Part shown: positions 1-64,000 of the stretch, piece after piece
Position numbering within the stretch: the first letter of the stretch is position 1
Layout of the letters: each line of letters opens with the position of its first letter
Sequence record: NC_041917.1
Reading direction: 5' to 3' (one strand)
Length of the DNA stretch: 64,000 nucleotides
Made by a program: the position numbers and the translations under genes
The notes under the pieces: model-generated
Seen by the model: the letters and a program-made list of their open reading frames with translations, nothing else
Database searches by the model: none
Told to the model about the DNA's origin: nothing

Positions 1-609
1 GCACGTAAAGTATACATTAATGAAAAATACCTTAGAGGAAGATTTTTAATTGATGAATTTTATGAGCAAGAGGTAGAATTCACTGAAGGTTTATGGAGAA
101 TATTCTCTATGGAAGTATTCGGTGAACTTCTTCCAGAGTTACCAGTACCTACTACATATAAAGAATTACAACATATATTTGATCATAGTGATATGTATAA
201 AGAATTCAATTTATACACTACGGTCAAAGAAGCAGTTATTCATAATCAAATAGCTGATTCCGATAAATGTGTTAGTATTAGAGATTTCGATTTATTTTGT
301 TCATTACCAGGAATTCCTGGTTGGACTTCAGTACAGCATGGTGCAAGCCTTGTTGACGGTCGCACAGAAGCCCCACAAAGGCTACTACAAGCGTGTATGG
401 GAATGTATAGATATGATTATCTGAAATGCCCTGAACCGTATGAAAACTTCTGGAAAGAACGTGCAGAGGCTGCAATGAAAAAAGCAGTTGCAATTTTGGA
501 AAGAACGTATATAATAAAATTTAGAAATGCAACGATGTACGGCATGACGCCTGTACCGGAAAGATTTGATCCGGTAACCTCGTTTCATTGGAATATCAAA
601 AGGACGTGA
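1..609 (+). CDS. hypothetical protein, 5'-truncated (frame open from base 1)
   Basis: frame 1 has no stop from 1 to TGA at 607-609. Confidence 0.75.
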   Translation, partial: ARKVYINEKYLRGRFLIDEFYEQEVEFTEGLWRIFSMEVFGELLPELPVPTTYKELQHIFDHSDMYKEFNLYTTVKEAVIHNQIADSDKCVSIRDFDLFCSLPGIPGWTSVQHGASLVDGRTEAPQRLLQACMGMYRYDYLKCPEPYENFWKERAEAAMKKAVAILERTYIIKFRNATMYGMTPVPERFDPVTSFHWNIKRT

Positions 610-698
610 ATTTATTTTCGTCCTTTTTTATTTTCTCCCTTGACAGGGGTCACTTTTAAGCGTAGAATGTACCACATGAACACAGCGTAACAAAGTAC

Positions 699-727
699 TT
701 GACAAAACGCTGAGTTCAATATAAAAT
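699..727 (+). promoter_or_regulatory. sigma70-type promoter
   Basis: TTGACA-17-TAAAAT upstream of the 760 ORF. Confidence 0.75.
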
Positions 728-759
728 CTTTCGAGTCAAAACCTAAAAAGGAAAAAGTA

Positions 760-1350
760 ATGAAAACTGTAAATTTCTTGTACACTGAAGGCGTTTCTTA
801 CAAAGCAACCAACGTTGAAAACATCGAGTCCGATGGTTATACTGTTGATTATTCTCGTTCTGTTCAGAACGAATCTGGTACAGTTGTTGGGGTTGACTTC
901 CGTTCTGTCAGTACCGAAGATTTGCTTTTCGCTACTGTAAAAGATCATAGTACTGGTATTGTTACAATCATCCCTGGTATCTACGATCATTTCGATATTG
1001 TGCCTAAAGGTAACGCAGTTACTCGTCAACAAAATATCGAACGCGAAGCGGCTGCCGTTGCAGCAAATCGTGCAGCAAAGGCACCAGAACGTAACGCTAA
1101 AGAACTTGCTAAGTTCGAAGCTCGCCGTGCAGCACGTAAAGCAGCATGGGAAGCTGAAAACGGCGTAACCCCTGTTGCCCCTGCACCAACACCACGAGCC
1201 AAGGCTGTAGCTCCAGAAGCTCCTGTAATGATGATGAAAGCAGAGCCGACTCCTGCACCATCTGCAAATACTGCGATTGAACAGCTACGTAATGCTGGCG
1301 TTTCTGAAAGTGACATTGCAGTACTAAAATCTCTAAACGTGTTGAAATAA
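760..1350 (+). CDS. hypothetical protein, Ala/Pro-rich C-terminal half
   Basis: 196 aa ORF, SD AAGGA. Confidence 0.85.
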   Translation: MKTVNFLYTEGVSYKATNVENIESDGYTVDYSRSVQNESGTVVGVDFRSVSTEDLLFATVKDHSTGIVTIIPGIYDHFDIVPKGNAVTRQQNIEREAAAVAANRAAKAPERNAKELAKFEARRAARKAAWEAENGVTPVAPAPTPRAKAVAPEAPVMMMKAEPTPAPSANTAIEQLRNAGVSESDIAVLKSLNVLK

Positions 1351-1379
1351 TTTGACACTCTGATAAAAAAGGATATATA

Positions 1380-1580
1380 ATGGAAACCGGAAAATACTTA
1401 GTAGTATCGCGTGATAAGACAACCAAGCGTTGTTCTATGTCTGCATCACCAAAAGAGCATAGCACTGAAGCAGTTGCGAAAGCAGAAGCGGCACGTCTAG
1501 CTCAAGAAAACCAAGAAAAAGAATTCACTGTTGTACGTGTAGTCGCTACAGCAACAGTTGCTAAGGTTTCTTGGCGTTAA
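1380..1580 (+). CDS. hypothetical protein
   Basis: ORF with SD AAGGA. Confidence 0.8.
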   Translation: METGKYLVVSRDKTTKRCSMSASPKEHSTEAVAKAEAARLAQENQEKEFTVVRVVATATVAKVSWR

Positions 1581-1586
1581 TTACAA

Positions 1587-1615
1587 CGGGGAGTTCTAGA
1601 ACTCCCCGATCTTTT
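1587..1615 (+). terminator. probable intrinsic terminator
   Basis: CGGGGAG/CTCCCCG hairpin then ATCTTTT. Confidence 0.65.
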
Positions 1616-1639
1616 AAGTAAACAGCGAGATTAAAATCC

Positions 1640-2800
1640 ATGAAAGGCAAATATTTTTTCAAAGATACAAATGGAAATCCTGTCGAAATTCAAGAATTCG
1701 ACTACGAGTATGTTCGTAATTCTTTGCTAAAAGTTTTTGATAAAAATGTCGCAAAGAAATACATCTTTAATGTGGTCGTCCGTCGTGATTATGATTCGAT
1801 GGGATTACCAGTTTTTGATGTTCGTCCATTAAATTTAAATGAAATCTATTATGATAGTACACGTCTTCGTGTACTAGAAATGATGCTTGATGACATTTAC
1901 TTTGGTCGCATCTCTATCAAAGAACTGGCAGTTCCACGGTTGCAGCAAGAATATAACGAATTCTTGGAAGGTCGCACTAAACCCGCACCTGTTCCGGCAA
2001 TTCCTGATGTTCCTGCACCGATAGTTCATACTCGTACTGAAATCAGTGAAAACGATCCACGAATCATGAAAATTGCGACCATTGATTCTAATGTACCAAT
2101 CTTACCAATGAAGGTACTTGATTGGATTGACAACTTCGAAGTTTGTAGTCAAGAAATGACTGTATGTACTCAGAAGTTGTCAGAAGAACAAATTCGTCTA
2201 GTACAAGTATTGAAAACAAATAGTGATTATATTCACAGCGTGTTTTCGAACTTAACTTCTGTACTAGAAACTATGTTCCCATTGAAACCTTCGTTCACAC
2301 AACGTTTGTTTGGAACAAAGAAAGATATTGAAGTTAAACAGGATGAATTGGGTACTATTCTCAGTACTTTGCGAAATGCGGTTTCTGTTGACCCGAACCG
2401 TTTTAGTGGTATTGGTGAAGTGTTTAAAAACATCCAAAATAGTATTCAGGAAATAAAAGATAGTGTAGAACAAGGTGTTGTTGGTTGTAAGTACGTAATT
2501 CAAACAACCGAAGATGCATATGAGTTTGAATTACGCCAAGAGCGTTTGATGAAAATTCGTGCAACTACTGAAATTTCTGAACTGTCTTTGGTAACTATCA
2601 ATAAGAAGTTTCTTTCTGACTTGAATAAGTTAAAAGAAGTACAAGAAGTGGTAGTCCCTCTGTTAATTATTAAATTACAGAATCAGGCTACTAAGAAGGT
2701 TGATGACGAAACGGTCAATATTATCCGCAATCTGGCATATAGCCGTGATGCTGAAAAACCGATTCTACCACCTGAATATAAACCTGAAGATGATTACTAA
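1640..2800 (+). CDS. hypothetical protein with helical, possibly TelA-related C-terminal part
   Basis: 386 aa; coiled-coil character and an RLFG motif resembling the next gene. Confidence 0.7.
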   Translation: MKGKYFFKDTNGNPVEIQEFDYEYVRNSLLKVFDKNVAKKYIFNVVVRRDYDSMGLPVFDVRPLNLNEIYYDSTRLRVLEMMLDDIYFGRISIKELAVPRLQQEYNEFLEGRTKPAPVPAIPDVPAPIVHTRTEISENDPRIMKIATIDSNVPILPMKVLDWIDNFEVCSQEMTVCTQKLSEEQIRLVQVLKTNSDYIHSVFSNLTSVLETMFPLKPSFTQRLFGTKKDIEVKQDELGTILSTLRNAVSVDPNRFSGIGEVFKNIQNSIQEIKDSVEQGVVGCKYVIQTTEDAYEFELRQERLMKIRATTEISELSLVTINKKFLSDLNKLKEVQEVVVPLLIIKLQNQATKKVDDETVNIIRNLAYSRDAEKPILPPEYKPEDDY

Positions 2801-2806
2801 AATCTC

Positions 2807-2835
2807 TTGACATGCCATGAGAGTGCTGATATAAT
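2807..2835 (+). promoter_or_regulatory. sigma70-type promoter
   Basis: TTGACA-17-TATAAT. Confidence 0.85.
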
Positions 2836-2890
2836 CTTTTACATCAAGACGACACACTCTCCCATTAACTTAGAATGAAGGAATTACCCA

Positions 2891-4030
2891 ATGATTGACG
2901 ATCAGATGAACGGTTTTGAAGCGGAACAGCAGCCAGCGAAACGTACTCGTAAGCCACGTGCAAAGGCGACGAAACAAGCTGAACCAGTAACTATCGATCA
3001 AGATGTGTTCGAACAAGAACAAAAAAATCTGCCAGTACTGCGTGATGCTAAAGGCACACAAATGGAACTGACAGTATCGAACATCCATTCGTTGGGTTCA
3101 GATGCTGGTCAGAATATTGGTAAATTGTCAGAAGAAATTCTGTCTAAAGTAAAAGTTGCAAATACTGGTGAACTCGGTGAAGGTATTTCAAACATTCTGA
3201 CTCTGACCCGCAAAGTCGATATTACACGGCTCGGAACTCAGCAAACAGGTCTTCTGTCTCGTGTTTGGAACATCTTTGGTGATACTAAACAAAAAGTACT
3301 CGACCAGTTCGAAACCAGCAAAGACCAGATCGAAAAGATCACTACTACATTAAGTACTGGTATTGATCGTATGCGTGGTGAAGCAGTTTGGCTTGAAAAT
3401 GCATATGACGCTAACATTGAATATCTCCATGAACTAGAAGATATTCTGGATAACGTCGATATGGTTAAAGAGATCGAAGATAAAAAGTTATCAGTACTGA
3501 TGGGTAATCCAGATACTCCAATGAACGTTCTGGATGAACAACGTATCATCACTGATGCATTGGACAAACAAGCTGATAAACTTCGCCGTTTAGTTCAACT
3601 TGCTAAATTGACTGCACCTCAAATTGCATCAATGCGTAAAGTGAACGTTAACACTGTTGAAAAGTTTGAATCTCTAAACACAGTTGTAATTCCAGCATGG
3701 AAAAACAACATGAGCTTGAGTCTCATCAGCTTGCAACAGAAGAAAGATAACGAGTTGTCAAACATGATTGACAATGAAACTAACCGTCTGTTGAAGGATA
3801 ACGCAAAAACCGTGTCTCAGAACATGAAAGACGCAGCAGCAGCGAACCAGCGTGGTGTTATTGACTTGAATACTCTCCAATCTATCCAGAACGATATGTT
3901 GGCTGGTATTAAAGAAACAATCCGCATCGAAGAAACTGGTCGTCAAGAGCGTAAACAAGCTGCAATTCAAATGCAAAAAATGGATAATGATCTGAAAAAT
4001 GCACTACGTGACATTGCTCAGAAAAAATAA
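2891..4030 (+). CDS. telA: toxic anion resistance protein TelA family
   Basis: 379 aa helical protein with TelA-like segments (LTAPQI..M..N, VIPAWKN). Confidence 0.75.
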   Translation: MIDDQMNGFEAEQQPAKRTRKPRAKATKQAEPVTIDQDVFEQEQKNLPVLRDAKGTQMELTVSNIHSLGSDAGQNIGKLSEEILSKVKVANTGELGEGISNILTLTRKVDITRLGTQQTGLLSRVWNIFGDTKQKVLDQFETSKDQIEKITTTLSTGIDRMRGEAVWLENAYDANIEYLHELEDILDNVDMVKEIEDKKLSVLMGNPDTPMNVLDEQRIITDALDKQADKLRRLVQLAKLTAPQIASMRKVNVNTVEKFESLNTVVIPAWKNNMSLSLISLQQKKDNELSNMIDNETNRLLKDNAKTVSQNMKDAAAANQRGVIDLNTLQSIQNDMLAGIKETIRIEETGRQERKQAAIQMQKMDNDLKNALRDIAQKK

Positions 4031-4051
4031 TCTAACAAAGTAGTAATACAT

Positions 4052-4077
4052 AAGGTTCCCAAAAGGGAACCTTTTTT
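4052..4077 (+). terminator. intrinsic terminator
   Basis: AAGGTTCCC-AAAA-GGGAACCTT plus T tract. Confidence 0.85.
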
Positions 4078-4080
4078 CAT

Positions 4081-4422
4081 ATGGAGAAAATAAACATGGA
4101 TTCTATTCATACTAAAGAACTTTTGGATAAATTATCGGAAATTATTACTGAAGGTGATTTTGAAGAAGATGCTAACGGTGAGTACAATGATGAAAAAATC
4201 AAATATGTACAAGTAGAAGAAGGTGATTGGGTTGATGAAGGAAAGTACTCATATCGTGATGATACATTCTTCTTTCCAGATCTAAACGTATATGTAAATG
4301 TAGGCCAATCTCGTTCAGGATCATATTACAGTGATTATTACTATGATGATCCTAGTTTTATGTTCGTAGAACCACAAACAAAAACAGTAGTAACTACTGT
4401 ATATGTAGGAATTAAACTATGA
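4081..4422 (+). CDS. hypothetical acidic phage protein
   Basis: ORF overlapping the next start (ATGA). Confidence 0.8.
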   Translation: MEKINMDSIHTKELLDKLSEIITEGDFEEDANGEYNDEKIKYVQVEEGDWVDEGKYSYRDDTFFFPDLNVYVNVGQSRSGSYYSDYYYDDPSFMFVEPQTKTVVTTVYVGIKL

Positions 4423-5087
4423 GATTTTGTCTAGATATTGAAACTCTTGCAACACCAGAACAATCAGGATATGGTATTGTAATTCCTAATTACGCTATTG
4501 TTAAAATTCCTGAAGTACTAACTTCAGAATTAGAATGGATGTATGTACAACTTCCAATTCAAGAACAACTTGATCTTGGATTAAAAACGGATGCTCCTAC
4601 TATGAATTTCTGGTTTAATATATGTGCACAGGAATTCCCATTAGCATTGTGCGAAATGCAAAAATCCTTCACTTTGAAAAATTCAAAAGTTATTATCAAT
4701 GGTGAAGATGTTGATTCACACAATATCCCATTAATGCTAAGAAATTTCTTACATGGTTCTGATAAAATTGATAATAAAGTTAAAGTATTTGGTAATGGTT
4801 GCCACTTTGACTGTTCAATTTTACAAGAAAATCATCGTGTTCTTTTTGGTGAGGGTAATCTATGGCATTATAGTGCACCTAATAATATCCGCACCTTACG
4901 CTTACTACTAAGTGAGCAGGAAGAACAAGATATGAAAGAAGCAGTAGAGCCAGTACTAGAGCAATTTTGTCAGGCAATGGATGAACAGGGTTATACTTAT
5001 GATCTATGTTTACATAATCCAATCTTTGACGCTGCAAAAGAAGCATTATTCGCTACCTATATTCTAAATCTTAAAAAATCCACTTGA
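4419..5087 (+). CDS. DEDD-family 3'-5' exonuclease (RNase H-like fold)
   Basis: LDIET, GNGCHFD and HNPIFDA motifs. Confidence 0.8.
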   Translation: MRFCLDIETLATPEQSGYGIVIPNYAIVKIPEVLTSELEWMYVQLPIQEQLDLGLKTDAPTMNFWFNICAQEFPLALCEMQKSFTLKNSKVIINGEDVDSHNIPLMLRNFLHGSDKIDNKVKVFGNGCHFDCSILQENHRVLFGEGNLWHYSAPNNIRTLRLLLSEQEEQDMKEAVEPVLEQFCQAMDEQGYTYDLCLHNPIFDAAKEALFATYILNLKKST

Positions 5088-5112
5088 CATGAGATGGACA
5101 GTACTATATAAT
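5084..5112 (+). promoter_or_regulatory. sigma70-type promoter
   Basis: TTGACA-17-TATAAT. Confidence 0.85.
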
Positions 5113-5143
5113 AACCATGTTATCAACTAACTAGGCGAAAATC

Positions 5144-6238
5144 ATGGATTTTGTAATAATTGCATTACCTGCATTATTAACCTGTATAATCATGAAGTTC
5201 ATTTTTAAGCATGACATTACAGTAAAAGAATTTTTCATTCATTGTGGAGCAGCAATCGCCGCTATTGCTTTGATGATGGCAATCACGTATGCAAGTATGT
5301 ATGCATCGATGGCGGATCGGGAAATTCTTAATGGTAAAGTACTGTCCAAAACAAGGGAAGTAGAAACTTGTACTCAATACAGTTCATGTAAACATTATCA
5401 TTGGAAAGAAAAATGCCACTATTATACTGATAGTAAAGGTAAACGACAAAAATCATGCGAATCATATAAAGTTTTTGACTACCGTTATGAAGTAGATTGG
5501 TATGTAAAAACATCAGTTGATCGTCATGAAATTGAACGTGTAAACCGACAAGGTACTTCTATACCTCCAAGGTGGGAAATGGTTAAGATTGGCGATCCTG
5601 CCAGTACTACCCATATGTACATTAACTATCTGTTAGGAAACGAAGATTCATTATTCTATCAGGAACAGTACAAGAAAGATTTTACTGAAGAATATAAAAA
5701 GACTTTACCTGAATATCCACAAATTTATGATTATTATCGAATTAATCATGTAATAAATTTGACAAAGCTACCAGATTCAGGGTATAATGATTACATAAAC
5801 AACGTTCTGCGTGATATGGGTGAAAGCCAGCAAGTAAATCTTGTTTTGATAATGTATCCGTATGAAAATAAATCATTTGTACAAGGCGTTACTGCTAAAT
5901 GGCGTGGTGGTAAGAAGAACGATGTGATTATGTTCTTTGGATTAGATAGTGAAGGGCGTGTTCAGAACTTTAGTAGTACTTCATTCGGTAAAGGTATGAA
6001 GAACGAGTTTCTACACAGTCAATTACGTATGACTGCATTAACTGAACAAATGTCACTTGACTTAGTGCAGAAAACAGTGCAAGATGTACAAAAGAATTTC
6101 AAACGGCTTCCAAATGCGGAATTCGAATATTTGAAATATAAACTTGAACCAAGTCGTTGGGTTGTGATATTATGTTCACTCTTAGCGTTAGGTATCTCAA
6201 TCGGTGTTGGAATGTACATGAGGAAAGTAGATTTATGA
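5144..6238 (+). CDS. membrane protein with large soluble domain
   Basis: two N-terminal and one C-terminal hydrophobic segments. Confidence 0.85.
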   Translation: MDFVIIALPALLTCIIMKFIFKHDITVKEFFIHCGAAIAAIALMMAITYASMYASMADREILNGKVLSKTREVETCTQYSSCKHYHWKEKCHYYTDSKGKRQKSCESYKVFDYRYEVDWYVKTSVDRHEIERVNRQGTSIPPRWEMVKIGDPASTTHMYINYLLGNEDSLFYQEQYKKDFTEEYKKTLPEYPQIYDYYRINHVINLTKLPDSGYNDYINNVLRDMGESQQVNLVLIMYPYENKSFVQGVTAKWRGGKKNDVIMFFGLDSEGRVQNFSSTSFGKGMKNEFLHSQLRMTALTEQMSLDLVQKTVQDVQKNFKRLPNAEFEYLKYKLEPSRWVVILCSLLALGISIGVGMYMRKVDL

Positions 6239-6792
6239 AGAACGGTATTATTGCAGTACTAATCGCATTTTTTGTTGTAATCGTTGTTGGTGGCATCGGT
6301 CTGTTTTCAGCTTATACTGGAACATACGATACAGCGAACAAGTTCGAACACAACATTGAACGTCTTAACAAAGCAAGTGAATCAGAGTTAAGTACCTTTA
6401 CACTTAAAGTACAGGAACAAGCTCAAATTCCAGCAATGTATAAAGATGATTTAAAAGACGTACTGAAAACTTACTTCGAAGGTCGTGGTAAGCAAGATGA
6501 TACATACGTGCGTTCATTCGTTAAACAAGCACTACCAGAGTTCAGTACAAAAATGTACGAAAACTTGATGGTTACTATTGATGCTGGTCGTGATGCATTC
6601 AATAATATCCAGAAACAAAAAATTGATGCTTGTTCCGATTATGGCGAATACCGTGGAAAGTTCTGGAATAAGAAAATTCTTTCCGGTGAGTACCCGTCAA
6701 AGAACATCGAAGATATGTGTAAAGTAATCAGTGATGCTCGTACCAAAACAGCATTTGCAACTGGTGAACAAGAAGTAATTAAACTACGTTAA
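6235..6792 (+). CDS. membrane-anchored coiled-coil protein (LemA-like architecture)
   Basis: ATGA overlap with the previous gene; N-terminal TM helix. Confidence 0.75.
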   Translation: MKNGIIAVLIAFFVVIVVGGIGLFSAYTGTYDTANKFEHNIERLNKASESELSTFTLKVQEQAQIPAMYKDDLKDVLKTYFEGRGKQDDTYVRSFVKQALPEFSTKMYENLMVTIDAGRDAFNNIQKQKIDACSDYGEYRGKFWNKKILSGEYPSKNIEDMCKVISDARTKTAFATGEQEVIKLR

Positions 6793-6797
6793 CTATT

Positions 6798-6823
6798 AAA
6801 GCTACCTTCGGGTAGCTTTTTTT
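6798..6823 (+). terminator. intrinsic terminator
   Basis: GCTACC-TTCG-GGTAGC plus T tract. Confidence 0.9.
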
Positions 6824-6835
6824 GTATGGATTTTT

Positions 6836-7348
6836 ATGGAAAAATTAATACCCTTTAATATATGGTACAATGATTTAGAAGAACTACTTTCTATTGTAAA
6901 CAAATCAAATCTTGAAGTACTGAAATATGCTAACTCTTATGTATTTGGGAATTTTAAATTTACTACACCAATGGAGAATTTATACAAATTCACAATTAGT
7001 AGAAATGCATCACAATTTAATCCCCCTCCACCACCTCCACCATCTTTAAGTTCTAATGTTGGTTTAGCGTCATTTGGATCAACATTTAAACAAGACCTAA
7101 TTAGTTATTCAGTATCATTAACTTTTACCAAAGATTTTATGGTTAAACTCGAAGTTACTGAAAACTGGCGTGGTACTTTTGAACATGACAAAAACATTCA
7201 TAGTATTATTTTTGATAAAGATAATATTTTGGTTAATGGAAATTGGTATAAGGTTGATTCACCAGAACCGTTTATGAATGATATATCTGAAGATGATATT
7301 AGTATTTTAGCAGTACTTGATGTTATGAGTAGGTTTAATCCACAATGA
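6836..7348 (+). CDS. hypothetical protein with poly-Pro tract
   Basis: ORF track. Confidence 0.75.
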   Translation: MEKLIPFNIWYNDLEELLSIVNKSNLEVLKYANSYVFGNFKFTTPMENLYKFTISRNASQFNPPPPPPPSLSSNVGLASFGSTFKQDLISYSVSLTFTKDFMVKLEVTENWRGTFEHDKNIHSIIFDKDNILVNGNWYKVDSPEPFMNDISEDDISILAVLDVMSRFNPQ

Positions 7349-7821
7349 TACATGAAATGAAATGTAATAAGGATCTTCCTTATAATGACATTATAAAAAT
7401 TATTACAAATGTACTAGAATCTATGACTGATATTGATTTTAGCATTTTTGATCATATGACTGATTCAGAAGATTATGTTGAAGTTAATGTTGGAATGAAA
7501 GCCAGTAAAGATAAAGATAACATAATATTCTATGGAAAAATGGGTGAAGATTTTTTTATTAGAATTTGCTTTAGAGATTCGAAATTACATTTTGTAAAAG
7601 TGATACATACCAAAAGTTCACATTTAATTTTACAATTTTATGTTGGAGAAAAAAAGTACTTGATTAATGAGATGTGGTTTGATAGAATGGAGTTCGAGTC
7701 AAAGGCATTCCAAATGGATACCACAAATGAATTACCATTTAGCCTTCTTGACATAAATGAAATTTTTAAAATTATGGGAGTTGCATATGTTCACGATAAT
7801 TCTGACTCTGGTACTGACTAA
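7345..7821 (+). CDS. hypothetical protein (EExxFQ-like paralog family, weak)
   Basis: ESKAFQ segment near the C-terminus. Confidence 0.7.
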   Translation: MIHEMKCNKDLPYNDIIKIITNVLESMTDIDFSIFDHMTDSEDYVEVNVGMKASKDKDNIIFYGKMGEDFFIRICFRDSKLHFVKVIHTKSSHLILQFYVGEKKYLINEMWFDRMEFESKAFQMDTTNELPFSLLDINEIFKIMGVAYVHDNSDSGTD

Positions 7822-7957
7822 TCAATCATCAAGCTCAGTAACTTACGGGTCATTCGATGATATTGATAAATGTAAAACTGCCATTTCTGAAGTGAAAAAA
7901 GAATATATTGGAAGTTCAGTCCGTGAAGTTATTGGGCGTTGTGCTCGTGCTAAGTAA
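7787..7957 (+). CDS. small secreted/membrane protein
   Basis: ATG at 7787 after GGAG; hydrophobic N-terminus. Confidence 0.65.
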   Translation: MFTIILTLVLTNQSSSSVTYGSFDDIDKCKTAISEVKKEYIGSSVREVIGRCARAK

Positions 7958-7969
7958 GAGGAATAAATT

Positions 7970-8326
7970 ATGTCATGGTATTTTCTGGTAATTGTAATTT
8001 GTCTAGTACTGAATTTTGTAATTTGGTACGCATTCAGTCGCTGGTATCTTAAAGATGATTTTGTCATCATTATTGGCGACAATATGAAACGTTTTATGAA
8101 AACAATGTTACTAGCGGTTGTTATTGCTACATTACTATGTTCAGTAAAACTATTCAAAATGAGTTCTTGTGCTACTAAAGGTTTCATTACTAATGCAAGT
8201 ACTCAATATTCATGGGTAATGGATCAATGTCAAGCTAAAAACGCCACTGGTGTTTATGTTGATATTGAACGTACACGCGGAACTCCTGGTGAAGACCACG
8301 GAATTGTAGACGATACAGCGAACTAA
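7970..8326 (+). CDS. membrane protein
   Basis: two TM segments; SD GAGG. Confidence 0.75.
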   Translation: MSWYFLVIVICLVLNFVIWYAFSRWYLKDDFVIIIGDNMKRFMKTMLLAVVIATLLCSVKLFKMSSCATKGFITNASTQYSWVMDQCQAKNATGVYVDIERTRGTPGEDHGIVDDTAN

Positions 8327-8330
8327 ATAC

Positions 8331-8353
8331 AATCCCCCAAATGGGGGATTTTT
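8331..8353 (+). terminator. intrinsic terminator
   Basis: AATCCCCC/GGGGGATT plus T tract. Confidence 0.8.
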
Positions 8354-8366
8354 GCTATGGAAAATT

Positions 8367-8852
8367 ATGTTTGAATTTGAACAAGAACCTATCTATAATC
8401 CTGATGAAGATGGAATTACTCATATAAACATCTATAGTCAGGCCAAGACTGAACTTGGAAGACTTTTATCTAACTTTGCACATTCACCATTTGTATATGA
8501 ACCTTATGGAAAATTTGAAAGTGGTGAGGGTTTTTGGTACTGGTATCTTACTGGACAACAACATGATTCATTAAGATACTTATCAGGATTTGAAGCAAAG
8601 AAAGAAGGAAAAAAATATAGAAATGATCGGTTAGACGTGTTAGGATTAACCGATGAAGATTTAGAAGTAATGATGCAAATGTTAGTACTTAAAGTGGCTT
8701 ATAATCCACACATTGCAGCATTATTAAAAGAAAGTACACTACCATTTTGCCACTATTATAACTATAGTGGAAGGGTAATAATGTGTACTGAATTCGATTG
8801 GTTATCTTCTGCCTATGCAGATATTAGAACAGTACTTAATGAATCGAACTGA
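8367..8852 (+). CDS. NADAR-like phage protein
   Basis: LSNFAHSPF, F.SGEGFWY and K...NP.I...L..S motifs. Confidence 0.55.
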   Translation: MFEFEQEPIYNPDEDGITHINIYSQAKTELGRLLSNFAHSPFVYEPYGKFESGEGFWYWYLTGQQHDSLRYLSGFEAKKEGKKYRNDRLDVLGLTDEDLEVMMQMLVLKVAYNPHIAALLKESTLPFCHYYNYSGRVIMCTEFDWLSSAYADIRTVLNESN

Positions 8853-8915
8853 TTAATTATTGATCAGAAATATAAATAGTTTTACCTTATTTTATACAAC
8901 ATGGAGTGTTATATA

Positions 8916-10700
8916 ATGATTATTAAAGTTACCCAAAAAGTCGTGTCTCTTGAAGATTGTGTTTACGACATTGATGTACTAAACAAAATTCAAAAAGAAA
9001 TTGGTTCTGCGTATGTAATTAAGTATTCAGTATCACCAAAGAATATTGTTTTTTATGTTGAAGAACATGGTAATCAATTTACAATTGATATGGAAGTTGA
9101 AACACAGACATATGTATTGCCAGTAATTGCAGGATACGAATTACTTGAAAAATTCCCAAATGCATTCAAAAAGACTCGTAGAATTGGTGATAGTTCCGTA
9201 GCCGATATTGACAATCCAGTTGTAGCTGAACTACATAAAGATGAAAATGCCGAAATTAATGAATATATAAGAAAAATGCGTAATTTGGTAAATTCTTACA
9301 TTGGTAAGCGTATTCCAAATAAGCAAATTGAATTTGTTAACGGTGGTGCACAAATCTTTGAACCAAACGGTGACATTGTACTATTACTTGACAAGTACGT
9401 TCTAGAGTTTGATCCTGCATCATTTGATATTCAGGATGAATCTGAAATAAACACAACTCTTATTCGTCGTTCAGAAACAATTAGGGATGAATATTTCTTT
9501 ACTTCAGATGAAGAAATTACTCCTGAAGAAATAAACAAAATTCTCAATGAGACAAAAGAATTTCTTGATGAATTAACGTATAAAGAACAACCAGAAGTGA
9601 GTAAAATCTCTGGAACTGATGAAATTCAAGATTTACTAAATGTGTTTGAAGCAATTGAAAAAGATTTGCCTTATGCAGCCGCAGTTCCATCTTATAATGA
9701 ATATGAGAAAAATGTTCAAGCAATGAAAGAACTTCTAATAAATGTACGCAGTGCAGATGAGGATACAACTACGATGGCACAATCCGTTAATAACTATACT
9801 TCTATGGATGCTACTGGTGGACTTCATGCTGCACCTTCTAAAGAAGTTGTTGCATTACGATGGAGTAAGATTCCAGAAGGTGCGACTGCTGCTGAGGAAT
9901 ATATTCTTAATGCACCAGCTACAGAAGCAGAGATTGAAGAATTAACTCAAGAAGAAGTTCGAGAACTAACTAAAGTACAACGTACTAATGAAGTTATTGA
10001 AGTTGAAAATGCAGTAATTAGTTTTGATGCATTTGATAGCTATGCTTCTAAACATCATGTAATTGGTTGGGATTTGGCAACACCAAGTACTCTATCAATT
10101 AAGTTTATTGAGGGTACTACACCAGAAAGTACTATTAAAAAATTTCATGATATGATGGATAGTCTTGATACTGGATGGATTAATAAAGAATATATGAAAC
10201 GTCTTCAAGATGCTGAAGTAAGTACTAAATTCTTAGCTGATCTCCGAAATATGATTATAGATGATAAAGATATTGCAGATGAGTTTATTACTCGCGTCAA
10301 AAAACATAATGTATTTGTACGTGACAGTATGGCTAAAATCCGTGCAGCACTACTTGATATGGAAAGTGATTTTGAACGCTCACTAAAAAGTGAAGTTAAT
10401 CTATCTATTGATTGGGATAAACTAACTGCTTATGCCGCTAAGAAGGAACGTACAGAGCACCGTGTTAATGGTGTGCGTATTATTTCAGGCAATGATGGAG
10501 TAGATTCAAACGTAGTTCGTGTTAATTCTGAATATAACAATGGAGATTTCTTCATTCCTATACATTTACTAACTGATGAACTTCGTTCTAAATATGTCCT
10601 AGAAGATTATCCACATTACATTGAAGATGTTCCAGATTATGCATTCTATGAAGTGCATTTAAATGGTCACTACATTCTTATTGAGAATACAGAACTTTAA
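8916..10700 (+). CDS. large acidic hypothetical protein
   Basis: about 594 aa ORF. Confidence 0.85.
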   Translation: MIIKVTQKVVSLEDCVYDIDVLNKIQKEIGSAYVIKYSVSPKNIVFYVEEHGNQFTIDMEVETQTYVLPVIAGYELLEKFPNAFKKTRRIGDSSVADIDNPVVAELHKDENAEINEYIRKMRNLVNSYIGKRIPNKQIEFVNGGAQIFEPNGDIVLLLDKYVLEFDPASFDIQDESEINTTLIRRSETIRDEYFFTSDEEITPEEINKILNETKEFLDELTYKEQPEVSKISGTDEIQDLLNVFEAIEKDLPYAAAVPSYNEYEKNVQAMKELLINVRSADEDTTTMAQSVNNYTSMDATGGLHAAPSKEVVALRWSKIPEGATAAEEYILNAPATEAEIEELTQEEVRELTKVQRTNEVIEVENAVISFDAFDSYASKHHVIGWDLATPSTLSIKFIEGTTPESTIKKFHDMMDSLDTGWINKEYMKRLQDAEVSTKFLADLRNMIIDDKDIADEFITRVKKHNVFVRDSMAKIRAALLDMESDFERSLKSEVNLSIDWDKLTAYAAKKERTEHRVNGVRIISGNDGVDSNVVRVNSEYNNGDFFIPIHLLTDELRSKYVLEDYPHYIEDVPDYAFYEVHLNGHYILIENTEL

Positions 10701-10708
10701 TACCCAAG

Positions 10709-10736
10709 ATACCAGCTTAACCGCTGGTATTTTTTT
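10709..10736 (+). terminator. intrinsic terminator
   Basis: ATACCAGC/GCTGGTAT plus T tract. Confidence 0.85.
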
Positions 10737-10748
10737 AATTGAGATTTA

Positions 10749-10777
10749 TGGAACAGCTTAAAAAAAGCTGGTATAAT
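10749..10777 (+). promoter_or_regulatory. TGAAAC-class promoter (TGGAAC variant)
   Basis: TGGAAC-17-TATAAT with extended -10. Confidence 0.65.
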
Positions 10778-10783
10778 AGAAGT

Positions 10784-11160
10784 ACAGAAATTTAGATACA
10801 ACTCTGATTGACAAGGAACGTCCTTGATGAGTAAATGCACCTGATCCTATCGAAAACGTAGATGGCAGATGAGTAGTTCAATCAGTACGCAGAGCAGAAG
10901 AAACCCGTTAGGAGTTGGCATAGTTTGTACCACCCACGGCAATACGGCTCTATAAAGGGATATAATAGGCACACCCATGTCCCCTCGATAGATATATAAG
11001 GTCACACTTACCATTTCGCTAAGGGAGTTGACTCGAAAGAGTTGACAAGTACTGGTTTGGTCGAATAGACTCAGTACTCAGTGGAGCAATGAAAAAACTC
11101 CGACCGTTGCACATGACTGTGATAGAGAGAAACAGAGCAACCCGCTTTCGTTCTCCAAAT
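10784..11160 (+). ncRNA. candidate large structured ncRNA
   Basis: ORF-poor, GC-richer region behind its own promoter; stems CTGATTGA/TCAATCAG, GACTC-GAAA-GAGTT, AGTACTG..CAGTACT. Confidence 0.5.
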
Positions 11161-11439
11161 TAAGTACAATGAAGTTGTATCTAAAATTCAGAGAAATTCA
11201 CAATTCGACAGATTCCGACGACTATCATCGTCAGGTATATAATCAGTACACAAACGTGTACTTTTTTTACGTCTTTATTCCCCTGTGGGGGGATGAAAAT
11301 ACCTCTACAAATCTCGTCAGTATAATAGTATTAAACGTAATAAGTATTGAATTGAGTTTGTTTCAGTACAAACGAAGTGAAGTACAGAACAAACGAAAAT
11401 TCTTTGACATTCGAAGAATGGCAAATTAAAAGGATGATT

Positions 11440-12369
11440 ATGAGTAATAATTTAGATAGATCTATTGGTGCATTAGTAGGATTGGCTGTTGGTGATGCAT
11501 TAGGGACTACGTTAGAATTTCATCAACGGGATACGTATGAACCATTGACTGATATTGTTGGTGGTGGACCATTTCAATTAAATGCTGGTGAATGGACAGA
11601 TGATACCAGTATGGCTTTATGTTTAGGTCATAGTCTACTTGCTCGTTATGGATTTGATGCAAAAGACCAATTAACAAGATATTGTAATTGGATGAATTAT
11701 GGTTATATGAGTAGTACTGGTAAATGTTTTGATATTGGAACCACTACAAAAATTGCATTACGGGATTTTCTTCAACATGGTACGTTAATTAACAATCACC
11801 ACTTTTTAGATTCTGGTAATGGAAGTTTAATGCGTTTAGCTCCAATCACTATATTCTATAATACTAAAGAAATGTACTCAGAAGATTTTGTAGAATTACT
11901 GAAATATTCAGAGTTAAGTTCAAGTACTACTCATGCACATCAAATTCCAGTACAGTCATGTGTTGCATTCTCAATTATGCTAAACCGTGCCATTCATGGT
12001 TATGATAAGGTTGATATTATAGATATAGATGAACCAGAAAAATTTGGAATTTTTGATGAAAATGTTAAAAGTACAATTTGTCTTGATAATATTCTATCTA
12101 AAACACGAAATACTATCAAAAGTACTGGATATGTAATTGATTCATTGGAAGCCGCTTTATGGTGTTTCATTACAACCGATTCTTTCAAGGAAGCTGTTCT
12201 TTTAGCTGCAAACTTAGGTGATGATGCAGATACAGTAGCTGCTATCACAGGACAAATTGCAGGGGCGTACTATGGAATCAATGAAATCCCTACTGAATGG
12301 GTTAATATTATTACTGATTCTAACGAAATAATTACATTAGCAGAAAACTTATATAATTGGAGAAACTAA
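11440..12369 (+). CDS. ADP-ribosylglycohydrolase (DraG/ARH family)
   Basis: GLAVGDALG, WTDDTSM, GNGSLMRLAP and GDDADT motifs. Confidence 0.95.
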   Translation: MSNNLDRSIGALVGLAVGDALGTTLEFHQRDTYEPLTDIVGGGPFQLNAGEWTDDTSMALCLGHSLLARYGFDAKDQLTRYCNWMNYGYMSSTGKCFDIGTTTKIALRDFLQHGTLINNHHFLDSGNGSLMRLAPITIFYNTKEMYSEDFVELLKYSELSSSTTHAHQIPVQSCVAFSIMLNRAIHGYDKVDIIDIDEPEKFGIFDENVKSTICLDNILSKTRNTIKSTGYVIDSLEAALWCFITTDSFKEAVLLAANLGDDADTVAAITGQIAGAYYGINEIPTEWVNIITDSNEIITLAENLYNWRN

Positions 12370-12716
12370 TGCCTAACATGAGTTATTGTATGTTCGAGAA
12401 CACATCGAAAGATATGCAAGATATAATTGATAAAATGTATGAAGATGATTTTGATCCTGATAAACTAAGTAAAACTGAACGTAGAGCATTTGATGCTCTT
12501 TGGGATCAATGTGAAACTATTAGTGAAAGATTATCTGAACTTGACGACATGTTACAAGAACGTGCAGATGCTGAATGGGAGGAATCCGATGAAGCTCGTG
12601 AAGAAGAATATCAAATGCATAAAGCTATTGTAGGTACAGAACGTGCCAATGAAGATTTTGGAATTGATAGTACTGAAGATGATTTTTCAAGAAACACATT
12701 TACGAGGAAAGACTAA
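12369..12716 (+). CDS. hypothetical protein
   Basis: MPNMSYCMFENT start; TAATG coupling. Confidence 0.8.
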   Translation: MPNMSYCMFENTSKDMQDIIDKMYEDDFDPDKLSKTERRAFDALWDQCETISERLSELDDMLQERADAEWEESDEAREEEYQMHKAIVGTERANEDFGIDSTEDDFSRNTFTRKD

Positions 12717-12916
12717 TGTTTAATGATGAAGAACTTAAAGCATTCTATGCGGGTAAAGAACAAGGTTATAAAGCAAATGAATATAAAAATCCACATCTTG
12801 AATTTGTAAATGGTTTAGGTGGTGCCGCAGCCATTGCTGAAGATAAACTACATCAACAGTTCAAGCGTGGTTATAGTTGGGGTCAAGCTCAAAAGAACGA
12901 GGAAGATTCTAAATGA
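12716..12916 (+). CDS. hypothetical protein
   Basis: coupled ORF. Confidence 0.75.
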   Translation: MFNDEELKAFYAGKEQGYKANEYKNPHLEFVNGLGGAAAIAEDKLHQQFKRGYSWGQAQKNEEDSK

Positions 12917-13275
12917 GTCAAGAACCTTATATAAAAACTATCCGTACTATTGAGGAATTTCATTATAATCCCGAATATGGTGATGACCGTATTTGCGAAT
13001 GTGGACACTCTTATTATCGCCATTTTGATTCATATGAAGAAATGTCACCAATCGGATGTAAGTACTGTTCATGTTATGAATTTGTTGAAATACAAGATGG
13101 AAAGGATACAATTGCTGATGCTGGTGACCAAGGGTATAAAGACGGTAAAGCTGGTTTGCGATACTTAAACCCATATGCTCAATATGGTTCAGATGGACGT
13201 TGGCATGAAGCATACAAAACAAAATACAATTATGGTCTAGACACTTATCGAGATTTAGGAAACACAGATGACTAA
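12913..13275 (+). CDS. hypothetical protein with CxC/CxxCxC motifs
   Basis: coupled ORF. Confidence 0.8.
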   Translation: MSQEPYIKTIRTIEEFHYNPEYGDDRICECGHSYYRHFDSYEEMSPIGCKYCSCYEFVEIQDGKDTIADAGDQGYKDGKAGLRYLNPYAQYGSDGRWHEAYKTKYNYGLDTYRDLGNTDD

Positions 13276-13576
13276 GAACGAAGCACTAAAATTAGCAGTG
13301 GGGATGCATCAAACATTCAATAAAGCTGAAACTACTATTAGTTTAGAATTTGAATTATGTGAATACCGTTGGCGTTTTGATAGTAATGAAATTTGTTATA
13401 TTGAAGAAGATGGTACTCTTGAAGATTTTGAAGAAGGAAACTGCTATTCATTAGAAATTTGTTATATTTCATACGAAGATGAAGATTTTCTTCACGCTAA
13501 GGTTGACAACGGCTGTGGTGATCGGTATTATGTCGTTTTCCTAAAAGAAAATTTATTGCCTAATGAAGACGATTGA
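13268..13576 (+). CDS. hypothetical protein
   Basis: coupled ORF. Confidence 0.75.
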   Translation: MTKNEALKLAVGMHQTFNKAETTISLEFELCEYRWRFDSNEICYIEEDGTLEDFEEGNCYSLEICYISYEDEDFLHAKVDNGCGDRYYVVFLKENLLPNEDD

Positions 13577-13647
13577 TGATGCGTATCAGTTTGAAAAGTT
13601 ATTCTTAAAATATATTAAATCTAGTAAGTAAAATGTAAGGAATTTAT

Positions 13648-14376
13648 ATGTCTACACGTTCTAATATCAATGTTAAAGTTGGTGATAAGTACCATTCGGT
13701 ATATTGTCATTTTGATGGTTATCCAAGTGGTGTTGGTATGATGCTTGCACTACATTATAATTCACAAGAACTAGCAGAAAAATTAGTATCACATGGTGAT
13801 CTTTCTTCTGTTTATGAATCTTGTGAAAAACCAGAAGGTCATAGTTATGATACTCCAGTTAAAGGATACTGTGTGTATTATGGGAGAGATCGTGGAGAAG
13901 AAGATACTGAGTTCTCTGTGGTCGATGAACCAGTATGTGAAAATGATTTTGGTTATGTATGGGATGGTACTAAGTGGACTATCTATGGTCACGAATATGA
14001 TGAAGATGATAACATGATCGAATGGTATGGTACTCCATTGGATGAAGTACTTGGTTTAGAAGTTGCTCAAGATGATGAAATTCTTGAGGATGAAGGTACT
14101 AAAGTATTCAAGTACTTCGGTACTAATATGGATGAAGTGCAAAACATTTATAACGAATGGGATGTTACTTTCAATACACCAGATGAGCGAATGACGGATT
14201 CATATAATGAACGTATTCGTTGGATGGTTCGCCACCGCTTTGCCCCATATCAAGGAATTGATGAAGATGGCATTTGGCATCACACATTCTTTGGACGCAC
14301 TTTGTATGAAGCAGTTAGCCGTGCTAACGAATATCTACAACGTGCTAAAGATATGGAAGATGATCATCGTGGATAA
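13648..14376 (+). CDS. conserved hypothetical phage protein
   Basis: MSTRS..YCHFDGYP motif; SD AAGGA. Confidence 0.85.
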   Translation: MSTRSNINVKVGDKYHSVYCHFDGYPSGVGMMLALHYNSQELAEKLVSHGDLSSVYESCEKPEGHSYDTPVKGYCVYYGRDRGEEDTEFSVVDEPVCENDFGYVWDGTKWTIYGHEYDEDDNMIEWYGTPLDEVLGLEVAQDDEILEDEGTKVFKYFGTNMDEVQNIYNEWDVTFNTPDERMTDSYNERIRWMVRHRFAPYQGIDEDGIWHHTFFGRTLYEAVSRANEYLQRAKDMEDDHRG

Positions 14377-14605
14377 TATCTTTGAATTCCATCCAATTAG
14401 TGAGCTACGTGAGCCGTTTGATGGCTCACAAGTTTATATGAATCGGTACTGGATTGTAAAAGATGATTGTGTTTTACGGTATATAAAACATCAAGCATGG
14501 CAATGTAATGCACATGAATTTGTTATTCAATCTGCAATGAAAGATAATCCAATCTATGAAGGTTGTAGTATTGTATTTTTCCCTTACTTGTATATTCCGA
14601 GGTAA
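14360..14605 (+). CDS. hypothetical protein
   Basis: start reassigned to ATG 14360. Confidence 0.7.
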   Translation: MIIVDNIFEFHPISELREPFDGSQVYMNRYWIVKDDCVLRYIKHQAWQCNAHEFVIQSAMKDNPIYEGCSIVFFPYLYIPR

Positions 14606-14607
14606 TA

Positions 14608-14811
14608 ATGGAAGAACAATTCTTGTTCGATGAGCCGATAGAGTGCATCTATCGGGCTATACGCGGTTTAGACCGCTTGGCTGACCGAGGTATCAAACTC
14701 ACTGAAAAACGTGCTCTGGATGAGCTACAGGCCAAATTTACACAGTTCTCAAGGGATGAGCTAAAACACATTTACAACACATACGGTGTTGTTGACGATT
14801 TTCAAATTTAA
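14608..14811 (+). CDS. hypothetical protein
   Basis: SD GAGG. Confidence 0.7.
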   Translation: MEEQFLFDEPIECIYRAIRGLDRLADRGIKLTEKRALDELQAKFTQFSRDELKHIYNTYGVVDDFQI

Positions 14812-14825
14812 AATAAGGATTTAAT

Positions 14826-15827
14826 ATGTCTCATTTTACAGTACTTGTACACATCCCATTTGAAGAAGCACAAGATGGTGAAATTCAAGATTTACTAGCT
14901 GCGAAACTACAACCATTCCATGAATTTGAATGTACTGGTGTTAAAGACCAATATGTACAGGAATATGATGAAACTGAAGAACAACTTGCATCATATGAAA
15001 TCGAAACCACATCAGTAGTTTACAAAGATGGCGAAGTATTTGGTACACGTTATGGTGAACAGTGTGAACGTTTTTGGGTACGTAATGGGCTTGGTATCTC
15101 ATCTTCAGATGAATTTGTTCTCCCTGAAGGTTATGAACTACGAGAAAATGTTCCAATCAAAGAAGTTTACACTTTTGAAGAATATCTTACTTCATGGCAA
15201 GGTTATTCAATGGATGGGAACTATTCTGATTTCCGTGACGGTCGTTTCTATCGTTATACTAATCCAAATCGTAAATGGGATTGGTGGACTGTTGGTGGAC
15301 GTTGGAGCGGTCACTTCTTAACGAAAGAAGGTAATCACGAAGATATGATCCAAGTACATGATTGGGATCTTGCAGGTGCTATGGCAAATGCCGTACAAAG
15401 TTATGTACACTTCTTCGAGAAGTATGAAGCCTCTGGTTTAAATGAATTGGAATACAAATCATGGTCTGAATGTGTTGATCTTTTCAATAAAGATTATAAT
15501 GCAGCACGTGAATATTATCATTCACAAGAAATTAAAACTAAAATTCGTGAATTGTTCAGTTCACCCGAAGAAGAACAAAAGTCTTATCTATTACATGATG
15601 TTGACACCTTCTATAAAGTATCACGTGAATCATTTATTAAAGCTCGTGTCTTTAATGAAATTGGTACGTTCGCAGTACTAAGTGATGGTCAATGGGTAGA
15701 ACGTGGTGATATGGGCTGGTTTGGCATGGTCAGTGATGAAAATGCAAATTGGGATGACATTTACCTTGACAAAATCCGTGAGTTCGGTGATAATGATTAC
15801 CTAATCCTAATCGACTGTCATATCTAA
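14826..15827 (+). CDS. conserved hypothetical phage protein
   Basis: MSHF.VLV and NPN.KWDWW..GGRWSG motifs. Confidence 0.85.
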   Translation: MSHFTVLVHIPFEEAQDGEIQDLLAAKLQPFHEFECTGVKDQYVQEYDETEEQLASYEIETTSVVYKDGEVFGTRYGEQCERFWVRNGLGISSSDEFVLPEGYELRENVPIKEVYTFEEYLTSWQGYSMDGNYSDFRDGRFYRYTNPNRKWDWWTVGGRWSGHFLTKEGNHEDMIQVHDWDLAGAMANAVQSYVHFFEKYEASGLNELEYKSWSECVDLFNKDYNAAREYYHSQEIKTKIRELFSSPEEEQKSYLLHDVDTFYKVSRESFIKARVFNEIGTFAVLSDGQWVERGDMGWFGMVSDENANWDDIYLDKIREFGDNDYLILIDCHI

Positions 15828-15837
15828 CGGGTAAAAA

Positions 15838-16152
15838 ATGAAAAAAATATTGATGGCTTCTGTAATGGCACTAGCTGTTCTTAGTACTTCTGCTGTTGCA
15901 GATGATGATTTCAAAACTGTTCCATTGTGTAAAGTTCAGGTCTGTAATAAGATTGAGCGTTTCTCAATGAGTCTTTGGTCACATATGAAAGATAGTATGG
16001 GTGAAACCTGTATGGATATTGTGATACCAAAAACTGAAGCAGTTGTGGGTAATGCACTAAGTGACGAATCTCGCTGGTATCAGGGGTCATCAATTAACCC
16101 TACCAAACGTTCAGTTACTCGTGTTTCGCAAGTATACAAATGTCAGGAGTAA
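15838..16152 (+). CDS. secreted protein
   Basis: signal peptide MKKILMAS..AVA. Confidence 0.85.
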   Translation: MKKILMASVMALAVLSTSAVADDDFKTVPLCKVQVCNKIERFSMSLWSHMKDSMGETCMDIVIPKTEAVVGNALSDESRWYQGSSINPTKRSVTRVSQVYKCQE

Positions 16153-16155
16153 CTT

Positions 16156-17214
16156 ATGATTAACGGGTTATTTTTTGGAAAATTCGCCCCATTAACTGTG
16201 GGGCATATTTCAGCTATTGTACAAGCTGCAACTAAAGTTGATGAATTGTACGTAGTACTATGTTGGGATGATAAGTTTCAAAGTACTCTTACGCCTGAAC
16301 TCAAAAAAGTAATGACTTTGCGTAATCGCCAAATGTGGCTGAAAGATACTTTCAAACATATGTCTCATGTTCATATAACTTATGTAGATGAGTCACCAAT
16401 TCAATCATATCCTGATGGTGCAAAAGACTTTACTGATCTTGTTCGTAATGAACTATTCAGTACATTCAATTGCACGGTTCTGGATAAAGTATTCAGTTCA
16501 GAAACTGAGTATAATGATTACTTCAGCCAAAATTGGCCTGAATGTGAACATGTTCTCATTGATCCACCACGTGACTTTGTAGATATTAGTGCAACTCGCG
16601 TTCGCAGTAATCCTTATTTGTATTGGGATTTATTAGCACCCGCAGCACATCAACATTTTGTTAAAAAGGTTTGTATCATTGGTGTAGAAAGTACTGGCAA
16701 AAGTACTTTAACTATCAATTTGGCAAATCATTTTAGTACTCAATATGTTGAAGAAGTGGGACGTACTATTTGTGAAAATGAATACCATTGGGCAGAAAAC
16801 ATGATGAATATTGAAGATTATGTTTATGTAGCAATGGAACATAAAGTAAAAGAACACAAATATGCAAAAACAGCAAATAAAGTACTCTTTAGTGATACCA
16901 ATAATTTGATTACACTTTTTAGTGCAGAATGTATGGGTAAAACGAGTGCATTGCTTAGCCAGATGGCAAATGCTGAAGATTATGATTTAGTAATAATGCT
17001 TGACATAGACGTGCCTTGGGTGTATGATCCATTACGTCTTAACAATACACCGGAGCGGCGTCAAGAAACATTTGACCATCTCAAGTTTTTGTGTCGTGCA
17101 CATGGTGTCAAATATCATACCGTTAGTGGTGATTTTGACAATCGTTATAAAACTGCTGTTAATTTGGTTCAGCAATTACTAGAAGGTTCATTAAATGAAT
17201 GCACTGATTACTAG
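16156..17214 (+). CDS. nadR: NadR-type NMN adenylyltransferase / ribosylnicotinamide kinase
   Basis: FGKFAPLTVGH (HxGH-like), ISATRVR, P-loop GVESTGKS. Confidence 0.92.
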   Translation: MINGLFFGKFAPLTVGHISAIVQAATKVDELYVVLCWDDKFQSTLTPELKKVMTLRNRQMWLKDTFKHMSHVHITYVDESPIQSYPDGAKDFTDLVRNELFSTFNCTVLDKVFSSETEYNDYFSQNWPECEHVLIDPPRDFVDISATRVRSNPYLYWDLLAPAAHQHFVKKVCIIGVESTGKSTLTINLANHFSTQYVEEVGRTICENEYHWAENMMNIEDYVYVAMEHKVKEHKYAKTANKVLFSDTNNLITLFSAECMGKTSALLSQMANAEDYDLVIMLDIDVPWVYDPLRLNNTPERRQETFDHLKFLCRAHGVKYHTVSGDFDNRYKTAVNLVQQLLEGSLNECTDY

Positions 17215-17998
17215 TTTGAATTTATCACCAACCTTAGTATGGTCATATGCAGTATTCCTTACTTTGGTATGTGGTCTATATGTGTATCGTATTGCAGGTA
17301 CAGATCTTAAACTGACGCAAGTATTCAGTACTTGTTTCACTGACTTCAAAGGTTGGTCGTTAAAAGAATATGCATGGGCAATCATTGCACCTTCTATTAT
17401 ATTAGCTACTTCAGTAATAATGGGTGGTGGATGGATTGAATTTATCTGTTCAGTAACTGGTATCATTGGGGCAATTCTGGTTGCTAAAGGTAAGATTAGT
17501 TCTTATGTATGGGGTTTTGTAAGTACAGCCTTGTATATTTGGATCTCTTACCAGTACAAGCTATTTGGTGAAACAATTACTTATGCAATCTTGTTCTTAC
17601 CAATGCAAGTTTCAGGTTATTACTACTGGATTCGTAACAAAAAAGTACAAGATACTGATGTAATTAAAAAAGTTATGAGTACTAAACAACGTATCTGCCT
17701 ATTTGTAGGTACAGCAGTAGCTATCGCAGCTTACGCAGGTTTCTTGCGTTATCTCGAAGGCTCAATGCCAGGTTTAGATTCAGCAACCGCAATTCTATCT
17801 ATCGTTGCAACAACCTTGATGGTTATGCGTTATGCAGAGCAATGGTTAGTTTGGATTATGGTTAATACCGTTGCAGTAATTATGTGGGTTATGGCTGTTA
17901 TGCATCATCAGGATCAGGGCTTCGCAGTACTTGCAATGTGGTCTACATTCTGGTTGAACTCTGTATACGGCTGGTATCAATGGCGTAAAGGAAACTAA
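17195..17998 (+). CDS. pnuC: nicotinamide riboside transporter PnuC
   Basis: multi-TM protein, GYYYW and Y.EQW..W motifs; adjacent to nadR. Confidence 0.9.
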   Translation: MNALITSLNLSPTLVWSYAVFLTLVCGLYVYRIAGTDLKLTQVFSTCFTDFKGWSLKEYAWAIIAPSIILATSVIMGGGWIEFICSVTGIIGAILVAKGKISSYVWGFVSTALYIWISYQYKLFGETITYAILFLPMQVSGYYYWIRNKKVQDTDVIKKVMSTKQRICLFVGTAVAIAAYAGFLRYLEGSMPGLDSATAILSIVATTLMVMRYAEQWLVWIMVNTVAVIMWVMAVMHHQDQGFAVLAMWSTFWLNSVYGWYQWRKGN

Positions 17999-18000
17999 AA

Positions 18001-18246
18001 ATGAAATTGATTGAACATTCTCCAACAAAAGAAGTACAGTACTATGGTTTCACCTTCACTGTGCCTGTTTGTATCAAATATGCCGCAGTGGATGCAAATG
18101 GTACATTGATGGGTTTTGAAGATGAACCGAAAGTTGATCATGGATGGCAGTTTTGGGACAATCCAACTGCTAATGAAATGGTTGAAATGGGTAAAGTTGA
18201 TCTAGAAGGTCAAGCTTGGGAAAGTACGCTACAAGTACTTAACTAA
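18001..18246 (+). CDS. hypothetical protein
   Basis: ORF track; loosely similar to 41310..41579. Confidence 0.75.
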   Translation: MKLIEHSPTKEVQYYGFTFTVPVCIKYAAVDANGTLMGFEDEPKVDHGWQFWDNPTANEMVEMGKVDLEGQAWESTLQVLN

Positions 18247-18291
18247 TAAATTTGTACTGCATTCGTGCAGTACTTTTTAATTGAGGTTATT

Positions 18292-18528
18292 ATGTTTCTA
18301 TTATTATTGAAATACATTTTCTTTCAGTTTAAAAAATTCAAAAATAGTAGGATATTTTTCTATCTAGCTATGGGTATGCCAATTCCTCACGGTTTAACTA
18401 TATTGTTGTGTGATTTGGTATTCAACATTGAACCATATATAAAAAATGGAATATTACTTGTATTGTTGCTATTACAAGTACTTTCTATGTTAATATATTT
18501 TAAACAACTTCGTAAAGGATACCTATAA
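18292..18528 (+). CDS. small membrane protein
   Basis: SD GAGG, hydrophobic. Confidence 0.65.
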   Translation: MFLLLLKYIFFQFKKFKNSRIFFYLAMGMPIPHGLTILLCDLVFNIEPYIKNGILLVLLLLQVLSMLIYFKQLRKGYL

Positions 18529-18950
18529 TGAAATACTTCCGTGTTAATGAAGGTGATGCATCTGGTATGTCAGATTTTTGGGAGTACTTTGCACTTCAAG
18601 ATACTGATGATATTGATGAAGCAAAGGCATTGTTCGAAGAAAACAATAGCTGGGTATTCAGTCTTGATTGCCGCCGTAACCGTGCAGAAGAATTAACTGA
18701 AGAACAGTATAAAATTGGTTTACAGTTTAATCGTCTGTACGAGTATGATCACGTGCGTAATGATCGTCGTAAGAAATACAATATCTATGACACTCGTGAA
18801 ATGGCTGAAATGTTTGCAGACCGTGCACACAAATCTGGCACAGTTCGCATTGGTCATTTCAATTATCATAATGTGTATACCATTAATCAGAATGGTGAAT
18901 TTATGTTCCGTTACCATCATTGGGTGGATCGTATTGGAGTTTTGGTATGA
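18528..18950 (+). CDS. hypothetical protein
   Basis: coupled ORF. Confidence 0.75.
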   Translation: MKYFRVNEGDASGMSDFWEYFALQDTDDIDEAKALFEENNSWVFSLDCRRNRAEELTEEQYKIGLQFNRLYEYDHVRNDRRKKYNIYDTREMAEMFADRAHKSGTVRIGHFNYHNVYTINQNGEFMFRYHHWVDRIGVLV

Positions 18951-19183
18951 ATTCATCACAACTAAAGCAAGTTAAAGTTGCCGTTAGTATGTATAAAACT
19001 GATCCTGAACGGTTAAAGTTGTTGTATATGTCAGGTAGGCTACGGTTGTGTTATATTGCAATGTTCATTTTATATCTTCATTATATTCAACAGCGAACAT
19101 TTGAAAATATTCGTTCAGATTATAGCTGGGGTTCTACTGAAAAGCTTATTTGTGATTTATTCATTGATGGGGATGACGAATGA
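18947..19183 (+). CDS. hypothetical protein
   Basis: ATGA coupling. Confidence 0.7.
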   Translation: MNSSQLKQVKVAVSMYKTDPERLKLLYMSGRLRLCYIAMFILYLHYIQQRTFENIRSDYSWGSTEKLICDLFIDGDDE

Positions 19184-19491
19184 TAGAAGTTTATTATGAT
19201 GACAAAATTGGTCGGGTTATACCTGATGGTTTAGCTATTGACTATTGTACCGAGAAAGTACAAATGGGAGATTTTGTCGATACGGTTGGATCTGAGTTTT
19301 TATTAATGTCATATCGTTATGCTATGAAAATTAATAATATTCCACATGACTCTATTCGTTTCCATTTTGAACATGAGTATTATGGACATAATACTATTAT
19401 CCTTGATGAAGATTATAACATGCAATCTCCAGAGGGTGAACGTTTTTTGTATCCAGATTTAAATATTAAAATGATGATGGAGTTCTTTTGA
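19180..19491 (+). CDS. hypothetical protein (tandem paralog 1)
   Basis: similar N-terminus to the next gene. Confidence 0.75.
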   Translation: MIEVYYDDKIGRVIPDGLAIDYCTEKVQMGDFVDTVGSEFLLMSYRYAMKINNIPHDSIRFHFEHEYYGHNTIILDEDYNMQSPEGERFLYPDLNIKMMMEFF

Positions 19492-19796
19492 TGATTACTG
19501 TAATATTTGATAATGAAAATGGCATTGCACTACCAGATGTTAAAGTACAAGAATTTGCTAATAATCTAATTAGCAAAGGAGAAGGTACTGTGTATGTTAG
19601 TCAGATGTTAATCATTGATGCTATTCGTGTAGCTGTACTCAAAAATAAATTTGATCCTAAAAAGATCATTTTTGAAGTACATGATGGTGATAAAAAGACT
19701 TCCGTTAATATCGATTCTGATGCGGGGATGAGTGATTGGCACCCATTTCCTGACGTTCAGATGAAATTATTACAAATACTTGCGAGGTGGGAATGA
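19488..19796 (+). CDS. hypothetical protein (tandem paralog 2)
   Basis: ITVIFDNENGIALPD vs IEVYYDDKIGRVIPD. Confidence 0.75.
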   Translation: MMITVIFDNENGIALPDVKVQEFANNLISKGEGTVYVSQMLIIDAIRVAVLKNKFDPKKIIFEVHDGDKKTSVNIDSDAGMSDWHPFPDVQMKLLQILARWE

Positions 19797-20137
19797 CTGT
19801 AAAAAATAAAGAATTTATTCTTCGTTGTGAATGTCATGAGTTACGTGAGCATAGTATTCATGTAGCACAATACAATACAGGCGATGAATATGACGATGCG
19901 AATATTGGACAATGTTTAATGAACATGTCTATGGAAATCCGTCTTCCTTGGTATAAGCGTGTGTGGGTAGGTATCAAATATATGTTTGGCAGTACTGATC
20001 ATGTACATTTTATGGATACTATGGTTGATGTTGAAGTACTTAAAGATCTAGTGCAAAAGCTAGATGATAATCGTACTGATGAACAGAAAGCCGCAGCAAA
20101 AGAAAGTCGTGATTGGTCTAAATTCGAGATTTTGTAA
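19793..20137 (+). CDS. hypothetical protein
   Basis: coupled ORF. Confidence 0.75.
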   Translation: MTVKNKEFILRCECHELREHSIHVAQYNTGDEYDDANIGQCLMNMSMEIRLPWYKRVWVGIKYMFGSTDHVHFMDTMVDVEVLKDLVQKLDDNRTDEQKAAAKESRDWSKFEIL

Positions 20138-20505
20138 TGGAATCTTTAAATGAAATTTTAGAGCTTGACTATGTTAAGCAAACCAATTATACTTTAAATG
20201 ATTCAGTTAAAAGTGTTTGTCAGATTGAAATGAAATCAGGAACAAATGAGAAATATCTCATTATGAGCCGAATTATTGGTGAAAAAAATCAATATTGCAC
20301 CTTAATTACTGAATTCTTTACGTTGTCATATAATGGAACAACATTATCTGCAACTGATAGTGATGGGGTCATGTTAGATAATATAGATCCATCAATAACT
20401 GAAGAATGGTTTTTTCAACAATCGTGTGTTAAAAATTATAATGCTATTGAACATGAAGATATAACATTTTTAACTGATGTTTATAACATCCTTGTAAGGA
20501 AGTGA
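20137..20505 (+). CDS. hypothetical protein, EExxFQ paralog family
   Basis: ITEEWFFQQS motif. Confidence 0.75.
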   Translation: MESLNEILELDYVKQTNYTLNDSVKSVCQIEMKSGTNEKYLIMSRIIGEKNQYCTLITEFFTLSYNGTTLSATDSDGVMLDNIDPSITEEWFFQQSCVKNYNAIEHEDITFLTDVYNILVRK

Positions 20506-20825
20506 ATATGCTAAGTCCAATTTTTGAAATTATGTTAAATCCAGAACATTCCCATTCTAGATTTGAACGTTATGATGGTGTACGTAATAAACTAATCATC
20601 AGTACTTCAACACATGAATTGGAAGTTACGTTGGATTATATTAAATTGGACTTAGTACATTATAACATGAATGTAATTAATCCATTTCATGGTATTCCTA
20701 TTCATCGTGAGTTGGTTGTCATGATTGATTACGAAATATTCCTTATGTCTAATTCTGCTGAAGTATTTGGAATTACAAGGGATGATATTGTTGAAGTTTT
20801 AAGTTATTATAGGAAATTATCATGA
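20502..20825 (+). CDS. hypothetical protein
   Basis: coupled ORF. Confidence 0.7.
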   Translation: MNMLSPIFEIMLNPEHSHSRFERYDGVRNKLIISTSTHELEVTLDYIKLDLVHYNMNVINPFHGIPIHRELVVMIDYEIFLMSNSAEVFGITRDDIVEVLSYYRKLS

Positions 20826-21262
20826 GTAGATACGATATGCTTGCCAATTTTGAAGTTAATAATATGGTAAGAACGTTTGACGAATTTTATGAGTATCAAT
20901 CGGTACTTAATAATGAAAAGTATATGTGCTTTGGAAGTACTATTAAATTAGTAGATGATATTGTGGCATCAGTATCTATTAATAAGTACAATGAACATGT
21001 TCAGTACTTTGGTGTTTGGGATAACAGTTTAACACATGTAATTTTTAGCACCCAAGATGAAGGATTTGTACAGCTTTTTGATATTGATAGTATTTTGTCA
21101 AATGATTGTTTAAAAGAATTTATATCTATCAATGATATTGAAGATGCGGATTTAGAGCGTTTTAAACTAACACGTGAGAATATTATTGTACTTTTCAATT
21201 TACACAGTCAAATTCTGCAAAAATTGAAAAAAGATGAAACAATCCAAAAAAATGTGCTATAA
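20822..21262 (+). CDS. hypothetical protein
   Basis: coupled ORF. Confidence 0.75.
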   Translation: MSRYDMLANFEVNNMVRTFDEFYEYQSVLNNEKYMCFGSTIKLVDDIVASVSINKYNEHVQYFGVWDNSLTHVIFSTQDEGFVQLFDIDSILSNDCLKEFISINDIEDADLERFKLTRENIIVLFNLHSQILQKLKKDETIQKNVL

Positions 21263-21263
21263 T
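21235..21263 (+). promoter_or_regulatory. TGAAAC-class promoter
   Basis: TGAAAC-17-TATAAT before tRNA-Ser. Confidence 0.7.
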
Positions 21264-21273
21264 ATACACATAC

Positions 21274-21366
21274 GGTAGATTGGGTGAGTGGTTTAAACCA
21301 GCTTCCTGCTAAGAAGTCGGTCGCTCAAAAGGCGGCCCGTGGGTTCAAATCCCACATCTACCTCCA
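21274..21366 (+). tRNA. trnS: tRNA-Ser(GCT)
   Basis: cloverleaf, long variable arm, loop CT-GCT-AA, encoded CCA. Confidence 0.92.
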
Positions 21367-21393
21367 ATTAATCTTTTATTGAGATAATATAAA

Positions 21394-21705
21394 ATGTCTA
21401 AAATTTCTACATTGCGTCCTTGGGAAAAACCTGCTAATTTCAAAATGGATTCATCTGTATTTGAAGAATGGGTACGTGAAGCATTGGTACAACAATGTCT
21501 CGAAGATGAAAATATGTATGATTATTGTGATGGTGATTTTACCGGAGTTTTTAATTTGGATGATACGTTGTTCATTGATGGTTTCGTTGAAGAAGGTGAA
21601 ACCGAAGATGATGATGTTAATATTGATTTCATTAAGATTATCAAAGAACATTTACCAGCAGATTTTTCTGAAAAACGCATTGGGGTTTATTTCTGTAATG
21701 GCTAA
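21394..21705 (+). CDS. hypothetical protein
   Basis: ORF track. Confidence 0.75.
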   Translation: MSKISTLRPWEKPANFKMDSSVFEEWVREALVQQCLEDENMYDYCDGDFTGVFNLDDTLFIDGFVEEGETEDDDVNIDFIKIIKEHLPADFSEKRIGVYFCNG

Positions 21706-22114
21706 TATAAAATTAAAAGAGGAATTCTTACTACGTGAGGATGATTCTAAGCCAGTACAATATAGTATTGAACAAGGAGAACATGTGTTCTCCTATTTTG
21801 TTTGTACTTGTGCTGAAGAAGATAAAAAGTACTGGAAAGATAAATTGCATGATTATATGCCAGATTTTGATCCAGAAAAACACGCTGATATGATGAGTCA
21901 ACTTGTTATGGAACTTAATTGGTCTTATAATGGGTTTATTACAAGTATCGGTGCTGATCAATGGTTTGGTCTAAGCGTGGACTGTGCAATTTGGAATAAA
22001 GACCATACTGAACATGAAACTGTTATTATTTCCATGCAGTGCGATGAAGTACTTTTTGGTATGATAGCAGTACTCGAAATATTAAAAAAGGTTATTTCGG
22101 ATGAAGAAGATTAA
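21698..22114 (+). CDS. hypothetical protein
   Basis: start reassigned to ATG 21698. Confidence 0.75.
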   Translation: MANIKLKEEFLLREDDSKPVQYSIEQGEHVFSYFVCTCAEEDKKYWKDKLHDYMPDFDPEKHADMMSQLVMELNWSYNGFITSIGADQWFGLSVDCAIWNKDHTEHETVIISMQCDEVLFGMIAVLEILKKVISDEED

Positions 22115-22931
22115 ATGGTTAATTCAAGATACATCTAGGATGTATTCTGCCATTGAAGATGAAGTAACACCACTCAAAGCATTGGGGTTTGAGGTCATAC
22201 CATTTGGGATGATACCATTTACTGATACGATGACTGGTATTGATGATTTAGATCCTGATGATTTTTATATCATACGTGGTGGTACTAAAGTTGTACAACT
22301 TTTAGATTCTGGTGTTCCTGAAAATATCAGTCCAGAATTGATCAGCACCTTACGTAAAGGTATTTCTTATAATCAAAAAATGTTTGATCAAGCATATTAT
22401 TCTAGTAATTTACAGTTACCATTACTTAATAGTACGCCAACAATTTTAGATTTATCAAACGAAAAAGATTTATATGCATCATTTAGTATTCCAAAGTTTG
22501 TTAAACCTAGTTCTGATTTGAAAGCATTTACTGCTGGTATTATGGAAGAAGGTGAAGTTATAAAGTACTTCATTGAAAACCATTATCATCGAACTAATTA
22601 TGCAGAAGAAACTGCGTTAGTTCATGATGTTGTAGATATTGATGCAGAGTATCGTTTCATCTGTTTAAATGGTGAAGTGATTACAGGTTCAATGTACCGT
22701 AAAAATAACCAATTAGTATTAAGTTCAGAAATTCCTAAAATAGTACTTGACACGGCTGATGAATATGCGTTATTATATCGCCCAAGCGAAATTTACACTA
22801 TGGATTTAGCTGAAACACCCAACGGTATTAAAATCGTTGAGTATAATTGCTGGAATGGTTCAGGCTTGTATAAGATGGACACGATGAAACTTTTCAGTAC
22901 TATTCATGAATATTACAAAGGTAAACTATAA
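22101..22931 (+). CDS. ATP-grasp fold protein (DUF4343-like)
   Basis: FVKP, EYRFIC, MDLA and IVEYNCWNGSGLY motifs. Confidence 0.8.
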   Translation: MKKIKWLIQDTSRMYSAIEDEVTPLKALGFEVIPFGMIPFTDTMTGIDDLDPDDFYIIRGGTKVVQLLDSGVPENISPELISTLRKGISYNQKMFDQAYYSSNLQLPLLNSTPTILDLSNEKDLYASFSIPKFVKPSSDLKAFTAGIMEEGEVIKYFIENHYHRTNYAEETALVHDVVDIDAEYRFICLNGEVITGSMYRKNNQLVLSSEIPKIVLDTADEYALLYRPSEIYTMDLAETPNGIKIVEYNCWNGSGLYKMDTMKLFSTIHEYYKGKL

Positions 22932-24208
22932 TGGGTTCTTTCAATACTACATGTGCTGTAAGTAATACACCGATCCGTGAAGGCGACAAAGTACGTTTGT
23001 TCTTCTTACTTTCGCATCGATTTAGTTATAATTTTGATCCTTTGCGAAATTCTATTTCACAAGGTTGTCAGTGCTATCCTCATGATGATTTTACTGTAAT
23101 TGGTGGAATTTCATTAGAAGCTGAGTATACTGATTATAATACTTACTCGTTTGACCAAGAATCAATTTTTGCTAATTATATTCATTCTATTATTCTTCGT
23201 GATTATGAAATGAATGTTTCCGAAGAAGGTAAAGAATATAACCCATACCATGATCACATGGATGTACCAAAAAGTGATTTGACGTGGGAAAAAATTCAAG
23301 ATATGATGCATAGCGGTCGTCTACATCTTAGGAGTTATGGAAATTGTAACCTTCCATTTGTTACAACGATGGCAATTCATGAATCAGTTTATCAGATCAT
23401 GTTGAATGAACCATTTGAACGTTATATTGGTTATCCTGATGGAATGGATTATCGCTCTGACTTCCACCCCTATGAAACGGTTGATTTCAACAGCCTATTA
23501 GCAAATGAGTTGACAAAAAATAACTCGGAAGAAATTGAAAAGCGAACTCAAGAATTGATTGAGATATTCAAAGACAAATTTGAAGCTGAACCAGAAAAAG
23601 AAGATGAAATTCTTAATATGATTAAGCGTATGGTCAAACGTGAATTGAGTTCTCGCAGTGATAACGGTTATGAATATGCTTATGCTATTATGTCACCACT
23701 TGAAGAACTTCGTGAACTTGCAGAAACCAGTAAAACTGATGAAGAAAATGAAGTTGGATTCACCCCATTTACTGATGTGGATTTGATTTCAAAAACCTTC
23801 GAAGGACGTTTCTTTGATGGTCGCATGTACACTCACAATATCATGTACAGGCCAATCATCACTTCTGGTCAAGAACACGATCTAACCAGTGATGGTATTT
23901 TCTGGATGAAAGTTGGTGCGGCATTAATGACCATTAATGACCGTTGGGAATCCGAAGAACATTTTGGTACTACCAAATATTCTGAACAATGGCAAGAAAT
24001 GACATATGATCAAATGATTGCGGGAATTAAAGAGTGGTATGAAGAAACTGATGAAGAATATTCAGATTTTGTAACTTCATTAAATGAATTGTTCAAAGAT
24101 AAACATGAAATTGAAATTAAGGTTGAAGATTTTAAAAACCCTGAATACAAATTTATTTCTATGTATATCTGGAACAAGATGCTACCGTTGCGTATTTTGA
24201 AAAATTAA
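22931..24208 (+). CDS. hypothetical protein
   Basis: 425 aa ORF, MGSFNTTC start. Confidence 0.85.
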   Translation: MGSFNTTCAVSNTPIREGDKVRLFFLLSHRFSYNFDPLRNSISQGCQCYPHDDFTVIGGISLEAEYTDYNTYSFDQESIFANYIHSIILRDYEMNVSEEGKEYNPYHDHMDVPKSDLTWEKIQDMMHSGRLHLRSYGNCNLPFVTTMAIHESVYQIMLNEPFERYIGYPDGMDYRSDFHPYETVDFNSLLANELTKNNSEEIEKRTQELIEIFKDKFEAEPEKEDEILNMIKRMVKRELSSRSDNGYEYAYAIMSPLEELRELAETSKTDEENEVGFTPFTDVDLISKTFEGRFFDGRMYTHNIMYRPIITSGQEHDLTSDGIFWMKVGAALMTINDRWESEEHFGTTKYSEQWQEMTYDQMIAGIKEWYEETDEEYSDFVTSLNELFKDKHEIEIKVEDFKNPEYKFISMYIWNKMLPLRILKN

Positions 24209-24331
24209 CAAAAAGTGCTTGACACGGATATAGAATTGTGTTTTAATATCCGTGTTGAGCAATAAAGCTCCATTTTTAATTTATATAGTGCAGTACTTAC
24301 CCATTGTTCAACAAAGTAACAGGAAAACTTA

Positions 24332-25501
24332 ATGTATAATCAAAGTGGTGATATTATCCAAATTGCTCGTGAATTTGGAAACAAGATTGATGTTCTACCA
24401 GCAGCAACTTACACAGTAGAACAAAATCCACAAACTGGTGAATTTTACCTAATGAAGTCTAATCCATTTACTCGCCCATCTAAAGTATATGGTGAAATGA
24501 CAAATCGTAATGAGAAAGTAATCAATACTTTCCTATCACGTGAAGGTAAAAATACTGGTGTACTACTAAGTGGTACAAAGGGTGCAGGTAAAACTCAGTT
24601 AGCAAAAGATGTTAGTATTGCATTGCTTGAAAAGGGAATCCCTACGATCATCGTTCAGAACTGTTATACCTGTGGTGGTTTCATTAACTTCATCAAAGCT
24701 ATTGAAGATAAAGCATTAGTTCTGTTTGATGAATTTGAAAAAGTTTATAGTGAACGTGAAGAACAAGAAGCAATTTTGACGCTACTTGACGGTACTGGTT
24801 CATACAATAAGTTGTATATTCTAACCTCAAACAATCGTCAAGTTTCTGAGTTCCTACGTAACCGTCCTAGCCGTATCTTCTATCACTTCGAATACAAGAA
24901 GCTAAGCAAACCAGTTATGTTTGATCTTCTTAATGACAAGTTGGTAAACAAAAACTACATTCCACAGTTTGATACGTTGTGGGAAGTTGCAGAAACTGTT
25001 AGCTTCGATATGATTCAATGTCTAATTGAAGAACTAAACCGTTATCCAACTCAGACGTTCACTGAAACATTCCGTGAATTGAATGTGGAAGTTGAAGCTC
25101 GTGATGGTAATGCATTCCTACTTTCTGAATTTACTTTAGATGGTAAAGAAGTTAAGTTCGATGCAGAAAATTACAACCACTTCACTACTTTCTCCTTTAT
25201 GGCTAAGTATGATGACTTCCGTGTGTACTTGTTCGCAGAAGAAGGCACAATGCTAGAAGAACTTAAAGCAATCGAAGCTCGTGAATACGACAACGATTAT
25301 GATGAAGACGAAGACGAAGAAGGTGAAAAACAACTTCGTGAAATCCAGTACTTTATCAATCTTGAGTTCAGCAAGGCAGATACTGTTGTAAATAGTACTG
25401 GCGTTACTATCGACCGTGATCTAAATGGTGTAAAACTTCACGCTAAGTTCGTGAAAGCTGAATCACCAGATGTGATCGAAACCATGTTCGATGGTAAATA
25501 A
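24332..25501 (+). CDS. AAA+ ATPase
   Basis: Walker A GTKGAGKT, Walker B VLFDEFEK, TSN, LRNRPSR. Confidence 0.9.
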   Translation: MYNQSGDIIQIAREFGNKIDVLPAATYTVEQNPQTGEFYLMKSNPFTRPSKVYGEMTNRNEKVINTFLSREGKNTGVLLSGTKGAGKTQLAKDVSIALLEKGIPTIIVQNCYTCGGFINFIKAIEDKALVLFDEFEKVYSEREEQEAILTLLDGTGSYNKLYILTSNNRQVSEFLRNRPSRIFYHFEYKKLSKPVMFDLLNDKLVNKNYIPQFDTLWEVAETVSFDMIQCLIEELNRYPTQTFTETFRELNVEVEARDGNAFLLSEFTLDGKEVKFDAENYNHFTTFSFMAKYDDFRVYLFAEEGTMLEELKAIEAREYDNDYDEDEDEEGEKQLREIQYFINLEFSKADTVVNSTGVTIDRDLNGVKLHAKFVKAESPDVIETMFDGK

Positions 25502-25510
25502 ATAACAATA

Positions 25511-25735
25511 GGGAAAGGAATTGTTAGTACTTGTACTTCCCCCTTTCCCGTATTGGATACCAAGGACTTCACCCTACTCAACGATGGTGAAATACCGGCT
25601 TCCCCTAAGCATATTGAGACAAAACCAGACGGTTACTCTCTTTGGTGTGGCTGAAAGGCTTTCGGGGCTTGTTTGCAGTCAAGGTGCAAAAACTGAAGTG
25701 GTTATGCTGGTGGACGCACTATAAATAACTGCGGG
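25511..25735 (+). ncRNA. candidate structured RNA upstream of tRNA-Trp
   Basis: GC-richer region with several hairpins and no credible ORF. Confidence 0.35.
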
Positions 25736-25738
25736 TCT

Positions 25739-25809
25739 AGGAGATTGGCCGATTGGTCAGGCAGCGGATTCCAAATCCGTCTAGGTGGGTTCAATTCCTA
25801 CATCTCCTG
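25739..25809 (+). tRNA. trnW: tRNA-Trp(CCA)
   Basis: AGGAGAT/ATCTCCT acceptor, loop TT-CCA-AA. Confidence 0.85.
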
Positions 25810-25878
25810 CAAATTTTACTTGACATATTATGTAAATTAATGATATATTATCCCTATCTTAAACGGTAGGGATTTTTT

Positions 25879-26349
25879 ATGAATCTAGTAACGAATGATG
25901 GACATAAAGTTTATTATAGTGCATATCACTTAAAAGTACATGCTGATGTTTGTGAGTACTTAGAAGAAGCAATAAGTACTATTAATACGCATTCTGCACC
26001 ATTTATTAAGATAGCTGTCCAATTCGATAAAATTATTGGACAAAGTACATGTGTCAACGTTTGTAATGGTGATGAATTTAAATATGCTAAACGTATTGGA
26101 CGTAAATATCCTACTCGGTTTGTATTAAATCGTGAACCAGAACCATGTAGTACAGTCACCGTTATTATGAAACGTACTCCCAATAGTGATAAGTACGGAT
26201 ATACCCTATTGACAGCATATATTGGTGGGTTAGCAACCAAAGAAGTGCATGATCCTAAACTAACTTATGAAGAAGCTCATGAGGCACATGAGTTTTGGAA
26301 TTCACATGCATTGATTTGGGATGAATCAATTATTGAACAGACGGCGTAA
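25879..26349 (+). CDS. conserved hypothetical phage protein
   Basis: ORF track. Confidence 0.8.
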   Translation: MNLVTNDGHKVYYSAYHLKVHADVCEYLEEAISTINTHSAPFIKIAVQFDKIIGQSTCVNVCNGDEFKYAKRIGRKYPTRFVLNREPEPCSTVTVIMKRTPNSDKYGYTLLTAYIGGLATKEVHDPKLTYEEAHEAHEFWNSHALIWDESIIEQTA

Positions 26350-26378
26350 GCCGTCTTTCTTATTAAAGGAAAGGTTAT

Positions 26379-26960
26379 ATGAGTTATGGCTATTGTCCGT
26401 ACTGTGCAGCGAAGGGTGTTAACAGTGCACGAAATCCAATCGGACCAACAATTTGTGAAAATGGTCACGAATATCCACATGCATTAAGACAGCCTACACC
26501 AACAATATTGTTCAAAAAAGCAGTTAAACCTTTGCGTATCTATGTTGATATGGATGGTGTTATTGCGGATTTTGAAGAACACTTAGATGGTCGTAATCCT
26601 AAAGTAGTAAAATTACTACCAGGAACCTATATTAGTCTGAAACCAATGATCGGTGCTATTGATGCAGTACGATTATTGATTGAAGCTGGGCATGACGTGT
26701 TTTTGGCAACAAAGATTCCAACACATAACGTTCTTGCTGCAACTGAAAAATTACACTGGATTAATCAACATTTTCCAGAAATGATTGCAAAAACAATTAT
26801 CACACCAGACAAAGGTTGTTTGCGTGGTGATATTCTCATTGATGATCGCAAGCATAAAGCAAATTGCGAAGGATTCGAAGGAACTTTCATTCACTTCGGA
26901 ACCGAAGAATTCCCATCATGGGAAGAAGTACTTAAATTTATAGAGGGAATGCAATGTTAA
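26379..26960 (+). CDS. 5'(3')-deoxyribonucleotidase (HAD) with N-terminal Zn-ribbon
   Basis: YVDMDGVIADF, GDILIDDR; N-terminal CPYC..CENGH. Confidence 0.85.
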   Translation: MSYGYCPYCAAKGVNSARNPIGPTICENGHEYPHALRQPTPTILFKKAVKPLRIYVDMDGVIADFEEHLDGRNPKVVKLLPGTYISLKPMIGAIDAVRLLIEAGHDVFLATKIPTHNVLAATEKLHWINQHFPEMIAKTIITPDKGCLRGDILIDDRKHKANCEGFEGTFIHFGTEEFPSWEEVLKFIEGMQC

Positions 26961-27508
26961 AAGAAGTACAAGATATTATTCAGCGTATCGCTGATGTTCT
27001 AAAAGATAATAATGATTTCAGTACTGAAATTTTTGATGAAGGTGTTGGTATTCAAGTCATTTCCCGTAATGGTCCAGCTAATAACTATCACGGTTATGAA
27101 TTGTATCTTATGGAAGAAGTAGTTAAATCATTAGGTCATACTCTTGATTTTAAGATCATTGATGGTGATGAATTTAAACGCTTTGTAGTGACAACTGATG
27201 CTAACTTTAATCTACAATCGTATATTAATAGTACTAATCTCAAGTTACGTTCATTGAGTACTGATGAACTACAAGTAGTATATATTTGTGAAAAGCTTAC
27301 TGATGATAGTCGTGGTGAATTCAGTATTCTAACGGCTTACACCAATGGTACATGGACACGCTGTGATATTACTAAAGCCGAATTGCTTTATGCAGCAGTG
27401 AATAACCTTCCAATTGAAGCTAATGAAAATGGTATCTATTGGTATCCAAAGCTAATTGAAATGAATGGCGTATTCTTTGATGAACTTTCAGAGGTCGCTA
27501 ACGGGTGA
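26954..27508 (+). CDS. hypothetical protein
   Basis: coupled ORF. Confidence 0.8.
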   Translation: MLKEVQDIIQRIADVLKDNNDFSTEIFDEGVGIQVISRNGPANNYHGYELYLMEEVVKSLGHTLDFKIIDGDEFKRFVVTTDANFNLQSYINSTNLKLRSLSTDELQVVYICEKLTDDSRGEFSILTAYTNGTWTRCDITKAELLYAAVNNLPIEANENGIYWYPKLIEMNGVFFDELSEVANG

Positions 27509-27536
27509 TGAAAATCACCTTTTTTAATTAAAAAAA

Positions 27537-27565
27537 TGAAACACTAAAAAAAATTGTGGTATAAT
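27537..27565 (+). promoter_or_regulatory. TGAAAC-class promoter
   Basis: TGAAAC-12-TGTGGTATAAT. Confidence 0.75.
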
Positions 27566-27603
27566 ATACACATAGACAAGATGAGACATTGGAGAATCAG
27601 CAA

Positions 27604-28182
27604 ATGAAAATTACCTTACGTAAAGCACACCGTTTAGTAAAAGAATTACAATCAAAAGTATCAGTACGTTTTGAACAAAAAGATGTACACCATTCAGCTA
27701 CAGACGATGAAGTACGTGCGGTAGTTGCAGAAACCCAATCTGCAAGTTTCCAATCCGTTGAAAAAGCGTTGAAAGTTCAAGAAGCAATTTTTGACATTCG
27801 TAAATCTTTGCAAGATGCAAACGCTAAAGATGTTGATGGTAACACCGTTGATTCTCTATTGAACCGAAAAGTTCTAGTAGAAGCACAAATGAAGGTTCTA
27901 TCTTCATTCCGTGAACCATCTAAGACTAAAGACGAAGAAGTGTTGAATAAAATTCTTCGTGAAGTAAAAGACAACCATGAAAGTACGTCCGAGTATCGTA
28001 GCACGTATACACGTGTTAGTGGGTTGTCATCTGTTATGCATGACAATTTGAATACGCTTTACGTGACGTTAAAGCAAGAACAAGAAACAGTTAGTGATAA
28101 ACTAGCTTATATCAATAATAAACTTGAAATCGAAGTTGATGACAAGTACAAAGAATTGTTTAAAGAACTTCAAGTTCTTTAA
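27604..28182 (+). CDS. coiled-coil hypothetical protein
   Basis: MKITLRKAHRL start. Confidence 0.85.
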   Translation: MKITLRKAHRLVKELQSKVSVRFEQKDVHHSATDDEVRAVVAETQSASFQSVEKALKVQEAIFDIRKSLQDANAKDVDGNTVDSLLNRKVLVEAQMKVLSSFREPSKTKDEEVLNKILREVKDNHESTSEYRSTYTRVSGLSSVMHDNLNTLYVTLKQEQETVSDKLAYINNKLEIEVDDKYKELFKELQVL

Positions 28183-28188
28183 TAAACA

Positions 28189-28434
28189 GAGTAAGAGAGA
28201 AGTCGCTTAACTCACTCTCTTACTCCCTTGCCTAAGAAGCCCATCGAATGAATTTTCGATGATATTATTTTTCTTACAAAAGAAAAATGGTCAATTACGC
28301 TAACGTAATTAAGATAAAGAGTTTGCTCCGTTTATACTAAACAGATACTATATCTTGCTTGGTTGTAGAAACGGTTTAACTCGATTGTATGGTTGCATGA
28401 TTGCATTGTTGAACGGTTGCTTCGCTTCTTAGGC
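28189..28434 (+). ncRNA. structured 3'-UTR / candidate ncRNA
   Basis: 11-bp hairpin 28189-28225; perfect 11-bp long-range stem 28230-40/28424-34 enclosing 3 hairpins. Confidence 0.55.
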
Positions 28435-28482
28435 ACAATCTTTTTGTTACGTTTTTATATTGATAAATAAAAATGTAACGCT

Positions 28483-28554
28483 GGTTGGTTCATATAAAGG
28501 CTATTATGGCGGTTTTGTAATCCGTTCATCAGGGTTCGAGTCCCTGACTAACCA
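28483..28554 (+). tRNA. trnT: tRNA-Thr(TGT)
   Basis: GGTTGGT/ACTAACC acceptor, loop TT-TGT-AA, canonical T arm. Confidence 0.75.
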
Positions 28555-28585
28555 CAAAATAATAAGTACTACAAAAGGCATAATA

Positions 28586-28924
28586 ATGACTGAACAACAA
28601 CGTATTGAAGTGTTAGATATGTTTCCAAATATCTATAATGAATTATTTGAATGTAAACAAGACATTGCAAATAGCTTTTGTATTGATATTGAAGTACTAG
28701 AAAATAAACAAATATTGTACGCATTTTATGAATATGAAGATTATTCAGGTTCAGCATCTGTACTGTATTATGATCCTGATTTTCAATCATTCTTTGAAGT
28801 ACATGGTGGACACTGCTCATGTTATGGATTAGAAGGTCAATGGGAACCAGAAGAAATTAATCGTGATTTCAATAAATTTAAAGAATATGTAACTCGTCAA
28901 GGTTATGGTAAACGTAGTTATTAA
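28586..28924 (+). CDS. conserved hypothetical phage protein
   Basis: YEDYSGS and GGHCSCYGLEGQW motifs; start moved past the tRNA. Confidence 0.8.
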   Translation: MTEQQRIEVLDMFPNIYNELFECKQDIANSFCIDIEVLENKQILYAFYEYEDYSGSASVLYYDPDFQSFFEVHGGHCSCYGLEGQWEPEEINRDFNKFKEYVTRQGYGKRSY

Positions 28925-29105
28925 AAAGAATTTCTCTCGAAAGAGAGCGTAGGGTGGCCTGTAGTTTGGGCTGGCGTAAGATGGCGACTATACTCTGTAT
29001 AGTTTCGATGATGAGACACAGCTATATGCTGTCACCGAACGGGAAGTTCTGAGGCATGTCAGCCAAGAAACAGAAAGACATACTGTACTGAAGATTCAGT
29101 ACAAT

Positions 29106-29224
29106 CGGGAATTGGTGTAATGGCAGCACAACGTTATAACATAAATTCTTGTACAGGAATTTCACAGCAACCAATACAATTGCATAGGGAGCCGTGAGAT
29201 AAGGTTCGATTCCTTGATTCCCGA
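29106..29224 (+). tRNA. interrupted tRNA with ACAGCAA element in anticodon arm (isotype uncertain, possibly Ala TGC)
   Basis: intact acceptor, D and T arms; insert has hairpin AAATTC/GAATTT then ACAGCAA at 29164. Confidence 0.7.
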
Positions 29225-29431
29225 CTAATTAACTAAACCAGCACATTGCTGGTTTTTTCATTTCTGGAGTTTTATAATGAAGATATTAAAGTTACACAAA
29301 ACTGTAGGATATATTAAAATTACATTATTAAAAAATAATCCACAATATGGCGGTCGCTGTGATACGTGTGGAAGATATGATAATGATGGTGGCCCACTAT
29401 GTGGTAATGTTTTTTGTCCAGGAGGAAACTG

Positions 29432-29686
29432 ATGAATCCTAATGATTTAAATAATTCCGAAAAATATACATGGTGTTATACATGGTCTGATCTTCGTGAG
29501 AACTATGATAAGCTAAAACTTGTCAATCAAGAATTTATTGAATTGCATGGGTTTGCAATTCCTGATGATGTTAAAGTTGGTGATGTTTTTGTAGTAGTTG
29601 AACTGACTGAAGATCATGGTACTCGTGTTGATCGTGGTTTCGTTATTCCTCGTCATTATCTTGACTTCTTTGAGGCAAACTGCTAA
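29432..29686 (+). CDS. hypothetical protein
   Basis: SD GGAGG. Confidence 0.7.
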   Translation: MNPNDLNNSEKYTWCYTWSDLRENYDKLKLVNQEFIELHGFAIPDDVKVGDVFVVVELTEDHGTRVDRGFVIPRHYLDFFEANC

Positions 29687-30474
29687 TGCACTTTTTAATA
29701 ATGGACAAATACTTTAATGAAGAAGGATTCCGTGTAATGAAAGATTACATGGTACAACATAATATATCCCATACTTCAGTAAAACCTGTCCCTGTACTTA
29801 ATATATTCGTTCCTGAAGATGTTAATGATTATTCAGACGCTTCATATGAGAAGTATTTTGATAAATCTGTACCAACTATGTCATTTGGAAGCTATGCATT
29901 AGCTAATCAACTTATACAAGAAGGATATACTCCTGGTGGTTATATTAATGAGAACTTTAATATAAAAGTACAAATGGAACATTGGGGATTAGATAGTTTT
30001 CTTAATGGAATGGCTATTTTTGGGACGTTAGAAAATATGACTGCTCCTGATTGGAAACGTATTTTTATTCGTCCAGTACACGATACTAAACAAATGTTGG
30101 CTACCGTTATTGAAAAAGAAAACTTTGATTATTCTTTAGAACTATTTCGTTATGGTAAAGAACCAGGATTTGAAATTATGATCTCTGAATTTAAAGAAAT
30201 TAAAGCAGAGTTTCGTTTGTTTATTGTTCATGGTAAAGTTGTTGCACATTCATTATATAAGTTGAATGGTTCAGTTTGTATTGCATCATCTGTTCCTGAA
30301 GAAATAATTACAAAAGCAGAAGAACTATGTAATATTTGGACACCTGCTGATGCGTTCGTAATGGATTTTGCCGAAACTGTTGACGGATTTAAAGTACTCG
30401 AAGTTAATAACATAAACTGTGCTGGATTCTATGCATGTGATATTCCTTCAATTGTTGAGGCATTTATAAAATGA
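29686..30474 (+). CDS. ATP-grasp fold protein (DUF4343-like), paralog 2
   Basis: FIRP, EFRLFIV, VMDFA and VLEVNNINCAGFY motifs. Confidence 0.8.
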   Translation: MHFLIMDKYFNEEGFRVMKDYMVQHNISHTSVKPVPVLNIFVPEDVNDYSDASYEKYFDKSVPTMSFGSYALANQLIQEGYTPGGYINENFNIKVQMEHWGLDSFLNGMAIFGTLENMTAPDWKRIFIRPVHDTKQMLATVIEKENFDYSLELFRYGKEPGFEIMISEFKEIKAEFRLFIVHGKVVAHSLYKLNGSVCIASSVPEEIITKAEELCNIWTPADAFVMDFAETVDGFKVLEVNNINCAGFYACDIPSIVEAFIK

Positions 30475-30839
30475 AAAATCATTTGAACGAGTACTTTGAA
30501 GGATTAGATAATCTCATATTTGAATTTTATGAAACTATAAATCAAAATATTAGTTCAAAAACAATAACTATTCAGATGACTTTTTTATATAATAAGCATA
30601 TAAATTTTCATTATAATATTGAAAATGACGAATTAGTTATAGAAGATTTTGTTGATAAAATAAAATTAAAATATCCAAATTTCTCAAAACTTCAAGATGA
30701 AGCTTATCATTTTCAAAAAATGACAGTATGGCCTCATATTAGTTTTGAATGTACTGAAGTTGAGAAATTTATGATTGAAATTGAAAGGATTAAAAATGAA
30801 ACCAAATTTACCCCAAGAGCCAAATCCGAATTTGATTGA
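30471..30839 (+). CDS. hypothetical protein, EExxFQ paralog family
   Basis: QDEAYHFQKMT motif. Confidence 0.7.
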   Translation: MKNHLNEYFEGLDNLIFEFYETINQNISSKTITIQMTFLYNKHINFHYNIENDELVIEDFVDKIKLKYPNFSKLQDEAYHFQKMTVWPHISFECTEVEKFMIEIERIKNETKFTPRAKSEFD

Positions 30840-31032
30840 AAGTATGTGTATGCGTTTTGATCACTCACATGGTATTAGATCTCTACGTATGAAAGATGGT
30901 AAGTACGATGTTGAAACGGAAGAAGAATTTGAACGTAGGCGAGATTCGAATCGTAGAGTAATGCGGCAATTGTATGAAGAAGTATCTGGTTATGGATTTT
31001 ACCAATATCCAAAGGATAGTACTGATGAATGA
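30796..31032 (+). CDS. hypothetical protein
   Basis: SD AAGGA. Confidence 0.75.
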   Translation: MKPNLPQEPNPNLIESMCMRFDHSHGIRSLRMKDGKYDVETEEEFERRRDSNRRVMRQLYEEVSGYGFYQYPKDSTDE

Positions 31033-31456
31033 AATAGTAAGAAAACAACTTCATGATATAGCGAATAATGCACATTGCATTTATACTACCATAATCAGAG
31101 AACGAGTTAAGTATTCAAAATTTGGGTCAAAGGTTGGCATTCAGATTGATAATGCAATTCAATTTTCTAATACACCTGATAAATTTGAAATGTGGATTAA
31201 ATTTGGAAAACATACTATTATATATACTGATAACAGCGTAATATATCGTTATTGGGATAGTAAGAAGCCAGATAAACATATATATGATGTGATTGATTTA
31301 CCTGATATAAATAAATTTCAATTCACCGAGGAATATTATTTTCAGTACTCTACATTATTCAATTTCAAGTATTTAGAGTTAGAAGATCTTAAAGCACTTG
31401 ACACTATACGTAGAAAGGTACAAAACATTTGGAGTACACAATTACTATGTTGGTAA
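31025..31456 (+). CDS. hypothetical protein, EExxFQ paralog family
   Basis: FTEEYYFQYST motif. Confidence 0.75.
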   Translation: MNEIVRKQLHDIANNAHCIYTTIIRERVKYSKFGSKVGIQIDNAIQFSNTPDKFEMWIKFGKHTIIYTDNSVIYRYWDSKKPDKHIYDVIDLPDINKFQFTEEYYFQYSTLFNFKYLELEDLKALDTIRRKVQNIWSTQLLCW

Positions 31457-31632
31457 CACGTTATGAATTAATTGATGGGGAATTGATACCTCATGAATTT
31501 GGTGAATATGTAAAATTCACTGATTATAAAAAAGTGGAAGATGCCAGAAGTAAAGCAGTATCTGATGCTGGTTGGGCTGCTGATGCAGCACGTGAACAAG
31601 AAGAAATAAATCGTAATAGAGGATGGAATTAA
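31429..31632 (+). CDS. hypothetical protein
   Basis: ORF track; start uncertain. Confidence 0.65.
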   Translation: MEYTITMLVTRYELIDGELIPHEFGEYVKFTDYKKVEDARSKAVSDAGWAADAAREQEEINRNRGWN

Positions 31633-31862
31633 TGGCTATAAAAGCAAAACTTAATTTTTGTGATCTAGATTTAGATTATGCACGTACAGCATGGGATGGT
31701 GCATACATGGTACTAGCAGAAGTTAATGAAGTACTGAAAGAACGTGGAATTAAAATTGAATTTTTGTTAGAAGTTCATTCGGAAGAAGATTATCCTTCTA
31801 AGTTTTGGGATGAAGAAGATGTTGAATACACTACTAATACTACGGAAATTACTGACGAATGA
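31632..31862 (+). CDS. hypothetical protein
   Basis: TAATG coupling. Confidence 0.7.
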   Translation: MAIKAKLNFCDLDLDYARTAWDGAYMVLAEVNEVLKERGIKIEFLLEVHSEEDYPSKFWDEEDVEYTTNTTEITDE

Positions 31863-32365
31863 AAGATCCTAATCTCAATAATGAATTTATCGATTTTTTA
31901 GCAGATGAATTTCCAGAGGTATCGTTTAGTACTACATACGTACATTGGCACCCATCTGTAGGTGAGTACTGTGTATATATCAATGACACGTGGAGTGGTT
32001 ACGTTCCTGAAGAATATATATTTAAAGCCGGATTTGAGTATTATACTCTTTGGTCTAAGTATTGGGAAAAGTACCGTCAAACTGAAATTTTTATGGATTT
32101 AAATAGAAAATATGTTCAATCAATTTATAACATTCTTCAAGAAGAAAATACTACTGAATCTGATATTAGCCTTAATGTACGTATTCTTATGGACATTATA
32201 CGGAATCGCTCGTACCCTACAGATTATCAAAATTTTACCATAAAGATGATATTAGAAGTATTACAAAATAAAGGATACAATCAGTACACAGAAATGTTAG
32301 AAAACATTATTGGTGAAATAAATGACTTGGAAGAAAATAAACGAAGTCGTAGGAAGGTTTTATAA
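31859..32365 (+). CDS. hypothetical protein
   Basis: coupled ORF. Confidence 0.75.
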   Translation: MKDPNLNNEFIDFLADEFPEVSFSTTYVHWHPSVGEYCVYINDTWSGYVPEEYIFKAGFEYYTLWSKYWEKYRQTEIFMDLNRKYVQSIYNILQEENTTESDISLNVRILMDIIRNRSYPTDYQNFTIKMILEVLQNKGYNQYTEMLENIIGEINDLEENKRSRRKVL

Positions 32366-32768
32366 AAACTTTAGTACATTAAGAAAAACAGTTAATCGTG
32401 GAGATTATTGTTATTTTAAACTTAATGATTATTATGAGATTAAATGTGGTGATGATTATTTGGTTCAATTTAAGTATAAACCAAATAGTCAAGATTATTA
32501 TTATATGAATTATGATTATAATAATGATTCTGTTATGTTTTATACAACTAGAAAGTATTCTGGTTATTGGAAACATTCAGCACCTGATAATATCATAATA
32601 TTTAAGAACTTAACAAGGTTATGTACAGAGGAAGGACATTTTCAGGAAATGACCAGACAGGACTTGACAGATTTTGAAATTCCTGATATAATTTCCTTAT
32701 TGATGATGGGAAAAGCCATCGTTGACAAAACTAAGGAATATAGAAATGTCGGAACGTCCAGTACTTAA
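32322..32768 (+). CDS. hypothetical protein, EExxFQ paralog family
   Basis: CTEEGHFQEMT motif. Confidence 0.7.
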   Translation: MTWKKINEVVGRFYKNFSTLRKTVNRGDYCYFKLNDYYEIKCGDDYLVQFKYKPNSQDYYYMNYDYNNDSVMFYTTRKYSGYWKHSAPDNIIIFKNLTRLCTEEGHFQEMTRQDLTDFEIPDIISLLMMGKAIVDKTKEYRNVGTSST

Positions 32769-33177
32769 TTATAAATGTTACATTCTTCTTCGTGAAGATC
32801 TTGACATGCCGCAAGGTAAATTTGCTGTACAGGTAGGGCATGGTTTAGATCAAGTATGGCCTCTATATATGGACTACAAAGAACGTAGTCGTAAAGAGGA
32901 TAATGAAGATTTAATCATGCCTGTTTCTAACTTTGAAGGTTGGTATAAAGAAGGTCGTCGCAAGATAGTACTACGCCTTAAAAGCGAAGACCATATGAAC
33001 AAGATTAAAGAAAAAATTCAGGCTGAAATTGATTCTAATGAATATCATCCTGGATATTTTGTTCATGATATTTTTGATTATGGTTTTAACTTCTTTGATG
33101 GGTTAACACAAACTGGCCTTATCATTTATCCGAACCAAACAGAAATTGCAGCAGTAAAAAGACTACGATTGTGGTAA
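32746..33177 (+). CDS. peptidyl-tRNA hydrolase 2 (PTH2)-like protein
   Basis: YILLREDLDMPQGKFAVQVGHG, RKIVLR, D.G..T motifs. Confidence 0.8.
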   Translation: MSERPVLNYKCYILLREDLDMPQGKFAVQVGHGLDQVWPLYMDYKERSRKEDNEDLIMPVSNFEGWYKEGRRKIVLRLKSEDHMNKIKEKIQAEIDSNEYHPGYFVHDIFDYGFNFFDGLTQTGLIIYPNQTEIAAVKRLRLW

Positions 33178-33183
33178 AATAAA

Positions 33184-33212
33184 TGAAACAGAAATAAAAA
33201 TTGTGGTATAAT
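33184..33212 (+). promoter_or_regulatory. TGAAAC-class promoter
   Basis: TGAAAC-17-TATAAT before tRNA-Leu. Confidence 0.75.
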
Positions 33213-33226
33213 ATAAATATAATAAA

Positions 33227-33307
33227 GGGGATATGGTGGAATTGGTAGACACCGTGGTCTTAGAAGCCACCGCCTTGTGCGTGGGAGTTCGAGTCTCCCT
33301 ATCCCCA
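33227..33307 (+). tRNA. trnL: tRNA-Leu(TAG)
   Basis: class II cloverleaf, loop CT-TAG-AA. Confidence 0.92.
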
Positions 33308-33424
33308 CAAACGTAGATTCAGTAACCCGCTCTATGATGGTTTGAATCGTTCGAGTGCGTAGCACAGTAGAGCCATACGTGGCTCTCGCCCTTTTTGATT
33401 CATTTGGTAACATTCATTATTTGC

Positions 33425-33453
33425 TTGACAGTACCTCATCTTTGTGTGATAAT
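33425..33453 (+). promoter_or_regulatory. sigma70-type promoter
   Basis: TTGACA-17-GATAAT. Confidence 0.7.
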
Positions 33454-33509
33454 ATCTGTACAGGCGTTTAAGCTGCTAACGCAGCTTTTTTTATTTGTGG
33501 AGATTGACA

Positions 33510-33908
33510 ATGAAACGTGAAGCAATGAGCAGTACTAATTTGTATTGGTTTATATTCTTCTGGATCGCATTTACTTGTGTTAATATATACGTTGTTATGT
33601 ATAAACCAGAAGCGAACTGGAAAGAAAAAATCGAAACGCAAGTTAAAGCTGAATACAAAAAGAATGAACCAGCACCACCTGATGCAATGCGTCAAAACCA
33701 ACCAGCATATATCCAAATGCTAAACGATATTCAAAAATGTCCTAATGTTACTGACAAAGAAAATAATACTTTCTATACCTGTGAAAATGGTACTAAAGCT
33801 AGTATGATACATTGGACACGTGGTGACAAGAAAGGTGTAGTTACTCGTGAATATAATCCTGAAGGTAAATTAATCTTAATCTACGGACACCCTGATGATG
33901 TTTACTAA
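33510..33908 (+). CDS. membrane-anchored protein
   Basis: N-terminal TM helix. Confidence 0.8.
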   Translation: MKREAMSSTNLYWFIFFWIAFTCVNIYVVMYKPEANWKEKIETQVKAEYKKNEPAPPDAMRQNQPAYIQMLNDIQKCPNVTDKENNTFYTCENGTKASMIHWTRGDKKGVVTREYNPEGKLILIYGHPDDVY

Positions 33909-34143
33909 AATTGAAAATGCCGAAGTACTTGTTCGAACCAGTTCTGGACTAAAAGTACTACCCCTCTATACCCGCAATAGTAATAACCATGTATATGCTA
34001 AAAATGGTGCATACTATATTGCCCTAATGTCAACTAAACTAACAAGTAATCCTAAAATTACTTGGCAGGAAGTATCTATTCCTGAACAATTCGAAAAGAG
34101 CTACATGACTTATGCACAAACATGCAAAGAATCTGTCAGTTAA
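33898..34143 (+). CDS. hypothetical protein
   Basis: ORF track. Confidence 0.7.
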   Translation: MFTKIENAEVLVRTSSGLKVLPLYTRNSNNHVYAKNGAYYIALMSTKLTSNPKITWQEVSIPEQFEKSYMTYAQTCKESVS

Positions 34144-34345
34144 TGACATGGTTAAAGTAGCTAAAGATGAGTACTTGAAAGTTATTAAAATCGAGTACTT
34201 TGAATATTCTGTTCGCATTCAGGGATTCATTAACTATGGAACTGAATGTGAACAGCGTAGTTTTGGCTACTGTGATGTTGTATTCCTTAAAGCTGATGAA
34301 AAACCATCCAGCTTATTCTCAAGAATAATGAAGTACTTTACATGA
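34112..34345 (+). CDS. hypothetical protein
   Basis: ORF track. Confidence 0.65.
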   Translation: MHKHAKNLSVNDMVKVAKDEYLKVIKIEYFEYSVRIQGFINYGTECEQRSFGYCDVVFLKADEKPSSLFSRIMKYFT

Positions 34346-34513
34346 AAAATCCCGTATATTTAATGAGCACTCATAATGGTCGTACTTTTATGATGACTAG
34401 CTATGATCCAAAAACAATCGTTATCTTTGAAAATCCTGTAAAAGAGCTTGACAAAGATGGCAACGAACTGGTATTCTATACCACAATAGAAATTCGCAAG
34501 ATGTGAGAACAAA

Positions 34514-34768
34514 ATGACAAAAGTAGTCCGTAAGCGTCGAGTACTTGATAATGATGAATTCAAATCAAGGGAAATCCATCGCCAATTGTGGCGACGACTG
34601 TGTGCTGGTGAAAAGCAAATTGTTGTAACTGAAACAGTAGTTGAACCAGAAACTATTTTTGGGACGTACTTCAATGTATTCAATCATTTTATTAAAAAAG
34701 GATTACTTGAAGTAATTACTATTGATGAGTTAGATCCATCTGAACACGAATTCACTGTAATTAAATGA
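34514..34768 (+). CDS. hypothetical protein
   Basis: ORF track. Confidence 0.7.
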   Translation: MTKVVRKRRVLDNDEFKSREIHRQLWRRLCAGEKQIVVTETVVEPETIFGTYFNVFNHFIKKGLLEVITIDELDPSEHEFTVIK

Positions 34769-34776
34769 GGTGACAT

Positions 34777-35142
34777 ATGTCTTGGAACAACCGAGTAAGT
34801 ATTCATGAACATACTTACCAAGATGGTGAAAAAGAAAGTACTGCAACTGTGCATGAAGTATATTACACTGATGATGGTGTAATGTTCAGTGCTGCAATCG
34901 CTCCACAGGGTTCAGGTTCTAACAGTACTGAAGCACTTCAAGAATTGAAGTTAGAACTTCAGTTAATGCTTGAAGCAGTAGAATACGCACTTGATGGAAA
35001 AACTTCTATTTTTGATTATGATAACAAAGATACCCACGATGCGGGTGAACATTCTGAAATTATTCGTAAACGAAATGAAGTTAAAGTACTTGATCCTGAT
35101 GATGCGTATCTTGATGAAAAGTATGGTGATAATGATGACTGA
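34777..35142 (+). CDS. hypothetical protein
   Basis: SD GAGG; MSWNNRV..HEVYY phage motif. Confidence 0.8.
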   Translation: MSWNNRVSIHEHTYQDGEKESTATVHEVYYTDDGVMFSAAIAPQGSGSNSTEALQELKLELQLMLEAVEYALDGKTSIFDYDNKDTHDAGEHSEIIRKRNEVKVLDPDDAYLDEKYGDNDD

Positions 35143-35413
35143 TGCAGAGTTTTTAAAACAAGCTGAAGAAGATCTTTGGACTCAAGTTCAAAATCTTCGA
35201 AATCGAAGCAATGAAGCCCTTGAAGAAGGTGCTACATATCGCTTTGTTCTTTGTAATGCTAAAATCAGTTTTATTAATTCACTTTTACGTGATATTCAAT
35301 TCGCAAGGTCTGGACATGCACCTGACATTGTGGTAAAATCAACAATAGAAGCAGTGAAGCACGTTGAAGAAAATTTCAAGCCGTTTTTAGGCCAGTGCGG
35401 AACGTGTAATTGA
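35132..35413 (+). CDS. hypothetical protein
   Basis: start reassigned. Confidence 0.7.
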   Translation: MMTDAEFLKQAEEDLWTQVQNLRNRSNEALEEGATYRFVLCNAKISFINSLLRDIQFARSGHAPDIVVKSTIEAVKHVEENFKPFLGQCGTCN

Positions 35414-35426
35414 TTTGGAGGATAAC

Positions 35427-35951
35427 ATGGATCTCAACCGGATAGAAGTAATCAAAAAACTTAATGAACTAGCGTTGGTTTATCAAAAACAAGCACAGGA
35501 AGTTTTTTGTTTATTCGATTATAAATTTGAATTTGGGCTTTCAGTTCATTTCAAAGACCGTGTGATGCAGCGTTATCCTACATATGAAATTGCTGAAAAT
35601 CTTATTAAGCAAAATTTTGATTTGTTTTTCAAGAATCATACTCAATATATTTCACGAGCAATCACTGAAGTTGTTGATGTAAAGTTAGTTAATATTCGTC
35701 ATGATTCTTTGAATAAACAAAATGTCATCGTACTACAAATGTGTCGAATTGATGACATTATAAAAATAATTGGTATTACGATGTTTCAAAAAAATACATC
35801 ATATATCAAAAATAACCCAAATGAATTTGTACTATTACATAAACCAAAAAAATGGACTTCATTGGGAACAGTTGGTGAACGATTAAAACGATACGCCAAA
35901 AAACATGGCGTACCTGATGGGTTACAATGCTTAACCCAACCGTGGGGGTAA
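35427..35951 (+). CDS. hypothetical protein
   Basis: SD GGAGG. Confidence 0.8.
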   Translation: MDLNRIEVIKKLNELALVYQKQAQEVFCLFDYKFEFGLSVHFKDRVMQRYPTYEIAENLIKQNFDLFFKNHTQYISRAITEVVDVKLVNIRHDSLNKQNVIVLQMCRIDDIIKIIGITMFQKNTSYIKNNPNEFVLLHKPKKWTSLGTVGERLKRYAKKHGVPDGLQCLTQPWG

Positions 35952-35955
35952 TAAC

Positions 35956-36657
35956 ATGCATTCAGATATGAAAGCTGCATTAGATGCTGCGTTAGAAGAC
36001 ATTAAAAATATGTCATCTGATGACTTCTTTGCAAAATTGTATGGTTACAATTCAGAACAGTTGGAAGCCTATACTGAAGAAGTATTTTTAGTCGAGCTTC
36101 AGTACTTGAGAAGTTTCTTTGTAGATGGGGCATATTCTTTTGAACCAAGCTATGATAATCTTCCAGTACCAGAAATTACGAAGTTGTTTTGGAATTATAT
36201 TGAAAGAAATGCTCGTAGCACATATGAAGACACGTCTACATCATTTCCAACATATTACGTTGAATTGCCTAAGTATGGTATTCGTGTCACGCACATTTAT
36301 GGTCAAGGCACTGTTACCGTTGTAGAAGACTTTGATTATTCTGATCCCATGTATATTGTTAAGAACATTACACGTTTTAAGCGTGAAGCTGCATGGGAAC
36401 ATCAACGTAAAATTGATGAATTATTGTATGGAAAACCAAAACATTTAGATGAAGTACGTTTTAGTACTGAAGTTAATGGTATTGGTATTGTGGATACTGG
36501 TATCATTGAACGTGTGTACACCAAGAAAGGTGTAGTGCGATATTTGATTGATTCTGTTAATAACGGTAAAGTACTAGTATTCTACGATCAGGGTGAAAAA
36601 TATCCAATGGATGCAGTAGAAATAATTGAACTTCATCCAAACAACTACGATAGGTAA
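35956..36657 (+). CDS. hypothetical protein
   Basis: ORF track. Confidence 0.8.
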   Translation: MHSDMKAALDAALEDIKNMSSDDFFAKLYGYNSEQLEAYTEEVFLVELQYLRSFFVDGAYSFEPSYDNLPVPEITKLFWNYIERNARSTYEDTSTSFPTYYVELPKYGIRVTHIYGQGTVTVVEDFDYSDPMYIVKNITRFKREAAWEHQRKIDELLYGKPKHLDEVRFSTEVNGIGIVDTGIIERVYTKKGVVRYLIDSVNNGKVLVFYDQGEKYPMDAVEIIELHPNNYDR

Positions 36658-36663
36658 TATATC

Positions 36664-37005
36664 ATGGAAATTGATTATAAGCTGGTGCGTGAGTTAACTC
36701 ATGATTTGGAAATGAACGGTCGTCAATTTATTGCACGTGATCGTTTAATTCAGCAAATGAAAGCTGATGGAACTTATGATGTTAAGCACGGTCAGGATTT
36801 AATTTATTTCCATGTAGTAAGTGGAATGATTAATTCCATTATTGAAAAGATCTTTATGTACTTAGAATATAAAACTGTAAATGAAGGTCTTGAAAGTGCA
36901 TTTCGTGGTTTAGTGGAAAAAGAGTACAACGAATATAAAGAATATTATAACCATTGTGATTTTTTATCTGCAATGGATAGAAAGTACGGATTGAATCTAT
37001 TATGA
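36664..37005 (+). CDS. hypothetical protein
   Basis: ORF track. Confidence 0.75.
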   Translation: MEIDYKLVRELTHDLEMNGRQFIARDRLIQQMKADGTYDVKHGQDLIYFHVVSGMINSIIEKIFMYLEYKTVNEGLESAFRGLVEKEYNEYKEYYNHCDFLSAMDRKYGLNLL

Positions 37006-37199
37006 ATATTGAACAAAAACTTACACCTAAGTATTGGGCTGCACATGATTCCCGTACTGATGATGTTATTTTAAGTACCTTGTTTAAGTACAAGCAAGAT
37101 ACATATGATGAATTAGTGAAGTTGTATGGTGAAGATTGGGAAGATACACATCCTAATTTGACTATTGACTTAATTGAACTGAAGTTAGTTCAACTGTAA
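37002..37199 (+). CDS. hypothetical protein
   Basis: coupled ORF. Confidence 0.7.
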   Translation: MNIEQKLTPKYWAAHDSRTDDVILSTLFKYKQDTYDELVKLYGEDWEDTHPNLTIDLIELKLVQL

Positions 37200-37210
37200 C
37201 AGAATACTGA

Positions 37211-37460
37211 CCGTTGTTGGGATGTTGGCTTAGAGGCAGCAATCATATAATGAGTGTCGAGAACGATCCGTAATTGGTAAACGTACCACAATGACCAATC
37301 GTATAAGTTCAGGGGAAGAAAAGACCGGATACAGTTATGTTAGTACGGTATGCACGGGCGGCGTATACTTAATACAGGAAAGGTAGGTGGTACTACTTTG
37401 TACTGATAAATGCTAACATAGACCCTTAGAGACTTTGGCGTAATAGCACACCATCAACGG
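37211..37460 (+). ncRNA. ncRNA containing a split mimic of the 23S rRNA L11-binding (H43-H44) domain
   Basis: GGATGTTGGCTTAGAGGCAGCAATCATATAATGAGT ...182 nt... GCGTAATAGCACAC, closed by CCGTTG/CAACGG. Confidence 0.75.
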
Positions 37461-37492
37461 CTTTTTAATTAAAATAATATATGGTATAACCT

Positions 37493-37825
37493 ATGACTAT
37501 TAAAGTTAACGGTACTGTAACTGAAGTAAAATCAGTTGAAGTTGATATTAGCATAGTTGAACTCGAAAAAGCGGCAAATCAGTTGACAAACGGACAACTT
37601 CTTATTATATTAAAACGGAAGTTGGTTCAACAATTAATTTCAAAAGATCCTGCACTACAAGGTGCAGAACTTTCATGGCATGGTACATGTTGGGAAGTTT
37701 TTGATTACTATGATTATCATCATCGTGAAGATAAGTACAAAAAACTTCGTGATTTAAATGATGAAGAAAAGTACGCACTATCCACATTCAACGATGTATT
37801 TGAACTATTCAGGAAATTACAATGA
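37493..37825 (+). CDS. hypothetical protein
   Basis: ORF track. Confidence 0.75.
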   Translation: MTIKVNGTVTEVKSVEVDISIVELEKAANQLTNGQLLIILKRKLVQQLISKDPALQGAELSWHGTCWEVFDYYDYHHREDKYKKLRDLNDEEKYALSTFNDVFELFRKLQ

Positions 37826-38079
37826 CAGTACAAAAATTTGAAAAGTTACCTATCCAGATTGATGCCCTTGAATGGACTGGTAATAATCTTAAAGAGTTAA
37901 AAGCCTTTGCGAGTCCAAAAGAAGTAAAGATTAATAATATGGGTCATTGCAAAATTGAAACTTTAGAAGGCTGGTTAACTGCATCGATTGGTGATATGAT
38001 CATCAAAGGTGTACAAGGGGAAATTTACCCATGCAAACCTGATGTGTTTGCACTAACGTATCGTAAAATTGAGGAATAA
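37822..38079 (+). CDS. widespread conserved phage protein of unknown function
   Basis: IETLEG..GD.IIKGV.GE.YPCKPD.F..TY motif. Confidence 0.85.
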   Translation: MTVQKFEKLPIQIDALEWTGNNLKELKAFASPKEVKINNMGHCKIETLEGWLTASIGDMIIKGVQGEIYPCKPDVFALTYRKIEE

Positions 38080-38082
38080 AAA

Positions 38083-38421
38083 ATGACGCACTAGAATGAT
38101 AAAACTTGGATCTATGTATTTGTTCGTACTGATTTACCAATCGAACAAGTTGTAGTACAATCAAACCACGCCGCTTATGAAAGCGGATTAGCATTCGAAA
38201 ATAACAGTACTGAGACTAGTTCTCTAATCGTTATCTCGTGTAAGAATAAACATAAGTTACAAAAAGCATATGATGAACTCCAAGCTGAGGGTATTGATTT
38301 AATTCAATTCCATGAACCAGATTGGGATTATGGTTTAACTGCATTTGCCAGTGCTCCAGTAACCGCTGAACAGCGTAGTATCTTCCGTAAGTTTCAACTT
38401 TTTCGTGGAGGTGCTAAATGA
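38083..38421 (+). CDS. PTH2-like protein with in-frame TAG at codon 4 (readthrough candidate; missed by ORF track)
   Basis: SD GAGG + ATG-ACG-CAC-TAG, then 108 open codons with YVFVRTDLP..Q..VQ..HAA and FHEPD..LTA motifs. Confidence 0.75.
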
Positions 38422-38984
38422 TTTATCCTAACACTTTCGAAGAATTGCTACAAGTAATGCAAAAAACTGAGCAAATGAAAGGTCTTAGTGTTCATGCACA
38501 TGGACTTATGGTTGTTGAACAGTATAAAGTACTAATTTCAGAACTTGACACTGGATAGGGCGACCCTATATTACTTGAGGTATATGGTAAAATTAAAGAT
38601 AAGATTTTATCAGATGATATTGTATTACGTTACCAAGAGTTTCATGATTGTGGTAAACCAATATGTCGTGTAGTTGATGATGAGGGTAAAGTTCATTTCC
38701 CTGAACATGCTAATATCAGTGCAGATGTTTGGAGTAAGCTATTTCCAAATGAAAATGTCATTCAAGAGTTGATGCGAAAAGATATGACTTTCCATGTTGC
38801 AAAATCTGATGATTTTGATACAATATGGCAAGATCCTTTAGCACCTACTTTGTATGTAACTGCATGGGCTGAGATTTTAGCGAACTGTACAATGTTTGGT
38901 GGTCAGGATAGCACTTCTTTTAAAATTAAAAAGAAGAAGCTAATTCAAGCAGGTAAAAAGTACTTAAACTCTTTACCTAAATAA
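38418..38984 (+). CDS. HD-domain phosphohydrolase with in-frame TAG at codon 47 (readthrough candidate)
   Basis: SD GGAGG, ATGA coupling; one TAG at 38556-58, then HDCGKP..F.EHA motif in the same frame. Confidence 0.75.
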
Positions 38985-39026
38985 TTTTAAGGCGGCTACG
39001 GTCGCCTGTTTTAAGAGGTTTCCATT

Positions 39027-39488
39027 ATGGAAAGTAAAAATACTGAAAATGTAATGACTGTTGAAATTTTCAAAGGAGCCACGCAAGAAACTATTTTTGT
39101 GTGTCGTTCACAAGGACAGTACTTTGCACCTGACCAAACGTATGATATTCATGAACATGAATACATCAAACGCTACGATACACATTTTTATCATAAAATT
39201 GATGAAAAGAATTGTCGAGAAAGTCATCGTGAAATCATGTTTGGTAAAGATGGAAAACCTGGATATATCTTTAGTTTAGCTAAAGGTTTATCAAAATCAT
39301 ATAATTTAGGTGAACTTGACAGTATTGTATTCACTTTTAGTGGATATGGTGACTGTACGGGTGAAACCTTTATTGTTAGTACTCTAGACTATGCAGAAAA
39401 GGAAGAATTTCAGCAAATTGTCGATGACAAGGAATTACTCTTTAGTAAGTTTAAAGAAGCATTCCCTGAACATGAATTAAATTTATAA
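39027..39488 (+). CDS. hypothetical protein
   Basis: SD GAGG. Confidence 0.8.
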   Translation: MESKNTENVMTVEIFKGATQETIFVCRSQGQYFAPDQTYDIHEHEYIKRYDTHFYHKIDEKNCRESHREIMFGKDGKPGYIFSLAKGLSKSYNLGELDSIVFTFSGYGDCTGETFIVSTLDYAEKEEFQQIVDDKELLFSKFKEAFPEHELNL

Positions 39489-39497
39489 GGATGTATT

Positions 39498-39689
39498 ATG
39501 ATTACTACTGAAAATGTAACGCTATACGATACCCTAAATGAATCATATGGTTCTCCGTATGGCTTAGGATATAAGGGATATATCTTTGTGTTCGAAACTG
39601 TTGCTGAACGTGATTCTTGGATAAATGAATGCACCGACGAAGACTTAGATTATATCATTGAAAATGAAAGTGTAGAAACCGAGGATTAA
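39498..39689 (+). CDS. hypothetical protein
   Basis: SD AAGGA. Confidence 0.7.
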   Translation: MITTENVTLYDTLNESYGSPYGLGYKGYIFVFETVAERDSWINECTDEDLDYIIENESVETED

Positions 39690-39693
39690 AACT

Positions 39694-40044
39694 ATGGGTT
39701 CGAATGTAGAAGCTTCAATTAATGTAAAACTTGTAAAACAACCACGTGGTATGAAAGGTGCTAAACCTGATATTGAACAAATTCATACTGATTTGTGTTC
39801 TATTGTTGAAAATGAAACGTTTTCTATTCATAGTAATACTAATATTGTGGCTGAACCAGAATGTCGTTGGAGTGAAATAGATTCTGATATGAAAAAATTA
39901 TCAGTACTATATCCTGGAATTTTATTCACGGTTAAAGTTGTTATTCCAGACTATGAAGTAAATGAACTACATTACTTCTATGAAGGTAAAACTCACGAAG
40001 CTGTGATCACATTCTCACCATTCGATGAAGCACTTTTGAAATAA
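39694..40044 (+). CDS. hypothetical protein
   Basis: SD GAGG. Confidence 0.8.
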   Translation: MGSNVEASINVKLVKQPRGMKGAKPDIEQIHTDLCSIVENETFSIHSNTNIVAEPECRWSEIDSDMKKLSVLYPGILFTVKVVIPDYEVNELHYFYEGKTHEAVITFSPFDEALLK

Positions 40045-40062
40045 ATAAAGTACCACAAAAAA

Positions 40063-40091
40063 TGAAACAATATTATTTTTTGTGGTATAAT
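40063..40091 (+). promoter_or_regulatory. TGAAAC-class promoter
   Basis: TGAAAC-17-TATAAT before tRNA-Arg. Confidence 0.75.
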
Positions 40092-40100
40092 ATTAGTATT

Positions 40101-40172
40101 CTCCTGTTAGCTCAATGGATAGAGCAGTAGCCTTCTAAGCTATAGATATAGGTTCGATTCCTATACGGGAGA
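40101..40172 (+). tRNA. trnR: tRNA-Arg(TCT)
   Basis: cloverleaf, loop CT-TCT-AA. Confidence 0.92.
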
Positions 40173-40214
40173 CAAAACAAATACGCCTAAGCATATGCTT
40201 GGGCTTTTTTATGG

Positions 40215-40625
40215 GTGGATATTGTGGAAGAACAAACCTTTCCAGAAGAAATATTTAAAGCTCTAGAAGATATATATGTAAAATATATTATACCTAATGG
40301 TAAAGTTGATAAATTTCTATCATGGGCTGATTTAGAAGATAGAGATTTAACAGATTGTGGGTTTGAATTACATCCAGACTATGAAAATAAATATGAAAAT
40401 TCTCACCATATTTGTTTGTATGGAACAATTGGAACTACTTATATAAGTGATAATAATTTAACCTTCTTCTATCATGGTGGAGGACAACCACCTTCAGTAC
40501 TTGACAATTACACTGAACTTACTGAAGAACGTCATTTCCAATTAGGGACAACCACCTTTCTTGCTGGTGTATTTGAATTACAAGATTTTCAAAAGATCCA
40601 CAATTATTTCAATAAGATTATGTAA
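40215..40625 (+). CDS. hypothetical protein, EExxFQ paralog family
   Basis: LTEERHFQLGT motif; GTG start. Confidence 0.7.
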   Translation: MDIVEEQTFPEEIFKALEDIYVKYIIPNGKVDKFLSWADLEDRDLTDCGFELHPDYENKYENSHHICLYGTIGTTYISDNNLTFFYHGGGQPPSVLDNYTELTEERHFQLGTTTFLAGVFELQDFQKIHNYFNKIM

Positions 40626-40626
40626 C

Positions 40627-41076
40627 ATGAAAACTGTATTAGTATTTGACTATCACTTTATTGAACATGTAGAATATCCAGGTGGACCTGGTTGTTTAGG
40701 TACAGTAAAGTGGAATGAAATTGTAGAAGCTAATTTTACTACCTTCGAATTACAAGACAATGGTTTATATTTGTCATGGAGATTGGAGCGGGAAGATGAT
40801 GGTCATTATATAGAAATTCCAAGATATATATCATTTGATGAGATTGGTAAAGAACAGTACAGAATGTACAAAGAAGTCATAGAGAATGAATCATATTGGT
40901 TCGAAGATATTTCTATAGAAAGAGATTTTCTTTTATCGCAACTGTGCTATAATGAGTTGAACACCGTACAAAACCGTGCGTGGATTGAGTACTGGATTTT
41001 ATATCAACATACTGAATGGACAAATGAATATGAAGAAAAACGAGCCAGAAAAGCCGCTGAAGCGTTCAACACGTAA
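40627..41076 (+). CDS. hypothetical protein
   Basis: start reassigned to ATG 40627. Confidence 0.75.
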   Translation: MKTVLVFDYHFIEHVEYPGGPGCLGTVKWNEIVEANFTTFELQDNGLYLSWRLEREDDGHYIEIPRYISFDEIGKEQYRMYKEVIENESYWFEDISIERDFLLSQLCYNELNTVQNRAWIEYWILYQHTEWTNEYEEKRARKAAEAFNT

Positions 41077-41309
41077 TCCTTTACCGTGGCTTCAGCAATG
41101 GTTAAAAACGCCACAGATGCCTGTCAGTGAGCTTCCTGAAGTTCAAAAAAAGTGTAAAAAGGGGCTTGACAATGAATCCGAGTAAGTGTAAAGTACATAC
41201 ATCGATGAGCGACGAAACTAAAGCTCGATTGAAAGAAATGATTAATCCGAAAAGTAATGTTGTATTTGTAAACTTCAATTGTAAGTAATGGTAATTCAGG
41301 AGAATCAGA

Positions 41310-41579
41310 ATGAAGATGTTGAATTTACCTAGTACTGTAAAATGTAATGTCAATGGCTGTGAGCTTGAAGTTCCTCGTGGTATTCATTACATTGTAATTA
41401 ATTACACTGGACATATTGACGCATATGAAACTAAACCATATTTGCGTGAAGGTATGTGGGTAAATGATGGTGAAGTAGGCATTTACCTTGGACATGCGAA
41501 ACTTGAAGATAATGATGAATGGACACATCCATTCCTTGTTGATAAAAACCGTTTTAGTACATATAGTGATTGTGATTAA
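41310..41579 (+). CDS. hypothetical protein
   Basis: SD AGGAG. Confidence 0.75.
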   Translation: MKMLNLPSTVKCNVNGCELEVPRGIHYIVINYTGHIDAYETKPYLREGMWVNDGEVGIYLGHAKLEDNDEWTHPFLVDKNRFSTYSDCD

Positions 41580-41615
41580 TTTTTGTTCAAGTCGTTGAAA
41601 TTTTTGAGAAAAAGA

Positions 41616-41644
41616 TGGAACGACTTAAAAAAGTCTGGTATAAT
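41616..41644 (+). promoter_or_regulatory. TGAAAC-class promoter (TGGAAC variant)
   Basis: TGGAAC-17-TATAAT before the suppressor tRNA. Confidence 0.7.
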
Positions 41645-41665
41645 ATACGTATTGAAACAACATAT

Positions 41666-41741
41666 GCCTTTGTAGCTCAGTTGGTAGAGCGGGAATCTCT
41701 AAAATTCTTTGTCGTCGGTTCGAGTCCGACCATCGGCACCA
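41666..41741 (+). tRNA. amber suppressor tRNA (anticodon CTA)
   Basis: stem GGAAT/ATTCT, loop CT-CTA-AA, canonical D and T arms, encoded CCA; two acceptor-stem mismatches. Confidence 0.85.
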
Positions 41742-41743
41742 AT

Positions 41744-41852
41744 GCACAAATGATGGAATTGGTAAACATAACGTCCAACAATAGCTAATGCGACGATAGG
41801 AGGTGGGAAGTACCGCGAGGTTTCCTTATAGGTTCGAAGCCTATTTTGTGCA
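41744..41852 (+). tRNA. atypical class II tRNA-like RNA with enlarged anticodon loop
   Basis: GCACAAA/TTTGTGC acceptor, Leu-type D loop, long variable arm, about 22-nt anticodon loop. Confidence 0.6.
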
Positions 41853-41873
41853 CTTTTAATTGAGGGACATAAT

Positions 41874-42071
41874 ATGTCTAAATGTGAAAGTTGTAACGGC
41901 ACTGGATACCATTATGCAGGTGACGGAATGGTATATGATTGTACTCCATGTAATAGTACAGGAAGTCAACGTACAGTAAGCACAGAAACTTTCGAAAAAT
42001 TACAAGAAGAAATTCAAAAACCTTCTATGCCTACACTTATGTTACGAAAGTTAATGCGGCGGTTGAAGTAA
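41874..42071 (+). CDS. small Zn-finger (CxxCxGxG) protein
   Basis: CESCNGTG..CTPCNSTG. Confidence 0.75.
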   Translation: MSKCESCNGTGYHYAGDGMVYDCTPCNSTGSQRTVSTETFEKLQEEIQKPSMPTLMLRKLMRRLK

Positions 42072-42081
42072 AAACAAATTC

Positions 42082-42156
42082 GGCCCTTTAGCTCAGTGGT
42101 AGAGCAGGCGACTCATAATCGCTTGGTCGTTGGATCGTTCCCAACAAGGGCCACCA
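42082..42156 (+). tRNA. tRNA(CAT), Ile2 (lysidine)-type by resemblance to enterobacterial ileX
   Basis: GGCCCTT acceptor, GGCGA-CTCATAA-TCGCT arm, CCA; non-canonical T loop. Confidence 0.85.
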
Positions 42157-42495
42157 TACACGCTACCTGATTAGTAGCTAGGAGAATTGCTATCTTCGAA
42201 TGTAGCCAGTTGATCTTGGTAAAATAAGCTCTAATATGAGAGTACTCATATCTCGACGTGGCGAGAATGGGATGGGGCTGGAGAGGAAACTCTGAGAAGG
42301 TCACGACCCCCGACCATTAACTATTAAGTGAGGTTTCATATGTGGAAATACATTAAGACCAATTTACATATAATTTTATTTGCAATTCTGGCTTTGATAG
42401 TACTTGGTATCGTCACTAATGCAATTGCAGATGGTATCGGGCGTATTGTTACTCAGCAGATGATTAATGATACCTATCTAATTCACAGGTGATTT

Positions 42496-42705
42496 ATGAC
42501 AATTGCAGAAATACAAAAACAGCTTGCAAATTCTTTTCAAAACGGTTATTATATTCGTCGTCCACATTTTATCGCGTTAAACGTTGAGTTATACTTGGAT
42601 AAGAATAACAACTTGTTCGAAATTGATACTCAAGAGGGTCGTGTGGTTGAAGTTAATTTCACACGAGTAGAAAGTACTGTCACTGATTGGGAAATAATTT
42701 TATGA
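42496..42705 (+). CDS. hypothetical protein
   Basis: ORF track. Confidence 0.7.
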   Translation: MTIAEIQKQLANSFQNGYYIRRPHFIALNVELYLDKNNNLFEIDTQEGRVVEVNFTRVESTVTDWEIIL

Positions 42706-42884
42706 GTCCTTCTGTAATCCGTATGATTTTTTCTGGTTCTTTGGGTATTATTGCAGCGGTTATTCATCCATATATTACTGCTGGTCATATTAGTAGCTTG
42801 ATGTTAACTATTATCTTCATTACTATTATGGCAGGTGGTGAAGCTTTGGGAGCATACGCCGCTTCTTTGAAGAAAAGGACATAA
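42702..42884 (+). CDS. small membrane protein
   Basis: hydrophobic; ATGA coupling. Confidence 0.7.
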   Translation: MSPSVIRMIFSGSLGIIAAVIHPYITAGHISSLMLTIIFITIMAGGEALGAYAASLKKRT

Positions 42885-42888
42885 AATA

Positions 42889-43080
42889 ATGATTTTGACC
42901 TTTATTTTTCTTTGGAGTCTGTTAAACTCTATTTCTGGTTGGGTGATGGCAACAAAAGCTGTCTTAATAGGAGATTATAGTACATTTTCCTATCGGGTGG
43001 GGAACTCATTACTATTCACTATTGTTTGTATTGATGCATTTCTCCGAATCTTTTCAGTTACACAAACAGGCTTGTGGTAA
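42889..43080 (+). CDS. small membrane protein
   Basis: hydrophobic ORF. Confidence 0.65.
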   Translation: MILTFIFLWSLLNSISGWVMATKAVLIGDYSTFSYRVGNSLLFTIVCIDAFLRIFSVTQTGLW

Positions 43081-43520
43081 TGAAACTATTAACTACTTCT
43101 GATTTTAAAACACAACACCTTGCAAAAATGTGTGTTGAATCACATCTATTTCATTCATATGCATGGACACTGTTTCAATGCTTTACTGATGTAATGGATG
43201 ATGAAGATATTGCAAATACATCTGAGATTATGATTCTACAAGATGATTCTGGTAAGAATATTGGTACTATCTTCCACAATCATGAATATGAATCCAATTA
43301 TTGGGGTACTAATATTCAGGTGTTTGTTATTGAATCTGAACGTGGAAAAGGTTATGGCAAATTGCTGTACAAAGAAATGAACAAACTTCTTATTCAAAAG
43401 AAATTTGATGGAACACTTTATGCTGGTTCAGGTATTCAGGGTTCGATGGATTTTTGGGGTAAGATGGCTGAATTACATGAAAGTGACGAATGTCTGACTT
43501 TACAGGCTGAGTACTTTTAA
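43080..43520 (+). CDS. GNAT-family acetyltransferase-like protein
   Basis: VFVIESERGKGYGKLL acetyl-CoA motif. Confidence 0.75.
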   Translation: MKLLTTSDFKTQHLAKMCVESHLFHSYAWTLFQCFTDVMDDEDIANTSEIMILQDDSGKNIGTIFHNHEYESNYWGTNIQVFVIESERGKGYGKLLYKEMNKLLIQKKFDGTLYAGSGIQGSMDFWGKMAELHESDECLTLQAEYF

Positions 43521-43528
43521 TATATAAT

Positions 43529-43617
43529 GCGGGTGTGGCGGTATTGGCAGTACGCACAGGACTTAAAATCCTGTAGGGGTTTCCCCCTTGTGAGTTCGAA
43601 TCTCATCACCCGTACCA
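43529..43617 (+). tRNA. trnL: tRNA-Leu(TAA)
   Basis: class II, CAGGA-CTTAAAA-TCCTG, CCA. Confidence 0.92.
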
Positions 43618-43650
43618 AATAACATTTCGAAGTAGTCTTTAGGAGACACT

Positions 43651-43962
43651 ATGAAAAAGATTTTTGTAGTACCAAATGGTGAAAGCTATTTTGGTGTTAG
43701 TATGGTAGCACTCACAGAAGATGGTGATTGTATCGCTGGTCATCTAAGTAGCAATACTACGTGGGGTCGCCATGATATGGGCATTGGTTCAGATTGGAAG
43801 CACGATCTTTATGATAAAGAATATGGTGCTGGACAATGGGAACTATTGTATGCTGACGATGAAGTTATGGATTCAGAAGAATTCAAACTTGCAGTACAGC
43901 GTAATCATGAAAAAGGTGAAGCTGCTGAACAGGAAGAAACTGAAGATGAAGAAACTGAATAA
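43651..43962 (+). CDS. hypothetical protein
   Basis: SD AGGAG. Confidence 0.8.
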   Translation: MKKIFVVPNGESYFGVSMVALTEDGDCIAGHLSSNTTWGRHDMGIGSDWKHDLYDKEYGAGQWELLYADDEVMDSEEFKLAVQRNHEKGEAAEQEETEDEETE

Positions 43963-44179
43963 GTTAATTCTAGGAGCGATACTGTTAAGTACTTTCACGG
44001 TACAAGCAGACGCTCCACGCCCAGCACGTTATCATGCAGAATGTTCAAAACCTATAGGTGTCTTTGACGAAGACATTTATGATTATAGTGAATATTCTTA
44101 TGGTAGCTATAAAATTACACCACTTGTGGGTAAAAAAATATTATTCACAAATTCTTTTTGTGTATTCACTGAATACTAA
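43946..44179 (+). CDS. secreted protein
   Basis: signal peptide MKKLNKLILGAILLSTFTVQA. Confidence 0.7.
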   Translation: MKKLNKLILGAILLSTFTVQADAPRPARYHAECSKPIGVFDEDIYDYSEYSYGSYKITPLVGKKILFTNSFCVFTEY

Positions 44180-44188
44180 GGTAAAAAT

Positions 44189-44422
44189 ATGAAGATTATC
44201 GAAGATGCAGTACTGGCTAAAATGAACCTTAAACGTCTGAAATCGCATCGTACTTCAGTACTGGCAAGTATTAACAAAGAGTTTTTTGATTATACCAAAG
44301 ATGATGACCAAATTCGTTTTCCAGTAAATCATGATACGAAAGAATATGCTGATGCAATCGCGTATCGTAATAAAGTAAACAAATATTATGATGCTGCACG
44401 TTCAGCAGTAAAGGTGAAATAA
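44189..44422 (+). CDS. hypothetical protein
   Basis: ORF track. Confidence 0.75.
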   Translation: MKIIEDAVLAKMNLKRLKSHRTSVLASINKEFFDYTKDDDQIRFPVNHDTKEYADAIAYRNKVNKYYDAARSAVKVK

Positions 44423-44679
44423 TGTCTGGAACATTTACAATTGTGCCACGGTACTGTATTGAAAGTGGTGAAGTTAGTGGTGTTGGTGAAATGATTGGAC
44501 TAGATTGGAATGATGTATGTGATCTTGTATCTCGTGCTGGTCTTTATGGTGAAGATGGTGCAGGTTACACTACTGTTCAAAAAGGTCAGACCTTTGGAAA
44601 CGATTTAGATCTTATTTTCACTAAGATTTTTGAAGATAATCCATCTGCTGATGAAATCTATATTCTTGATGATTTCTAA
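44422..44679 (+). CDS. hypothetical protein
   Basis: TAATG coupling. Confidence 0.75.
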   Translation: MSGTFTIVPRYCIESGEVSGVGEMIGLDWNDVCDLVSRAGLYGEDGAGYTTVQKGQTFGNDLDLIFTKIFEDNPSADEIYILDDF

Positions 44680-44690
44680 AAGGTAAATCT

Positions 44691-44909
44691 ATGTGGATTG
44701 AATGTGATGACTTTACAAAAGTACCCGAAGGTACTTGGTTAGGAACTGCAATCGAAACTGACTGTAATAATCAAAAAATACTTGTTAAGATAGAAGTTGA
44801 TCAAGCTTCTAACTATACCCTACGTATTGTTGATGGTCATCACGCATCTGATCGTGACTATTTGAAGCTCCTTGCCTATTGTGAACCACCAAAACTATTT
44901 GGAGAATAA
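44691..44909 (+). CDS. hypothetical protein
   Basis: ORF track. Confidence 0.7.
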   Translation: MWIECDDFTKVPEGTWLGTAIETDCNNQKILVKIEVDQASNYTLRIVDGHHASDRDYLKLLAYCEPPKLFGE

Positions 44910-44910
44910 T

Positions 44911-45390
44911 ATGATCGGTAGTACTGTGATATTTGAATATCATGAAATGTGTTATCCTTACCATATTGCATGTTTTCATACCCATAAACAACTGACCAAT
45001 GAAGAACTTGAAGCAGAGATGTGTAAAGTACTTGGTTGGGATGAAATGGATGATTGGCATCGTCATTCACTTAAATTTATTGATCACAATCGCCTACGCG
45101 GTTTGACAATTCTAGGTGAAGAAATTGATCCAGATATTATACGTGCATTGAAACGATTCTTTCCTGAATCGTTGAAAGGTATGGGTGGTGATCAATCGTT
45201 TGGTAATTTTAGTTACCAATACTATGATGCTAAAGCAAACGAAGTTATTTGGATGAACTTATATCAAGAAGAACTTCAAGAACGTTTGCATGAATTGCAA
45301 AAAGCTTCAGCGATTCTTTATCAAGAACGGCGTTCTCGTGAAAAAGAGGAACGTAAAAATGACGAAAGCGGAACTACTGGAAATTCTTAA
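44911..45390 (+). CDS. hypothetical protein
   Basis: SD GGAG, start reassigned. Confidence 0.75.
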   Translation: MIGSTVIFEYHEMCYPYHIACFHTHKQLTNEELEAEMCKVLGWDEMDDWHRHSLKFIDHNRLRGLTILGEEIDPDIIRALKRFFPESLKGMGGDQSFGNFSYQYYDAKANEVIWMNLYQEELQERLHELQKASAILYQERRSREKEERKNDESGTTGNS

Positions 45391-45547
45391 AGATTATTCA
45401 GATGATTCATGTATTGAAGTAGTTCATGGTGGTGCACATTTTGATATTACGTGTGTAGTACCTTATAATGATAATGGAACTATTATCGCTGAATTAGGAA
45501 TTTTTGATCAAAAAACTATTCCTGAATCTGCAAAAAGGGTAATTTAA
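45359..45547 (+). CDS. hypothetical protein
   Basis: SD GAGG, start reassigned. Confidence 0.7.
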   Translation: MTKAELLEILKDYSDDSCIEVVHGGAHFDITCVVPYNDNGTIIAELGIFDQKTIPESAKRVI

Positions 45548-45758
45548 ATGTCAATAAAAATTGATCCAGAAACTCAAACTGCGGTAGACCCTGAAAGTAT
45601 TGGTAAGGGTATGTGGAAACGTGCAGTACTAGCAATTTGTGTTATTGCTGCAATTATTGTCACTGCAAAAATTCTGTAAAAAGTACTTGACAGATATTGA
45701 TAATTTTGATATTATATCTGTCAAGGGATTTTTAATTAAGAACAAAAAAGGTACTTAC

Positions 45759-45974
45759 ATGAAAACTCTGTATTGCTGGGTCGCTGGTTTAATTAGTGTG
45801 ATGGTTGGTATAATGATAACCTCTATCCGAATGGCAACATGGCCTCAAGGTAATATGTATTATCTATCATATGATGAACGGCTGTTTGTCGGTTTATGGG
45901 GTGGTGGTCTATTTTGTATGTGGGTGCTTATAATTGCACTTATTGTTTGGTTAGTTGTAAAAGGTACTGACTAA
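45759..45974 (+). CDS. small membrane protein
   Basis: two TM segments. Confidence 0.75.
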   Translation: MKTLYCWVAGLISVMVGIMITSIRMATWPQGNMYYLSYDERLFVGLWGGGLFCMWVLIIALIVWLVVKGTD

Positions 45975-46381
45975 TGAATGAAGTAATTGAAACTTGGCTT
46001 AATAAGGCAAAAACGTATCCACCTGCGGAAATCTTTTTTGAAAAATACGGAAAAGAAGCAAAAGCAGAAGAACGCCTGAAAGGTGTTTGTGAAGAAGTAT
46101 ATCGTTTCTGTTTCCCTGAAAACCAAAAAAATCCATTAGGTGATTTGGGTGCTTCCTATCGTGATTTTGAAGTAGCTTATATTATGGGTTTTGAAGGTAT
46201 GAAGCCAGAATATATTCAAAAAGTAAAAGATAAATTTCTCGAAGATGTGAAATTTGCAATTACTGCATTGGATAATCTGTTTAAAAAAGATCAAGTACTT
46301 CAACAGTATTATGCACCGTGGAAAGTTAAATTCTCTGAAATTAATTCTATTGTGTTCGATATGACTAAGGATTATCTATGA
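45974..46381 (+). CDS. hypothetical protein
   Basis: coupled ORF. Confidence 0.8.
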   Translation: MNEVIETWLNKAKTYPPAEIFFEKYGKEAKAEERLKGVCEEVYRFCFPENQKNPLGDLGASYRDFEVAYIMGFEGMKPEYIQKVKDKFLEDVKFAITALDNLFKKDQVLQQYYAPWKVKFSEINSIVFDMTKDYL

Positions 46382-46677
46382 AAAAGTTTCATCATGAACA
46401 TCAAATTCATTTAGTATCACCTTGCATTGAACTTATTACCAATAATTCAGATTATTGGGAAGTACGTGAACGCTTGGATGATAATATGAATGGTGAAGTA
46501 TCATTGGTATGGGATCAGTATAATAGAAATCTTTTAAATCTCAGTATTAAAGTACGTTCAGCCGATATTAATTATGCTGAAAAGCTTGATAAAGCTATTG
46601 ACGATTTAGCTGGGTACTGTTATGATTACGAATGTAATATCCGTATCGGCGGTGAAATTGTTAGGAGTGAAGTATGA
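46378..46677 (+). CDS. hypothetical protein
   Basis: coupled ORF. Confidence 0.75.
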   Translation: MKKFHHEHQIHLVSPCIELITNNSDYWEVRERLDDNMNGEVSLVWDQYNRNLLNLSIKVRSADINYAEKLDKAIDDLAGYCYDYECNIRIGGEIVRSEV

Positions 46678-46910
46678 AACTTGTAGCAATCGAACGAATT
46701 GGTGATTTTTCTATGCCGTACTTGAAATTGTTCAAAGGTTCAGAAGATTCACCATCACCTGAAGTAGTACTGGCAGAATTGGAAGCAGTTAATTATCAAA
46801 TTAATGTATTCTCAGATCAGGATGAAAAATTAGATAAACAAATGACTCGTATTCTTAACCGTAATGGTTATACGGAGTTTGAACCACCAACGGTCACGAT
46901 TAGTGACTAA
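46674..46910 (+). CDS. hypothetical protein
   Basis: coupled ORF. Confidence 0.75.
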   Translation: MKLVAIERIGDFSMPYLKLFKGSEDSPSPEVVLAELEAVNYQINVFSDQDEKLDKQMTRILNRNGYTEFEPPTVTISD

Positions 46911-46917
46911 TTAATTT

Positions 46918-47033
46918 GCAGTGATCGTCTAGAGGCTTAGGACACGAAAAAGCGATTCTTGGTTAAGAATCTTACGGCATCAATAAACTTTCATTTCACG
47001 AACGTAACGCAGGTTCGAATCCTGCTCACTGCA
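46918..47033 (+). tRNA. interrupted tRNA-Glu(TTC), 43-nt insert 46947..46989
   Basis: removing the insert gives CGTTC-ATTTCAC-GAACG; insert = GATTCTT/AAGAATC hairpin + ACGGCAT. Confidence 0.75.
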
Positions 47034-47051
47034 CTAATATTGGAGTAATAT

Positions 47052-47354
47052 ATGAAAAGTATTCTTCTCTTTGAGTACTTCGCAACTGGCGAAGGTTGGC
47101 GTACTGTAATCCGCTTCTATAATCAGAATCGTGTTTCTGATGAGGCTGCACTGGAAACATTAAAATCAGAATTCGATCCATATTTTCATGTAGGATTTGA
47201 ATTGCATGATATTAGTACTGTCAAGGATAATGCATCCTTAATGCGTACTTTGAAAGAACATGTTCCAATTTTGTACAATTATGTTATGTTACCAGATGAT
47301 GCATATCATCCAGTAATTAATGTAAAATATGAAGGTTATGTAAACTATTCATAA
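47052..47354 (+). CDS. hypothetical protein
   Basis: SD GGAG. Confidence 0.8.
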   Translation: MKSILLFEYFATGEGWRTVIRFYNQNRVSDEAALETLKSEFDPYFHVGFELHDISTVKDNASLMRTLKEHVPILYNYVMLPDDAYHPVINVKYEGYVNYS

Positions 47355-47363
47355 AAATAATTT

Positions 47364-47489
47364 GTGGGGTTAGCTCAGTCTGGTAGAGCAGCGAAAGAAA
47401 AAACAATGGAATCTTGAAAAGGATTCTAACAGCATTATATCTTCTACTGTAAATTCGCAGGTCGGTGAGTTCAAATCCACCATCCCACA
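47364..47489 (+). tRNA. interrupted tRNA-Tyr(GTA)-like (short variable region), about 51-nt insert 47396..47446
   Basis: removing the insert gives GCGAA-CTGTAAA-TTCGC; insert = GAATC/GATTC hairpin + AACAGCA. Confidence 0.75.
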
Positions 47490-47499
47490 CAAATTTGTC

Positions 47500-47528
47500 T
47501 TGACATGGTGTATCCTGTGTGTTATATT
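47500..47528 (+). promoter_or_regulatory. sigma70-type promoter
   Basis: TTGACA-17-TATATT. Confidence 0.65.
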
Positions 47529-47562
47529 ACTATCATCAATTAAACGAGATAGGATTTAAATT

Positions 47563-47835
47563 ATGGACGGGATTGCAATGCGTATTCAAGTCTTACCGAA
47601 TGGTTTGATTATTGGTCATGTTGTTCCAAAAGAACATCCAGCAAATCGCTGTTATAATTTGGAACCGAACCATGTATATGAACTTCAAATTGATCTTACT
47701 TATGGTAACGATAAATTGAAAAACATTGGCGAAGCCGATTTTAAAACTTCTGATGTTGATCCTCGTGGTTGTAGTATCGACCACTTGATTGCAGTAAGCA
47801 GTGGGCGTCATTTAACCGTGAATGATGGGAAATAA
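47563..47835 (+). CDS. hypothetical protein
   Basis: SD AGGA. Confidence 0.75.
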   Translation: MDGIAMRIQVLPNGLIIGHVVPKEHPANRCYNLEPNHVYELQIDLTYGNDKLKNIGEADFKTSDVDPRGCSIDHLIAVSSGRHLTVNDGK

Positions 47836-47837
47836 AA

Positions 47838-48203
47838 ATGAAAGTATTCATTGATGATATTCGTGACCCAAAAAATTACTTGACACCAGAACAGGCTGAT
47901 GGTATTATTTGGATCAAAGAGTGGTGGTCAGCAAAACGCTTTTTGATTGATCATGCTGCTGAAATTGAAGTGATTCATTTTGACCATTACATGGATGAAC
48001 CAACGTTAACTGGTAAAGATTTATTCTTTATGGTTGCTGGGGATTGTATGTGGGGTGGAAAAGAAACATGGATTAAACTACAGAAAATTTATTTACATTC
48101 TTCTGATGTTGATATGGTTGAAGAACTTGTTGAAGAATATAGTACTGAATTGGCTGAATCTGGTGTTGAGCTTATTGATAACCATCAAGAAAGGAACTAC
48201 TAA
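47838..48203 (+). CDS. cyclic-phosphate-processing receiver (cREC)-like domain protein, paralog 1
   Basis: KVFIDDIRDP..W..IEVIHFDHYM..TGKDL motif. Confidence 0.7.
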   Translation: MKVFIDDIRDPKNYLTPEQADGIIWIKEWWSAKRFLIDHAAEIEVIHFDHYMDEPTLTGKDLFFMVAGDCMWGGKETWIKLQKIYLHSSDVDMVEELVEEYSTELAESGVELIDNHQERNY

Positions 48204-48560
48204 ATGAAAGTTTATGTAGATGATATTCGTAATCCACAAAACCATCTAAGTTCTGAACAGGCAGCCGATGTAGTGTGGATTAAAGAATGGTGGGATGCAC
48301 GTAACTTTATCTTTTATAATAATTTAGAAATTGAAGTGATTCATTTAGATAATTATCTAGGTGACCGTACCCACACTGGTGCTGATTTACTTCGAATGAT
48401 TACATATAGGTTTCGCCGTGGGGAATTCCCTAAGTTGAAACAAATTTATCTTCACAGTTCTGATAAAGATATTGTGAATAAACTGTATGACACACATATT
48501 GAATGTTGTACAGAAGCTGGTGTTGAATTAATTAAAAATTCACGTCCAAACCGTAGTTAA
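48204..48560 (+). CDS. cyclic-phosphate-processing receiver (cREC)-like domain protein, paralog 2
   Basis: KVYVDDIRNP..IEVIHLDNYLG..TGADL; clear tandem duplicate. Confidence 0.7.
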   Translation: MKVYVDDIRNPQNHLSSEQAADVVWIKEWWDARNFIFYNNLEIEVIHLDNYLGDRTHTGADLLRMITYRFRRGEFPKLKQIYLHSSDKDIVNKLYDTHIECCTEAGVELIKNSRPNRS

Positions 48561-48566
48561 ACAAAT

Positions 48567-48691
48567 GGCGAGTTAGCTCAGTTGGTAGAGCACGTAGAAA
48601 CCCAAGATTCAAGTACTTGAATCTTACAGCAACAATAACTCATACACTTTTAATGTCGTGGTCGTTGGTTCGAATCCAACACTCGCCGCCA
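48567..48691 (+). tRNA. interrupted tRNA-Lys(TTT), 49-nt insert 48595..48643
   Basis: removing the insert gives CGACA-CTTTTAA-TGTCG; insert = AAGATTCAAGTACTTGAATCTT + ACAGCAA; encoded CCA. Confidence 0.8.
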
Positions 48692-48708
48692 AATAATAAG
48701 GAGTACAT

Positions 48709-57348: not shown

Positions 57349-57798
57349 ATGTCTGATAAGCATCAATTTAAAGTAAACATCGGTGATTGGTCACAAGATG
57401 GTCATAATCAATATGATGTTTTAGTTCTTAACAGTACTAAACCAGTAGATGAAGTACAAAAAGCATTTAAAAAAGCTGCAACAGATTTACATTTACTAGT
57501 AAATGGTCGTTTTCTAATTGCAGATGAATTTGAAGATTGTAGTCTATCTGAAGACCATGCAGAAGTTCTTAAAAATGCAGGTGTAAAATTTGATGATTTA
57601 GTGTATAATGATGGCGATGATGAAGAACCAAATTATATTATTGAAGGTTCAAGTGATATGACTATCCTAGTGATGCGTATCGCCCAACTTGAATTGGACT
57701 TTGAATTTGAAATTACGAATGATGCAATTCCGAACTTTAACGGGTTCTGGACAGAAGAACAAATGCCATCAATCGGATATGGTTTGTATAACATATAA
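57349..57798 (+). CDS. hypothetical protein
   Basis: IGDWSQDGH phage motif. Confidence 0.8.
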   Translation: MSDKHQFKVNIGDWSQDGHNQYDVLVLNSTKPVDEVQKAFKKAATDLHLLVNGRFLIADEFEDCSLSEDHAEVLKNAGVKFDDLVYNDGDDEEPNYIIEGSSDMTILVMRIAQLELDFEFEITNDAIPNFNGFWTEEQMPSIGYGLYNI

Positions 57799-57807
57799 AA
57801 CAAGTTT

Positions 57808-57872
57808 TGGAATCTAGCAGCACCCATAAAATGAAATCAACTGTTAATTGAAAAATTCAAAAATGGATTCCA
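57808..57872 (+). ncRNA. ACAGCAA-type element carrying only an Asn(GTT) anticodon stem-loop
   Basis: TGGAATC/GATTCCA, GCAGCA, CCAT/ATGG, TCAA-CTGTTAA-TTGA. Confidence 0.65.
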
Positions 57873-58162
57873 GCCTATTTCGGAGTAAAAAAATGTATTA
57901 TGCTCGATTAGAATATCCAAACAATGGATATGAGATTGAAAGAATACGTCTTAAAGCCTTAGATCGCAAAAAGTACTATCCAGTAGTTTCGATTGATATT
58001 GGTAGTTCAAGTACTCGCATATATCTTGAAGGTGATAAGAATGCATATAATAGTGTGAACTTTGAATTCTATACCAAACATGGTGATGAATATATTCTTG
58101 AAGATATTTTCGAAGACCCTGATTTAAACCCGTACTTGGATGATGATGACGAAGAATATTAA
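57862..58162 (+). CDS. hypothetical protein
   Basis: ORF track; start uncertain, overlaps the element. Confidence 0.65.
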
Positions 58163-58182
58163 ATAAAAATACCACAAATAAA

Positions 58183-58211
58183 TGAAACGCTTCAAAAAAT
58201 TGTGGTATAAT
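58183..58211 (+). promoter_or_regulatory. TGAAAC-class promoter
   Basis: TGAAAC-17-TATAAT before tRNA-Asn. Confidence 0.75.
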
Positions 58212-58230
58212 ATAAGTAAGTTAAACAAGA

Positions 58231-58302
58231 GGTTATGTCGTATAAAGGTTATTACGGAGAGCTGTTAACTCTTTTATCTTGGTTCGATTCCAAGCATGAC
58301 CG
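58231..58302 (+). tRNA. trnN: tRNA-Asn(GTT)
   Basis: GAGAG-CTGTTAA-CTCTT. Confidence 0.88.
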
Positions 58303-58419
58303 CAAAAAGTTAAATTCACCAGGCGTACTATGGTGGGAAAGGTATCATGATACCAATTCGAATAGAATACGTATTAAACCCTTGAACGGTTTTCTGTAAA
58401 CTCAATTTAACAAATAATT

Positions 58420-58474
58420 AAGAATCTAACAGCAATAAAAACTCATTCGATTATATGAAAAAAGATAGATTCTT
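58420..58474 (+). ncRNA. minimal ACAGCAA element
   Basis: near-copy of 56178; abuts tRNA-Gln. Confidence 0.65.
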
Positions 58475-58479
58475 GTTTT

Positions 58480-58552
58480 AGGAGTATGGTGTAATTGGTT
58501 AGCACACGTGACTTTGACTCACGTAGTTGAGGTTCGAGTCCTTATATTCCTG
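58480..58552 (+). tRNA. trnQ: tRNA-Gln(TTG)
   Basis: CGTGA-CTTTGAC-TCACG. Confidence 0.9.
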
Positions 58553-58703
58553 CAAATTAAAATTTCATTCATTTCCTTGTGTGAAACAAGCTGGTATGAT
58601 TCCCCTTGCTTGTAAAATTATCGAACGGGAACCGCGTTGCACCTGTACAGGTCAGATTGTAAAGATCGAGTATGTACAGTACTGAGAGCGGCAGTACAAC
58701 AAA

Positions 58704-58785
58704 GCGGGATTAGCTCAGTGGTAGAGCACTTGCCTTCCAAGCAAGAGGCGAATAGGTTCCATCGGTTCGAATCCGATATTCCGCT
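58704..58785 (+). tRNA. trnG: tRNA-Gly(TCC) with unusually long variable region
   Basis: CTTGC-CTTCCAA-GCAAG; 15-nt variable region. Confidence 0.85.
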
Positions 58786-58903
58786 CAAACTAAACAAACA
58801 ATAAGGTGATTTTTATGCTATAGAATCCTAGTACTGGTCCTCCTAAAGAATTTAATTCTGATATAAACAACTCAAAATTAAACTACTATAGGAAGAACAT
58901 ACC

Positions 58904-59230
58904 ATGTTAAACAAAGAACAATATATTACTGTAAAAAATACTTGGAAAGCTGTAAAAGAACATAACATTTTTGATCATGTGATCTATAATGTACTTCGTG
59001 GAGTCCCATCTGATACTGGTTTCGCACCAATTACAGACAGGGGTCGTTTACACGCTAACAACAATGACCCGTTCAATATGTACAATTTCGCAGTTCGTGA
59101 AATTCATTATGAATTAAACGAAAAACGGTACAATTACGAAAAGACAGTAAAGCATTATTCTGAACTATTCGGCATTGAATTTACAAAAGAACTCATCGAA
59201 GAAATTGTTTCTTTGATTAAAGTTAAATAA
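58904..59230 (+). CDS. hypothetical protein
   Basis: SD AGGA. Confidence 0.8.
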   Translation: MLNKEQYITVKNTWKAVKEHNIFDHVIYNVLRGVPSDTGFAPITDRGRLHANNNDPFNMYNFAVREIHYELNEKRYNYEKTVKHYSELFGIEFTKELIEEIVSLIKVK

Positions 59231-59238
59231 CAGAATTA

Positions 59239-59295
59239 AAGAATCCAGCAGCAACTAAAACTCATTCGCTTAATATGAAAAAGAAACGGATTCTT
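59239..59295 (+). ncRNA. minimal ACAGCAA-type element (GCAGCAA)
   Basis: AAGAATCC/GGATTCTT; compensatory change (T-A to C-G) versus 58420. Confidence 0.65.
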
Positions 59296-59315
59296 GTTTT
59301 TATTTGGAAAACGAT

Positions 59316-59543
59316 ATGAAACGTAACTACTTCCATTTTGTTACTTTTACTAAACCAAAGGTATCTACAACTAAAAGTGCAGACGATGTTGCACAATTAA
59401 TTGAAGATACTATCAATAAAATGCAAGAAGATGGTGAAAAATATGGAGAAATTCATATTGATATGCCAGAAGACTTAACACCAGAAGAACAACAAATGTT
59501 CATAGAAGAAATTATGAAACGGTTTGGTGGAACTGATGAGTAA
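59316..59543 (+). CDS. hypothetical protein
   Basis: ORF track, start adjusted. Confidence 0.7.
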   Translation: MKRNYFHFVTFTKPKVSTTKSADDVAQLIEDTINKMQEDGEKYGEIHIDMPEDLTPEEQQMFIEEIMKRFGGTDE

Positions 59544-59790
59544 TTCATTTTATGAAGATTTAAGATTTAGATATATTGAAGTGCTTGATTGTCAAGCATA
59601 TTGTAATCCTGATGAACCTACTAGCAACAAACATTTAGTATGGATGTTATTAGAACTAAGTAATCCTAATATGTCTGAAACAAAGAAACATAGATGGTTA
59701 GGATACATACAAGGTTGTATGGTTTCTAAAGGACTAATCAATGTTCAAGAAGAACGTGAATTAACCAGAGATGTATTTCAAGGTAAATAA
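59536..59790 (+). CDS. conserved hypothetical phage protein
   Basis: K.HRWLGYIQG motif. Confidence 0.8.
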   Translation: MSNSFYEDLRFRYIEVLDCQAYCNPDEPTSNKHLVWMLLELSNPNMSETKKHRWLGYIQGCMVSKGLINVQEERELTRDVFQGK

Positions 59791-59791
59791 T

Positions 59792-60001
59792 ATGAAAAAA
59801 TATTTTGTACGCTACACTTATCCTAGTACTGAATATAGTCAAGAACTTCATGACTTTGAACGAATAGAAACAAGTGATATTATTAGTACTGAACACGAAT
59901 TTGAAGATATTTCGGATGTTCGTGAAAAATTAAGAAGTGTATTTTCATGGCGTAATATTCAAGAACATGAATTTGACGTTATAGCATTGAACGTGCTATA
60001 A
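59792..60001 (+). CDS. hypothetical protein
   Basis: ORF track, start adjusted. Confidence 0.7.
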   Translation: MKKYFVRYTYPSTEYSQELHDFERIETSDIISTEHEFEDISDVREKLRSVFSWRNIQEHEFDVIALNVL

Positions 60002-60006
60002 TAAAT

Positions 60007-60078
60007 GGAGCTATCGTATATCGGTTAGTATACTCCCCTGTCACGGGAGAGAGGCGGGTTCGATTCCCGCTAGTTCCG
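60007..60078 (+). tRNA. trnD: tRNA-Asp(GTC)
   Basis: CTCCC-CTGTCAC-GGGAG. Confidence 0.92.
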
Positions 60079-60085
60079 CAAAAAT

Positions 60086-60349
60086 ATGAATAAGAAAGCT
60101 AAAAAACGTATTTTTAATACTGTGATAGAAACATCATCAGAACATTGTAAGTACAATTACTGGTATCATAATCTTCTTAGAAAAACAATTTTACTTATGT
60201 CTAAAGGAAAGTATCGTAAATCTGAAAAAGAGATTATACAAATACTTACTGCAAGACATGGTAAACCCAAATATAATCCTACGCCAGAACAACATGATGA
60301 AATGGTTCGTTTAGAACAAAGTGTTGGTCTAATGTGTGGTGTTAAATAA
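60086..60349 (+). CDS. hypothetical basic protein
   Basis: ORF track. Confidence 0.65.
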   Translation: MNKKAKKRIFNTVIETSSEHCKYNYWYHNLLRKTILLMSKGKYRKSEKEIIQILTARHGKPKYNPTPEQHDEMVRLEQSVGLMCGVK

Positions 60350-60538
60350 ATTGGTAATAAAGAGTGTAAGGGTTAGTACTTAGTATCATATTCCCCCTCT
60401 ACTTTCATCCCCCATAAATTGGGTTCTAGTCGTAGACACAAAGAAGTACTTTATTACCCGCGATTTTCCTGAAAGGGTGACGATGTGAATAGTGCATATC
60501 CTTGTAGTATGGGACAGTACTACATTTTTATAAATAAA

Positions 60539-60748
60539 TTGGAATAGAGAATGAGACTGCCCTCACTATTCGACGCTTTAAGTAGCTAGCAGACGTTTAC
60601 TGCATGTAATAAATATGATAGTAGGTTGCAATTCATATTGTTGTGCGGTATCATGCAACCACTTTGGATAAAGGTCAAGAAACTAGATTCTCTTTATCGA
60701 CGCTTTAAGTAGCTTTCTAGAGAGTACTTTCGGGTACTCATTCCAAAT
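60539..60748 (+). ncRNA. candidate structured ncRNA with duplicated 18-nt motif
   Basis: TTGGAAT/ATTCCAA closing stem; TCGACGCTTTAAGTAGCT at 60570 and 60697. Confidence 0.5.
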
Positions 60749-60760
60749 ATTATAAACACT

Positions 60761-60834
60761 GTTCTCGTAGCTCATTCGGATAGAGCGTCACGCTACGAAC
60801 GTGAAGGTAGTAGGTTCGATCCCTTCCGAGAACG
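60761..60834 (+). tRNA. trnR: tRNA-Arg(ACG)
   Basis: TCACG-CTACGAA-CGTGA. Confidence 0.9.
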
Positions 60835-60853
60835 CACATTAAAGGTCATTAAG

Positions 60854-61081
60854 ATGAAATCACTAGTAACTATGGTAAAAGACAAAAAAGTCTATTTTAG
60901 CCATTATCAAAACAACGAGTTATGGTACAGTACTGAATGCGGATTTATGTTTCCGGTTCCGGTATCTGATACTGGTAATGCAGAATTTAAAAACGAAGAT
61001 AAAGCTACGTTCTTTATACGTTGGATTCGGAAACATCTTGAGATGATTGCTGATGAGAGTCAAGCACAATCTGTCAATTGA
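60854..61081 (+). CDS. conserved hypothetical phage protein
   Basis: V.F.HY...ELWY..F.FPVP..D.G.A.F motif. Confidence 0.8.
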   Translation: MKSLVTMVKDKKVYFSHYQNNELWYSTECGFMFPVPVSDTGNAEFKNEDKATFFIRWIRKHLEMIADESQAQSVN

Positions 61082-61382
61082 TGATTGGAAAACTATACAT
61101 AATGTATTAAATGAGTACTACACTTCTGGTGAAGATGCTTTACATTATGGAAACGTATATTATGAGTACTGGATGCACTATTGCACCTTTATGGGAACTA
61201 GCTTTAACTTTACGGATGAATACATTCAGTTTGGTGAAACACGTTCCTATATAGATAAAGTACTTGATGAAGAATCACATTTTCAATTAAGTACTGTGTA
61301 CAATTTCTACGATCTAACATTCGAAGATATTACAGCACTTAAAGAAATCTATATATTCAAACGCGGGGAACCTACACCATAG
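61047..61382 (+). CDS. hypothetical protein, EExxFQ paralog family (ends in TAG)
   Basis: LDEESHFQLST motif; stop TAG lies in the terminator hairpin. Confidence 0.7.
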   Translation: MLMRVKHNLSIDDWKTIHNVLNEYYTSGEDALHYGNVYYEYWMHYCTFMGTSFNFTDEYIQFGETRSYIDKVLDEESHFQLSTVYNFYDLTFEDITALKEIYIFKRGEPTP

Positions 61383-61395
61383 GTTCCCTTTTTTT
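61363..61395 (+). terminator. intrinsic terminator
   Basis: GGGAACCT/AGGTTCCC plus T tract. Confidence 0.75.
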
Positions 61396-61412
61396 ATATC
61401 TGGAGTTTATTA

Positions 61413-61772
61413 ATGGAAGATATTAATTCGACTATAGTAAAAAATACAAAGATAGTTAGAACATTTGAACAAATATCTTTTGACGATATTAAAACGTACT
61501 TACCACATCTTAATATAGTTAGGGGTACTAAAGAGTCAATGACAGGAAGTACAAGATTGTTTAGTATTTCCTTATCAGATAGTGAATCTGTATTAGTCTC
61601 ACGTGATGTTATCATGTATATATTTGATAAAACTTTTGTTAAATTTAATACTAATATTACTGAAGAACAAATGTTTCAAGATAGTACTAGAGTTAATTAT
61701 GGTAATCTTGCACCAGAAACTTTACCGTACTTGAGAGAGTTAATACAACTTCTTGACCATTTGTGGAAATAA
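61413..61772 (+). CDS. hypothetical protein, EExxFQ paralog family
   Basis: ITEEQMFQDST motif. Confidence 0.75.
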   Translation: MEDINSTIVKNTKIVRTFEQISFDDIKTYLPHLNIVRGTKESMTGSTRLFSISLSDSESVLVSRDVIMYIFDKTFVKFNTNITEEQMFQDSTRVNYGNLAPETLPYLRELIQLLDHLWK

Positions 61773-61775
61773 ATT

Positions 61776-62201
61776 ATGAATGTATTTGAAACGTGTTTTT
61801 TATATGCAAGTGATGGTAACCAAAATAAAACAATTCGAAGTGTAGATGATGACAAAGCTCTATTCATGTACAAAGTCATAACCGAATATGATTCTTCAAT
61901 TGAACAAAATGTGTGTATTTTAATGATTACCATATTTGAGGCCAGTGAAACATTAATATTTGCCTTTGGTATATCTGAACAATATCCAGATATTGGAATT
62001 TCAATTATGAAAGTACAAGGTAATAAAACCTTACATTGCAGTGATGTAAGTACTGTAGAAGATTTAGAAGCACGTTTGTTTCAATTGGAAACAGTAGTTG
62101 ATGTATATGATTTAGATACTTCTTTATTGGATAAAATGAATATTATTCGTGAAGTATTTTTAAATAAAAAAGATGAAACGGTGCTGAATAATCTGGTATA
62201 A
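61776..62201 (+). CDS. hypothetical protein, EExxFQ paralog family
   Basis: LEARLFQLET motif. Confidence 0.75.
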   Translation: MNVFETCFLYASDGNQNKTIRSVDDDKALFMYKVITEYDSSIEQNVCILMITIFEASETLIFAFGISEQYPDIGISIMKVQGNKTLHCSDVSTVEDLEARLFQLETVVDVYDLDTSLLDKMNIIREVFLNKKDETVLNNLV

Positions 62202-62202
62202 T
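62174..62202 (+). promoter_or_regulatory. TGAAAC-class promoter
   Basis: TGAAAC-17-TATAAT before the tRNA-Pro pair. Confidence 0.7.
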
Positions 62203-62224
62203 ATCAGTACCTTAGAAAGAAATT

Positions 62225-62301
62225 CGGGGTGTAGCTCAGTTGATTAGAGTGCATATTTTGGGGATATGAAGCCGCTGGTTTGAGTCCAGCCATCCCGACC
62301 A
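62225..62301 (+). tRNA. trnP: atypical tRNA-Pro(TGG)
   Basis: CGGGGTG acceptor, CCA; irregular anticodon arm; D loop lacks GG, T loop TTTGAGT. Confidence 0.6.
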
Positions 62302-62310
62302 ATACAAAAT

Positions 62311-62382
62311 CTCCGATTGGGTCATTGGTTGATCGCATAGTTTGGGACTATGATTAAGGGTGTTCGATTCACTCATTGGAGA
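62311..62382 (+). tRNA. trnP: tRNA-Pro(TGG)
   Basis: CATAG-TTTGGGA-CTATG. Confidence 0.8.
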
Positions 62383-62449
62383 CTAACTGTAGGTTTTGAG
62401 TTCAAAACCTACAACATTGATAAATATTCCATAACAGGGAGATTTATCA

Positions 62450-63046
62450 ATGAAAATAAATTTTACAAAAGAGCAGCTTTTGAAAGCATCTATTGGTATA
62501 ACAAGAAAAGTTCATCTTTATAGGAATTTAGGTATTGCGAATACAAATAGTACAACATCTAATAAAATAAAACAACTGTGTTTAGATAATGGTATTGATA
62601 TAGAACAAATAATACACGACAATTTGTATGAATATAAATCATGTCCAGTGTGTGGAAATGAGTTTAAAGTTTCTAAACAATATGAAACACATAGTCCAAA
62701 AACCACTTGCTCACATTCTTGCTCTAATACCTACTTCAGAAGTGGTATTAATAATGGTTCTCATGCCAAAGCCCTATCAACAGATAAAATTAGGAAGGCT
62801 AAAGAAAATTCTCAATACAGAACACTGTGTTTTCATTATCATGAAAAGAAATGTGTAGTATGTGGGGAGAAAAATATAGTTGCTGTTCATCATTATGATG
62901 AAAATCATTATAATAATGAACCATCAAATTTAATACCATTATGTCCAACGCATCATGTTTATATGCATAGTAGTTTCAAACATTTAATTGAAGAACAAGT
63001 ACACCAATATGTACTTAACTGGAAAAATAACAATAATGTACTATAG
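62450..63046 (+). CDS. HNH endonuclease with Zn-binding motifs (free-standing homing-type)
   Basis: CPVC, TCSHSC, CVVCG..AVHHYDENHYNN..NL..LC..HH. Confidence 0.85.
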   Translation: MKINFTKEQLLKASIGITRKVHLYRNLGIANTNSTTSNKIKQLCLDNGIDIEQIIHDNLYEYKSCPVCGNEFKVSKQYETHSPKTTCSHSCSNTYFRSGINNGSHAKALSTDKIRKAKENSQYRTLCFHYHEKKCVVCGEKNIVAVHHYDENHYNNEPSNLIPLCPTHHVYMHSSFKHLIEEQVHQYVLNWKNNNNVL

Positions 63047-63074
63047 AATATGCACAAAACCTTATTCTGACAGA

Positions 63075-63389
63075 GTTATTACCATGACGCATTTGAGGGG
63101 TTTTTATGGTGACTGGATAGAAGAATTTGGAATGAATTATAATGTTGATACTAAAGAATGGATGTTATGGTATTTGGAAAACAGAGAAAAAATTTATTTA
63201 GATTTTATATTATTAGATAAAAATATAGATCAATTTGAATTAGAAAATTATCCAGTTCCTTTAAAATCATTACAAATAATACAAGAATATATGTTATTCT
63301 TTTTATTACATGACAATAATCCATCATTTGTATTAAATGAAAAATTACAAATTGTAAGATATAATTATAAAGAAATAATATCGGAATAA
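63075..63389 (+). CDS. hypothetical protein
   Basis: ORF track frame 62988; start uncertain. Confidence 0.55.
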   Translation, partial: VITMTHLRGFYGDWIEEFGMNYNVDTKEWMLWYLENREKIYLDFILLDKNIDQFELENYPVPLKSLQIIQEYMLFFLLHDNNPSFVLNEKLQIVRYNYKEIISE

Positions 63390-63395
63390 AGTACT

Positions 63396-63725
63396 ATGAA
63401 ACGCAATAGACAAATGATATTAAGTACTGATTCAGTAACTGACATTAAAGTTACTAAAATCAAAAATAAGTACCATGCACGACTATTCGTTAATGGTATC
63501 TTATCTGATGAAATGGCATGTTCCTTACGTTCAGATATTGGTTGGATTTGCCGAGAAATGATGCGTTGGTGTGATAAGTTAGGTGCAGGTAATGCACATA
63601 CTACATCAGCTCGACGTAGACACAATGAAGATGCTGCTCCACGTGGTAAGGTATATTACTACAATGAGATTCAAACTAATATTCAAAAACATAAGGCCAA
63701 GAATAATGGAAAATTATCTTCCTAA
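63396..63725 (+). CDS. hypothetical protein
   Basis: ORF track. Confidence 0.75.
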   Translation: MKRNRQMILSTDSVTDIKVTKIKNKYHARLFVNGILSDEMACSLRSDIGWICREMMRWCDKLGAGNAHTTSARRRHNEDAAPRGKVYYYNEIQTNIQKHKAKNNGKLSS

Positions 63726-64000
63726 ATCCGAATTAATAGTTGGAAGAACTTATAGTGGTTCATGTCGTAATTCTGATACGGCTGTATGGACTGGTACACA
63801 GTTTACTTATGAACGAGAAAAATTTGGTTCAACCTATAATGATAGTGTTAATCATCCAGAAGATGATGATAACTATGATTTGTTTTATCCCACAGAACTT
63901 TTGAAAGAAACATATCTACCTAAATATAAATTAGTAATAGGTGCATGGTATCACGGATATGGTTGCTCATCACAAGCAATGTGGATTGGTAATATGTTTA
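63706..64000 (+). CDS. hypothetical protein, 3'-truncated, with internal repeat
   Basis: open to window end; ENYLPKSELIVG..Y.G and ETYLPKYKLVIG..Y.G repeats. Confidence 0.65.
   Translation, partial: MENYLPKSELIVGRTYSGSCRNSDTAVWTGTQFTYEREKFGSTYNDSVNHPEDDDNYDLFYPTELLKETYLPKYKLVIGAWYHGYGCSSQAMWIGNMF

Follow-up and report, generated by a model that had tools for sequence, protein, structure and literature searches.

A recurrent RNA handle that interrupts, clasps or accompanies tRNA-like sequences in the tRNA island of Serratia phage BF

Why should the same RNA element recur inside tRNA genes, around rearranged tRNA-like bodies and between cistrons of a single phage? We addressed this question in a 64,000-nt window (record NC_041917.1) of Serratia phage BF, a jumbo phage whose genome spans 357 kb. 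A sequence-only reading had listed 15 copies of a helix-plus-ACAGCAA unit and placed all of them in the tRNA-rich part of the window. All 15 positions hold this conserved unit, henceforth the handle, and every copy lies on the + strand, within the tRNA island and oriented as the neighboring genes are. Four copies are in tRNA anticodon arms, five clasp tRNA-like bodies, one encloses a cargo unlike tRNA and five are short, with nothing but a small hairpin inside. This copy number is far above chance: RCAGCAA occurs 27 times in the window against 14.6 +/- 3.2 in shuffles, while the composite pattern G[AG][AT]T[CT]-N1-3-RCRGCA retrieves 14 distinct sites on the + strand and none on the - strand, the mean in simulated windows being 2.1 for both strands summed. 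The 15th copy at 52861 (GAAATCT-C-ACAGCAA) is a helix variant that the pattern does not capture. A partner arm of 7-12 bp is present at all the composite-pattern sites, compared to a median of 6 in the shuffled-arm control (P(>=8) ~0.10, P(>=10) ~0.01). The handle may represent a previously undescribed signal for cutting and rejoining RNA, or else belong to a novel type of RNA that mimics tRNA. Both functions suggested by the sequence-only reading, a splicing/processing signal and a decoy scaffold, are candidates.

The handle consists, in order, of a helix of 6-10 bp (slightly more than the 6-9 bp originally proposed), 0-2 nt and a single-stranded core RCAGCA(A), often followed by NCA-UAA, with an A-rich strand opposite. 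The single strand RCAGCA(A)-(N)CA-UAA extends for ~18 nt up to the next stem and the A-rich return strand for ~9 nt, with variable linker lengths of 8-16 nt and 7-12 nt. Beyond CAGCA very few nucleotides are conserved, and in none of the copies does the core show a conserved pairing partner or pseudoknot. The reported richness of the helix in GAAUC/GAUUC is common but not obligatory, as illustrated by XbC2 (AAAUUACA/UGUAAUUU) and Vibrio phage D479 (CCAAUC/GAUUGG). The covariation claimed for the helix is borne out both inside BF and among related phages: in alignment A2 three helix pairs are changed on both sides (UA/AU, AU/GC, UA/UG/CG), 92% of the cells are paired and no shuffle reached the observed score. 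The helices also contain G·U pairs that are compatible with + strand RNA only, and orthologous copies keep syntenic sites across genera. A covariance model trained on 18 short copies from four phages recovers the five short copies of the window, which score 65-72 bits, and two clasp copies with scores of 37-38 bits, with no credible match on the - strand or within the first 29 kb. Rfam searches yielded no family matching the handle, even at E<=10, and we found no published description of it in the literature. Candidate identities as a bulge-helix-bulge (BHB) motif, a group I/II intron or an HDV-like ribozyme were rejected, in agreement with the initial impression that it matches no known motif.

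In four tRNA genes, all on the + strand, a handle forms a bulge of 43-51 nt within the 5' strand of the anticodon arm. None of these genes is recognized by ARAGORN as it stands; deletion of the insert in silico restores a canonical cloverleaf in all four, each with a 5-bp anticodon stem, a 7-nt loop, U33 and a purine at position 37. In the tRNA-like gene d (29106-29224), the insert (29134-29181, 48 nt) lies at anticodon-stem positions 29/30, with the helix AAATTC (29143-29148)/GAATTT (29157-29162) and the core ACAGCAA (29164-29170); its restored loop is AUAGGGA, and orthologues are found in GAP32, CBB, Yen9-04 and Vibrio phage D479. The Glu(UUC)-like tRNA c (46918-47033) is interrupted at positions 28/29 by 43 nt (46947-46989), with the helix GATTCTT (46954-46960)/AAGAATC (46965-46971) and the variant core ACGGCAT (46974-46980); ARAGORN calls tRNA-Glu(ttc) solely after deletion. 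In the Tyr(GUA)-like tRNA b (47364-47489) the insert (47396-47446, 51 nt) sits at the stem/loop junction, positions 31/32, with the helix TGGAATCTT (47407-47415)/AGGATTCTA (47420-47428), which includes two G.U pairs, and the core ACAGCAT (47429-47435). This gene has a weak T stem and is called tRNA-Tyr(gta) solely without the insert. Its loop CUGUAAA, which we take to be the exact E. coli-type tRNA-Tyr loop, closes only with the insert deleted. Finally, the Lys(UUU)-like tRNA a with an encoded CCA (48567-48691) has its insert (48595-48643, 49 nt) at positions 28/29, with the helix AAGATTCAA (48604-48612)/TTGAATCTT (48617-48625) and the core ACAGCAA (48626-48632); it scores 48.6 bits with the Rfam tRNA model, with a large insertion, and ARAGORN calls Lys(ttt) solely after deletion. 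Both halves of its split anticodon stem covary across orthologues, and the parts always sum to 5 bp: CG+ACA in BF, CG+ACU in Yen9-04, CG+AGC in GAP32, CBB and D479, and GG+CCA in XbC2. The lower parts of the anticodon stems comprise just 2-3 weak pairs and are marginal unless continuous with the upper pairs. In one interrupted tRNA the anticodon loop varies between orthologues on a constant body, and BF additionally has intact Lys(UUU) and Glu(UUC) genes.

The clasp copies, likewise on the + strand, enclose their cargo between the two arms of the helix. Five cargoes are rotated tRNA-like bodies, in which the T arm comes first, then a closed acceptor hairpin and last the D arm. The clasp at 52553-52677 (helix 52561-52568/52670-52677, core 52569-52575) holds a T arm, a closed acceptor hairpin and a mini D hairpin; its leader AAGGCAA (52553-52559) is complementary to the acceptor-loop TTGCCTT. 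A promoter-like site with 11/12 matches plus TG is seen just upstream (52514-52543). Such complementarity recurs in the clasp at 52861-52978 (helix GAAATCT, 52861-52867/AGATTTC, 52972-52978; core 52869-52875), between the leader AAAGCAAC and the acceptor-loop GTTGCTTT. The clasp at 53233-53347, directly 3' of tRNA-Glu (helix AGGATTCG, 53233-53240/CGAATCCT, 53340-53347; core 53242-53248), contains a T arm together with a closed acceptor hairpin that is short, and its orthologues in GAP32 and CBB display a compensatory change (AAGAATCG/CGATTCTT). A permuted class-II-like body is found at 56409-56539 (core 56419-56425; 36.9 bits with the covariance model), with an anticodon-stem remnant ACAGC/GCTGT, a variable arm, a T arm, a UUCG-closed acceptor hairpin and a D region, the stems covarying in GAP32 and CBB. 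The last, at 57197-57318 (core 57207-57213; 38.5 bits), has perfect D and T arms and a remnant anticodon stem GCCAC/GTAGC with a conserved C.A mismatch; eight compensated pairs are seen in a six-phage alignment. The closed acceptor hairpins of these cargoes covary and lack CCA.

The originally proposed division into insert, clasp and hairpin-carrier architectures holds, with the qualifications that the 137-nt multi-hairpin cargo of the clasp at 53386-53538 (helix GGATTTAT, 53386-53393/ATAAATCC, 53531-53538; core 53394-53400; orthologues in GAP32, CBB and Yen9-04) is not tRNA-like and that the five permuted copies of the window are without an anticodon loop. The suggested circular permutation holds as well, and is best seen from one comparison: the interrupted gene d of BF and a permuted copy from IMG/VR (locus L052) have the same anticodon stem ACGGC/GCCGT, and each gives a cloverleaf once the handle is removed. 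Interrupted and permuted forms of the same RNA type are otherwise known only with cut-and-rejoin processing, in the archaeal and algal BHB systems (PMC4090602). A likeness of the permuted copies absent from the sequence-only reading is that to the tRNA-like domain of bacterial Y RNAs (YrlA), which has the same order of T arm, closed acceptor stem and D arm; the clasp at 57197 matches the YrlA model (RF02553) at 40.3 bits over model positions 24-84, below its gathering score of 69.

The short copies, again on the + strand, sit exactly between cistrons or beside tRNA ends. The copy at 54084-54140 (helix GGAATCTA/TGGATTCC with one U.G pair; core GCAGCAA, 54092-54098; 65.1 bits) is directly 3' of the tRNA at 54006-54078, and its inner hairpin UCAAA-CUUUUAA-UUUGA displays a Lys-like anticodon loop that is not kept in CBB. 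That at 56177-56232 (helix TTAGAATCTA/TAGATTCTAG; core 56187-56193; 69.8 bits) has the inner hairpin UCAU-UGGAUAU-AUGA and ends 5 nt upstream of tRNA-Ile. The copy at 57807-57873, in the 5' UTR of an ORF (core GCAGCAC, 57817-57823; 70.1 bits), bears an Asn-like loop (UCAA-CUGUUAA-UUGA), a hairpin conserved in BF, Yen9-04 (two copies), GAP32, CBB and L006. The remaining two are at 58419-58475 (core 58429-58435; 71.8 bits), ending 4 nt before tRNA-Gln, and at 59239-59295 (helix AAGAATCC/GGATTCTT; core GCAGCAA, 59248-59254; 64.7 bits), between an ORF stop (59230) and the following ORF. The idea that these copies carry isolated anticodon-like hairpins applies to the Lys-like and Asn-like ones only; most of the short copies have loops of another kind.

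Our best guess, still tentative, is that the handle is a protein-read excision signal, with RNA ligation afterwards. It is favored because insert deletion restores all four cloverleaves, because the split stems covary while always totaling 5 bp, because the loop of copy b closes only after insert removal and because the lower stems are marginal on their own. The identical anticodon stem of the interrupted BF gene d and its permuted counterpart, and the position of short copies flanking cistrons and tRNA ends, point the same way. So does the genomic context, which lies outside the RNA element itself: two tandem cREC genes (47838-48560, + strand; Pfam PF20274, E 6e-8 and 6e-11) are situated between the interrupted tRNAs b and a, and in GAP32 the same pair adjoins the orthologous interrupted tRNA, again between interrupted tRNAs. 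The cREC (cyclic-phosphate-processing receiver) domain is predicted to heal 2',3'-cyclic phosphate RNA ends (PMC7824862, PMC9503650). A sirtuin-2H-Nudix/cREC-PIN endoRNase RNA-repair neighborhood has been reported in BF itself (PMC9503650), two RNA ligases in its relative CBB (PMC5259590) and conserved tRNA introns without explanation in the Lak megaphages (PMC6784885), all of which favor excision.

From these observations we infer that processing occurs, where the cuts would fall and how the enzymatic steps might proceed. One dedicated, hypothetical protein, probably phage-encoded, would recognize the handle by structure plus sequence; an endonuclease would cut both junctions of its single strands with the neighboring stem; the ends would be healed, for instance by the cREC proteins encoded next to them together with a polynucleotide kinase/phosphatase; and a phage RNA ligase would seal them. 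In three of the four interrupted tRNAs removal of the bulge would leave a nick inside the anticodon-stem duplex, to which an Rnl2-type nick-sealing ligase is ideally suited, while in copy b the break would fall at the stem-loop junction. The expected products would be mature tRNAs for Lys UUU, Glu UUC and Tyr GUA, together with an unusual AGG species. In the clasp copies the same cuts might free the cargo from a polycistronic transcript or circularize it, and in the short copies they would be intergenic processing sites. Against excision, we know of no protein-dependent tRNA splicing in bacteria or their phages. It is also weakened by the variable linkers, which give no fixed ruler, by the uninterrupted Lys(UUU) and Glu(UUC) genes also present and by the anticodon loop of one interrupted tRNA, which differs between orthologues on the same body. 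Further, the five permuted copies give no defined anticodon wherever the junction is placed, so excision cannot yield a decoding tRNA from them. In a tRNA island the cREC linkage may simply stem from tRNA repair in general, and RNA ligase and polynucleotide kinase genes were not confirmed in BF itself.

Coming close behind is the somewhat less likely possibility that the handle is retained on stable, unspliced tRNA mimics and is bound by one protein, in the way that Ro60 binds its stem in Y RNAs. The variable cargo, which ranges from a complete tRNA through a tRNA body to an anticodon-like hairpin, would imitate tRNA parts, and the mimic would serve as bait or sink for enzymes that act on tRNA, host anticodon nucleases among them, or as a scaffold for the RNA-repair enzymes of the phage itself. 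The YrlA order of the permuted copies and the RF02553 match are consistent with this, although the latter is below the gathering score, the GNCGAAN0-1G motif is missing and no TROVE-sized ORF is present within 20 kb. Permuted copies without any anticodon, covarying acceptor hairpins without CCA, anticodon-loop changes on a constant body and coexisting intact isoacceptor genes also speak for mimics. The loops match those of host-type Lys, Asn, Tyr and Glu tRNAs. These four tRNAs are known nuclease targets (PMC10264068, PMC11464382, PMC11555353). The Y RNAs of one organism also share a protein-binding stem while the remainder differs, and YrlA and Yrn1 differ in arm order and connectivity, taken by the authors as independent origins (PMC4201824). 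Some jumbo phages do possess a Ro/TROVE protein with a tRNA-like partner (PMC7824862). However, a retained handle leaves copy b without a closed anticodon loop, A-U stems of 3 bp would make poor decoys, the cargo at 53386 does not resemble tRNA, and among the short copies most loops are not anticodon-like, with the Lys-like one gone in CBB.

We consider it unlikely that the handles are punctuation only, i.e., cleavage, stabilizer or terminator cassettes read by host RNases or RNA polymerase. They would then separate the tRNAs and small mRNAs of the island, the in-tRNA copies would be degenerate pseudogenes, and the repeats would drive cassette shuffling by recombination, like the promoter-early stem-loops of T4-type phages. 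The location of the short and clasp copies, after a stop codon and ahead of the following ribosome-binding site or else beside tRNA ends, fits this picture, as do the T-rich tract 3' of the 3' arm and a plain terminator-like hairpin at 55520 with the same stem GGATTC/GAATCC followed by T6. Cassette shuffling is in keeping with an ADP-ribosyltransferase ORF that lies between two identical handles in BF and GAP32 and is missing in Yen9-04, and with the L011/L108 pair, which differs by cargo presence/absence. Yet punctuation leaves the conserved single-stranded core without explanation, and the handle helix is too short for RNase III. Moreover, in the four tRNAs with inserts the split stems still covary, the acceptor, D and T arms are intact and the loops are canonical, and these tRNA features are kept from enterobacterial phages to a Vibrio phage, for which punctuation gives no reason.

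Improbable, in our estimate, is a new class of small self-cleaving ribozyme core whose ends are then ligated. Small ribozymes such as hammerhead and twister typically occur in natural circular permutations and tolerate large inserts in their stems, the conserved single-stranded junction of ~10 nt would suit one, and theta ribozymes are already known in phage tRNA arrays (PMC10879173); but no ribozyme family matches at E<=10, the core lacks a conserved partner or pseudoknot in every copy and very few nucleotides other than CAGCA are conserved. HDV-like, hammerhead and K-turn arrangements gave no fit in hand-drawn folds. Least probable is a DNA-level repeat without RNA function, either MITE-like with terminal inverted repeats or the target or scar of the island's HNH homing endonucleases. 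The inverted-repeat arms, the HNH genes nearby in relatives and the cargo presence/absence differences could be read this way; however, this reading is disfavored because the handle arms covary, varying between copies with compensatory changes, and it also sits poorly with the G.U pairs that function in + strand RNA only, the single orientation matching that of the genes and the syntenic sites held by orthologous copies.

The handle, an RNA unit comprising a helix (H), a single-stranded RCAGCA(A) core and an A-rich return strand, is real, conserved and strand-specific; it is a hitherto undescribed RNA module associated with tRNAs in a jumbo-phage clade. The window corresponds to ~248-312 kb of the NC_041917 record (match 100%), the 357 kb genome of the Eneladusvirus Serratia phage BF, and takes in most of the tRNA island of this phage, with 20 (ARAGORN) or 21 (Rfam) tRNAs, all on the + strand. 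The sequence-only reading had placed the unit at 15 positions, and it is present at every one of them; in RefSeq the copy at 48567-48691 is labeled 'tRNA-OTHER/pseudo', while the remaining 14 of the 15 are unannotated. RCAGCAA occurs 27 times in the window as against 14.6 +/- 3.2 in shuffled sequences. A composite pattern, namely a GAAUC-like arm, 1-3 nt and RCRGCA, matches 14 distinct places, all of them on the + strand, where simulated sequence gives ~2 for both strands combined. At every pattern-matched site a partner arm of 7-12 bp lies within reach, the median for shuffled arms being 6. A covariance model, suggested earlier and trained here on 18 short copies (those holding only a small hairpin) from four phages, recovers the five short copies of the window at 65-72 bits and two of the clasp copies, in which the handle arms enclose a cargo RNA, at 37-38 bits, with no credible match elsewhere in the window or on the - strand.

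Helix H spans 6-10 bp, a range wider than the 6-9 bp first proposed, and its core is usually GAAUC/GAUUC. To its 3' side lie 0-2 nt and the single-stranded RCAGCA(A), often followed by NCA and UAA, for a total of ~11 nt before the next stem; the strand returning to H is A-rich, e.g. AGAAAAAAC or CUUAAAAAGAAA. The covariation claimed for the helix is borne out by an alignment of 18 sequences: both partners change at three pairs of H (UA/AU, AU/GC and the series UA, UG, CG), pairing holds in 92% of the cells, and the observed covariation is reached by no shuffle. Read from the opposite strand, the U.G pairs would become C.A, so H is a helix of + strand RNA. More distant phages keep the core but have an altogether different helix sequence, as in phage XbC2 (AAAUUACA/UGUAAUUU-CGCAGCAA) and Vibrio phage D479 (CCAAUC/GAUUGG-GUACCGCAA and GUAUCUU/AAGAUGC-UUUCAGCAA); the richness in GAATC/GATTC or GAATT/AATTC noted earlier thus describes the usual core but not these two phages. 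The anatomy as first drawn was otherwise right overall. Because none of the 15 copies has a conserved complement to the core, it is probably contacted by a protein or makes tertiary contacts; a pairing partner was rejected, the ACAGC/GCAUGU pairing offered by RNAalifold being confined to the family of clasp copy 57198. A terminator-like hairpin at 55520-55535 (+), GGATTC-GAAA-GAATCC followed by T6, has the stem sequence of the handle without the RCAGCAA core.

Related phages GAP32, CBB and Yen9-04 have 14-15 copies each, at syntenic sites, and further copies occur in XbC2, Kaldavass and Vibrio phage D479; Yen9-03 is also handle-positive, and the relatives RaK2 and 121Q apparently are not. In IMG/VR, about ten contigs carry complete elements, without exception within tRNA arrays and in the orientation of the tRNAs; chance matches make up most of the listing of the 14-mer scan. 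A 35-nt handle probe found no other phage group.

Four tRNAs in the window are interrupted by the handle, which is here closed by a loop; together with its two linkers it makes up 43-51 nt that bulge out of the anticodon arm on its 5' strand. With the handle in place ARAGORN calls none of them (0/4), and upon its deletion in silico it finds a canonical cloverleaf in all four: 'Pro' AGG for 29106-29224 (copy d, bulge at 29/30), Glu UUC for 46918-47033 (copy c, 28/29), Tyr GUA for 47364-47489 (copy b, 31/32) and Lys UUU for 48567-48691 (copy a, 28/29), all on the + strand. Across phages, the split stem of the Lys-type gene reads CG+ACA, CG+ACU, CG+AGC or GG+CCA, each with its complement, such that both parts covary, as does the acceptor stem. 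The anticodon loop of this gene varies, being CUUUUAA in BF, GAP32, CBB and XbC2, AUGAUAA in Yen9-04 and CCGUUAA in D479. These four genes, which RefSeq terms 'tRNA-OTHER/pseudo' or leaves unannotated, may be functional. In Vibrio phage D479 three handle-interrupted tRNAs of 116-124 nt stand in tandem (188-593 of its locus), and in the third of these the handle replaces the whole anticodon loop (CCGGC...GCCGG). A weak tRNA of BF at 54006-54078 (+; Rfam 36 bits) lacks an insert; its anticodon stem has 3 bp and its loop 10 nt, while its CBB counterpart (30663-30781 of the CBB locus) has both a handle insert and a 10-nt loop; neither looks like a decoding tRNA.

The remaining copies in the window were described earlier as clasps around permuted tRNAs and as carriers of anticodon-like hairpins, and each description applies in part. 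Five of the six clasp copies (52561, 52861, 53233, 56409 and 57197) do enclose a tRNA-like body, in which the T arm comes first, then a closed acceptor hairpin and then the D arm, but none has a defined anticodon, and the cargo of the sixth (53386) is a 137-nt multi-hairpin RNA that is not tRNA-like. A six-phage alignment of the 57198 family contains eight compensated pairs in support of H, T arm, acceptor hairpin and D arm. We rejected the notion that the five permuted copies are convertible into tRNAs: when they were rotated and trimmed at the junction, in 416 variants each, no consistent anticodon emerged, the variants either going uncalled by ARAGORN or giving inconsistent calls from the A-rich linkers. 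In the window, these five are tRNA mimics that lack an anticodon loop. The five short copies (54084, 56177, 57807, 58419 and 59239) carry only a 4-5 bp hairpin; in two of them the loop, CUUUUAA or CUGUUAA, matches the Lys or the Asn anticodon loop of E. coli, respectively, and those of the remaining three are (U)GGAUAU-like. In CBB the Lys-like loop reads CCUAACC.

Two of the clasp copies have a leader complementary to the loop of their acceptor hairpin: AAGGCAA at 52553-52559 with TTGCCTT at ~52626-52632, and AAAGCAAC (~52848-52855) with GTTGCTTT (~52933-52940). As the sequence differs between the two paralogues this pairing is probably real, and it would make a pseudoknot, which should be incompatible with an L-shaped fold. 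Directly upstream of clasp copy 52861, and running into it, is a tRNA-like remnant (~52740-52850, +) with a good T arm (GAGGGTTCGATCCCCTG) and a promoter-like site before it at 52698-52727; neither ARAGORN nor Rfam calls it.

The different forms are permutations of one design. The link is provided by a metagenomic phage locus from IMG/VR (L052), a complete permuted gene that retains its anticodon loop, in the order handle arm, core, lower anticodon stem with loop, T arm, acceptor hairpin, D arm, return strand and handle arm. Rotated and freed of its handle it folds into a cloverleaf, and its anticodon stem, ACGGC/GCCGT, is identical to that of the interrupted BF copy d, which upholds the circular permutation between insert and clasp proposed from the sequence. 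Removal of the insert or rotation restores a tRNA for the four interrupted window copies and the permuted L052, and fails to do so for the five permuted window copies. In two related metagenomic phages a single locus (4729, -, in L011 and 3457, +, in L108) shares the handle and its flanks, with the tRNA-like body being missing in the former and present in the latter.

Disrupted tRNA genes, such as those with stem introns or permuted order, are regarded as a speciality of archaea and eukaryotes that needs the bulge-helix-bulge (BHB) motif and EndA; the enterobacterial and Vibrio jumbo phages display the same gene-level patterns with a different conserved signal. As with the disrupted tRNA genes of archaea and algae, namely BHB introns at non-canonical positions and the permuted genes of Cyanidioschyzon merolae (PMC4090602), a single signal occurs within tRNAs as well as around permuted ones, inserts are possible in the anticodon stem and their removal restores the cloverleaf, and interrupted and permuted versions of one tRNA occur. 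Unlike those systems, the handle has no known EndA homologue here, belongs to phages of a bacterial host and has permuted copies that mostly lack an anticodon loop. Inspection found no BHB (3-nt bulge, 4-bp helix, 3-nt bulge), there being no 4-bp central helix and the junction strands measuring 7-12 nt and 15-20 nt. The 'enigmatic' conserved tRNA introns of the Lak megaphages of Prevotella (PMC6784885) are likewise short phage tRNA inserts of unexplained mechanism that may contain tRNA-like pieces; they belong to another phage lineage and host, and the helix with RCAGCAA is not present in the published 93-nt Lak Tyr intron at position 37/38 (PMC6784885). HDV-like theta ribozymes too are small structured RNAs of phage tRNA arrays with a possible part in processing (PMC10879173); unlike them, the handle is not fixed at tRNA 3' ends.

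In Rfam, no family except tRNA scores above threshold and no ribozyme or intron family matches even at E<=10, which together with the non-BHB junctions agrees with the earlier exclusion of BHB, group I/II and HDV-like elements; a search for an existing Rfam or published family to explain the motif found none, and we found no paper describing the unit, the closest precedents being YrlA (PMC4201824), the disrupted tRNA genes of archaea and algae (PMC4090602) and the Lak tRNA introns (PMC6784885). A group I intron was rejected given inserts of only 43-51 nt lying mostly in the stem, as opposed to a P1-P9 core of ~200 nt or more in the anticodon loop, and the absence of an Intron_gpI match at E<=10; for group I and II introns alike the inserts are far too small. 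No HDV-family match was obtained at E<=10 and no nested double pseudoknot (P1-P1.1-P2-P3-P4) is present: by inspection, H as P1 or P2 needs complements that are missing, and an apparent P1 in short copy 56178 (AGUUUU/AAAACU) is not repeated in other copies. Also rejected were a hammerhead (UGAUGA...GAAAC in 52561 has no stem II), a K-turn (tandem G.A absent), a tmRNA including the two-piece form (ARAGORN reports none, and CAG-CAA-NNA-UAA is without start or resume context), a mini-ORF or tag (the recurring CAG-CAA-NNA-UAA lacks a start codon and does not continue any upstream ORF), a mimic of T arm, 3' acceptor strand and CCA (H lacks a T loop, and a 5' partner strand is absent), Hfq (ARN)n and CsrA GGA-loop sites (which fit some copies only) and an RNase P hairpin substrate (the CCA lies 6-7 nt too far from the helix). 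RCAGCAA-CCA is seen in roughly one copy in three, and in IMG/VR a chance match with the same 14-mer proved to be the 3' end of a genuine tRNA.

The claim that the motif matches nothing known stands insofar as no known family explains the handle, but it overlooked a Y-RNA-like relative, YrlA (RF02553). The clasp copies have the order T arm, closed acceptor-like stem, D arm seen in YrlA (PMC4201824); in both, the closing stem joins the two ends and carries a conserved motif, and both occur in phages and in RNA-repair gene contexts. Like Y RNAs in general, the handle RNAs are modular, with several RNAs sharing a common stem. The YrlA model (cmscan) aligns its positions 24-84 to 57231-57293 at 40.3 bits, short of the gathering score of 69 bits and covering the tRNA-like part only, whose stems are backed by the six-phage alignment; no other copy is reported. 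The handle sequence has no relation to that of YrlA, being GAAUC-N-RCAGCAA rather than the GNCGAAN0-1G of YrlA, whose position near the 5' end is the presumed Ro60/Rsr contact (PMC4201824): GNCGAA is absent from the handle alignments, the 5' strands of which read (U/A)(A/G)GAAUC(U/C)A-RCAGCAA. The handle further differs in having 15 copies per genome, in sitting also inside complete tRNAs and on plain hairpins, and in having no nearby Ro60/TROVE gene. For the latter, sought within ~4 kb on the same strand, there is no ORF >=230 aa between 36.7 and 64 kb, no TROVE Pfam match among the 40 window ORFs scanned and no TROVE-sized ORF within 20 kb.

The genomic neighborhood includes predicted RNA-repair genes. 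Tandem cREC (PF20274) paralogues at 47838-48203 and 48204-48560 (+) lie between interrupted tRNAs b and a, and GAP32 has the same pair between interrupted tRNAs (24354-25072 of its locus). It has been predicted that the cREC domain opens RNA ends bearing a 2',3'-cyclic phosphate so that they can be ligated (PMC7824862, PMC9503650); phage BF has been named as carrying a sirtuin-2H-Nudix/cREC-PIN endoRNase RNA-repair neighborhood (PMC9503650), and two RNA ligases, a Thg1-like enzyme, TyrRS and PTH2 are reported for CBB (PMC5259590). Searches with Rnl1 (tblastn) returned >1500 records; a ligase of BF itself was not confirmed among the matches listed, which were taken up by T4-like phages in one search and 121Q-like phages in the other. 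The short and clasp copies follow a stop codon and precede the next ribosome-binding site, or lie within a few nt of a tRNA end, with a strong extended -10 promoter preceding one clasp copy; all PHROGs matches of the small neighboring ORFs are to families of unknown function.

Two readings of the handle fit these data about equally well. It is quite conceivable, if short of an even chance, that the handle marks RNA to be cut out with rejoining of the ends. Enzymes of the cREC type would then heal the break in the anticodon arm and an Rnl2-type phage RNA ligase would seal it, the latter being the natural sealer in that the cut would leave a duplex nick in three of the four tRNAs. Excision is favored by the split stems, which sum to exactly 5 bp with lower stems of only 2-3 weak pairs, by the Tyr loop of copy b, which closes only once the handle is removed, by the interconversion of interrupted and permuted genes, by the intergenic position of the short copies and by the cREC neighbors; the five permuted window copies, from which rotation and trimming restore no tRNA, speak against it. 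We would tentatively extend excision to the proposal that Enterobacteria and Vibrio phages run their own RNA cut-and-rejoin system, independent of BHB and group I elements, with the handle marking the excised RNA, cREC healing and Rnl2-type sealing. If true, this would supply a natural substrate for Rnl2 and explain interrupted and permuted tRNA genes in a bacterial virus. We know of no natural substrates of phage nick-sealing RNA ligases and cREC proteins; excision would suggest a role for both, and amount to a new RNA processing pathway in the bacterial world. The possibility that the handle is instead retained, as a protein-binding stem like that of Y RNAs with the cargo displaying tRNA parts, is also a tentative one: it draws on the permuted copies without anticodons, their closed acceptor hairpins, the similarity to YrlA, the change of anticodon loops on a constant body and the coexistence of intact isoacceptor genes. 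With retention, the handle RNAs would form a new family of modular tRNA mimics, comparable to Y RNAs, and would bear on the arms race over tRNA-cleaving defenses. On either reading, ~15 conserved RNA genes per genome are unannotated, and the motif deserves an Rfam entry.

Repeated intergenic stems that punctuate polycistronic early regions are familiar from the T4-type promoter-early stem-loop cassettes and the RNase III sites of T7. They resemble the handle in flanking gene cassettes that come and go and, unlike it, have no conserved single-stranded core, tRNA cargo or insertion inside tRNAs; that the handle is pure punctuation or a terminator cassette appears unlikely. A new self-cleaving ribozyme seems more improbable still, and a repeat acting at the DNA level, which the covariation and G.U pairs contradict, is hardly credible.

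Two permuted tRNA-like copies whose handles are identical lie on either side of a gene for a 199-aa ADP-ribosyltransferase (56591-57190, +; ART-PolyVal PF18760, E 2e-11). GAP32 has this gene as well, and the annotation of CBB_524 notes its similarity to GAP32_436; in Yen9-04 the gene is missing from between the two elements, so that it behaves like a cassette. An NAD/ADP-ribose gene set precedes the tRNA island on the + strand: TelA (2891-4030), an ADP-ribosylglycohydrolase (11377-12369), a NadR-like protein combining cytidylyltransferase and AAA_28 domains (16156-17214) and an ATP-grasp R2K protein (22101-22931). Amidst the island, a 76-aa ORF (55549-55779, +) matches the Acb2/Tad1 hairpin domain (PF24729, E 2e-19) and is likely a sponge for cyclic-nucleotide immune signals (anti-CBASS/Thoeris). 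Hairpin-sized variable-region inserts, unusual for these class I tRNAs, are found in the 83-nt tRNA-Gly(UCC) at 58704-58786 and in an 87-nt tRNA-Lys(UUU) at 20720-20806 of locus L001. Finally, a tRNA with the anticodon CUA at 41666-41741 (+), 'Pyl' according to ARAGORN and annotated in GAP32, CBB and Yen9-04 too, looks like an amber suppressor.

Follow-up and report, generated by a model that had tools for sequence, protein, structure and literature searches.

The isolated 58-nt domain of 23S rRNA that makes up the GTPase-associated centre (GAC) is a high-affinity ligand of uL11. In the published model, the contact surface of the L11 C-terminal domain comprises 1058–1060, 1062–1065, 1075–1083, and 1088, and A1067 together with A1095–1098 forms the side of thiostrepton and the N-terminal domain. 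Within the rRNA, a base triple joins C1072 of the H43 loop to the C1092–G1099 pair of H44; it is stacked on the G1071.(G1091–C1100) triple, and this arrangement docks H43 on H44.

Regulation by rRNA mimics in mRNA leaders is known; the L10 leader, for one, imitates the uL10 stalk-base site with a K-turn. Phages, for their part, are known to carry tRNAs, tmRNA, and a few exchangeable ribosomal proteins, and the tRNA cluster of phage T4 includes two stable RNAs, species 1 and 2, to which no function is assigned. GOLLD and ROOL are structured RNAs used by phages that often adjoin tRNA genes, and co-transcription has been suggested for them. Here, we describe, using pattern and covariance-model searches complemented with covariation analysis, what appears to be a phage RNA of a new kind, which reproduces an internal domain of rRNA, probably acts in trans, and has a function that we infer from its conservation. 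Rfam 15 holds no family for this RNA, and none is described in the literature that we searched, which comprised freely accessible papers, among them two large catalogues of motifs. The RNA suggests an undescribed viral route to tamper with, or to shield, host protein synthesis.

A split copy of the GAC in phage BF

The window, that is, the whole 64,000-nucleotide stretch of DNA that was analysed, derives from the Serratia jumbo phage BF (KY630187, 357 kb); its positions 30000–45000 correspond to 278000–293000 of that record with 100% identity. The element is an intergenic segment of about 250 nt on the plus strand, housed in a 293-nt gap between two plus-strand ORFs (37002–37199 and 37493–37825), and its parts are listed in Table 1. 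Two rRNA-like strings, GGATGTTGGCTTAGAGGCAGCAATCATATAATGAGT and GCGTAATAGCACAC, are confirmed in the sequence where the sequence-only reading had placed them, exactly 182 nt apart and enclosed by CCGTTGTTG and CATCAACGG. The enclosing strands pair over nine positions with one U–U mismatch, and the pair G37220–C37451 adds to this closing helix, P1, which we call a 10-bp helix. A37232 is the equivalent of A1067 in E. coli 23S numbering and A37442 that of A1095, while U37255–A37448 corresponds to the 1090–1101 pair and is the compensatory U–A pair that had already been noticed in H44. A genuine 23S stretch (L068) reads AAAGAGTGCGTAATAGCTCAC unbroken, which confirms the register of the two BF halves. 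Each of the two rRNA consensus strings used for searching, a 26-mer and a 14-mer, has a single match in the window (with 2 mismatches and 1 mismatch, respectively), and 0 matches are expected for either one in 100 dinucleotide shuffles.

The claim that no other rRNA surrounds the element also holds. The Rfam model LSU_rRNA_bacteria (RF02541) scores 13.3 bits at 37219–37269 (model positions 1095–1146) and does not reach its gathering score of 50, and the Rfam scan and ORF check of the flanks found no other rRNA-like sequence. Over 37100–37560, gathering and permissive scans with Rfam 15 returned nothing beyond this weak LSU match and a spurious match to a eukaryotic scaRNA, and the models of GOLLD, ROOL, HEARO, group I and II introns, tmRNA, and tRNA have no match in the same interval. 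A covariance model made from the core sequences of the class with a placeholder loop finds the BF 5′ half with 35.6 bits (E 2e-6); it is unable to span the long BF insert, and its search of the window returned no second copy.

Two further candidates within the element were set aside. A sarcin-ricin-loop-like string, GAAAAGACCGGAUAC (37317–37331), is not conserved in Yersinia phage fHe-Yen9-04 or Xanthomonas phage XaC1, nor did the LSU model locate another rRNA-like segment. A protein-coding reading would have to use the sole internal ORF (37291–37386, 31 aa), which overlies covarying helices and indel-variable regions.

Table 1. Parts of the GAC-like element of phage BF, in window coordinates
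Feature	Coordinates	Strand	Remarks
Whole element, GAC-mimic RNA with type-A insert	37211..37460	+	Full-length type-A alignment, 14 sequences
P1, 5′ strand, in the topological place of H42; pairs with 37452–37460	37211..37219	+	
rRNA-like 5′ half, 23S 1055–1090: H43 stem-loop, 1082–1086 turn, H44 lower 5′ strand GAGU (GGATGTTGGCTTAGAGGCAGCAATCATATAATGAGT)	37220..37255	+	
Insert helix Pins, 5′ strand GUC (37256–37258; pairs with GAC 37431–37433), then G-A of tandem G.A/A.G	37256..37260	+	A37260 invariant in the type-A alignment
Arm Pa: helix 37261–37264/37307–37310 and inner hairpin 37274–37277/37295–37298	37261..37310	+	4/4 pairs compensatory in each helix
GGGG; GGG 37312–37314 would pair with CCC 37423–37425 as C-stem of the K-turn-like three-way junction	37312..37315	+	Invariant in 14/14 type-A sequences, hence no covariation signal
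Distal insert domain with long 10-bp helix Pb (37335–37344/37412–37421)	37316..37422	+	8/10 Pb pairs compensatory; interior differs in length among relatives
CCC-UUA-GA-GAC: bulged strand of the K-turn-like motif and Pins 3′ strand	37423..37433	+	CCCTTAGA invariant in the type-A alignment
UUUG linker, between insert and G1091	37434..37437	+	
rRNA-like 3′ half, 23S 1091–1104: H44 top hairpin GCGUAAUAGC, then A1101 C1102 A1103 C1104 (GCGTAATAGCACAC)	37438..37451	+	
P1, 3′ strand	37452..37460	+	
U-run block TTTTTAATTAA right after P1; possible 3′ end signal	37462..37472	+	Kept in the BF family (alignment of relatives)

Distribution, shared design, and genomic setting

The element is carried by eight phages that are nearly identical to each other, among them a second record of Serratia phage BF and six phages of Erwinia, and diverged copies with 73–85% identity are present in Cronobacter phage GAP32, Pectobacterium phage CBB, Erwinia phage Kaldavass, Xanthomonas phages XbC2 and XaC1, and Yersinia phage fHe-Yen9-04. 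In an alignment of these relatives, the closing helix shows compensatory substitutions, and the insert blocks TATAAGYTCAGGG and CCCTTAGAGA are nearly invariant. The same is true of both rRNA-like halves, so that their conservation, on which the idea of a selected mimic hinged, is seen at this level of overall identity.

The half-motifs recur in a large class of viral sequences. A degenerate pattern for the 5′ half occurs in 59 viral contigs, and in 59 of 59 the sequence after GAGT is not that of rRNA. The 3′ half, always G-Y-G-U-N-N-N-A-R-C-A-C-A-C, lies 27–357 nt downstream of the 5′ half, and directly after it comes the complement of the sequence that precedes the 5′ half. An 18-mer from the 3′ side (TTTGGCGTANNAGCACAC) alone occurs in at least 120 viral contigs; among the 18-mer matches listed, an H43 half is recognisable upstream in 94 of 101 new loci, and four of the seven loci that lack it had less than 70 nt of upstream sequence. 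Altogether, the class comprises at least 131 distinct elements in 89 clusters, a cluster being a group that is not alignable to other groups over 70% of its length, and the cores are 77–419 nt long (median 190). An ordinary 23S fragment matched in Paenibacillus phage Pd_22F and short “phage” records annotated as 23S are rRNA and were not included as class members.

Cultured carriers are phages of Serratia, Erwinia, Cronobacter, Pectobacterium, Yersinia, Xanthomonas, Pseudomonas, and Aeromonas (further examples are Xanthomonas phage XacN1, Aeromonas phage 4_4572, and Pseudomonas phages pf16, UNO-G1W1, Astolliot, and Milchi, the last with two tandem copies), and many uncultured viral contigs add to these. 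When 596 Gb of prokaryotic genomes were searched with a strict 19-base pattern, 17 matches resulted, of which about 12 are real; MAG contigs account for nearly all of the real ones and the scaffold of an isolate for one, and most of them come with dense phage-like tRNA arrays. Since the same pattern is matched by at least 35 viral loci of the collection, we regard the class as phage-borne, and it is essentially confined to phage-like DNA. It is abundant and it is ancient, with one design common to very different phages.

This design follows a fixed order: P1, H43, the 1082–1086 turn, G1087-A-G-U1090, Pins with a variable domain, UUUG, the H44 top hairpin, A1101-C-A-C1104, and the 3′ strand of P1. 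The extra helix sits exactly between 1090 and 1091 in every member, and no unsplit copy was found among the class members; interrupted here by 23 nt or more of insert followed by UUUG, the H44 strand 1087–1102 is continuous in none of them. Position 1101, which is U in rRNA, is A in 116 of 118 members and pairs with U1090. The linker, counted in sequences retrieved without constraint there, reads U (46/46), U (45/46), U (46/46), and G (42/46). BF itself differs from enterobacterial 23S at 1089/1090, and at 1101 it differs from both rRNA types. Taken together with the common insertion point, linker, and A1101, these differences argue for a single origin of the class and not for recent captures from hosts. 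The obligatory insert and the change of U1101 to A further indicate that selection is not for identity with the ribosomal site.

The inserts range from 23 to 365 nt, the smallest being hairpins of 23–25 nt (L028 and L081), and there are several architectures, including type A (CAGGGGAAG...CCCUUAGAG), type C (CACCCCG...GGUAAGGCUGAA), and others. Only the GAC core and the near-invariant UUUG are common to all 89 clusters. Type-A lineages that are otherwise unalignable have a K-turn-like motif in common, in which the 1b.1n pair has an invariant G and A, the NC-stem covaries, and the C-stem does not change. The arrangement of CCC-UUA-GA-GAC opposite GUC-GA-(Pa)-A-GGG resembles, in its sequence pattern, a K-turn extended to a three-way junction. 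That the 182-nt insertion of BF is structured, as previously thought, is borne out by the covarying helices Pins, Pa, and Pb in the type-A alignment.

A tRNA gene is found at most 100 nt from 64 of the 131 elements, and in 64 of 64 cases on the same strand. The distance from the end of the upstream tRNA to G1055 has a lower quartile of 13 nt, which means that P1 begins almost at the tRNA 3′ end; a downstream tRNA often follows within 12–17 nt, and a tmRNA gene is also present at eight element loci. In Pseudomonas phage pf16, for instance, tRNA-Asn and tRNA-Pro flank the element. Such a context is consistent with joint transcription with tRNAs followed by release through tRNA-processing enzymes, a route also suggested for GOLLD and ROOL. 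The BF copy is atypical, as its nearest tRNA genes are 4 kb away and its neighbours are small same-strand ORFs; the window has about 20 tRNA genes, all on the plus strand. Our scan detected no convincing sigma-70 promoter or canonical terminator near the BF copy, and the U-run was not called by the consensus terminator scan. The proteins that flank the element belong only to PHROG families of no assigned function and have no Pfam match. Neither membership of a large class nor the usual home inside phage tRNA arrays figured in the sequence-only reading.

Tertiary fold and conserved surface

We scored the shared helices in an alignment of 110 distinct core sequences in which the variable interior is replaced by a 4-nt placeholder. 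At the proposed pairs, 87.7% of the cells are paired (66.7% when shuffled), and both partners have changed in a compensatory manner in 23 of the 29 pairs. The alignment has a covariation score of 0.534, against 0.146 for shuffled alignments (0/500), and sliding the partners by 1–3 columns lowers it to 0.10–0.18. P1 has changes on both sides in 10 of 11 pairs among the 110 class members and in 9 of 10 pairs in the type-A set; H43 is 97.4% paired, with covariation in five of seven pairs, and H44 is 100% paired. The 1058/1080 pair is seen as U–A, G–C, A–U, and C–G, the 1082/1086 pair as U–A (69), C–G (32), and A–U (13), and Pins covaries across the class as GUC/GAC, AUC/GAU, UUC/GAA, UGC/GCA, CUC/GAG, and GCC/GGC. 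When a hand-built structure of the whole RNA is scored on the 14 type-A sequences aligned at full length, 92.5% of cells are paired, 30 of 46 pairs are compensatory, and the covariation score is 0.493 versus 0.143 shuffled (0/500). Thermodynamic folding performs no better than for shuffled sequence (z of −0.67 for the whole element and −0.36 for the insert), and RNAalifold assigns wrong pairs within the GAC core, which is not surprising for a domain with tertiary structure.

The bases that dock H43 on H44 change in concert. At 1072/1092/1099, the phage RNAs have C/C/G in 108 cases, U/U/A in 8, and U/U/G in 2, with 0 discordant combinations, and the 46 sequences retrieved without constraint at these positions divide into 36, 8, and 2, respectively. 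The switch is seen in at least seven clusters and splits the BF family itself: BF, GAP32, CBB, Kaldavass, and XbC2 have C/C/G, and L010, L011, and fHe-Yen9-04 have U/U/A. G1071, G1091, C1100, U1060, and A1088 are invariant or at least 99% conserved (A1088 is fixed by the retrieval filter). Such a concerted change indicates that selection keeps H43 docked on H44, and hence the GAC tertiary fold, and we firmly predict from these patterns that the phage RNAs adopt this fold. Selection would thus act on the tertiary fold of one of biology's best-studied RNA–protein sites, and the class offers a natural experiment on how a three-way junction in H44 is accommodated by the GAC fold. The proposal of a selected GAC mimic is strongly supported by the conservation in diverged relatives, the helix covariation, the concerted base triple, and the wide distribution in phages.

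Which side of the fold is under constraint can be read from position counts, for which we used sequences retrieved only through the opposite half (G1087, A1088, and U1090 are fixed by the filter). G1055, G1059, U1060, G1063, C1075, C1079, A1084, A1085, G1089, G1093, U1094, and A1098 are invariant. The listed contacts of the L11 C-terminal domain are invariant, more than 80% conserved, or covarying as pairs, and the insertion point at 1090/1091 falls outside the listed uL11 surface. Position 1067 is A in 58 of 72 sequences (81%) and G in 10, and positions 1068–1070 vary; in H44, position 1095 is A in 43 of 46 (93%), 1096 is A in 37 of 46, and 1097 is U, C, or A. The view that both loops are kept is correct for BF, which has both A1067 and A1095, and is weakened for the class, where A1067 is at 81% and 1096/1097 vary. 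At the level of sequence, the fold and the predicted surface for the uL11 C-terminal domain are kept, and the factor and antibiotic side is relaxed. Because the bases for factors and thiostrepton are less constrained, recognition of uL11 or of the fold is favoured over mimicry of the factor loops.

Possible activities and comparison with known systems

What could such an RNA do in the infected cell? The retained uL11 surface, the position of the insert outside of it, and the tight binding of L11 by the isolated rRNA domain make binding of host uL11 by a stable RNA the most likely activity, to which we assign a probability of roughly 0.5. The element would then be a gene for a stable non-coding RNA, about 250 nt long in BF, that folds as a free-standing GAC with H43 and H44 docked by base triples, with a closing helix in place of H42, and with a lineage-specific extra domain branching from H44 between 1090 and 1091. 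In most phages, the RNA would be transcribed with tRNA genes and excised by tRNA-processing enzymes, and it may bind host uL11, possibly along with further stalk proteins, off the ribosome and so act as a sponge. A sponge of this kind would be expected to alter uL11-dependent steps in infection, namely RelA activation, RF1-dependent termination, and the control of factor GTPases. uL11 is required for RelA activation. It is also required for RF1-dependent termination, and a sponge could blunt the stringent response or favour UAG read-through. If this holds true, the infected cell would be “relaxed”, with no RelA activation, and would have weaker RF1-dependent UAG termination, which would favour the amber-suppressor tRNAs of BF and at least 12 other element loci. 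A tRNA with a CUA anticodon is encoded in BF at 41666–41741, and such tRNAs occur in 13 of the 116 element loci with tRNAs, a count that is only a lead, as it comes from a short stretch around each element and has no control set.

Some considerations speak against a sponge. The extra helix and UUUG join H44 beside the H43–H44 docking site and could alter or block the access of protein. The departures from the ribosomal site (insert and A1101), the promoter and terminator scan of the BF copy, and the folding energies weigh on the same side. uL11 is abundant and mostly on ribosomes, so a sponge would need a high copy number. A phage protein or another GAC ligand could equally read the conserved surface. 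A broader and more tentative suggestion, which we hold to be possible though not probable, is that phages use a portable copy of a ribosomal centre either as a weapon, the uL11 sponge, or as a shield, a decoy for undiscovered immune effectors that attack the GAC; either version, if true, would be the first trans-acting mimic of an rRNA domain in virus–host conflict.

Taken by itself, the decoy, in which surplus target sites soak up an agent directed at the GAC, be it a toxin or an immune effector such as an ADP-ribosyltransferase of rRNA or an RNase, and spare the ribosomes on which the phage depends, seems unlikely to us. It draws on the finding in the cited literature that the toxin Tre23 ADP-ribosylates 1095–1098 of H44 in naked or ribosomal 23S rRNA. 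In our unbiased set, G1093, U1094, and A1098 are invariant and A1095 is at 93%; however, 1096/1097 vary within the Tre23 target window, as does A1067 outside of it, and the obligatory insert together with A1101 makes the site differ from the target. The restriction of the class to phages and the position of the element among phage tRNA genes would suit a decoy, and it is a widespread view that phage tRNAs stand in for, or outcompete, those host tRNAs that are hit by defence nucleases. Nonetheless, no conserved partner gene is present in the neighbourhood, and no anti-phage defence aimed at the GAC was found in the literature searched. To our knowledge, none is known.

It is also doubtful, and slightly more so, that the GAC fold, with or without uL11, merely serves as a rigid, nuclease-resistant support on which the lineage-specific insert is the working part. 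The inserts of 23–365 nt do come in several conserved architectures, and those of type A contain covarying helices and invariant blocks in their own right. However, L028 and L081 have a mere hairpin of 23–25 nt as insert, and nothing besides the GAC core with UUUG recurs in all 89 clusters; that a single invariant core bears unrelated inserts speaks for a shared function located in the core.

Direct binding of EF-G, EF-Tu–tRNA, IF2, RF3, or RelA by mimicry of their docking site is improbable. The GAC is where these factors dock in the ribosome, according to the cited literature, and BF retains A1067 and A1095, but across the class the contact bases (A1067, 1068–1070, and 1096/1097) are the least conserved part of the core, and the LSU model detects no second rRNA-like segment. 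In addition, factors normally depend on the sarcin-ricin loop and bL12 to bind.

Finally, a functionless cis leader, processing spacer, or decaying piece of captured host rRNA can be dismissed as very improbable: the BF copy does lie upstream of an ORF and phage records do include contaminating rRNA pieces, but the relatives have different downstream genes, tRNA genes are the neighbours on both sides in most phages, the compensatory covariation is massive, the class-specific design is absent from any rRNA, and the differences from rRNA at 1089/1090 and 1101 exclude a recent capture from the host.

If uL11 binding or shielding of the GTPase centre proves true, the RNA would represent a new layer of translation takeover or counter-defence, and may point to unknown defence systems aimed at the stalk base. 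Existing reagents suit the hypothesis of uL11 binding, including uL11, thiostrepton, 58-mer controls, and the classic triple mutants. The class would also provide a new family for annotating phage tRNA arrays.

Among the known systems, the 58-nt L11-binding domain of 23S rRNA (H43–H44 and the end of H42, nt 1051–1108) has the same helices as the phage RNA. Bacillus-type rRNA agrees with the class consensus at 49 of 50 core positions and with BF at 45 of 50, and the likeness includes the 1082–1086 turn, the U1060–A1088 pair, and the 1071 and 1072 base triples, of which the latter covaries in concert. In contrast to the rRNA domain, the phage RNA is standalone and phage-encoded, its H44 is split by a helix or domain plus UUUG, it has A at 1101, its closing helix is free to vary, and A1067 and 1096/1097 are not invariant.

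Similar to the phage RNA, the leaders of r-protein mRNAs are non-ribosomal copies of an rRNA protein site, and type-A phage members resemble the L10 leader in that they carry a K-turn-like motif beside the GAC copy. The leaders, however, are cis-acting 5′ UTRs of bacterial r-protein operons that imitate local features only and not a whole tertiary domain, whereas the phage element resides in tRNA arrays or between unrelated phage ORFs. Rfam leader families such as L10_leader have no match to it at E values up to 10, and its neighbours are tRNA genes or phage ORFs of no assigned function. GOLLD and ROOL are without sequence or structural relation to the phage GAC RNA and do not mimic rRNA. Phage tRNAs and tmRNA share the neighbourhood and strand of the GAC RNA and presumably its route of transcription and processing. 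These RNAs, however, copy free cellular RNAs, whereas the GAC RNA copies an internal rRNA domain that is never free in the cell.

A candidate second insertion site and tandem elements

In nine members of the class from viral contigs (L133, L163, L113, L155, L103, L136, L132, L162 and L079), H43 of the 23S rRNA-like core is kept through GCAGCCA and then diverges before the junction, which suggests a second permitted insertion site near 1077/1078 (E. coli numbering). In Pseudomonas phage Milchi (L071), two elements stand in tandem (~1160-1480 and 1501-1660), directly followed by a tRNA-Met; their insert types differ, and the H43 junction of the upstream copy is shortened and diverged.

Separately, an ordinary bacterial 23S rRNA stretch, unannotated, is present at 82.5-85.5 kb in the record of Paenibacillus phage Pd_22F (L068, GenBank MZ092003). 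This stretch is either assembly carry-over or host DNA within the genome.

Genes neighbouring the element

The 2'-5' RNA ligase is an enzyme of the RNA-repair type. In Xanthomonas phage XacN1 (L070), the element starts (1501 onward) 22 nt past a gene annotated as such a ligase (828-1478). Eight element-bearing loci (L027, L062, L066, L100, L116, L123, L156 and L175) carry a tmRNA within the element's own tRNA array. Serratia phage BF encodes a tRNA with a CUA anticodon 4.2 kb downstream from its element, and CUA tRNAs also occur in 12 further element-bearing loci, a count that covers element-bearing loci only.

Unusual tRNA calls in the BF window

Two of the tRNA calls in the window were made by Rfam and missed by ARAGORN. 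The higher-scoring one carries ~49 additional nt in its anticodon arm, a hairpin among them, and may represent a tRNA gene with an intron or a disrupted one. The weaker match has an odd anticodon arm, with normal-looking acceptor, D and T arms.

tRNA features in the BF window
Feature	Position	Strand	Remarks
tRNA, CUA anticodon	41666-41741	+	amber-suppressor type; ARAGORN label tRNA-Pyl
tRNA	48567-48688	+	Rfam, 48.6 bits
tRNA, weak match	54006-54078	+	Rfam, 36.4 bits
tRNA-Pro (UGG), tandem pair	62225-62301, 62311-62383	+	spacing 9 nt

Follow-up and report, generated by a model that had tools for sequence, protein, structure and literature searches.

A UAG stop codon is kept at codon 3–4 of a peptidyl-tRNA-hydrolase-like gene, and also in its partner gene, next to a phage amber-suppressor tRNA in the jumbo Serratia phage BF and in dozens of unrelated large phages, which points to the long-missing client genes of suppressor tRNAs in standard-code phages. 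The gate was analysed in a 64,000-nucleotide stretch of record NC_041917.1 (referred to here as the window), of which positions 37400–39700 are 100% identical to Serratia phage BF (KY630187, Eneladusvirus, 357,154 bp), a Rak2-like phage; window coordinates equal record coordinates minus 248,000. All of the following features lie on the + strand of the window. A Shine-Dalgarno (SD) sequence, GAGGA (38071–38075), is located 7 nt before the ATG at 38083 and overlaps the TAA (38077–38079) of the upstream gene. The leader reads ATG ACG CAC TAG (38083–38094, with the TAG at 38092–38094 followed by A), and 108 sense codons follow (38095–38418), ending with TGA at 38419–38421. No ATG, GTG or TTG occurs in frame anywhere in the 108 codons. 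The ATG of the next gene (38418–38420) overlaps the TGA as ATGA.

The first-pass annotation had described the SD, the amber codon at position 4, the 108 uninterrupted codons with PTH2-like motifs and no alternative start before them, the coupling to the next gene, and a second, uninterrupted PTH2-like gene at 32746, and each of these observations was confirmed. The second gene (32746–33177), just upstream of tRNA-Leu(tag), is a canonical Pfam PTH2 member (E 5.8e-12, 46 bits against a cut-off of 23). What had been missed is that the next gene (38418–38984) is also interrupted. Its N-terminal 46 codons, containing the first His of a predicted HD site (HAHG), end at an in-frame TAG at codon 47 (38556–38558), and 141 further codons (38559–38984) carry the FHDCGKP, FPEHA and DMTFH motifs of an HD phosphohydrolase, with the first in-frame start 70 codons in. 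A promoter-like match over this TAG (38545–38572) was not conserved in relatives and was treated as a chance match.

To check whether the TAG codons reflect sequencing errors, strain-specific nonsense mutations or decay, seven Rak2-like lineages were compared: BF and the pEa_SNUABM phages, Yersinia fHe-Yen9-04 and fHe-Yen9-03, Pectobacterium CBB, Cronobacter GAP32, Erwinia Kaldavass and Xanthomonas XbC2. All of them read ATG-NNN-CAM-TAG, although the second codon (ACG, TCT, GCA, GCT), the codon after the TAG (AAT, ATT) and the whole upstream context varied, and all kept GGA TAG GGC GAT in the partner gene. Pairwise Nei–Gojobori dN/dS was 0.06–0.17 for the ORF behind the first TAG, 0.05–0.16 for the N-terminal piece of the partner and 0.08–0.18 for its C-terminal piece, with dS up to about 1.0, indicating strong purifying selection. 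A sense codon in homologs had been named beforehand as the outcome that would refute the first-pass reading; instead, the TAG was conserved from 100% down to about 30% protein identity. The annotators of BF left 286080–286417 of the record (window 38080–38417) empty between BF_0404 and BF_0405, the region is also unannotated in Yen9-04, and other annotators called truncated ORFs from internal TTG or GTG codons. The PHROGs database accordingly holds the fragments as separate families, while phrog_14850 matches both pieces of the partner colinearly. Since the same TAG recurs in independently sequenced isolates and in metagenomic contigs (about 40 phage contigs beyond the seven lineages), with the SD and ATG conserved and a high-confidence AlphaFold model for the product, the error or pseudogene explanation is refuted, and the two genes are read as genuine, selected protein-coding genes.

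A tblastn search with the post-TAG piece found homologs with 47–57% identity in three unrelated large phages, all with TAG at codon 3: Salmonella phage Arash (GAGGAATCATC ATG CTG TAG AAC), Acinetobacter phage ME3 (ATG ACT TAG ATT) and Ralstonia phage RsoM2USA (AAAGGAG...ATG TTG TAG ATT). A profile-seeded scan of IMG/VR returned 77 loci, of which 62 remained after the removal of identical proteins (loci, or contigs, are denoted below by L and a number). In 38 of the 62, an in-frame TAG was present 9–19 codons before the conserved VR-D strand, with no ATG in between. One sense codon separated ATG and TAG in 21 of these, two in 9 and three to seven in 5, whereas no ATG was found in 3. An SD-like motif preceded the ATG in 32 of 35. 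On a maximum-likelihood tree, the gated state was strongly clustered (8 changes, against 19 for shuffled labels; 0 of 500 shuffles as low) and spanned deep branches. Among 185,579 species genomes, only 8 loci were found, all of them MAG contigs, one of which again reads ATG ACC CAC TAG, so the family is phage-restricted. It is also large, with 1,991 cluster representatives at E <= 1e-10; about 20 of the best 150 start at profile position 11–19, as truncated gene calls would.

A tRNA with anticodon CTA was called by both ARAGORN and Rfam (60 bits) at 41666–41741, about 3.3 kb downstream of the gated gene, and its ortholog sits in the same position in all Rak2-like relatives. It is a class I tRNA with A73 and an encoded CCA. 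The suppressor of BF, Yen and CBB has two conserved acceptor-stem mismatches (U4–C69 and U5–U68; window 41666–41741, L014 9981–10053), whereas GAP32, Kaldavass and XbC2 have perfect stems; it may be deliberately weak, and with these mismatches its suppressor activity is only inferred. In ME3, a tRNA(CTA) lies 450 bp upstream of the gene, in RsoM2USA 13 kb downstream, and in Arash about 1 kb downstream (L008 2810–2884), where ARAGORN assigns the CTA anticodon to a tRNA labelled by the depositors as tRNA-Phe, making it an unrecognised amber suppressor. In the non-redundant set, a tRNA(CTA) was present within 6 kb in 32 of 38 gated loci against 8 of 24 ungated ones (Fisher p = 8.5e-5), and in several loci it was the only tRNA. 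Six gated homologs showed none within 6 kb. The ungated homologs that do have one have it 115–890 nt upstream of the gene; at that position, one relative carries tRNA(TCA) instead and another locus carries tRNA(TTA). The link between the protein family and suppressor tRNAs is therefore wider than the gate, which is an extra layer on top of it.

The suppressors are diverse class I tRNAs with different acceptor stems and with A, G, U or C as the discriminator, and single standard-code phage contigs can carry two or three different ones; such sets, and the tRNA(TTA) or tRNA(TCA) at the equivalent position in relatives, were noted in L035, L039, L041, L043, L045, L048, L054, L056 and L060, and at L047 4761–4836 and L062 5798–5873. 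Attempts to infer the inserted amino acid gave no assignment: the E. coli tRNA nearest to the BF suppressor was tRNA-Thr at only 74–76%, no close paralog was present among the phage's own tRNAs, and the residue aligned with the partner's TAG was Val in two intact homologs, which is uninformative. The tyrosyl-tRNA synthetase of BF (BF_0125) was considered as the charging enzyme, but BF also has an ordinary tRNA-Tyr, so nothing follows from its presence. An initiator-like suppressor using TAG as the start codon was rejected, because the anticodon stem lacks the three G–C pairs and the SD is spaced for the ATG. In L037 (2458–2862), L065 (5962–6501), L078 (5992–6477) and L087 (5989–6483), the PTH2-like ORF has no stop codon before the adjacent tRNA gene (tRNA-CTA in L037 and L065, tRNA-Arg tct in L078 and L087) and reads into it, so that excision of the tRNA would leave a non-stop mRNA.

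The presence of several tRNA(CTA) genes in related contigs could suggest that TAG is reassigned genome-wide and is an ordinary sense codon in these phages. Counting TAG inside long TAA/TGA-delimited ORFs did not discriminate between the alternatives. However, treating TAG as sense in the 77 loci raised coding coverage no more than the TGA control did. The whole BF genome was then read and every in-frame TAG scored using codon usage on both sides. The only early-type candidate was the PTH2-like gene and the only credible internal-type candidate was its partner, while two other hits were antisense to annotated genes. TAG ended just 6 of 287 ORFs of 150 or more codons. Global recoding is thus very unlikely and is rejected for BF.

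The product of the gated gene scored below the Pfam PF01981 gathering threshold (17.2 bits against 23, E 0.006), in contrast to the paralog at 32746 and to the fusion protein ORF364 of Xanthomonas phage XacN1 (25.3 bits). Its predicted fold was nevertheless that of Pth2: with a 55-sequence alignment, AlphaFold gave a model with pLDDT 93.4, and its 12 best PDB matches were all Pth2 structures, among them 3erj, 2zv3, 1q7s, 1wn2, 1rlk and 1xty (probability 1.0, TM 0.66–0.80). The profile also hit Pth2 chains (E 1e-3), and the VR-D and Q..HA motifs and, less clearly, the Asp-containing motif are shared with archaeal and eukaryotic Pth2. R11, Q22 and H25 were invariant. The catalytic Lys (GKGK loop) and Asp (DAG motif) are reportedly essential in Sulfolobus Pth2; in the HMM alignment to 2zv3 and 24bt, the Lys loop was two residues shorter and had no Lys, and an Asp (D76 of EPD, over 90% conserved) lay near the DAG motif, offset by a few columns. 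The protein is therefore a divergent member of the Pth2 superfamily, in which hydrolase activity is only inferred.

The partner has 174 uncharacterised homologs, and the H27, H79–D80, H100 and D125 metal ligands of the H...HD...H...D motif were invariant in 45 sequences; together with the all-helical HD fold of the model, this fits an HD-domain phosphohydrolase. The Pfam HD match was below threshold (16 bits against 22). The profile and the AlphaFold model of an intact homolog (pLDDT 96.8) best matched the HD region of class II tRNA nucleotidyltransferases (3wfo–3wfs), followed by other HD proteins, although these matches were modest (E 4e-3, TMq 0.6). In the E. coli CCA-adding enzyme, this domain acts as a 2',3'-cyclic phosphodiesterase and phosphatase; the partner, however, is a stand-alone protein of about 187 aa without a nucleotidyltransferase head. 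In BF, the first His lies before the TAG and the HD dyad after it, so an active site would require readthrough. The two genes overlap or adjoin in the Rak2-like, Arash-like and ME3 phages, and lie within 0.2–1.3 kb in RsoM2USA (where the partner is RsoM2USA_91 and not RsoM2USA_92, which was initially considered) and four further contigs. In L020, L038, L055, L060 and RsoM2USA, the partner itself starts M-x-TAG or M-x-x-TAG behind strong SDs, and the N-terminal helix aligns across the TAG with intact homologs, so the same gate has been placed on both members of the pair. In XacN1 ORF364 (L089 2452–3312), the HD-like and PTH2-like domains are fused, with the latter at the C-terminus of a protein with a normal annotated start. 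An SD-less ATG AAA TAG lies 7 codons upstream of this start, so the fusion may also be amber-gated, but this is ambiguous and XacN1 was not counted as a gated example.

Taken together, the data favour, with fair confidence, programmed amber suppression by the phage's own tRNA. In this view, ribosomes start at the SD-ATG and after two codons meet UAG, where either RF1 releases a tripeptide or the phage tRNA(CUA) inserts an amino acid and the full protein is made. As the gate sits in an unstructured N-terminal tail, or in a loop in the partner, any residue should be tolerated, which fits the diversity of the suppressors, and output would depend only on how well the suppressor competes with RF1. 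The suppressor tRNA and the two enzymes would form one cassette, and since both enzymes have predicted folds that work on the 3' (CCA or aminoacyl) end of tRNA, their dose would be tied to the amount of mature, charged suppressor tRNA in the infected cell. The anatomy, conservation, selection, folds (as models), genomic linkage and absence of other TAG clients in BF were established by this analysis, whereas the occurrence of readthrough and its use of the phage tRNA, the action of the enzymes on tRNA ends, including peptidyl-tRNA hydrolysis, and the sign and purpose of the coupling are inferred from comparative evidence alone. Feed-forward clean-up of peptidyl-tRNA and damaged ends produced when stops are read through, negative feedback on the suppressor itself, and simple temporal licensing are all possible purposes. 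The first-pass interpretation was thus supported only in part: dependence on UAG readthrough by the phage suppressor is well supported by comparison, whereas the proposed feedback switch on a release-related enzyme remains a hypothesis, and the family-wide nature of the gate and its extension to the coupled partner had not been recognised.

Two other explanations of expression appear unlikely. The ATG-x-x-TAG could be a tiny upstream ORF, with the PTH2-like ORF translated by termination–reinitiation or by direct initiation at a non-canonical codon just after the TAG (ATT, ATC, GTT, CTG) and no suppressor involved. In about 22 of 38 gated homologs the codon after the TAG is ATT, ATC, GTT, GTA, GTC or CTG, which leaves some room for such initiation, and BF encodes a homolog of IF-3 (BF_0316), the factor that polices non-canonical starts. 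However, about 15 of the 38, BF among them, have AAT, AAC, ACC, GAT, GGC, AAG or CTA, none of which is a known start codon, and this reading explains neither the partner's TAG at codon 47 nor the enrichment of tRNA(CTA) next to gated genes. Alternatively, readthrough could be independent of the phage tRNA and sense RF1 activity through host near-cognate tRNAs, for example when RF1 is limiting, as the first-pass annotation had also proposed, or antagonised during infection. The base after the TAG is A in 21, G in 15, C in 2 and T in none of the 38 gated homologs; a following purine favours readthrough at UAG, and a following U gives the strongest termination. On the other hand, host near-cognate readthrough at UAG is normally very low, and the tight linkage with tRNA(CTA), even where it is the only tRNA in the locus, would be unexplained.

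The RF1-sensing explanation gains some support from a conserved structured non-coding element of about 265 nt at 37205–37470 (+), whose 5' part is a near copy of 23S rRNA helices 43/44, the L11-binding GTPase-associated centre (Rfam LSU positions 1095–1146, E 0.05; 36 nt at 88.9% identity to E. coli 23S genes). An H44-like piece follows about 190 nt further on, together with a closing stem showing compensatory changes, and the element has no Rfam family. In CBB, GAP32, Kaldavass and XbC2 it ends 30–40 nt before the gated gene; copies were located at L003 2210–2480, L005 3885–4160, L020 ~10048 and L027 ~10625, and the motif is also present in ME3. A pattern scan of IMG/VR found 98 viral loci, 96 of which are not real rRNA. 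Most lie in tRNA-rich regions of large phages and only about 10–15 show the cassette within the short locus, so the element is more widespread than the amber cassette and only may belong to it. Limiting L11 is reported to raise UAG suppression (PMC11826901), as is out-competing it, and a role as a ribosomal-protein decoy is conceivable. A more speculative and rather improbable, though not excluded, model is a self-contained amber switch carried by many large standard-code phages, in which one or more suppressor tRNAs are combined with the two UAG-gated enzymes acting on the suppressor or on by-products of suppression, closing a feedback loop that sets the level of UAG readthrough in the infected cell, and, in several lineages, with a decoy RNA weakening RF1 termination.

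Phage-encoded suppressor tRNAs that decode in-frame TAG in standard-code hosts are already known from TAG-reassigned crAss-like, Lak and other gut phages, where recoding is proposed to act as a post-transcriptional gate on a subset of genes (Borges et al., preprint 10.1101/2021.08.26.457843). In those phages, tens to hundreds of late, structural and lysis genes carry many TAGs, whereas here the code is standard and only one or two genes, both for predicted tRNA-end enzymes, carry a single, positionally conserved TAG, usually at codon 3–4. The main text of that preprint does not use the word hydrolase. In prfB (RF2) autoregulation, a gene of the termination and tRNA-recycling sphere is likewise gated by an early in-frame stop (UGA at codon 26), so that its output reports decoding activity at that stop; however, prfB escapes by +1 frameshifting and its own product reads the stop, whereas here escape would be by a suppressor tRNA, the product has a predicted Pth2 fold and is not a release factor, and any feedback loop is hypothetical. 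Suppressor tRNAs are annotated in many standard-code phages, and the authors of the genome papers on XacN1 (PMC5852040) and Summit (PMC9022506), large standard-code phages with the same kind of tRNA(CUA), state that they could not find the targets. Those studies read through annotated stop codons only, which could not reveal a TAG 2–3 codons after an unannotated start. Literature searches returned no description of the gate reported here.

The finding supplies concrete, conserved candidate client genes for these tRNAs and explains why they were missed, as gene callers either skip or truncate a gene whose TAG sits 2–3 codons after the start. It defines a large phage protein family that travels with suppressor tRNAs, offers a minimal, testable example of virus-encoded control of gene expression through the genetic code, and may represent an evolutionary stepping stone towards full stop-codon reassignment. 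In practice, annotation pipelines should look for SD-ATG-N(1–4 codons)-TAG starts near tRNA(CTA), and the leader and tRNA pairs are natural amber-suppression parts.

The small gene just upstream of the gated gene ends with a similar C-terminal motif in BF (BF_0404, 37822–38079; IYPCKPDVFALTYRKIEE) and in Arash (gp85c, L008 1328–1594; RYPCKPEIFDKTYEPA), so the conserved block may be three genes long. Outside the window, BF encodes a large tRNA and translation toolkit (BF_0072, BF_0076, BF_0125, BF_0146, BF_0178, BF_0188 and BF_0316), comprising an Rnl1-like ligase, Pnkp, the tyrosyl-tRNA synthetase, a Thg1-like guanylyltransferase, a second RNA ligase, a full CCA-adding enzyme with an HD domain and the IF-3 homolog. 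Within the window, Rfam called two tRNAs (+) that ARAGORN missed, one of 122 nt (48567–48688) with an insertion of about 49 nt after the anticodon-stem region, resembling an intron-containing or split tRNA, and the other a weak 73-nt match (54006–54078, 36 bits).

What the first reader, a model, noticed from the sequence alone, without database searches (positions are those of the whole stretch)
38418..38984. Adjacent HD-domain gene also broken by a single in-frame TAG (codon 47)
Seen: the frame is open for 46 codons, has TAG at 38556-58, then stays open for 141 more codons including HDCGKP and FPEHA. Two neighbouring, coupled genes each with exactly one TAG is unlikely by chance decay. Known: HD domains of this type in CCA-adding enzymes have phosphatase and 2',3'-cyclic phosphodiesterase activity. 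Inference: an amber-gated two-gene tRNA-rescue operon.
Basis: partly seen in the sequence, partly recalled or inferred. Interest (0 to 1): 0.75.

Follow-up and report, generated by a model that had tools for sequence, protein, structure and literature searches.

The report
Amber-gated tRNA-end enzyme pair in phage
In this giant Serratia phage two adjacent genes for enzymes that act on tRNA ends each carry one conserved in-frame UAG stop that only the phage's own nearby suppressor tRNA can read, an arrangement shared by dozens of distant large phages that gives these orphan suppressor tRNAs a candidate target.

Summary
ORF 38418-38984 has a single in-frame TAG at 38556-58 (codon 47). The overlapping upstream ORF 38083-38421 has one at codon 4. 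The window is Serratia phage BF, a 357 kb standard-code jumbo phage.

Neither TAG is decay or error:
- Both are kept in 8 of 8 diverged relatives, with dN/dS 0.05-0.17 on both sides.
- Both are unchanged in contigs of four independent public runs.
- They are the only credible in-frame ambers in the whole genome.

A tRNA with anticodon CUA lies 2.7 kb downstream (41666-41741).

The downstream protein is a stand-alone HD domain, closest in sequence and fold to the HD region of CC/CCA-adding tRNA nucleotidyltransferases. The upstream protein has the Pth2 (peptidyl-tRNA hydrolase 2) fold.

In 80 related loci from large phages (41 lineages), about 38 lineages carry an amber in at least one of the two genes. 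It usually follows the pattern SD-ATG-(1-3 codons)-TAG-A with no later start codon. tRNA-CUA is the commonest tRNA nearby. The two domains are fused in several lineages.

Best reading: a self-contained circuit in which a dedicated suppressor tRNA licenses translation of two tRNA 3'-end enzymes. The gating is well supported. The purpose is inferred. I found no prior description.

The parts
38071..38076 (+). Shine-Dalgarno-like GAGGAA, 6 nt before ATG 38083
   Evidence: Read directly. An SD-like motif precedes the leader ATG in all relatives inspected.
38083..38421 (+). Pth2-fold gene (112 codons counting the amber). Unannotated in RefSeq. Its stop TGA overlaps the next start as ATGA.
   Evidence: Model pLDDT 92, and the top 12 PDB matches are all Pth2 family, TM 0.65-0.80. 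The family profile hits Pth2 2ZV3 at E 3e-7.
38092..38094 (+). Leader amber: TAG at codon 4 (ATG ACG CAC TAG AAT). No canonical start codon follows in frame.
   Evidence: The same architecture occurs in Yen9-04, CBB, GAP32, Arash, ME3, RsoM2USA, Xoo-sp13 and XacN1, and in 44 of 62 Pth2-like hits in IMG/VR loci.
38418..38984 (+). The finding: stand-alone HD-domain gene (188 codons counting the amber), annotated as two fragments, gp515 and gp514.
   Evidence: The ortholog model has pLDDT 97, with VIA Z 13.4 to residues 248-443 of the CC-adding enzyme 3WFO-3WFS, then HD hydrolases. The profile hits only 3WFO-3WFS, motif HDxGKP...GK..F..H.
38556..38558 (+). Internal amber: TAG at codon 47 (GGA TAG GGC). 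It separates the first His ligand (H28) from the HD dyad (H76 D77). It lies in the variable loop between helices 2 and 3.
   Evidence: It is conserved in 8 of 8 lineages. The aligned residue in uninterrupted homologs is V, V, S or F.
41666..41741 (+). tRNA gene with anticodon CUA (amber suppressor), class I, CCA encoded, anticodon loop CU-CUA-AA.
   Evidence: ARAGORN and Rfam tRNA at 60.1 bits. It is conserved in BF, the Erwinia pEa phages, Yen9-03/04 and CBB and in GAP32 (L012). tRNA-CTA is the commonest tRNA within 6 kb of the module in 80 loci.

Best explanation
The two genes form a translationally coupled operon. Each mRNA reading frame is interrupted by one UAG, and a full-length product requires the phage-encoded tRNA(CUA) 2.7 kb downstream to decode it.

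Ribosomes start at the SD-ATG at 38083. Without a working suppressor they terminate after three codons, which is a cheap off state. With it they make a 112-residue Pth2-fold protein, then pass by ATGA coupling into the HD gene, where a second UAG at codon 47 must also be read. The first metal-binding His lies before that UAG and the HD dyad lies after it, so neither fragment alone can be an active enzyme.

The tRNA therefore acts as a dedicated trans-acting translational activator. The pair is made only when a phage tRNA has been transcribed, processed, charged and can outcompete RF1.

The products are a Pth2-like domain and a CCA-enzyme-type HD phosphoesterase domain. They are fused in several lineages, so they most likely work together on tRNA 3' ends, deblocking or healing them.

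Shown here: the ambers, their selection, the linked tRNA, the folds, and the breadth of the pattern. Inferred: read-through itself, the amino acid inserted, the enzyme activities, and the purpose of the gate. My preferred purpose is an interlock or dosage coupling of tRNA-end enzymes to the phage's own tRNA supply.
For: Anatomy.

Selection:
- The TAGs are kept in 8 of 8 lineages, with dN/dS 0.05-0.17 on both sides.
- They are unchanged in four independent runs.

Exclusivity:
- They are the only two credible in-frame ambers in the 357 kb genome.
- Other TAGs examined are true stops inside terminator hairpins.
- There is no genome-wide recoding. Making TAG sense adds no more ORF coverage than making TGA sense.

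Breadth:
- A leader amber occurs in nine isolate phages from seven host genera.
- 80 IMG/VR loci fall into 41 clusters. 37 are gated by the automatic count and 38 when the L042 fusion cluster is included.
- The pattern 'SD + ATG + up to 5 codons + stop + at least 90 open codons + no start within 10 codons' was found 40 times with TAG, 2 with TGA and 1 with TAA.
- The base after TAG is A in 71 of 88 cases. By my recollection of Bossi 1983 and Miller & Albertini 1983, this is the context best suppressed in E. coli.

Linkage:
- tRNA-CTA accounts for 55 genes in 48 of 80 loci, twice the count of the next anticodon.
- It lies next to the module in ME3 and Arash.
- Ungated lineages (L063/L081, RaK2) have no CTA tRNA nearby.

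Functional coupling: fusions occur in both orders.

Folds.
Against: - There is no direct evidence of read-through: no proteomics and no ribosome profiling.
- The BF tRNA has two adjacent acceptor-stem mismatches, U4.C69 and U5.U68. These could impair it, although they are conserved in Yen9-04 and CBB.
- 32 of 80 loci show no CTA tRNA within 6 kb. In Xoo-sp13 it is about 207 kb away.
- In 16 of 88 leader cases a canonical start also follows the TAG closely, as in XacN1.
- The Pth2-like family lacks the GKGK loop of canonical Pth2, so hydrolase activity is uncertain.
- The purpose of gating is not established by any result here.
Confidence: 0.72

Rival explanations
1. The gate is a negative-feedback governor. 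The two enzymes deacylate or disable the suppressor tRNA itself (or all tRNA 3' ends). More suppression then makes more enzyme, which caps read-through at a low set-point.
For: All three parts are tightly linked. Both enzymes are of kinds that act at the tRNA 3' end. The ambers sit where they sense suppressor activity directly.
Against: - The CTA tRNAs have very diverse acceptor stems, 48 distinct sequences, so a conserved small enzyme pair is unlikely to single them out.
- If the suppressor's only clients are its own governors, the module has no net benefit. No other client was found in BF.
Confidence: 0.12
2. Feed-forward clean-up, the first reader's 'rescue'. The suppressor has another primary role, such as read-through of host or phage TAG stops. 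The pair is made in proportion to it, to recycle peptidyl-tRNA and damaged tRNA ends generated by read-through and non-stop stalling.
For: The first protein has the Pth2 fold and the second resembles the CCA-enzyme HD region. TAG is a rare stop in BF, 32 of 566 in a crude gene model.
Against: - No benefit of general read-through is evident. TAG-terminated BF genes have no closer back-up stops than other genes.
- BF already has an ungated canonical PTH2 at 32746-33177.
- The gated Pth2-like protein lacks the canonical Lys loop.
Confidence: 0.15
3. The TAGs are real stops. The leader is a 3-codon minigene (like lambda bar), with the enzyme made by re-initiation at a non-canonical codon. The HD gene gives two separate polypeptides, or only a 46-residue peptide.
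For: The codon after the leader TAG is ATT, ATC, ATA or ATG in 38 of 88 cases. Minigenes are known to interact with peptidyl-tRNA hydrolase (general knowledge).
Against: - In BF, CBB, GAP32 and Arash the next codon is AAT or AAC. BF has no ATG/GTG/TTG in all 108 codons, and no SD ahead of the first ATC.
- After the internal TAG the first possible start is 70 codons on, beyond the HD dyad.
- Residues right after the TAG align with uninterrupted homologs, and the metal ligands are split across the TAG.
- This reading does not explain the strong preference for TAG over TAA or TGA (40:1:2).
- It does not explain the linked tRNA-CUA either.
Confidence: 0.06
4. Pseudogenes, or a sequencing or assembly error.
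For: RefSeq annotates fragments only.
Against: - dN/dS is 0.05-0.17 at dS up to 1.2 on both sides of the amber, and the TAG is kept in 8 of 8 lineages with no frameshift or second stop.
- The TAGs are present in four independent runs and in nine isolate genomes.
Confidence: 0.01
5. Bypass or frameshift at the stop. GGA-TAG at codons 46-47 mimics the take-off site of T4 gene 60, and an in-frame stop early in a translation gene recalls prfB.
For: GGA TAG sits at codons 46-47 (context). By my recollection this is the same as the T4 gene 60 take-off.
Against: - The frame continues in phase 0, and the residues right after the TAG are homologous to those of uninterrupted relatives.
- No GGA landing codon occurs in the next 50 nt.
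- Other clusters have CCN-TAG instead.
Confidence: 0.02

Closest known systems
Stop-codon-recoded phages (code 15: crAss-like, Lak and other gut phages) with a Sup-tRNA(CUA)
   Same: A phage-encoded tRNA(CUA) reads in-frame UAG in phage genes while the host uses the standard code. Recoding has been proposed as a timer of gene expression (bioRxiv 10.1101/2021.08.26.457843; PMC13037316).
   Different: In code-15 phages hundreds of genes, mostly late ones, carry UAG and coding density collapses under code 11. Here only two genes in 357 kb do. There is no coverage gain from recoding. The ambers sit at codons 2-5 or in a surface loop. The clients are tRNA-end enzymes next to the tRNA gene.
prfB (RF2) autoregulation by an in-frame UGA at codon 26
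   Same: An early in-frame stop in a translation-apparatus gene makes its expression depend on competition at that stop codon.
   Different: prfB needs a +1 frameshift and senses its own product. Here the frame continues in phase 0 and the sensed factor is a separate tRNA competing with RF1.
HD domain of class II CC/CCA-adding tRNA nucleotidyltransferases (A. aeolicus CC-adding enzyme 3WFO-3WFS; E. coli Cca)
   Same: It is the best match by profile (the only PDB hit, residues 276-359, shared HDxGKP...GK..F..H). It is also the best by fold (Z 13.4 over the whole model) and by NCBIfam TIGR02692 (E 1e-4). From my knowledge of Yakunin et al. 2004, the E. coli Cca HD domain has 2',3'-cyclic phosphodiesterase, 2'-nucleotidase and phosphatase activity.
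   Different: The phage protein is a stand-alone 188 residues with no nucleotidyltransferase head. It is paired or fused with a Pth2-like domain instead. Its activity is untested.
Pth2 (archaeal/eukaryotic peptidyl-tRNA hydrolase 2; MJ0051, AF2095, human Bit1/PTRH2)
   Same: Same fold, TM 0.65-0.80 for the top 12 PDB hits. The profile E-value to 2ZV3 is 3e-7, with shared VR.DL...Q..HA and T-A motifs.
   Different: The match is below Pfam's PTH2 cut-off (17.2 against 23 bits). The GKGK loop is deleted, and Asp in the DAG motif is replaced by an invariant Glu. BF has a separate, ungated canonical PTH2.
Lambda bar minigenes (AUG-AUA-stop), toxic in pth mutants
   Same: A strong SD is followed by a two- to four-codon ORF ending in a stop, with a functional link to peptidyl-tRNA hydrolase.
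   Different: Here the stop is almost always UAG followed by A. The enzyme ORF continues in frame without a start codon, and a cognate suppressor tRNA is linked.
Engineered amber-gated circuits (orthogonal suppressor tRNA controlling genes that carry UAG)
   Same: The same logic: a gene is switched on only in the presence of a dedicated tRNA(CUA).
   Different: This is a natural, ancient and widespread instance. No dedicated synthetase has been identified.

Membership tests
HD-domain metal-dependent phosphohydrolase superfamily | H...HD...D metal-ligand motif | tested here: met
   The BF residues are H28, H76-D77, H97, D122 and H126. The corresponding columns are at least 90% conserved in 54 sequences.
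HD-domain metal-dependent phosphohydrolase superfamily | All-alpha HD fold | tested here: met
   pLDDT 97. VIA Z is 8-10 to PhnZ, 1xx7, PgpH, YfbR and OxsA.
HD-domain metal-dependent phosphohydrolase superfamily | Match to curated sequence models (Pfam PF01966, NCBIfam HDIG) above their cut-offs | tested here: not met
   Pfam gives no hit at E up to 1 for either piece. HDIG scores 23.7 bits against a cut-off of 27.6 for the ME3 ortholog. One of 120 listed homologs carries PF01966.
Class II CCA-adding enzyme (tRNA nucleotidyltransferase with HD domain) | Pol-beta nucleotidyltransferase head fused N-terminal to the HD region | tested here: not met
   The protein is 188 residues and consists of the HD region only. 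It is a homolog of the domain, not a member of the enzyme family.
Class II CCA-adding enzyme (tRNA nucleotidyltransferase with HD domain) | 2',3'-cyclic phosphodiesterase or phosphatase activity on tRNA or nucleotide ends | not testable with these tools
   This needs an enzyme assay.
Pth2 peptidyl-tRNA hydrolase | Pth2 alpha/beta fold | tested here: met
   The top 12 PDB matches are all Pth2, TM 0.65-0.80, probability 1.0.
Pth2 peptidyl-tRNA hydrolase | Curated family score (Pfam PF01981, NCBIfam arch_pth2) | tested here: not met
   17.2 bits against a cut-off of 23. 13.3 bits against a cut-off of 82.
Pth2 peptidyl-tRNA hydrolase | Lys-bearing G-K-G-K loop and Asp of the D-A-G motif. The catalytic role of these residues is from my recollection of the S. 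solfataricus work. | tested here: not met
   The loop is deleted in the alignment to 2ZV3, and Asp is replaced by an invariant Glu74.
Genome-wide TAG reassignment (genetic code 15 phage) | Many genes with in-frame TAG, and low coding density under code 11 | tested here: not met
   Two genes in 357 kb. The coverage gain for TAG as sense is 0.069, against 0.100 for the TGA control, in the window. The pattern is similar in the 80 loci.
Genome-wide TAG reassignment (genetic code 15 phage) | Phage-encoded tRNA with anticodon CUA | tested here: met
Pyrrolysine decoding | tRNA-Pyl architecture and pylS/pylBCD genes | tested here: inconclusive
   ARAGORN's 'Pyl' label reflects the anticodon only. The tRNA has an ordinary 8-nt D loop and a 5-nt variable loop. 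No pyl genes appear in the BF annotation tables, but no dedicated search was run.
Programmed bypass or frameshift at a stop (T4 gene 60, prfB) | A change of frame, or skipped nucleotides, needed to restore the ORF | tested here: not met
   The ORF continues in phase 0, and the residues just after the TAG align with uninterrupted homologs.

The most novel reading that the evidence does not exclude
Many standard-code large phages carry a three-part, self-contained translational switch. A dedicated suppressor tRNA serves only as a trans-acting activator or sensor for two tRNA 3'-end enzymes, which are gated by UAG at codons 2-5 or in a surface loop. That would make a tRNA a regulatory molecule that reports the state of the phage tRNA pathway. 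It could work as an interlock that releases tRNA-end enzymes, for repair or for attack on host tRNAs, only once phage tRNAs function. It would also explain the long-noted 'orphan' suppressor tRNAs of jumbo phages.
Probability: 0.45. Interest if true: 0.9.

Novelty: new variant of a known kind. Interest (0 to 1): 0.82.

Why it matters
- **Orphan suppressor tRNAs.** Suppressor tRNAs in standard-code phages have had no identified clients. The XacN1 genome paper states that none could be found (PMC5852040). Yet XacN1's own HD-Pth2 fusion gene has the SD-ATG-AAG-TAG leader.
- **Annotation.** The gate explains a recurrent annotation failure. These genes are missing or fragmented in BF, Yen9-04, CBB, GAP32, Arash and RsoM2USA.
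- **A natural conditional switch.** It defines a natural, portable, tRNA-dependent expression switch. It also points to an uncharacterised enzyme pair acting on tRNA 3' ends, which is relevant to phage take-over of translation and to tRNA-targeting defence and counter-defence.
- **Possible evolutionary intermediate.** It may represent a minimal state between the standard code and full TAG reassignment.

Tried and rejected
- **Pfam on both HD pieces:** no hit.
- **E. coli tRNA look-alike, to infer the amino acid inserted:** only one weak plasmid tRNA-Arg match.
- **Closest paralog among BF's 29 tRNAs:** none is convincing. The best is 75% identity to a tRNA-Met. The identity of the inserted residue therefore stays open.
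- **Residue at the amber column in intact homologs:** variable, V/V/S/F.
- **Genome-wide recoding:** rejected.
- **Back-up stops after TAG-terminated genes:** no enrichment.
- **Read-through fusions at other TAGs** (window 61380, record 26291): rejected, because both lie in terminator hairpins followed by an SD-ATG.
- **A third conserved protein partner in the neighbourhood:** none beyond the pair. A Thg1-like gene occurs in 11 loci only.
- **Rfam at a permissive threshold around the module:** nothing beyond tRNAs.
- **The 290-nt intergenic stretch upstream:** folds no better than shuffles, z -0.72.
- **Promoter and terminator scan:** uninformative in this AT-rich DNA.
- **Literature searches for a prior description:** none found. 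The library lacks most subscription journals.
- **Gene-60-like bypass, prfB-like frameshift, pyrrolysine:** considered and rejected, as set out in the rivals and the membership table.

Full report
**What is there.** The window is 100% identical to Serratia phage BF. BF is an Eneladusvirus, a 357,154 bp jumbo myovirus. Window position 1 is record position 248,001.

Its start overlaps, as ATGA, the stop of an upstream ORF. That ORF begins at ATG 38083, which is 6 nt after GAGGAA. It has TAG at codon 4 (38092-94) and then runs 108 codons without a single ATG, GTG or TTG. RefSeq annotates the downstream gene as two fragments, gp515 and gp514, and does not annotate the upstream gene at all. A tRNA gene with anticodon CUA lies at 41666-41741 on the same strand.

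**Not decay, not error.**
- Both TAGs are present in eight diverged relatives. These include the isolates GAP32, CBB and Yen9-04 and four metagenomic genomes.
- Against BF, dS is 0.3-1.2 and dN/dS is 0.05-0.17 for the 46 codons before the amber, the 141 after it, and the upstream gene.
- Contigs of four independent public runs (an isolate-type run and moss, manure and insect-gut metagenomes) show no difference at either TAG wherever they cover it.

**Only these two genes.**
- I rebuilt the BF genome from the public record and scored every TAG for coding potential in the stretch between the TAG and the next possible start.
- The hits at record 286556 and 286092 rank first and third. Every other hit, including the second-ranked one, is antisense to an annotated gene.
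- Two same-frame gene junctions at TAG turned out to be ordinary stops inside terminator hairpins.
- TAG is the rarest stop, 32 of 566 in a crude gene model.
- Treating TAG as sense raises ORF coverage no more than treating TGA as sense, in the window and in 80 related loci.
- BF therefore uses the standard code, with two exceptions.

**What the proteins are.**
- *Downstream protein (HD).*
  - It has no Pfam hit. Its family is phrog_14850, function unknown, and all database homologs are 'hypothetical'.
  - A profile of 54 family members hits a single PDB protein, the A. aeolicus CC-adding tRNA nucleotidyltransferase (3WFO-3WFS, residues 276-359). The two share HDxGKP...GK..F..H.
  - NCBIfam gives the CCA-enzyme model TIGR02692 (E 1e-4) and HDIG.
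  - The AlphaFold model of the uninterrupted ME3 ortholog (pLDDT 97) aligns over its whole length to residues 248-443 of that enzyme (Z 13.4), then to HD phosphohydrolases (Z 8-10).
  - The top Swiss-Prot structural matches are CC-adding and A-adding enzymes.
  - It is therefore a stand-alone copy of the HD region of CCA-type enzymes, with all metal ligands intact.
  - In BF the first ligand (H28) lies before the amber and the HD dyad (H76-D77) after it. The amber falls in the variable loop between helices 2 and 3, where uninterrupted homologs have V, V, S or F.
- *Upstream protein (Pth2-like).*
  - It has the Pth2 fold. The top 12 PDB matches are all Pth2, and the profile E-value to 2ZV3 is 3e-7.
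  - It lacks the GKGK loop of canonical Pth2.
  - BF also encodes an ordinary, ungated PTH2 at 32746-33177.

**The pattern is old and wide.**
- The pair occurs in Salmonella phage Arash, Acinetobacter phage ME3, Ralstonia phage RsoM2USA, the Xanthomonas phages Xoo-sp13 and XacN1, and others.
- In every one, the first gene of the module begins SD-ATG-(1-2 codons)-TAG-A. In Xoo-sp13 and XacN1 the two domains are fused.
- A scan of IMG/VR returned 80 loci from large phages, forming 41 clusters at 70% identity.
- A start-proximal amber with no start codon between it and the conserved domain occurs in 44 of 62 Pth2-like hits and 28 of 80 HD hits. A further 6 and 10 also have a start after it.
- Five loci that seemed ungated carry a more canonical Pth2 paralog with the same leader.
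- Several clusters have the internal amber in the same HD loop as BF.
- About 38 of 41 clusters are gated in at least one gene.
- As a control, I counted the pattern 'SD, ATG, at most five codons, stop, at least 90 open codons, no start within ten'. It occurs 40 times with TAG, twice with TGA and once with TAA. In the BF window it occurs only at 38092.
- The base after the amber is A in 71 of 88 cases.

**The tRNA travels with the module.**
- Within 6 kb of the module, anticodon CTA is the commonest tRNA: 55 genes in 48 of 80 loci, against 27 for the next anticodon. It is often the only tRNA present.
- It lies 0.5-0.8 kb from the pair in Arash and ME3. In Arash, GenBank calls it tRNA-Phe.
- The tRNAs themselves are diverse, with 48 distinct sequences and varied acceptor stems. 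They share the loop CU-CUA-AA.
- Ungated lineages (L063/L081, and RaK2, which also lacks the HD gene) show no CTA tRNA nearby. This is a small sample.

**Mechanism.** The simplest account of all this is a suppressor-dependent gate, as set out in the best explanation.
- Termination after three codons is a cheap off state.
- The ambers sit where any inserted residue is tolerated, which fits a regulatory role rather than a coding one.
- I could not infer the amino acid.
- The purpose is inference. BF has no other amber client, so the tRNA looks like a dedicated activator rather than a general decoder.
- I therefore favour an interlock or dosage coupling of tRNA-end enzymes to a working phage tRNA supply. 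I rank this above a clean-up role or a governor of suppression. Each of those makes the module circular unless the suppressor has another, unseen benefit.

**Prior knowledge.** Full-text searches found no description of this arrangement. The XacN1 paper reports that in-silico read-through of its 18 amber stops found no target for its two suppressor tRNAs. The leader amber lies upstream of the annotated start, so it was missed. Work on recoded phages concerns genome-wide reassignment.

**Limits.**
- Nothing here shows translation.
- The gene model and coding score used for the BF scan are crude. They cannot detect a leader amber that is followed within 12 codons by a normal start.
- Only ±6 kb was examined around most modules.
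- The literature library is incomplete.

Noticed in passing
window 41666-41741: The tRNA(CUA) has two adjacent acceptor-stem mismatches, U4.C69 and U5.U68. They are conserved in BF, Yen9-04 and CBB, while the other stems show compensatory changes. GAP32 has a fully paired stem. Whether this weakens the tRNA or is an identity feature is unknown.
   Followed up: partly
window 37200-37490: A 290-nt ORF-free stretch, richer in G+C, lies two small genes upstream of the pair. Its 3' part (…GACCCTTAGAGACTTTGGCG…CAACGGCTTTTTAATT) recurs directly upstream of the Pth2-like gene in CBB. It has no Rfam hit, and its fold is no better than shuffles (z -0.72).
   Followed up: partly
window 32746-33177: A second, canonical PTH2 gene (RefSeq gp529, 'peptidyl-tRNA hydrolase') has a normal SD-ATG start and no amber. 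The phage therefore has one ungated and one gated Pth2-fold protein.
   Followed up: yes
window 48567-48688 and 54006-54078: Rfam's tRNA model matches two places that ARAGORN did not call. The first spans 122 nt, which would fit a tRNA with an insertion or intron.
   Followed up: no
window 38545-38572: An 11-of-12 sigma-70-like match (TTGACA, 16 nt spacer, TATATT) spans the internal TAG. It is probably chance in AT-rich coding DNA (30 matches found, about 23 expected).
   Followed up: no
window 38990-39017: A short hairpin (AGGCG, 8-nt loop, CGCCT) followed by GTTTT sits just after the HD gene's stop. It is a possible weak terminator closing the two-gene operon. The terminator scan did not call it.
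   Followed up: no
BF record 65811-67073, 106350-107462, 84109-84879, 38429-39355 (outside the window; loci L090-L092): BF also encodes a tyrosyl-tRNA synthetase, a tRNA nucleotidyltransferase, a Thg1-like tRNA-His guanylyltransferase, a polynucleotide kinase and RNA ligases. The TyrRS is a candidate for charging the class I tRNA(CUA), which has G1-C72 and A73. This was not tested.
   Followed up: no
L029:5460-5545: In one metagenomic relative the Pth2-like frame has no start codon. An SD-ATG opens a 10-codon ORF in another frame that ends in TAG. This could be an assembly indel or a frameshift-dependent variant of the gate.
   Followed up: partly
L009:20862-20936 (Arash), L006:74-403 (RsoM2USA), L097:950-975 (XacN1): Public annotation errors follow from the gate. 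Arash's tRNA-CUA is labelled tRNA-Phe and its Pth2-like gene is cut to 50 aa. RsoM2USA's Pth2-like gene is unannotated. The XacN1 ORF364 start is placed after the leader amber.
   Followed up: yes
window 61360-61395 and L090:26262-26295: Two genuine TAG stops of BF genes lie inside terminator hairpins, with the TAG in the 3' arm or the T-run. Any read-through would then run straight into the terminator. Whether TAG stops are preferentially placed this way was not examined.
   Followed up: no
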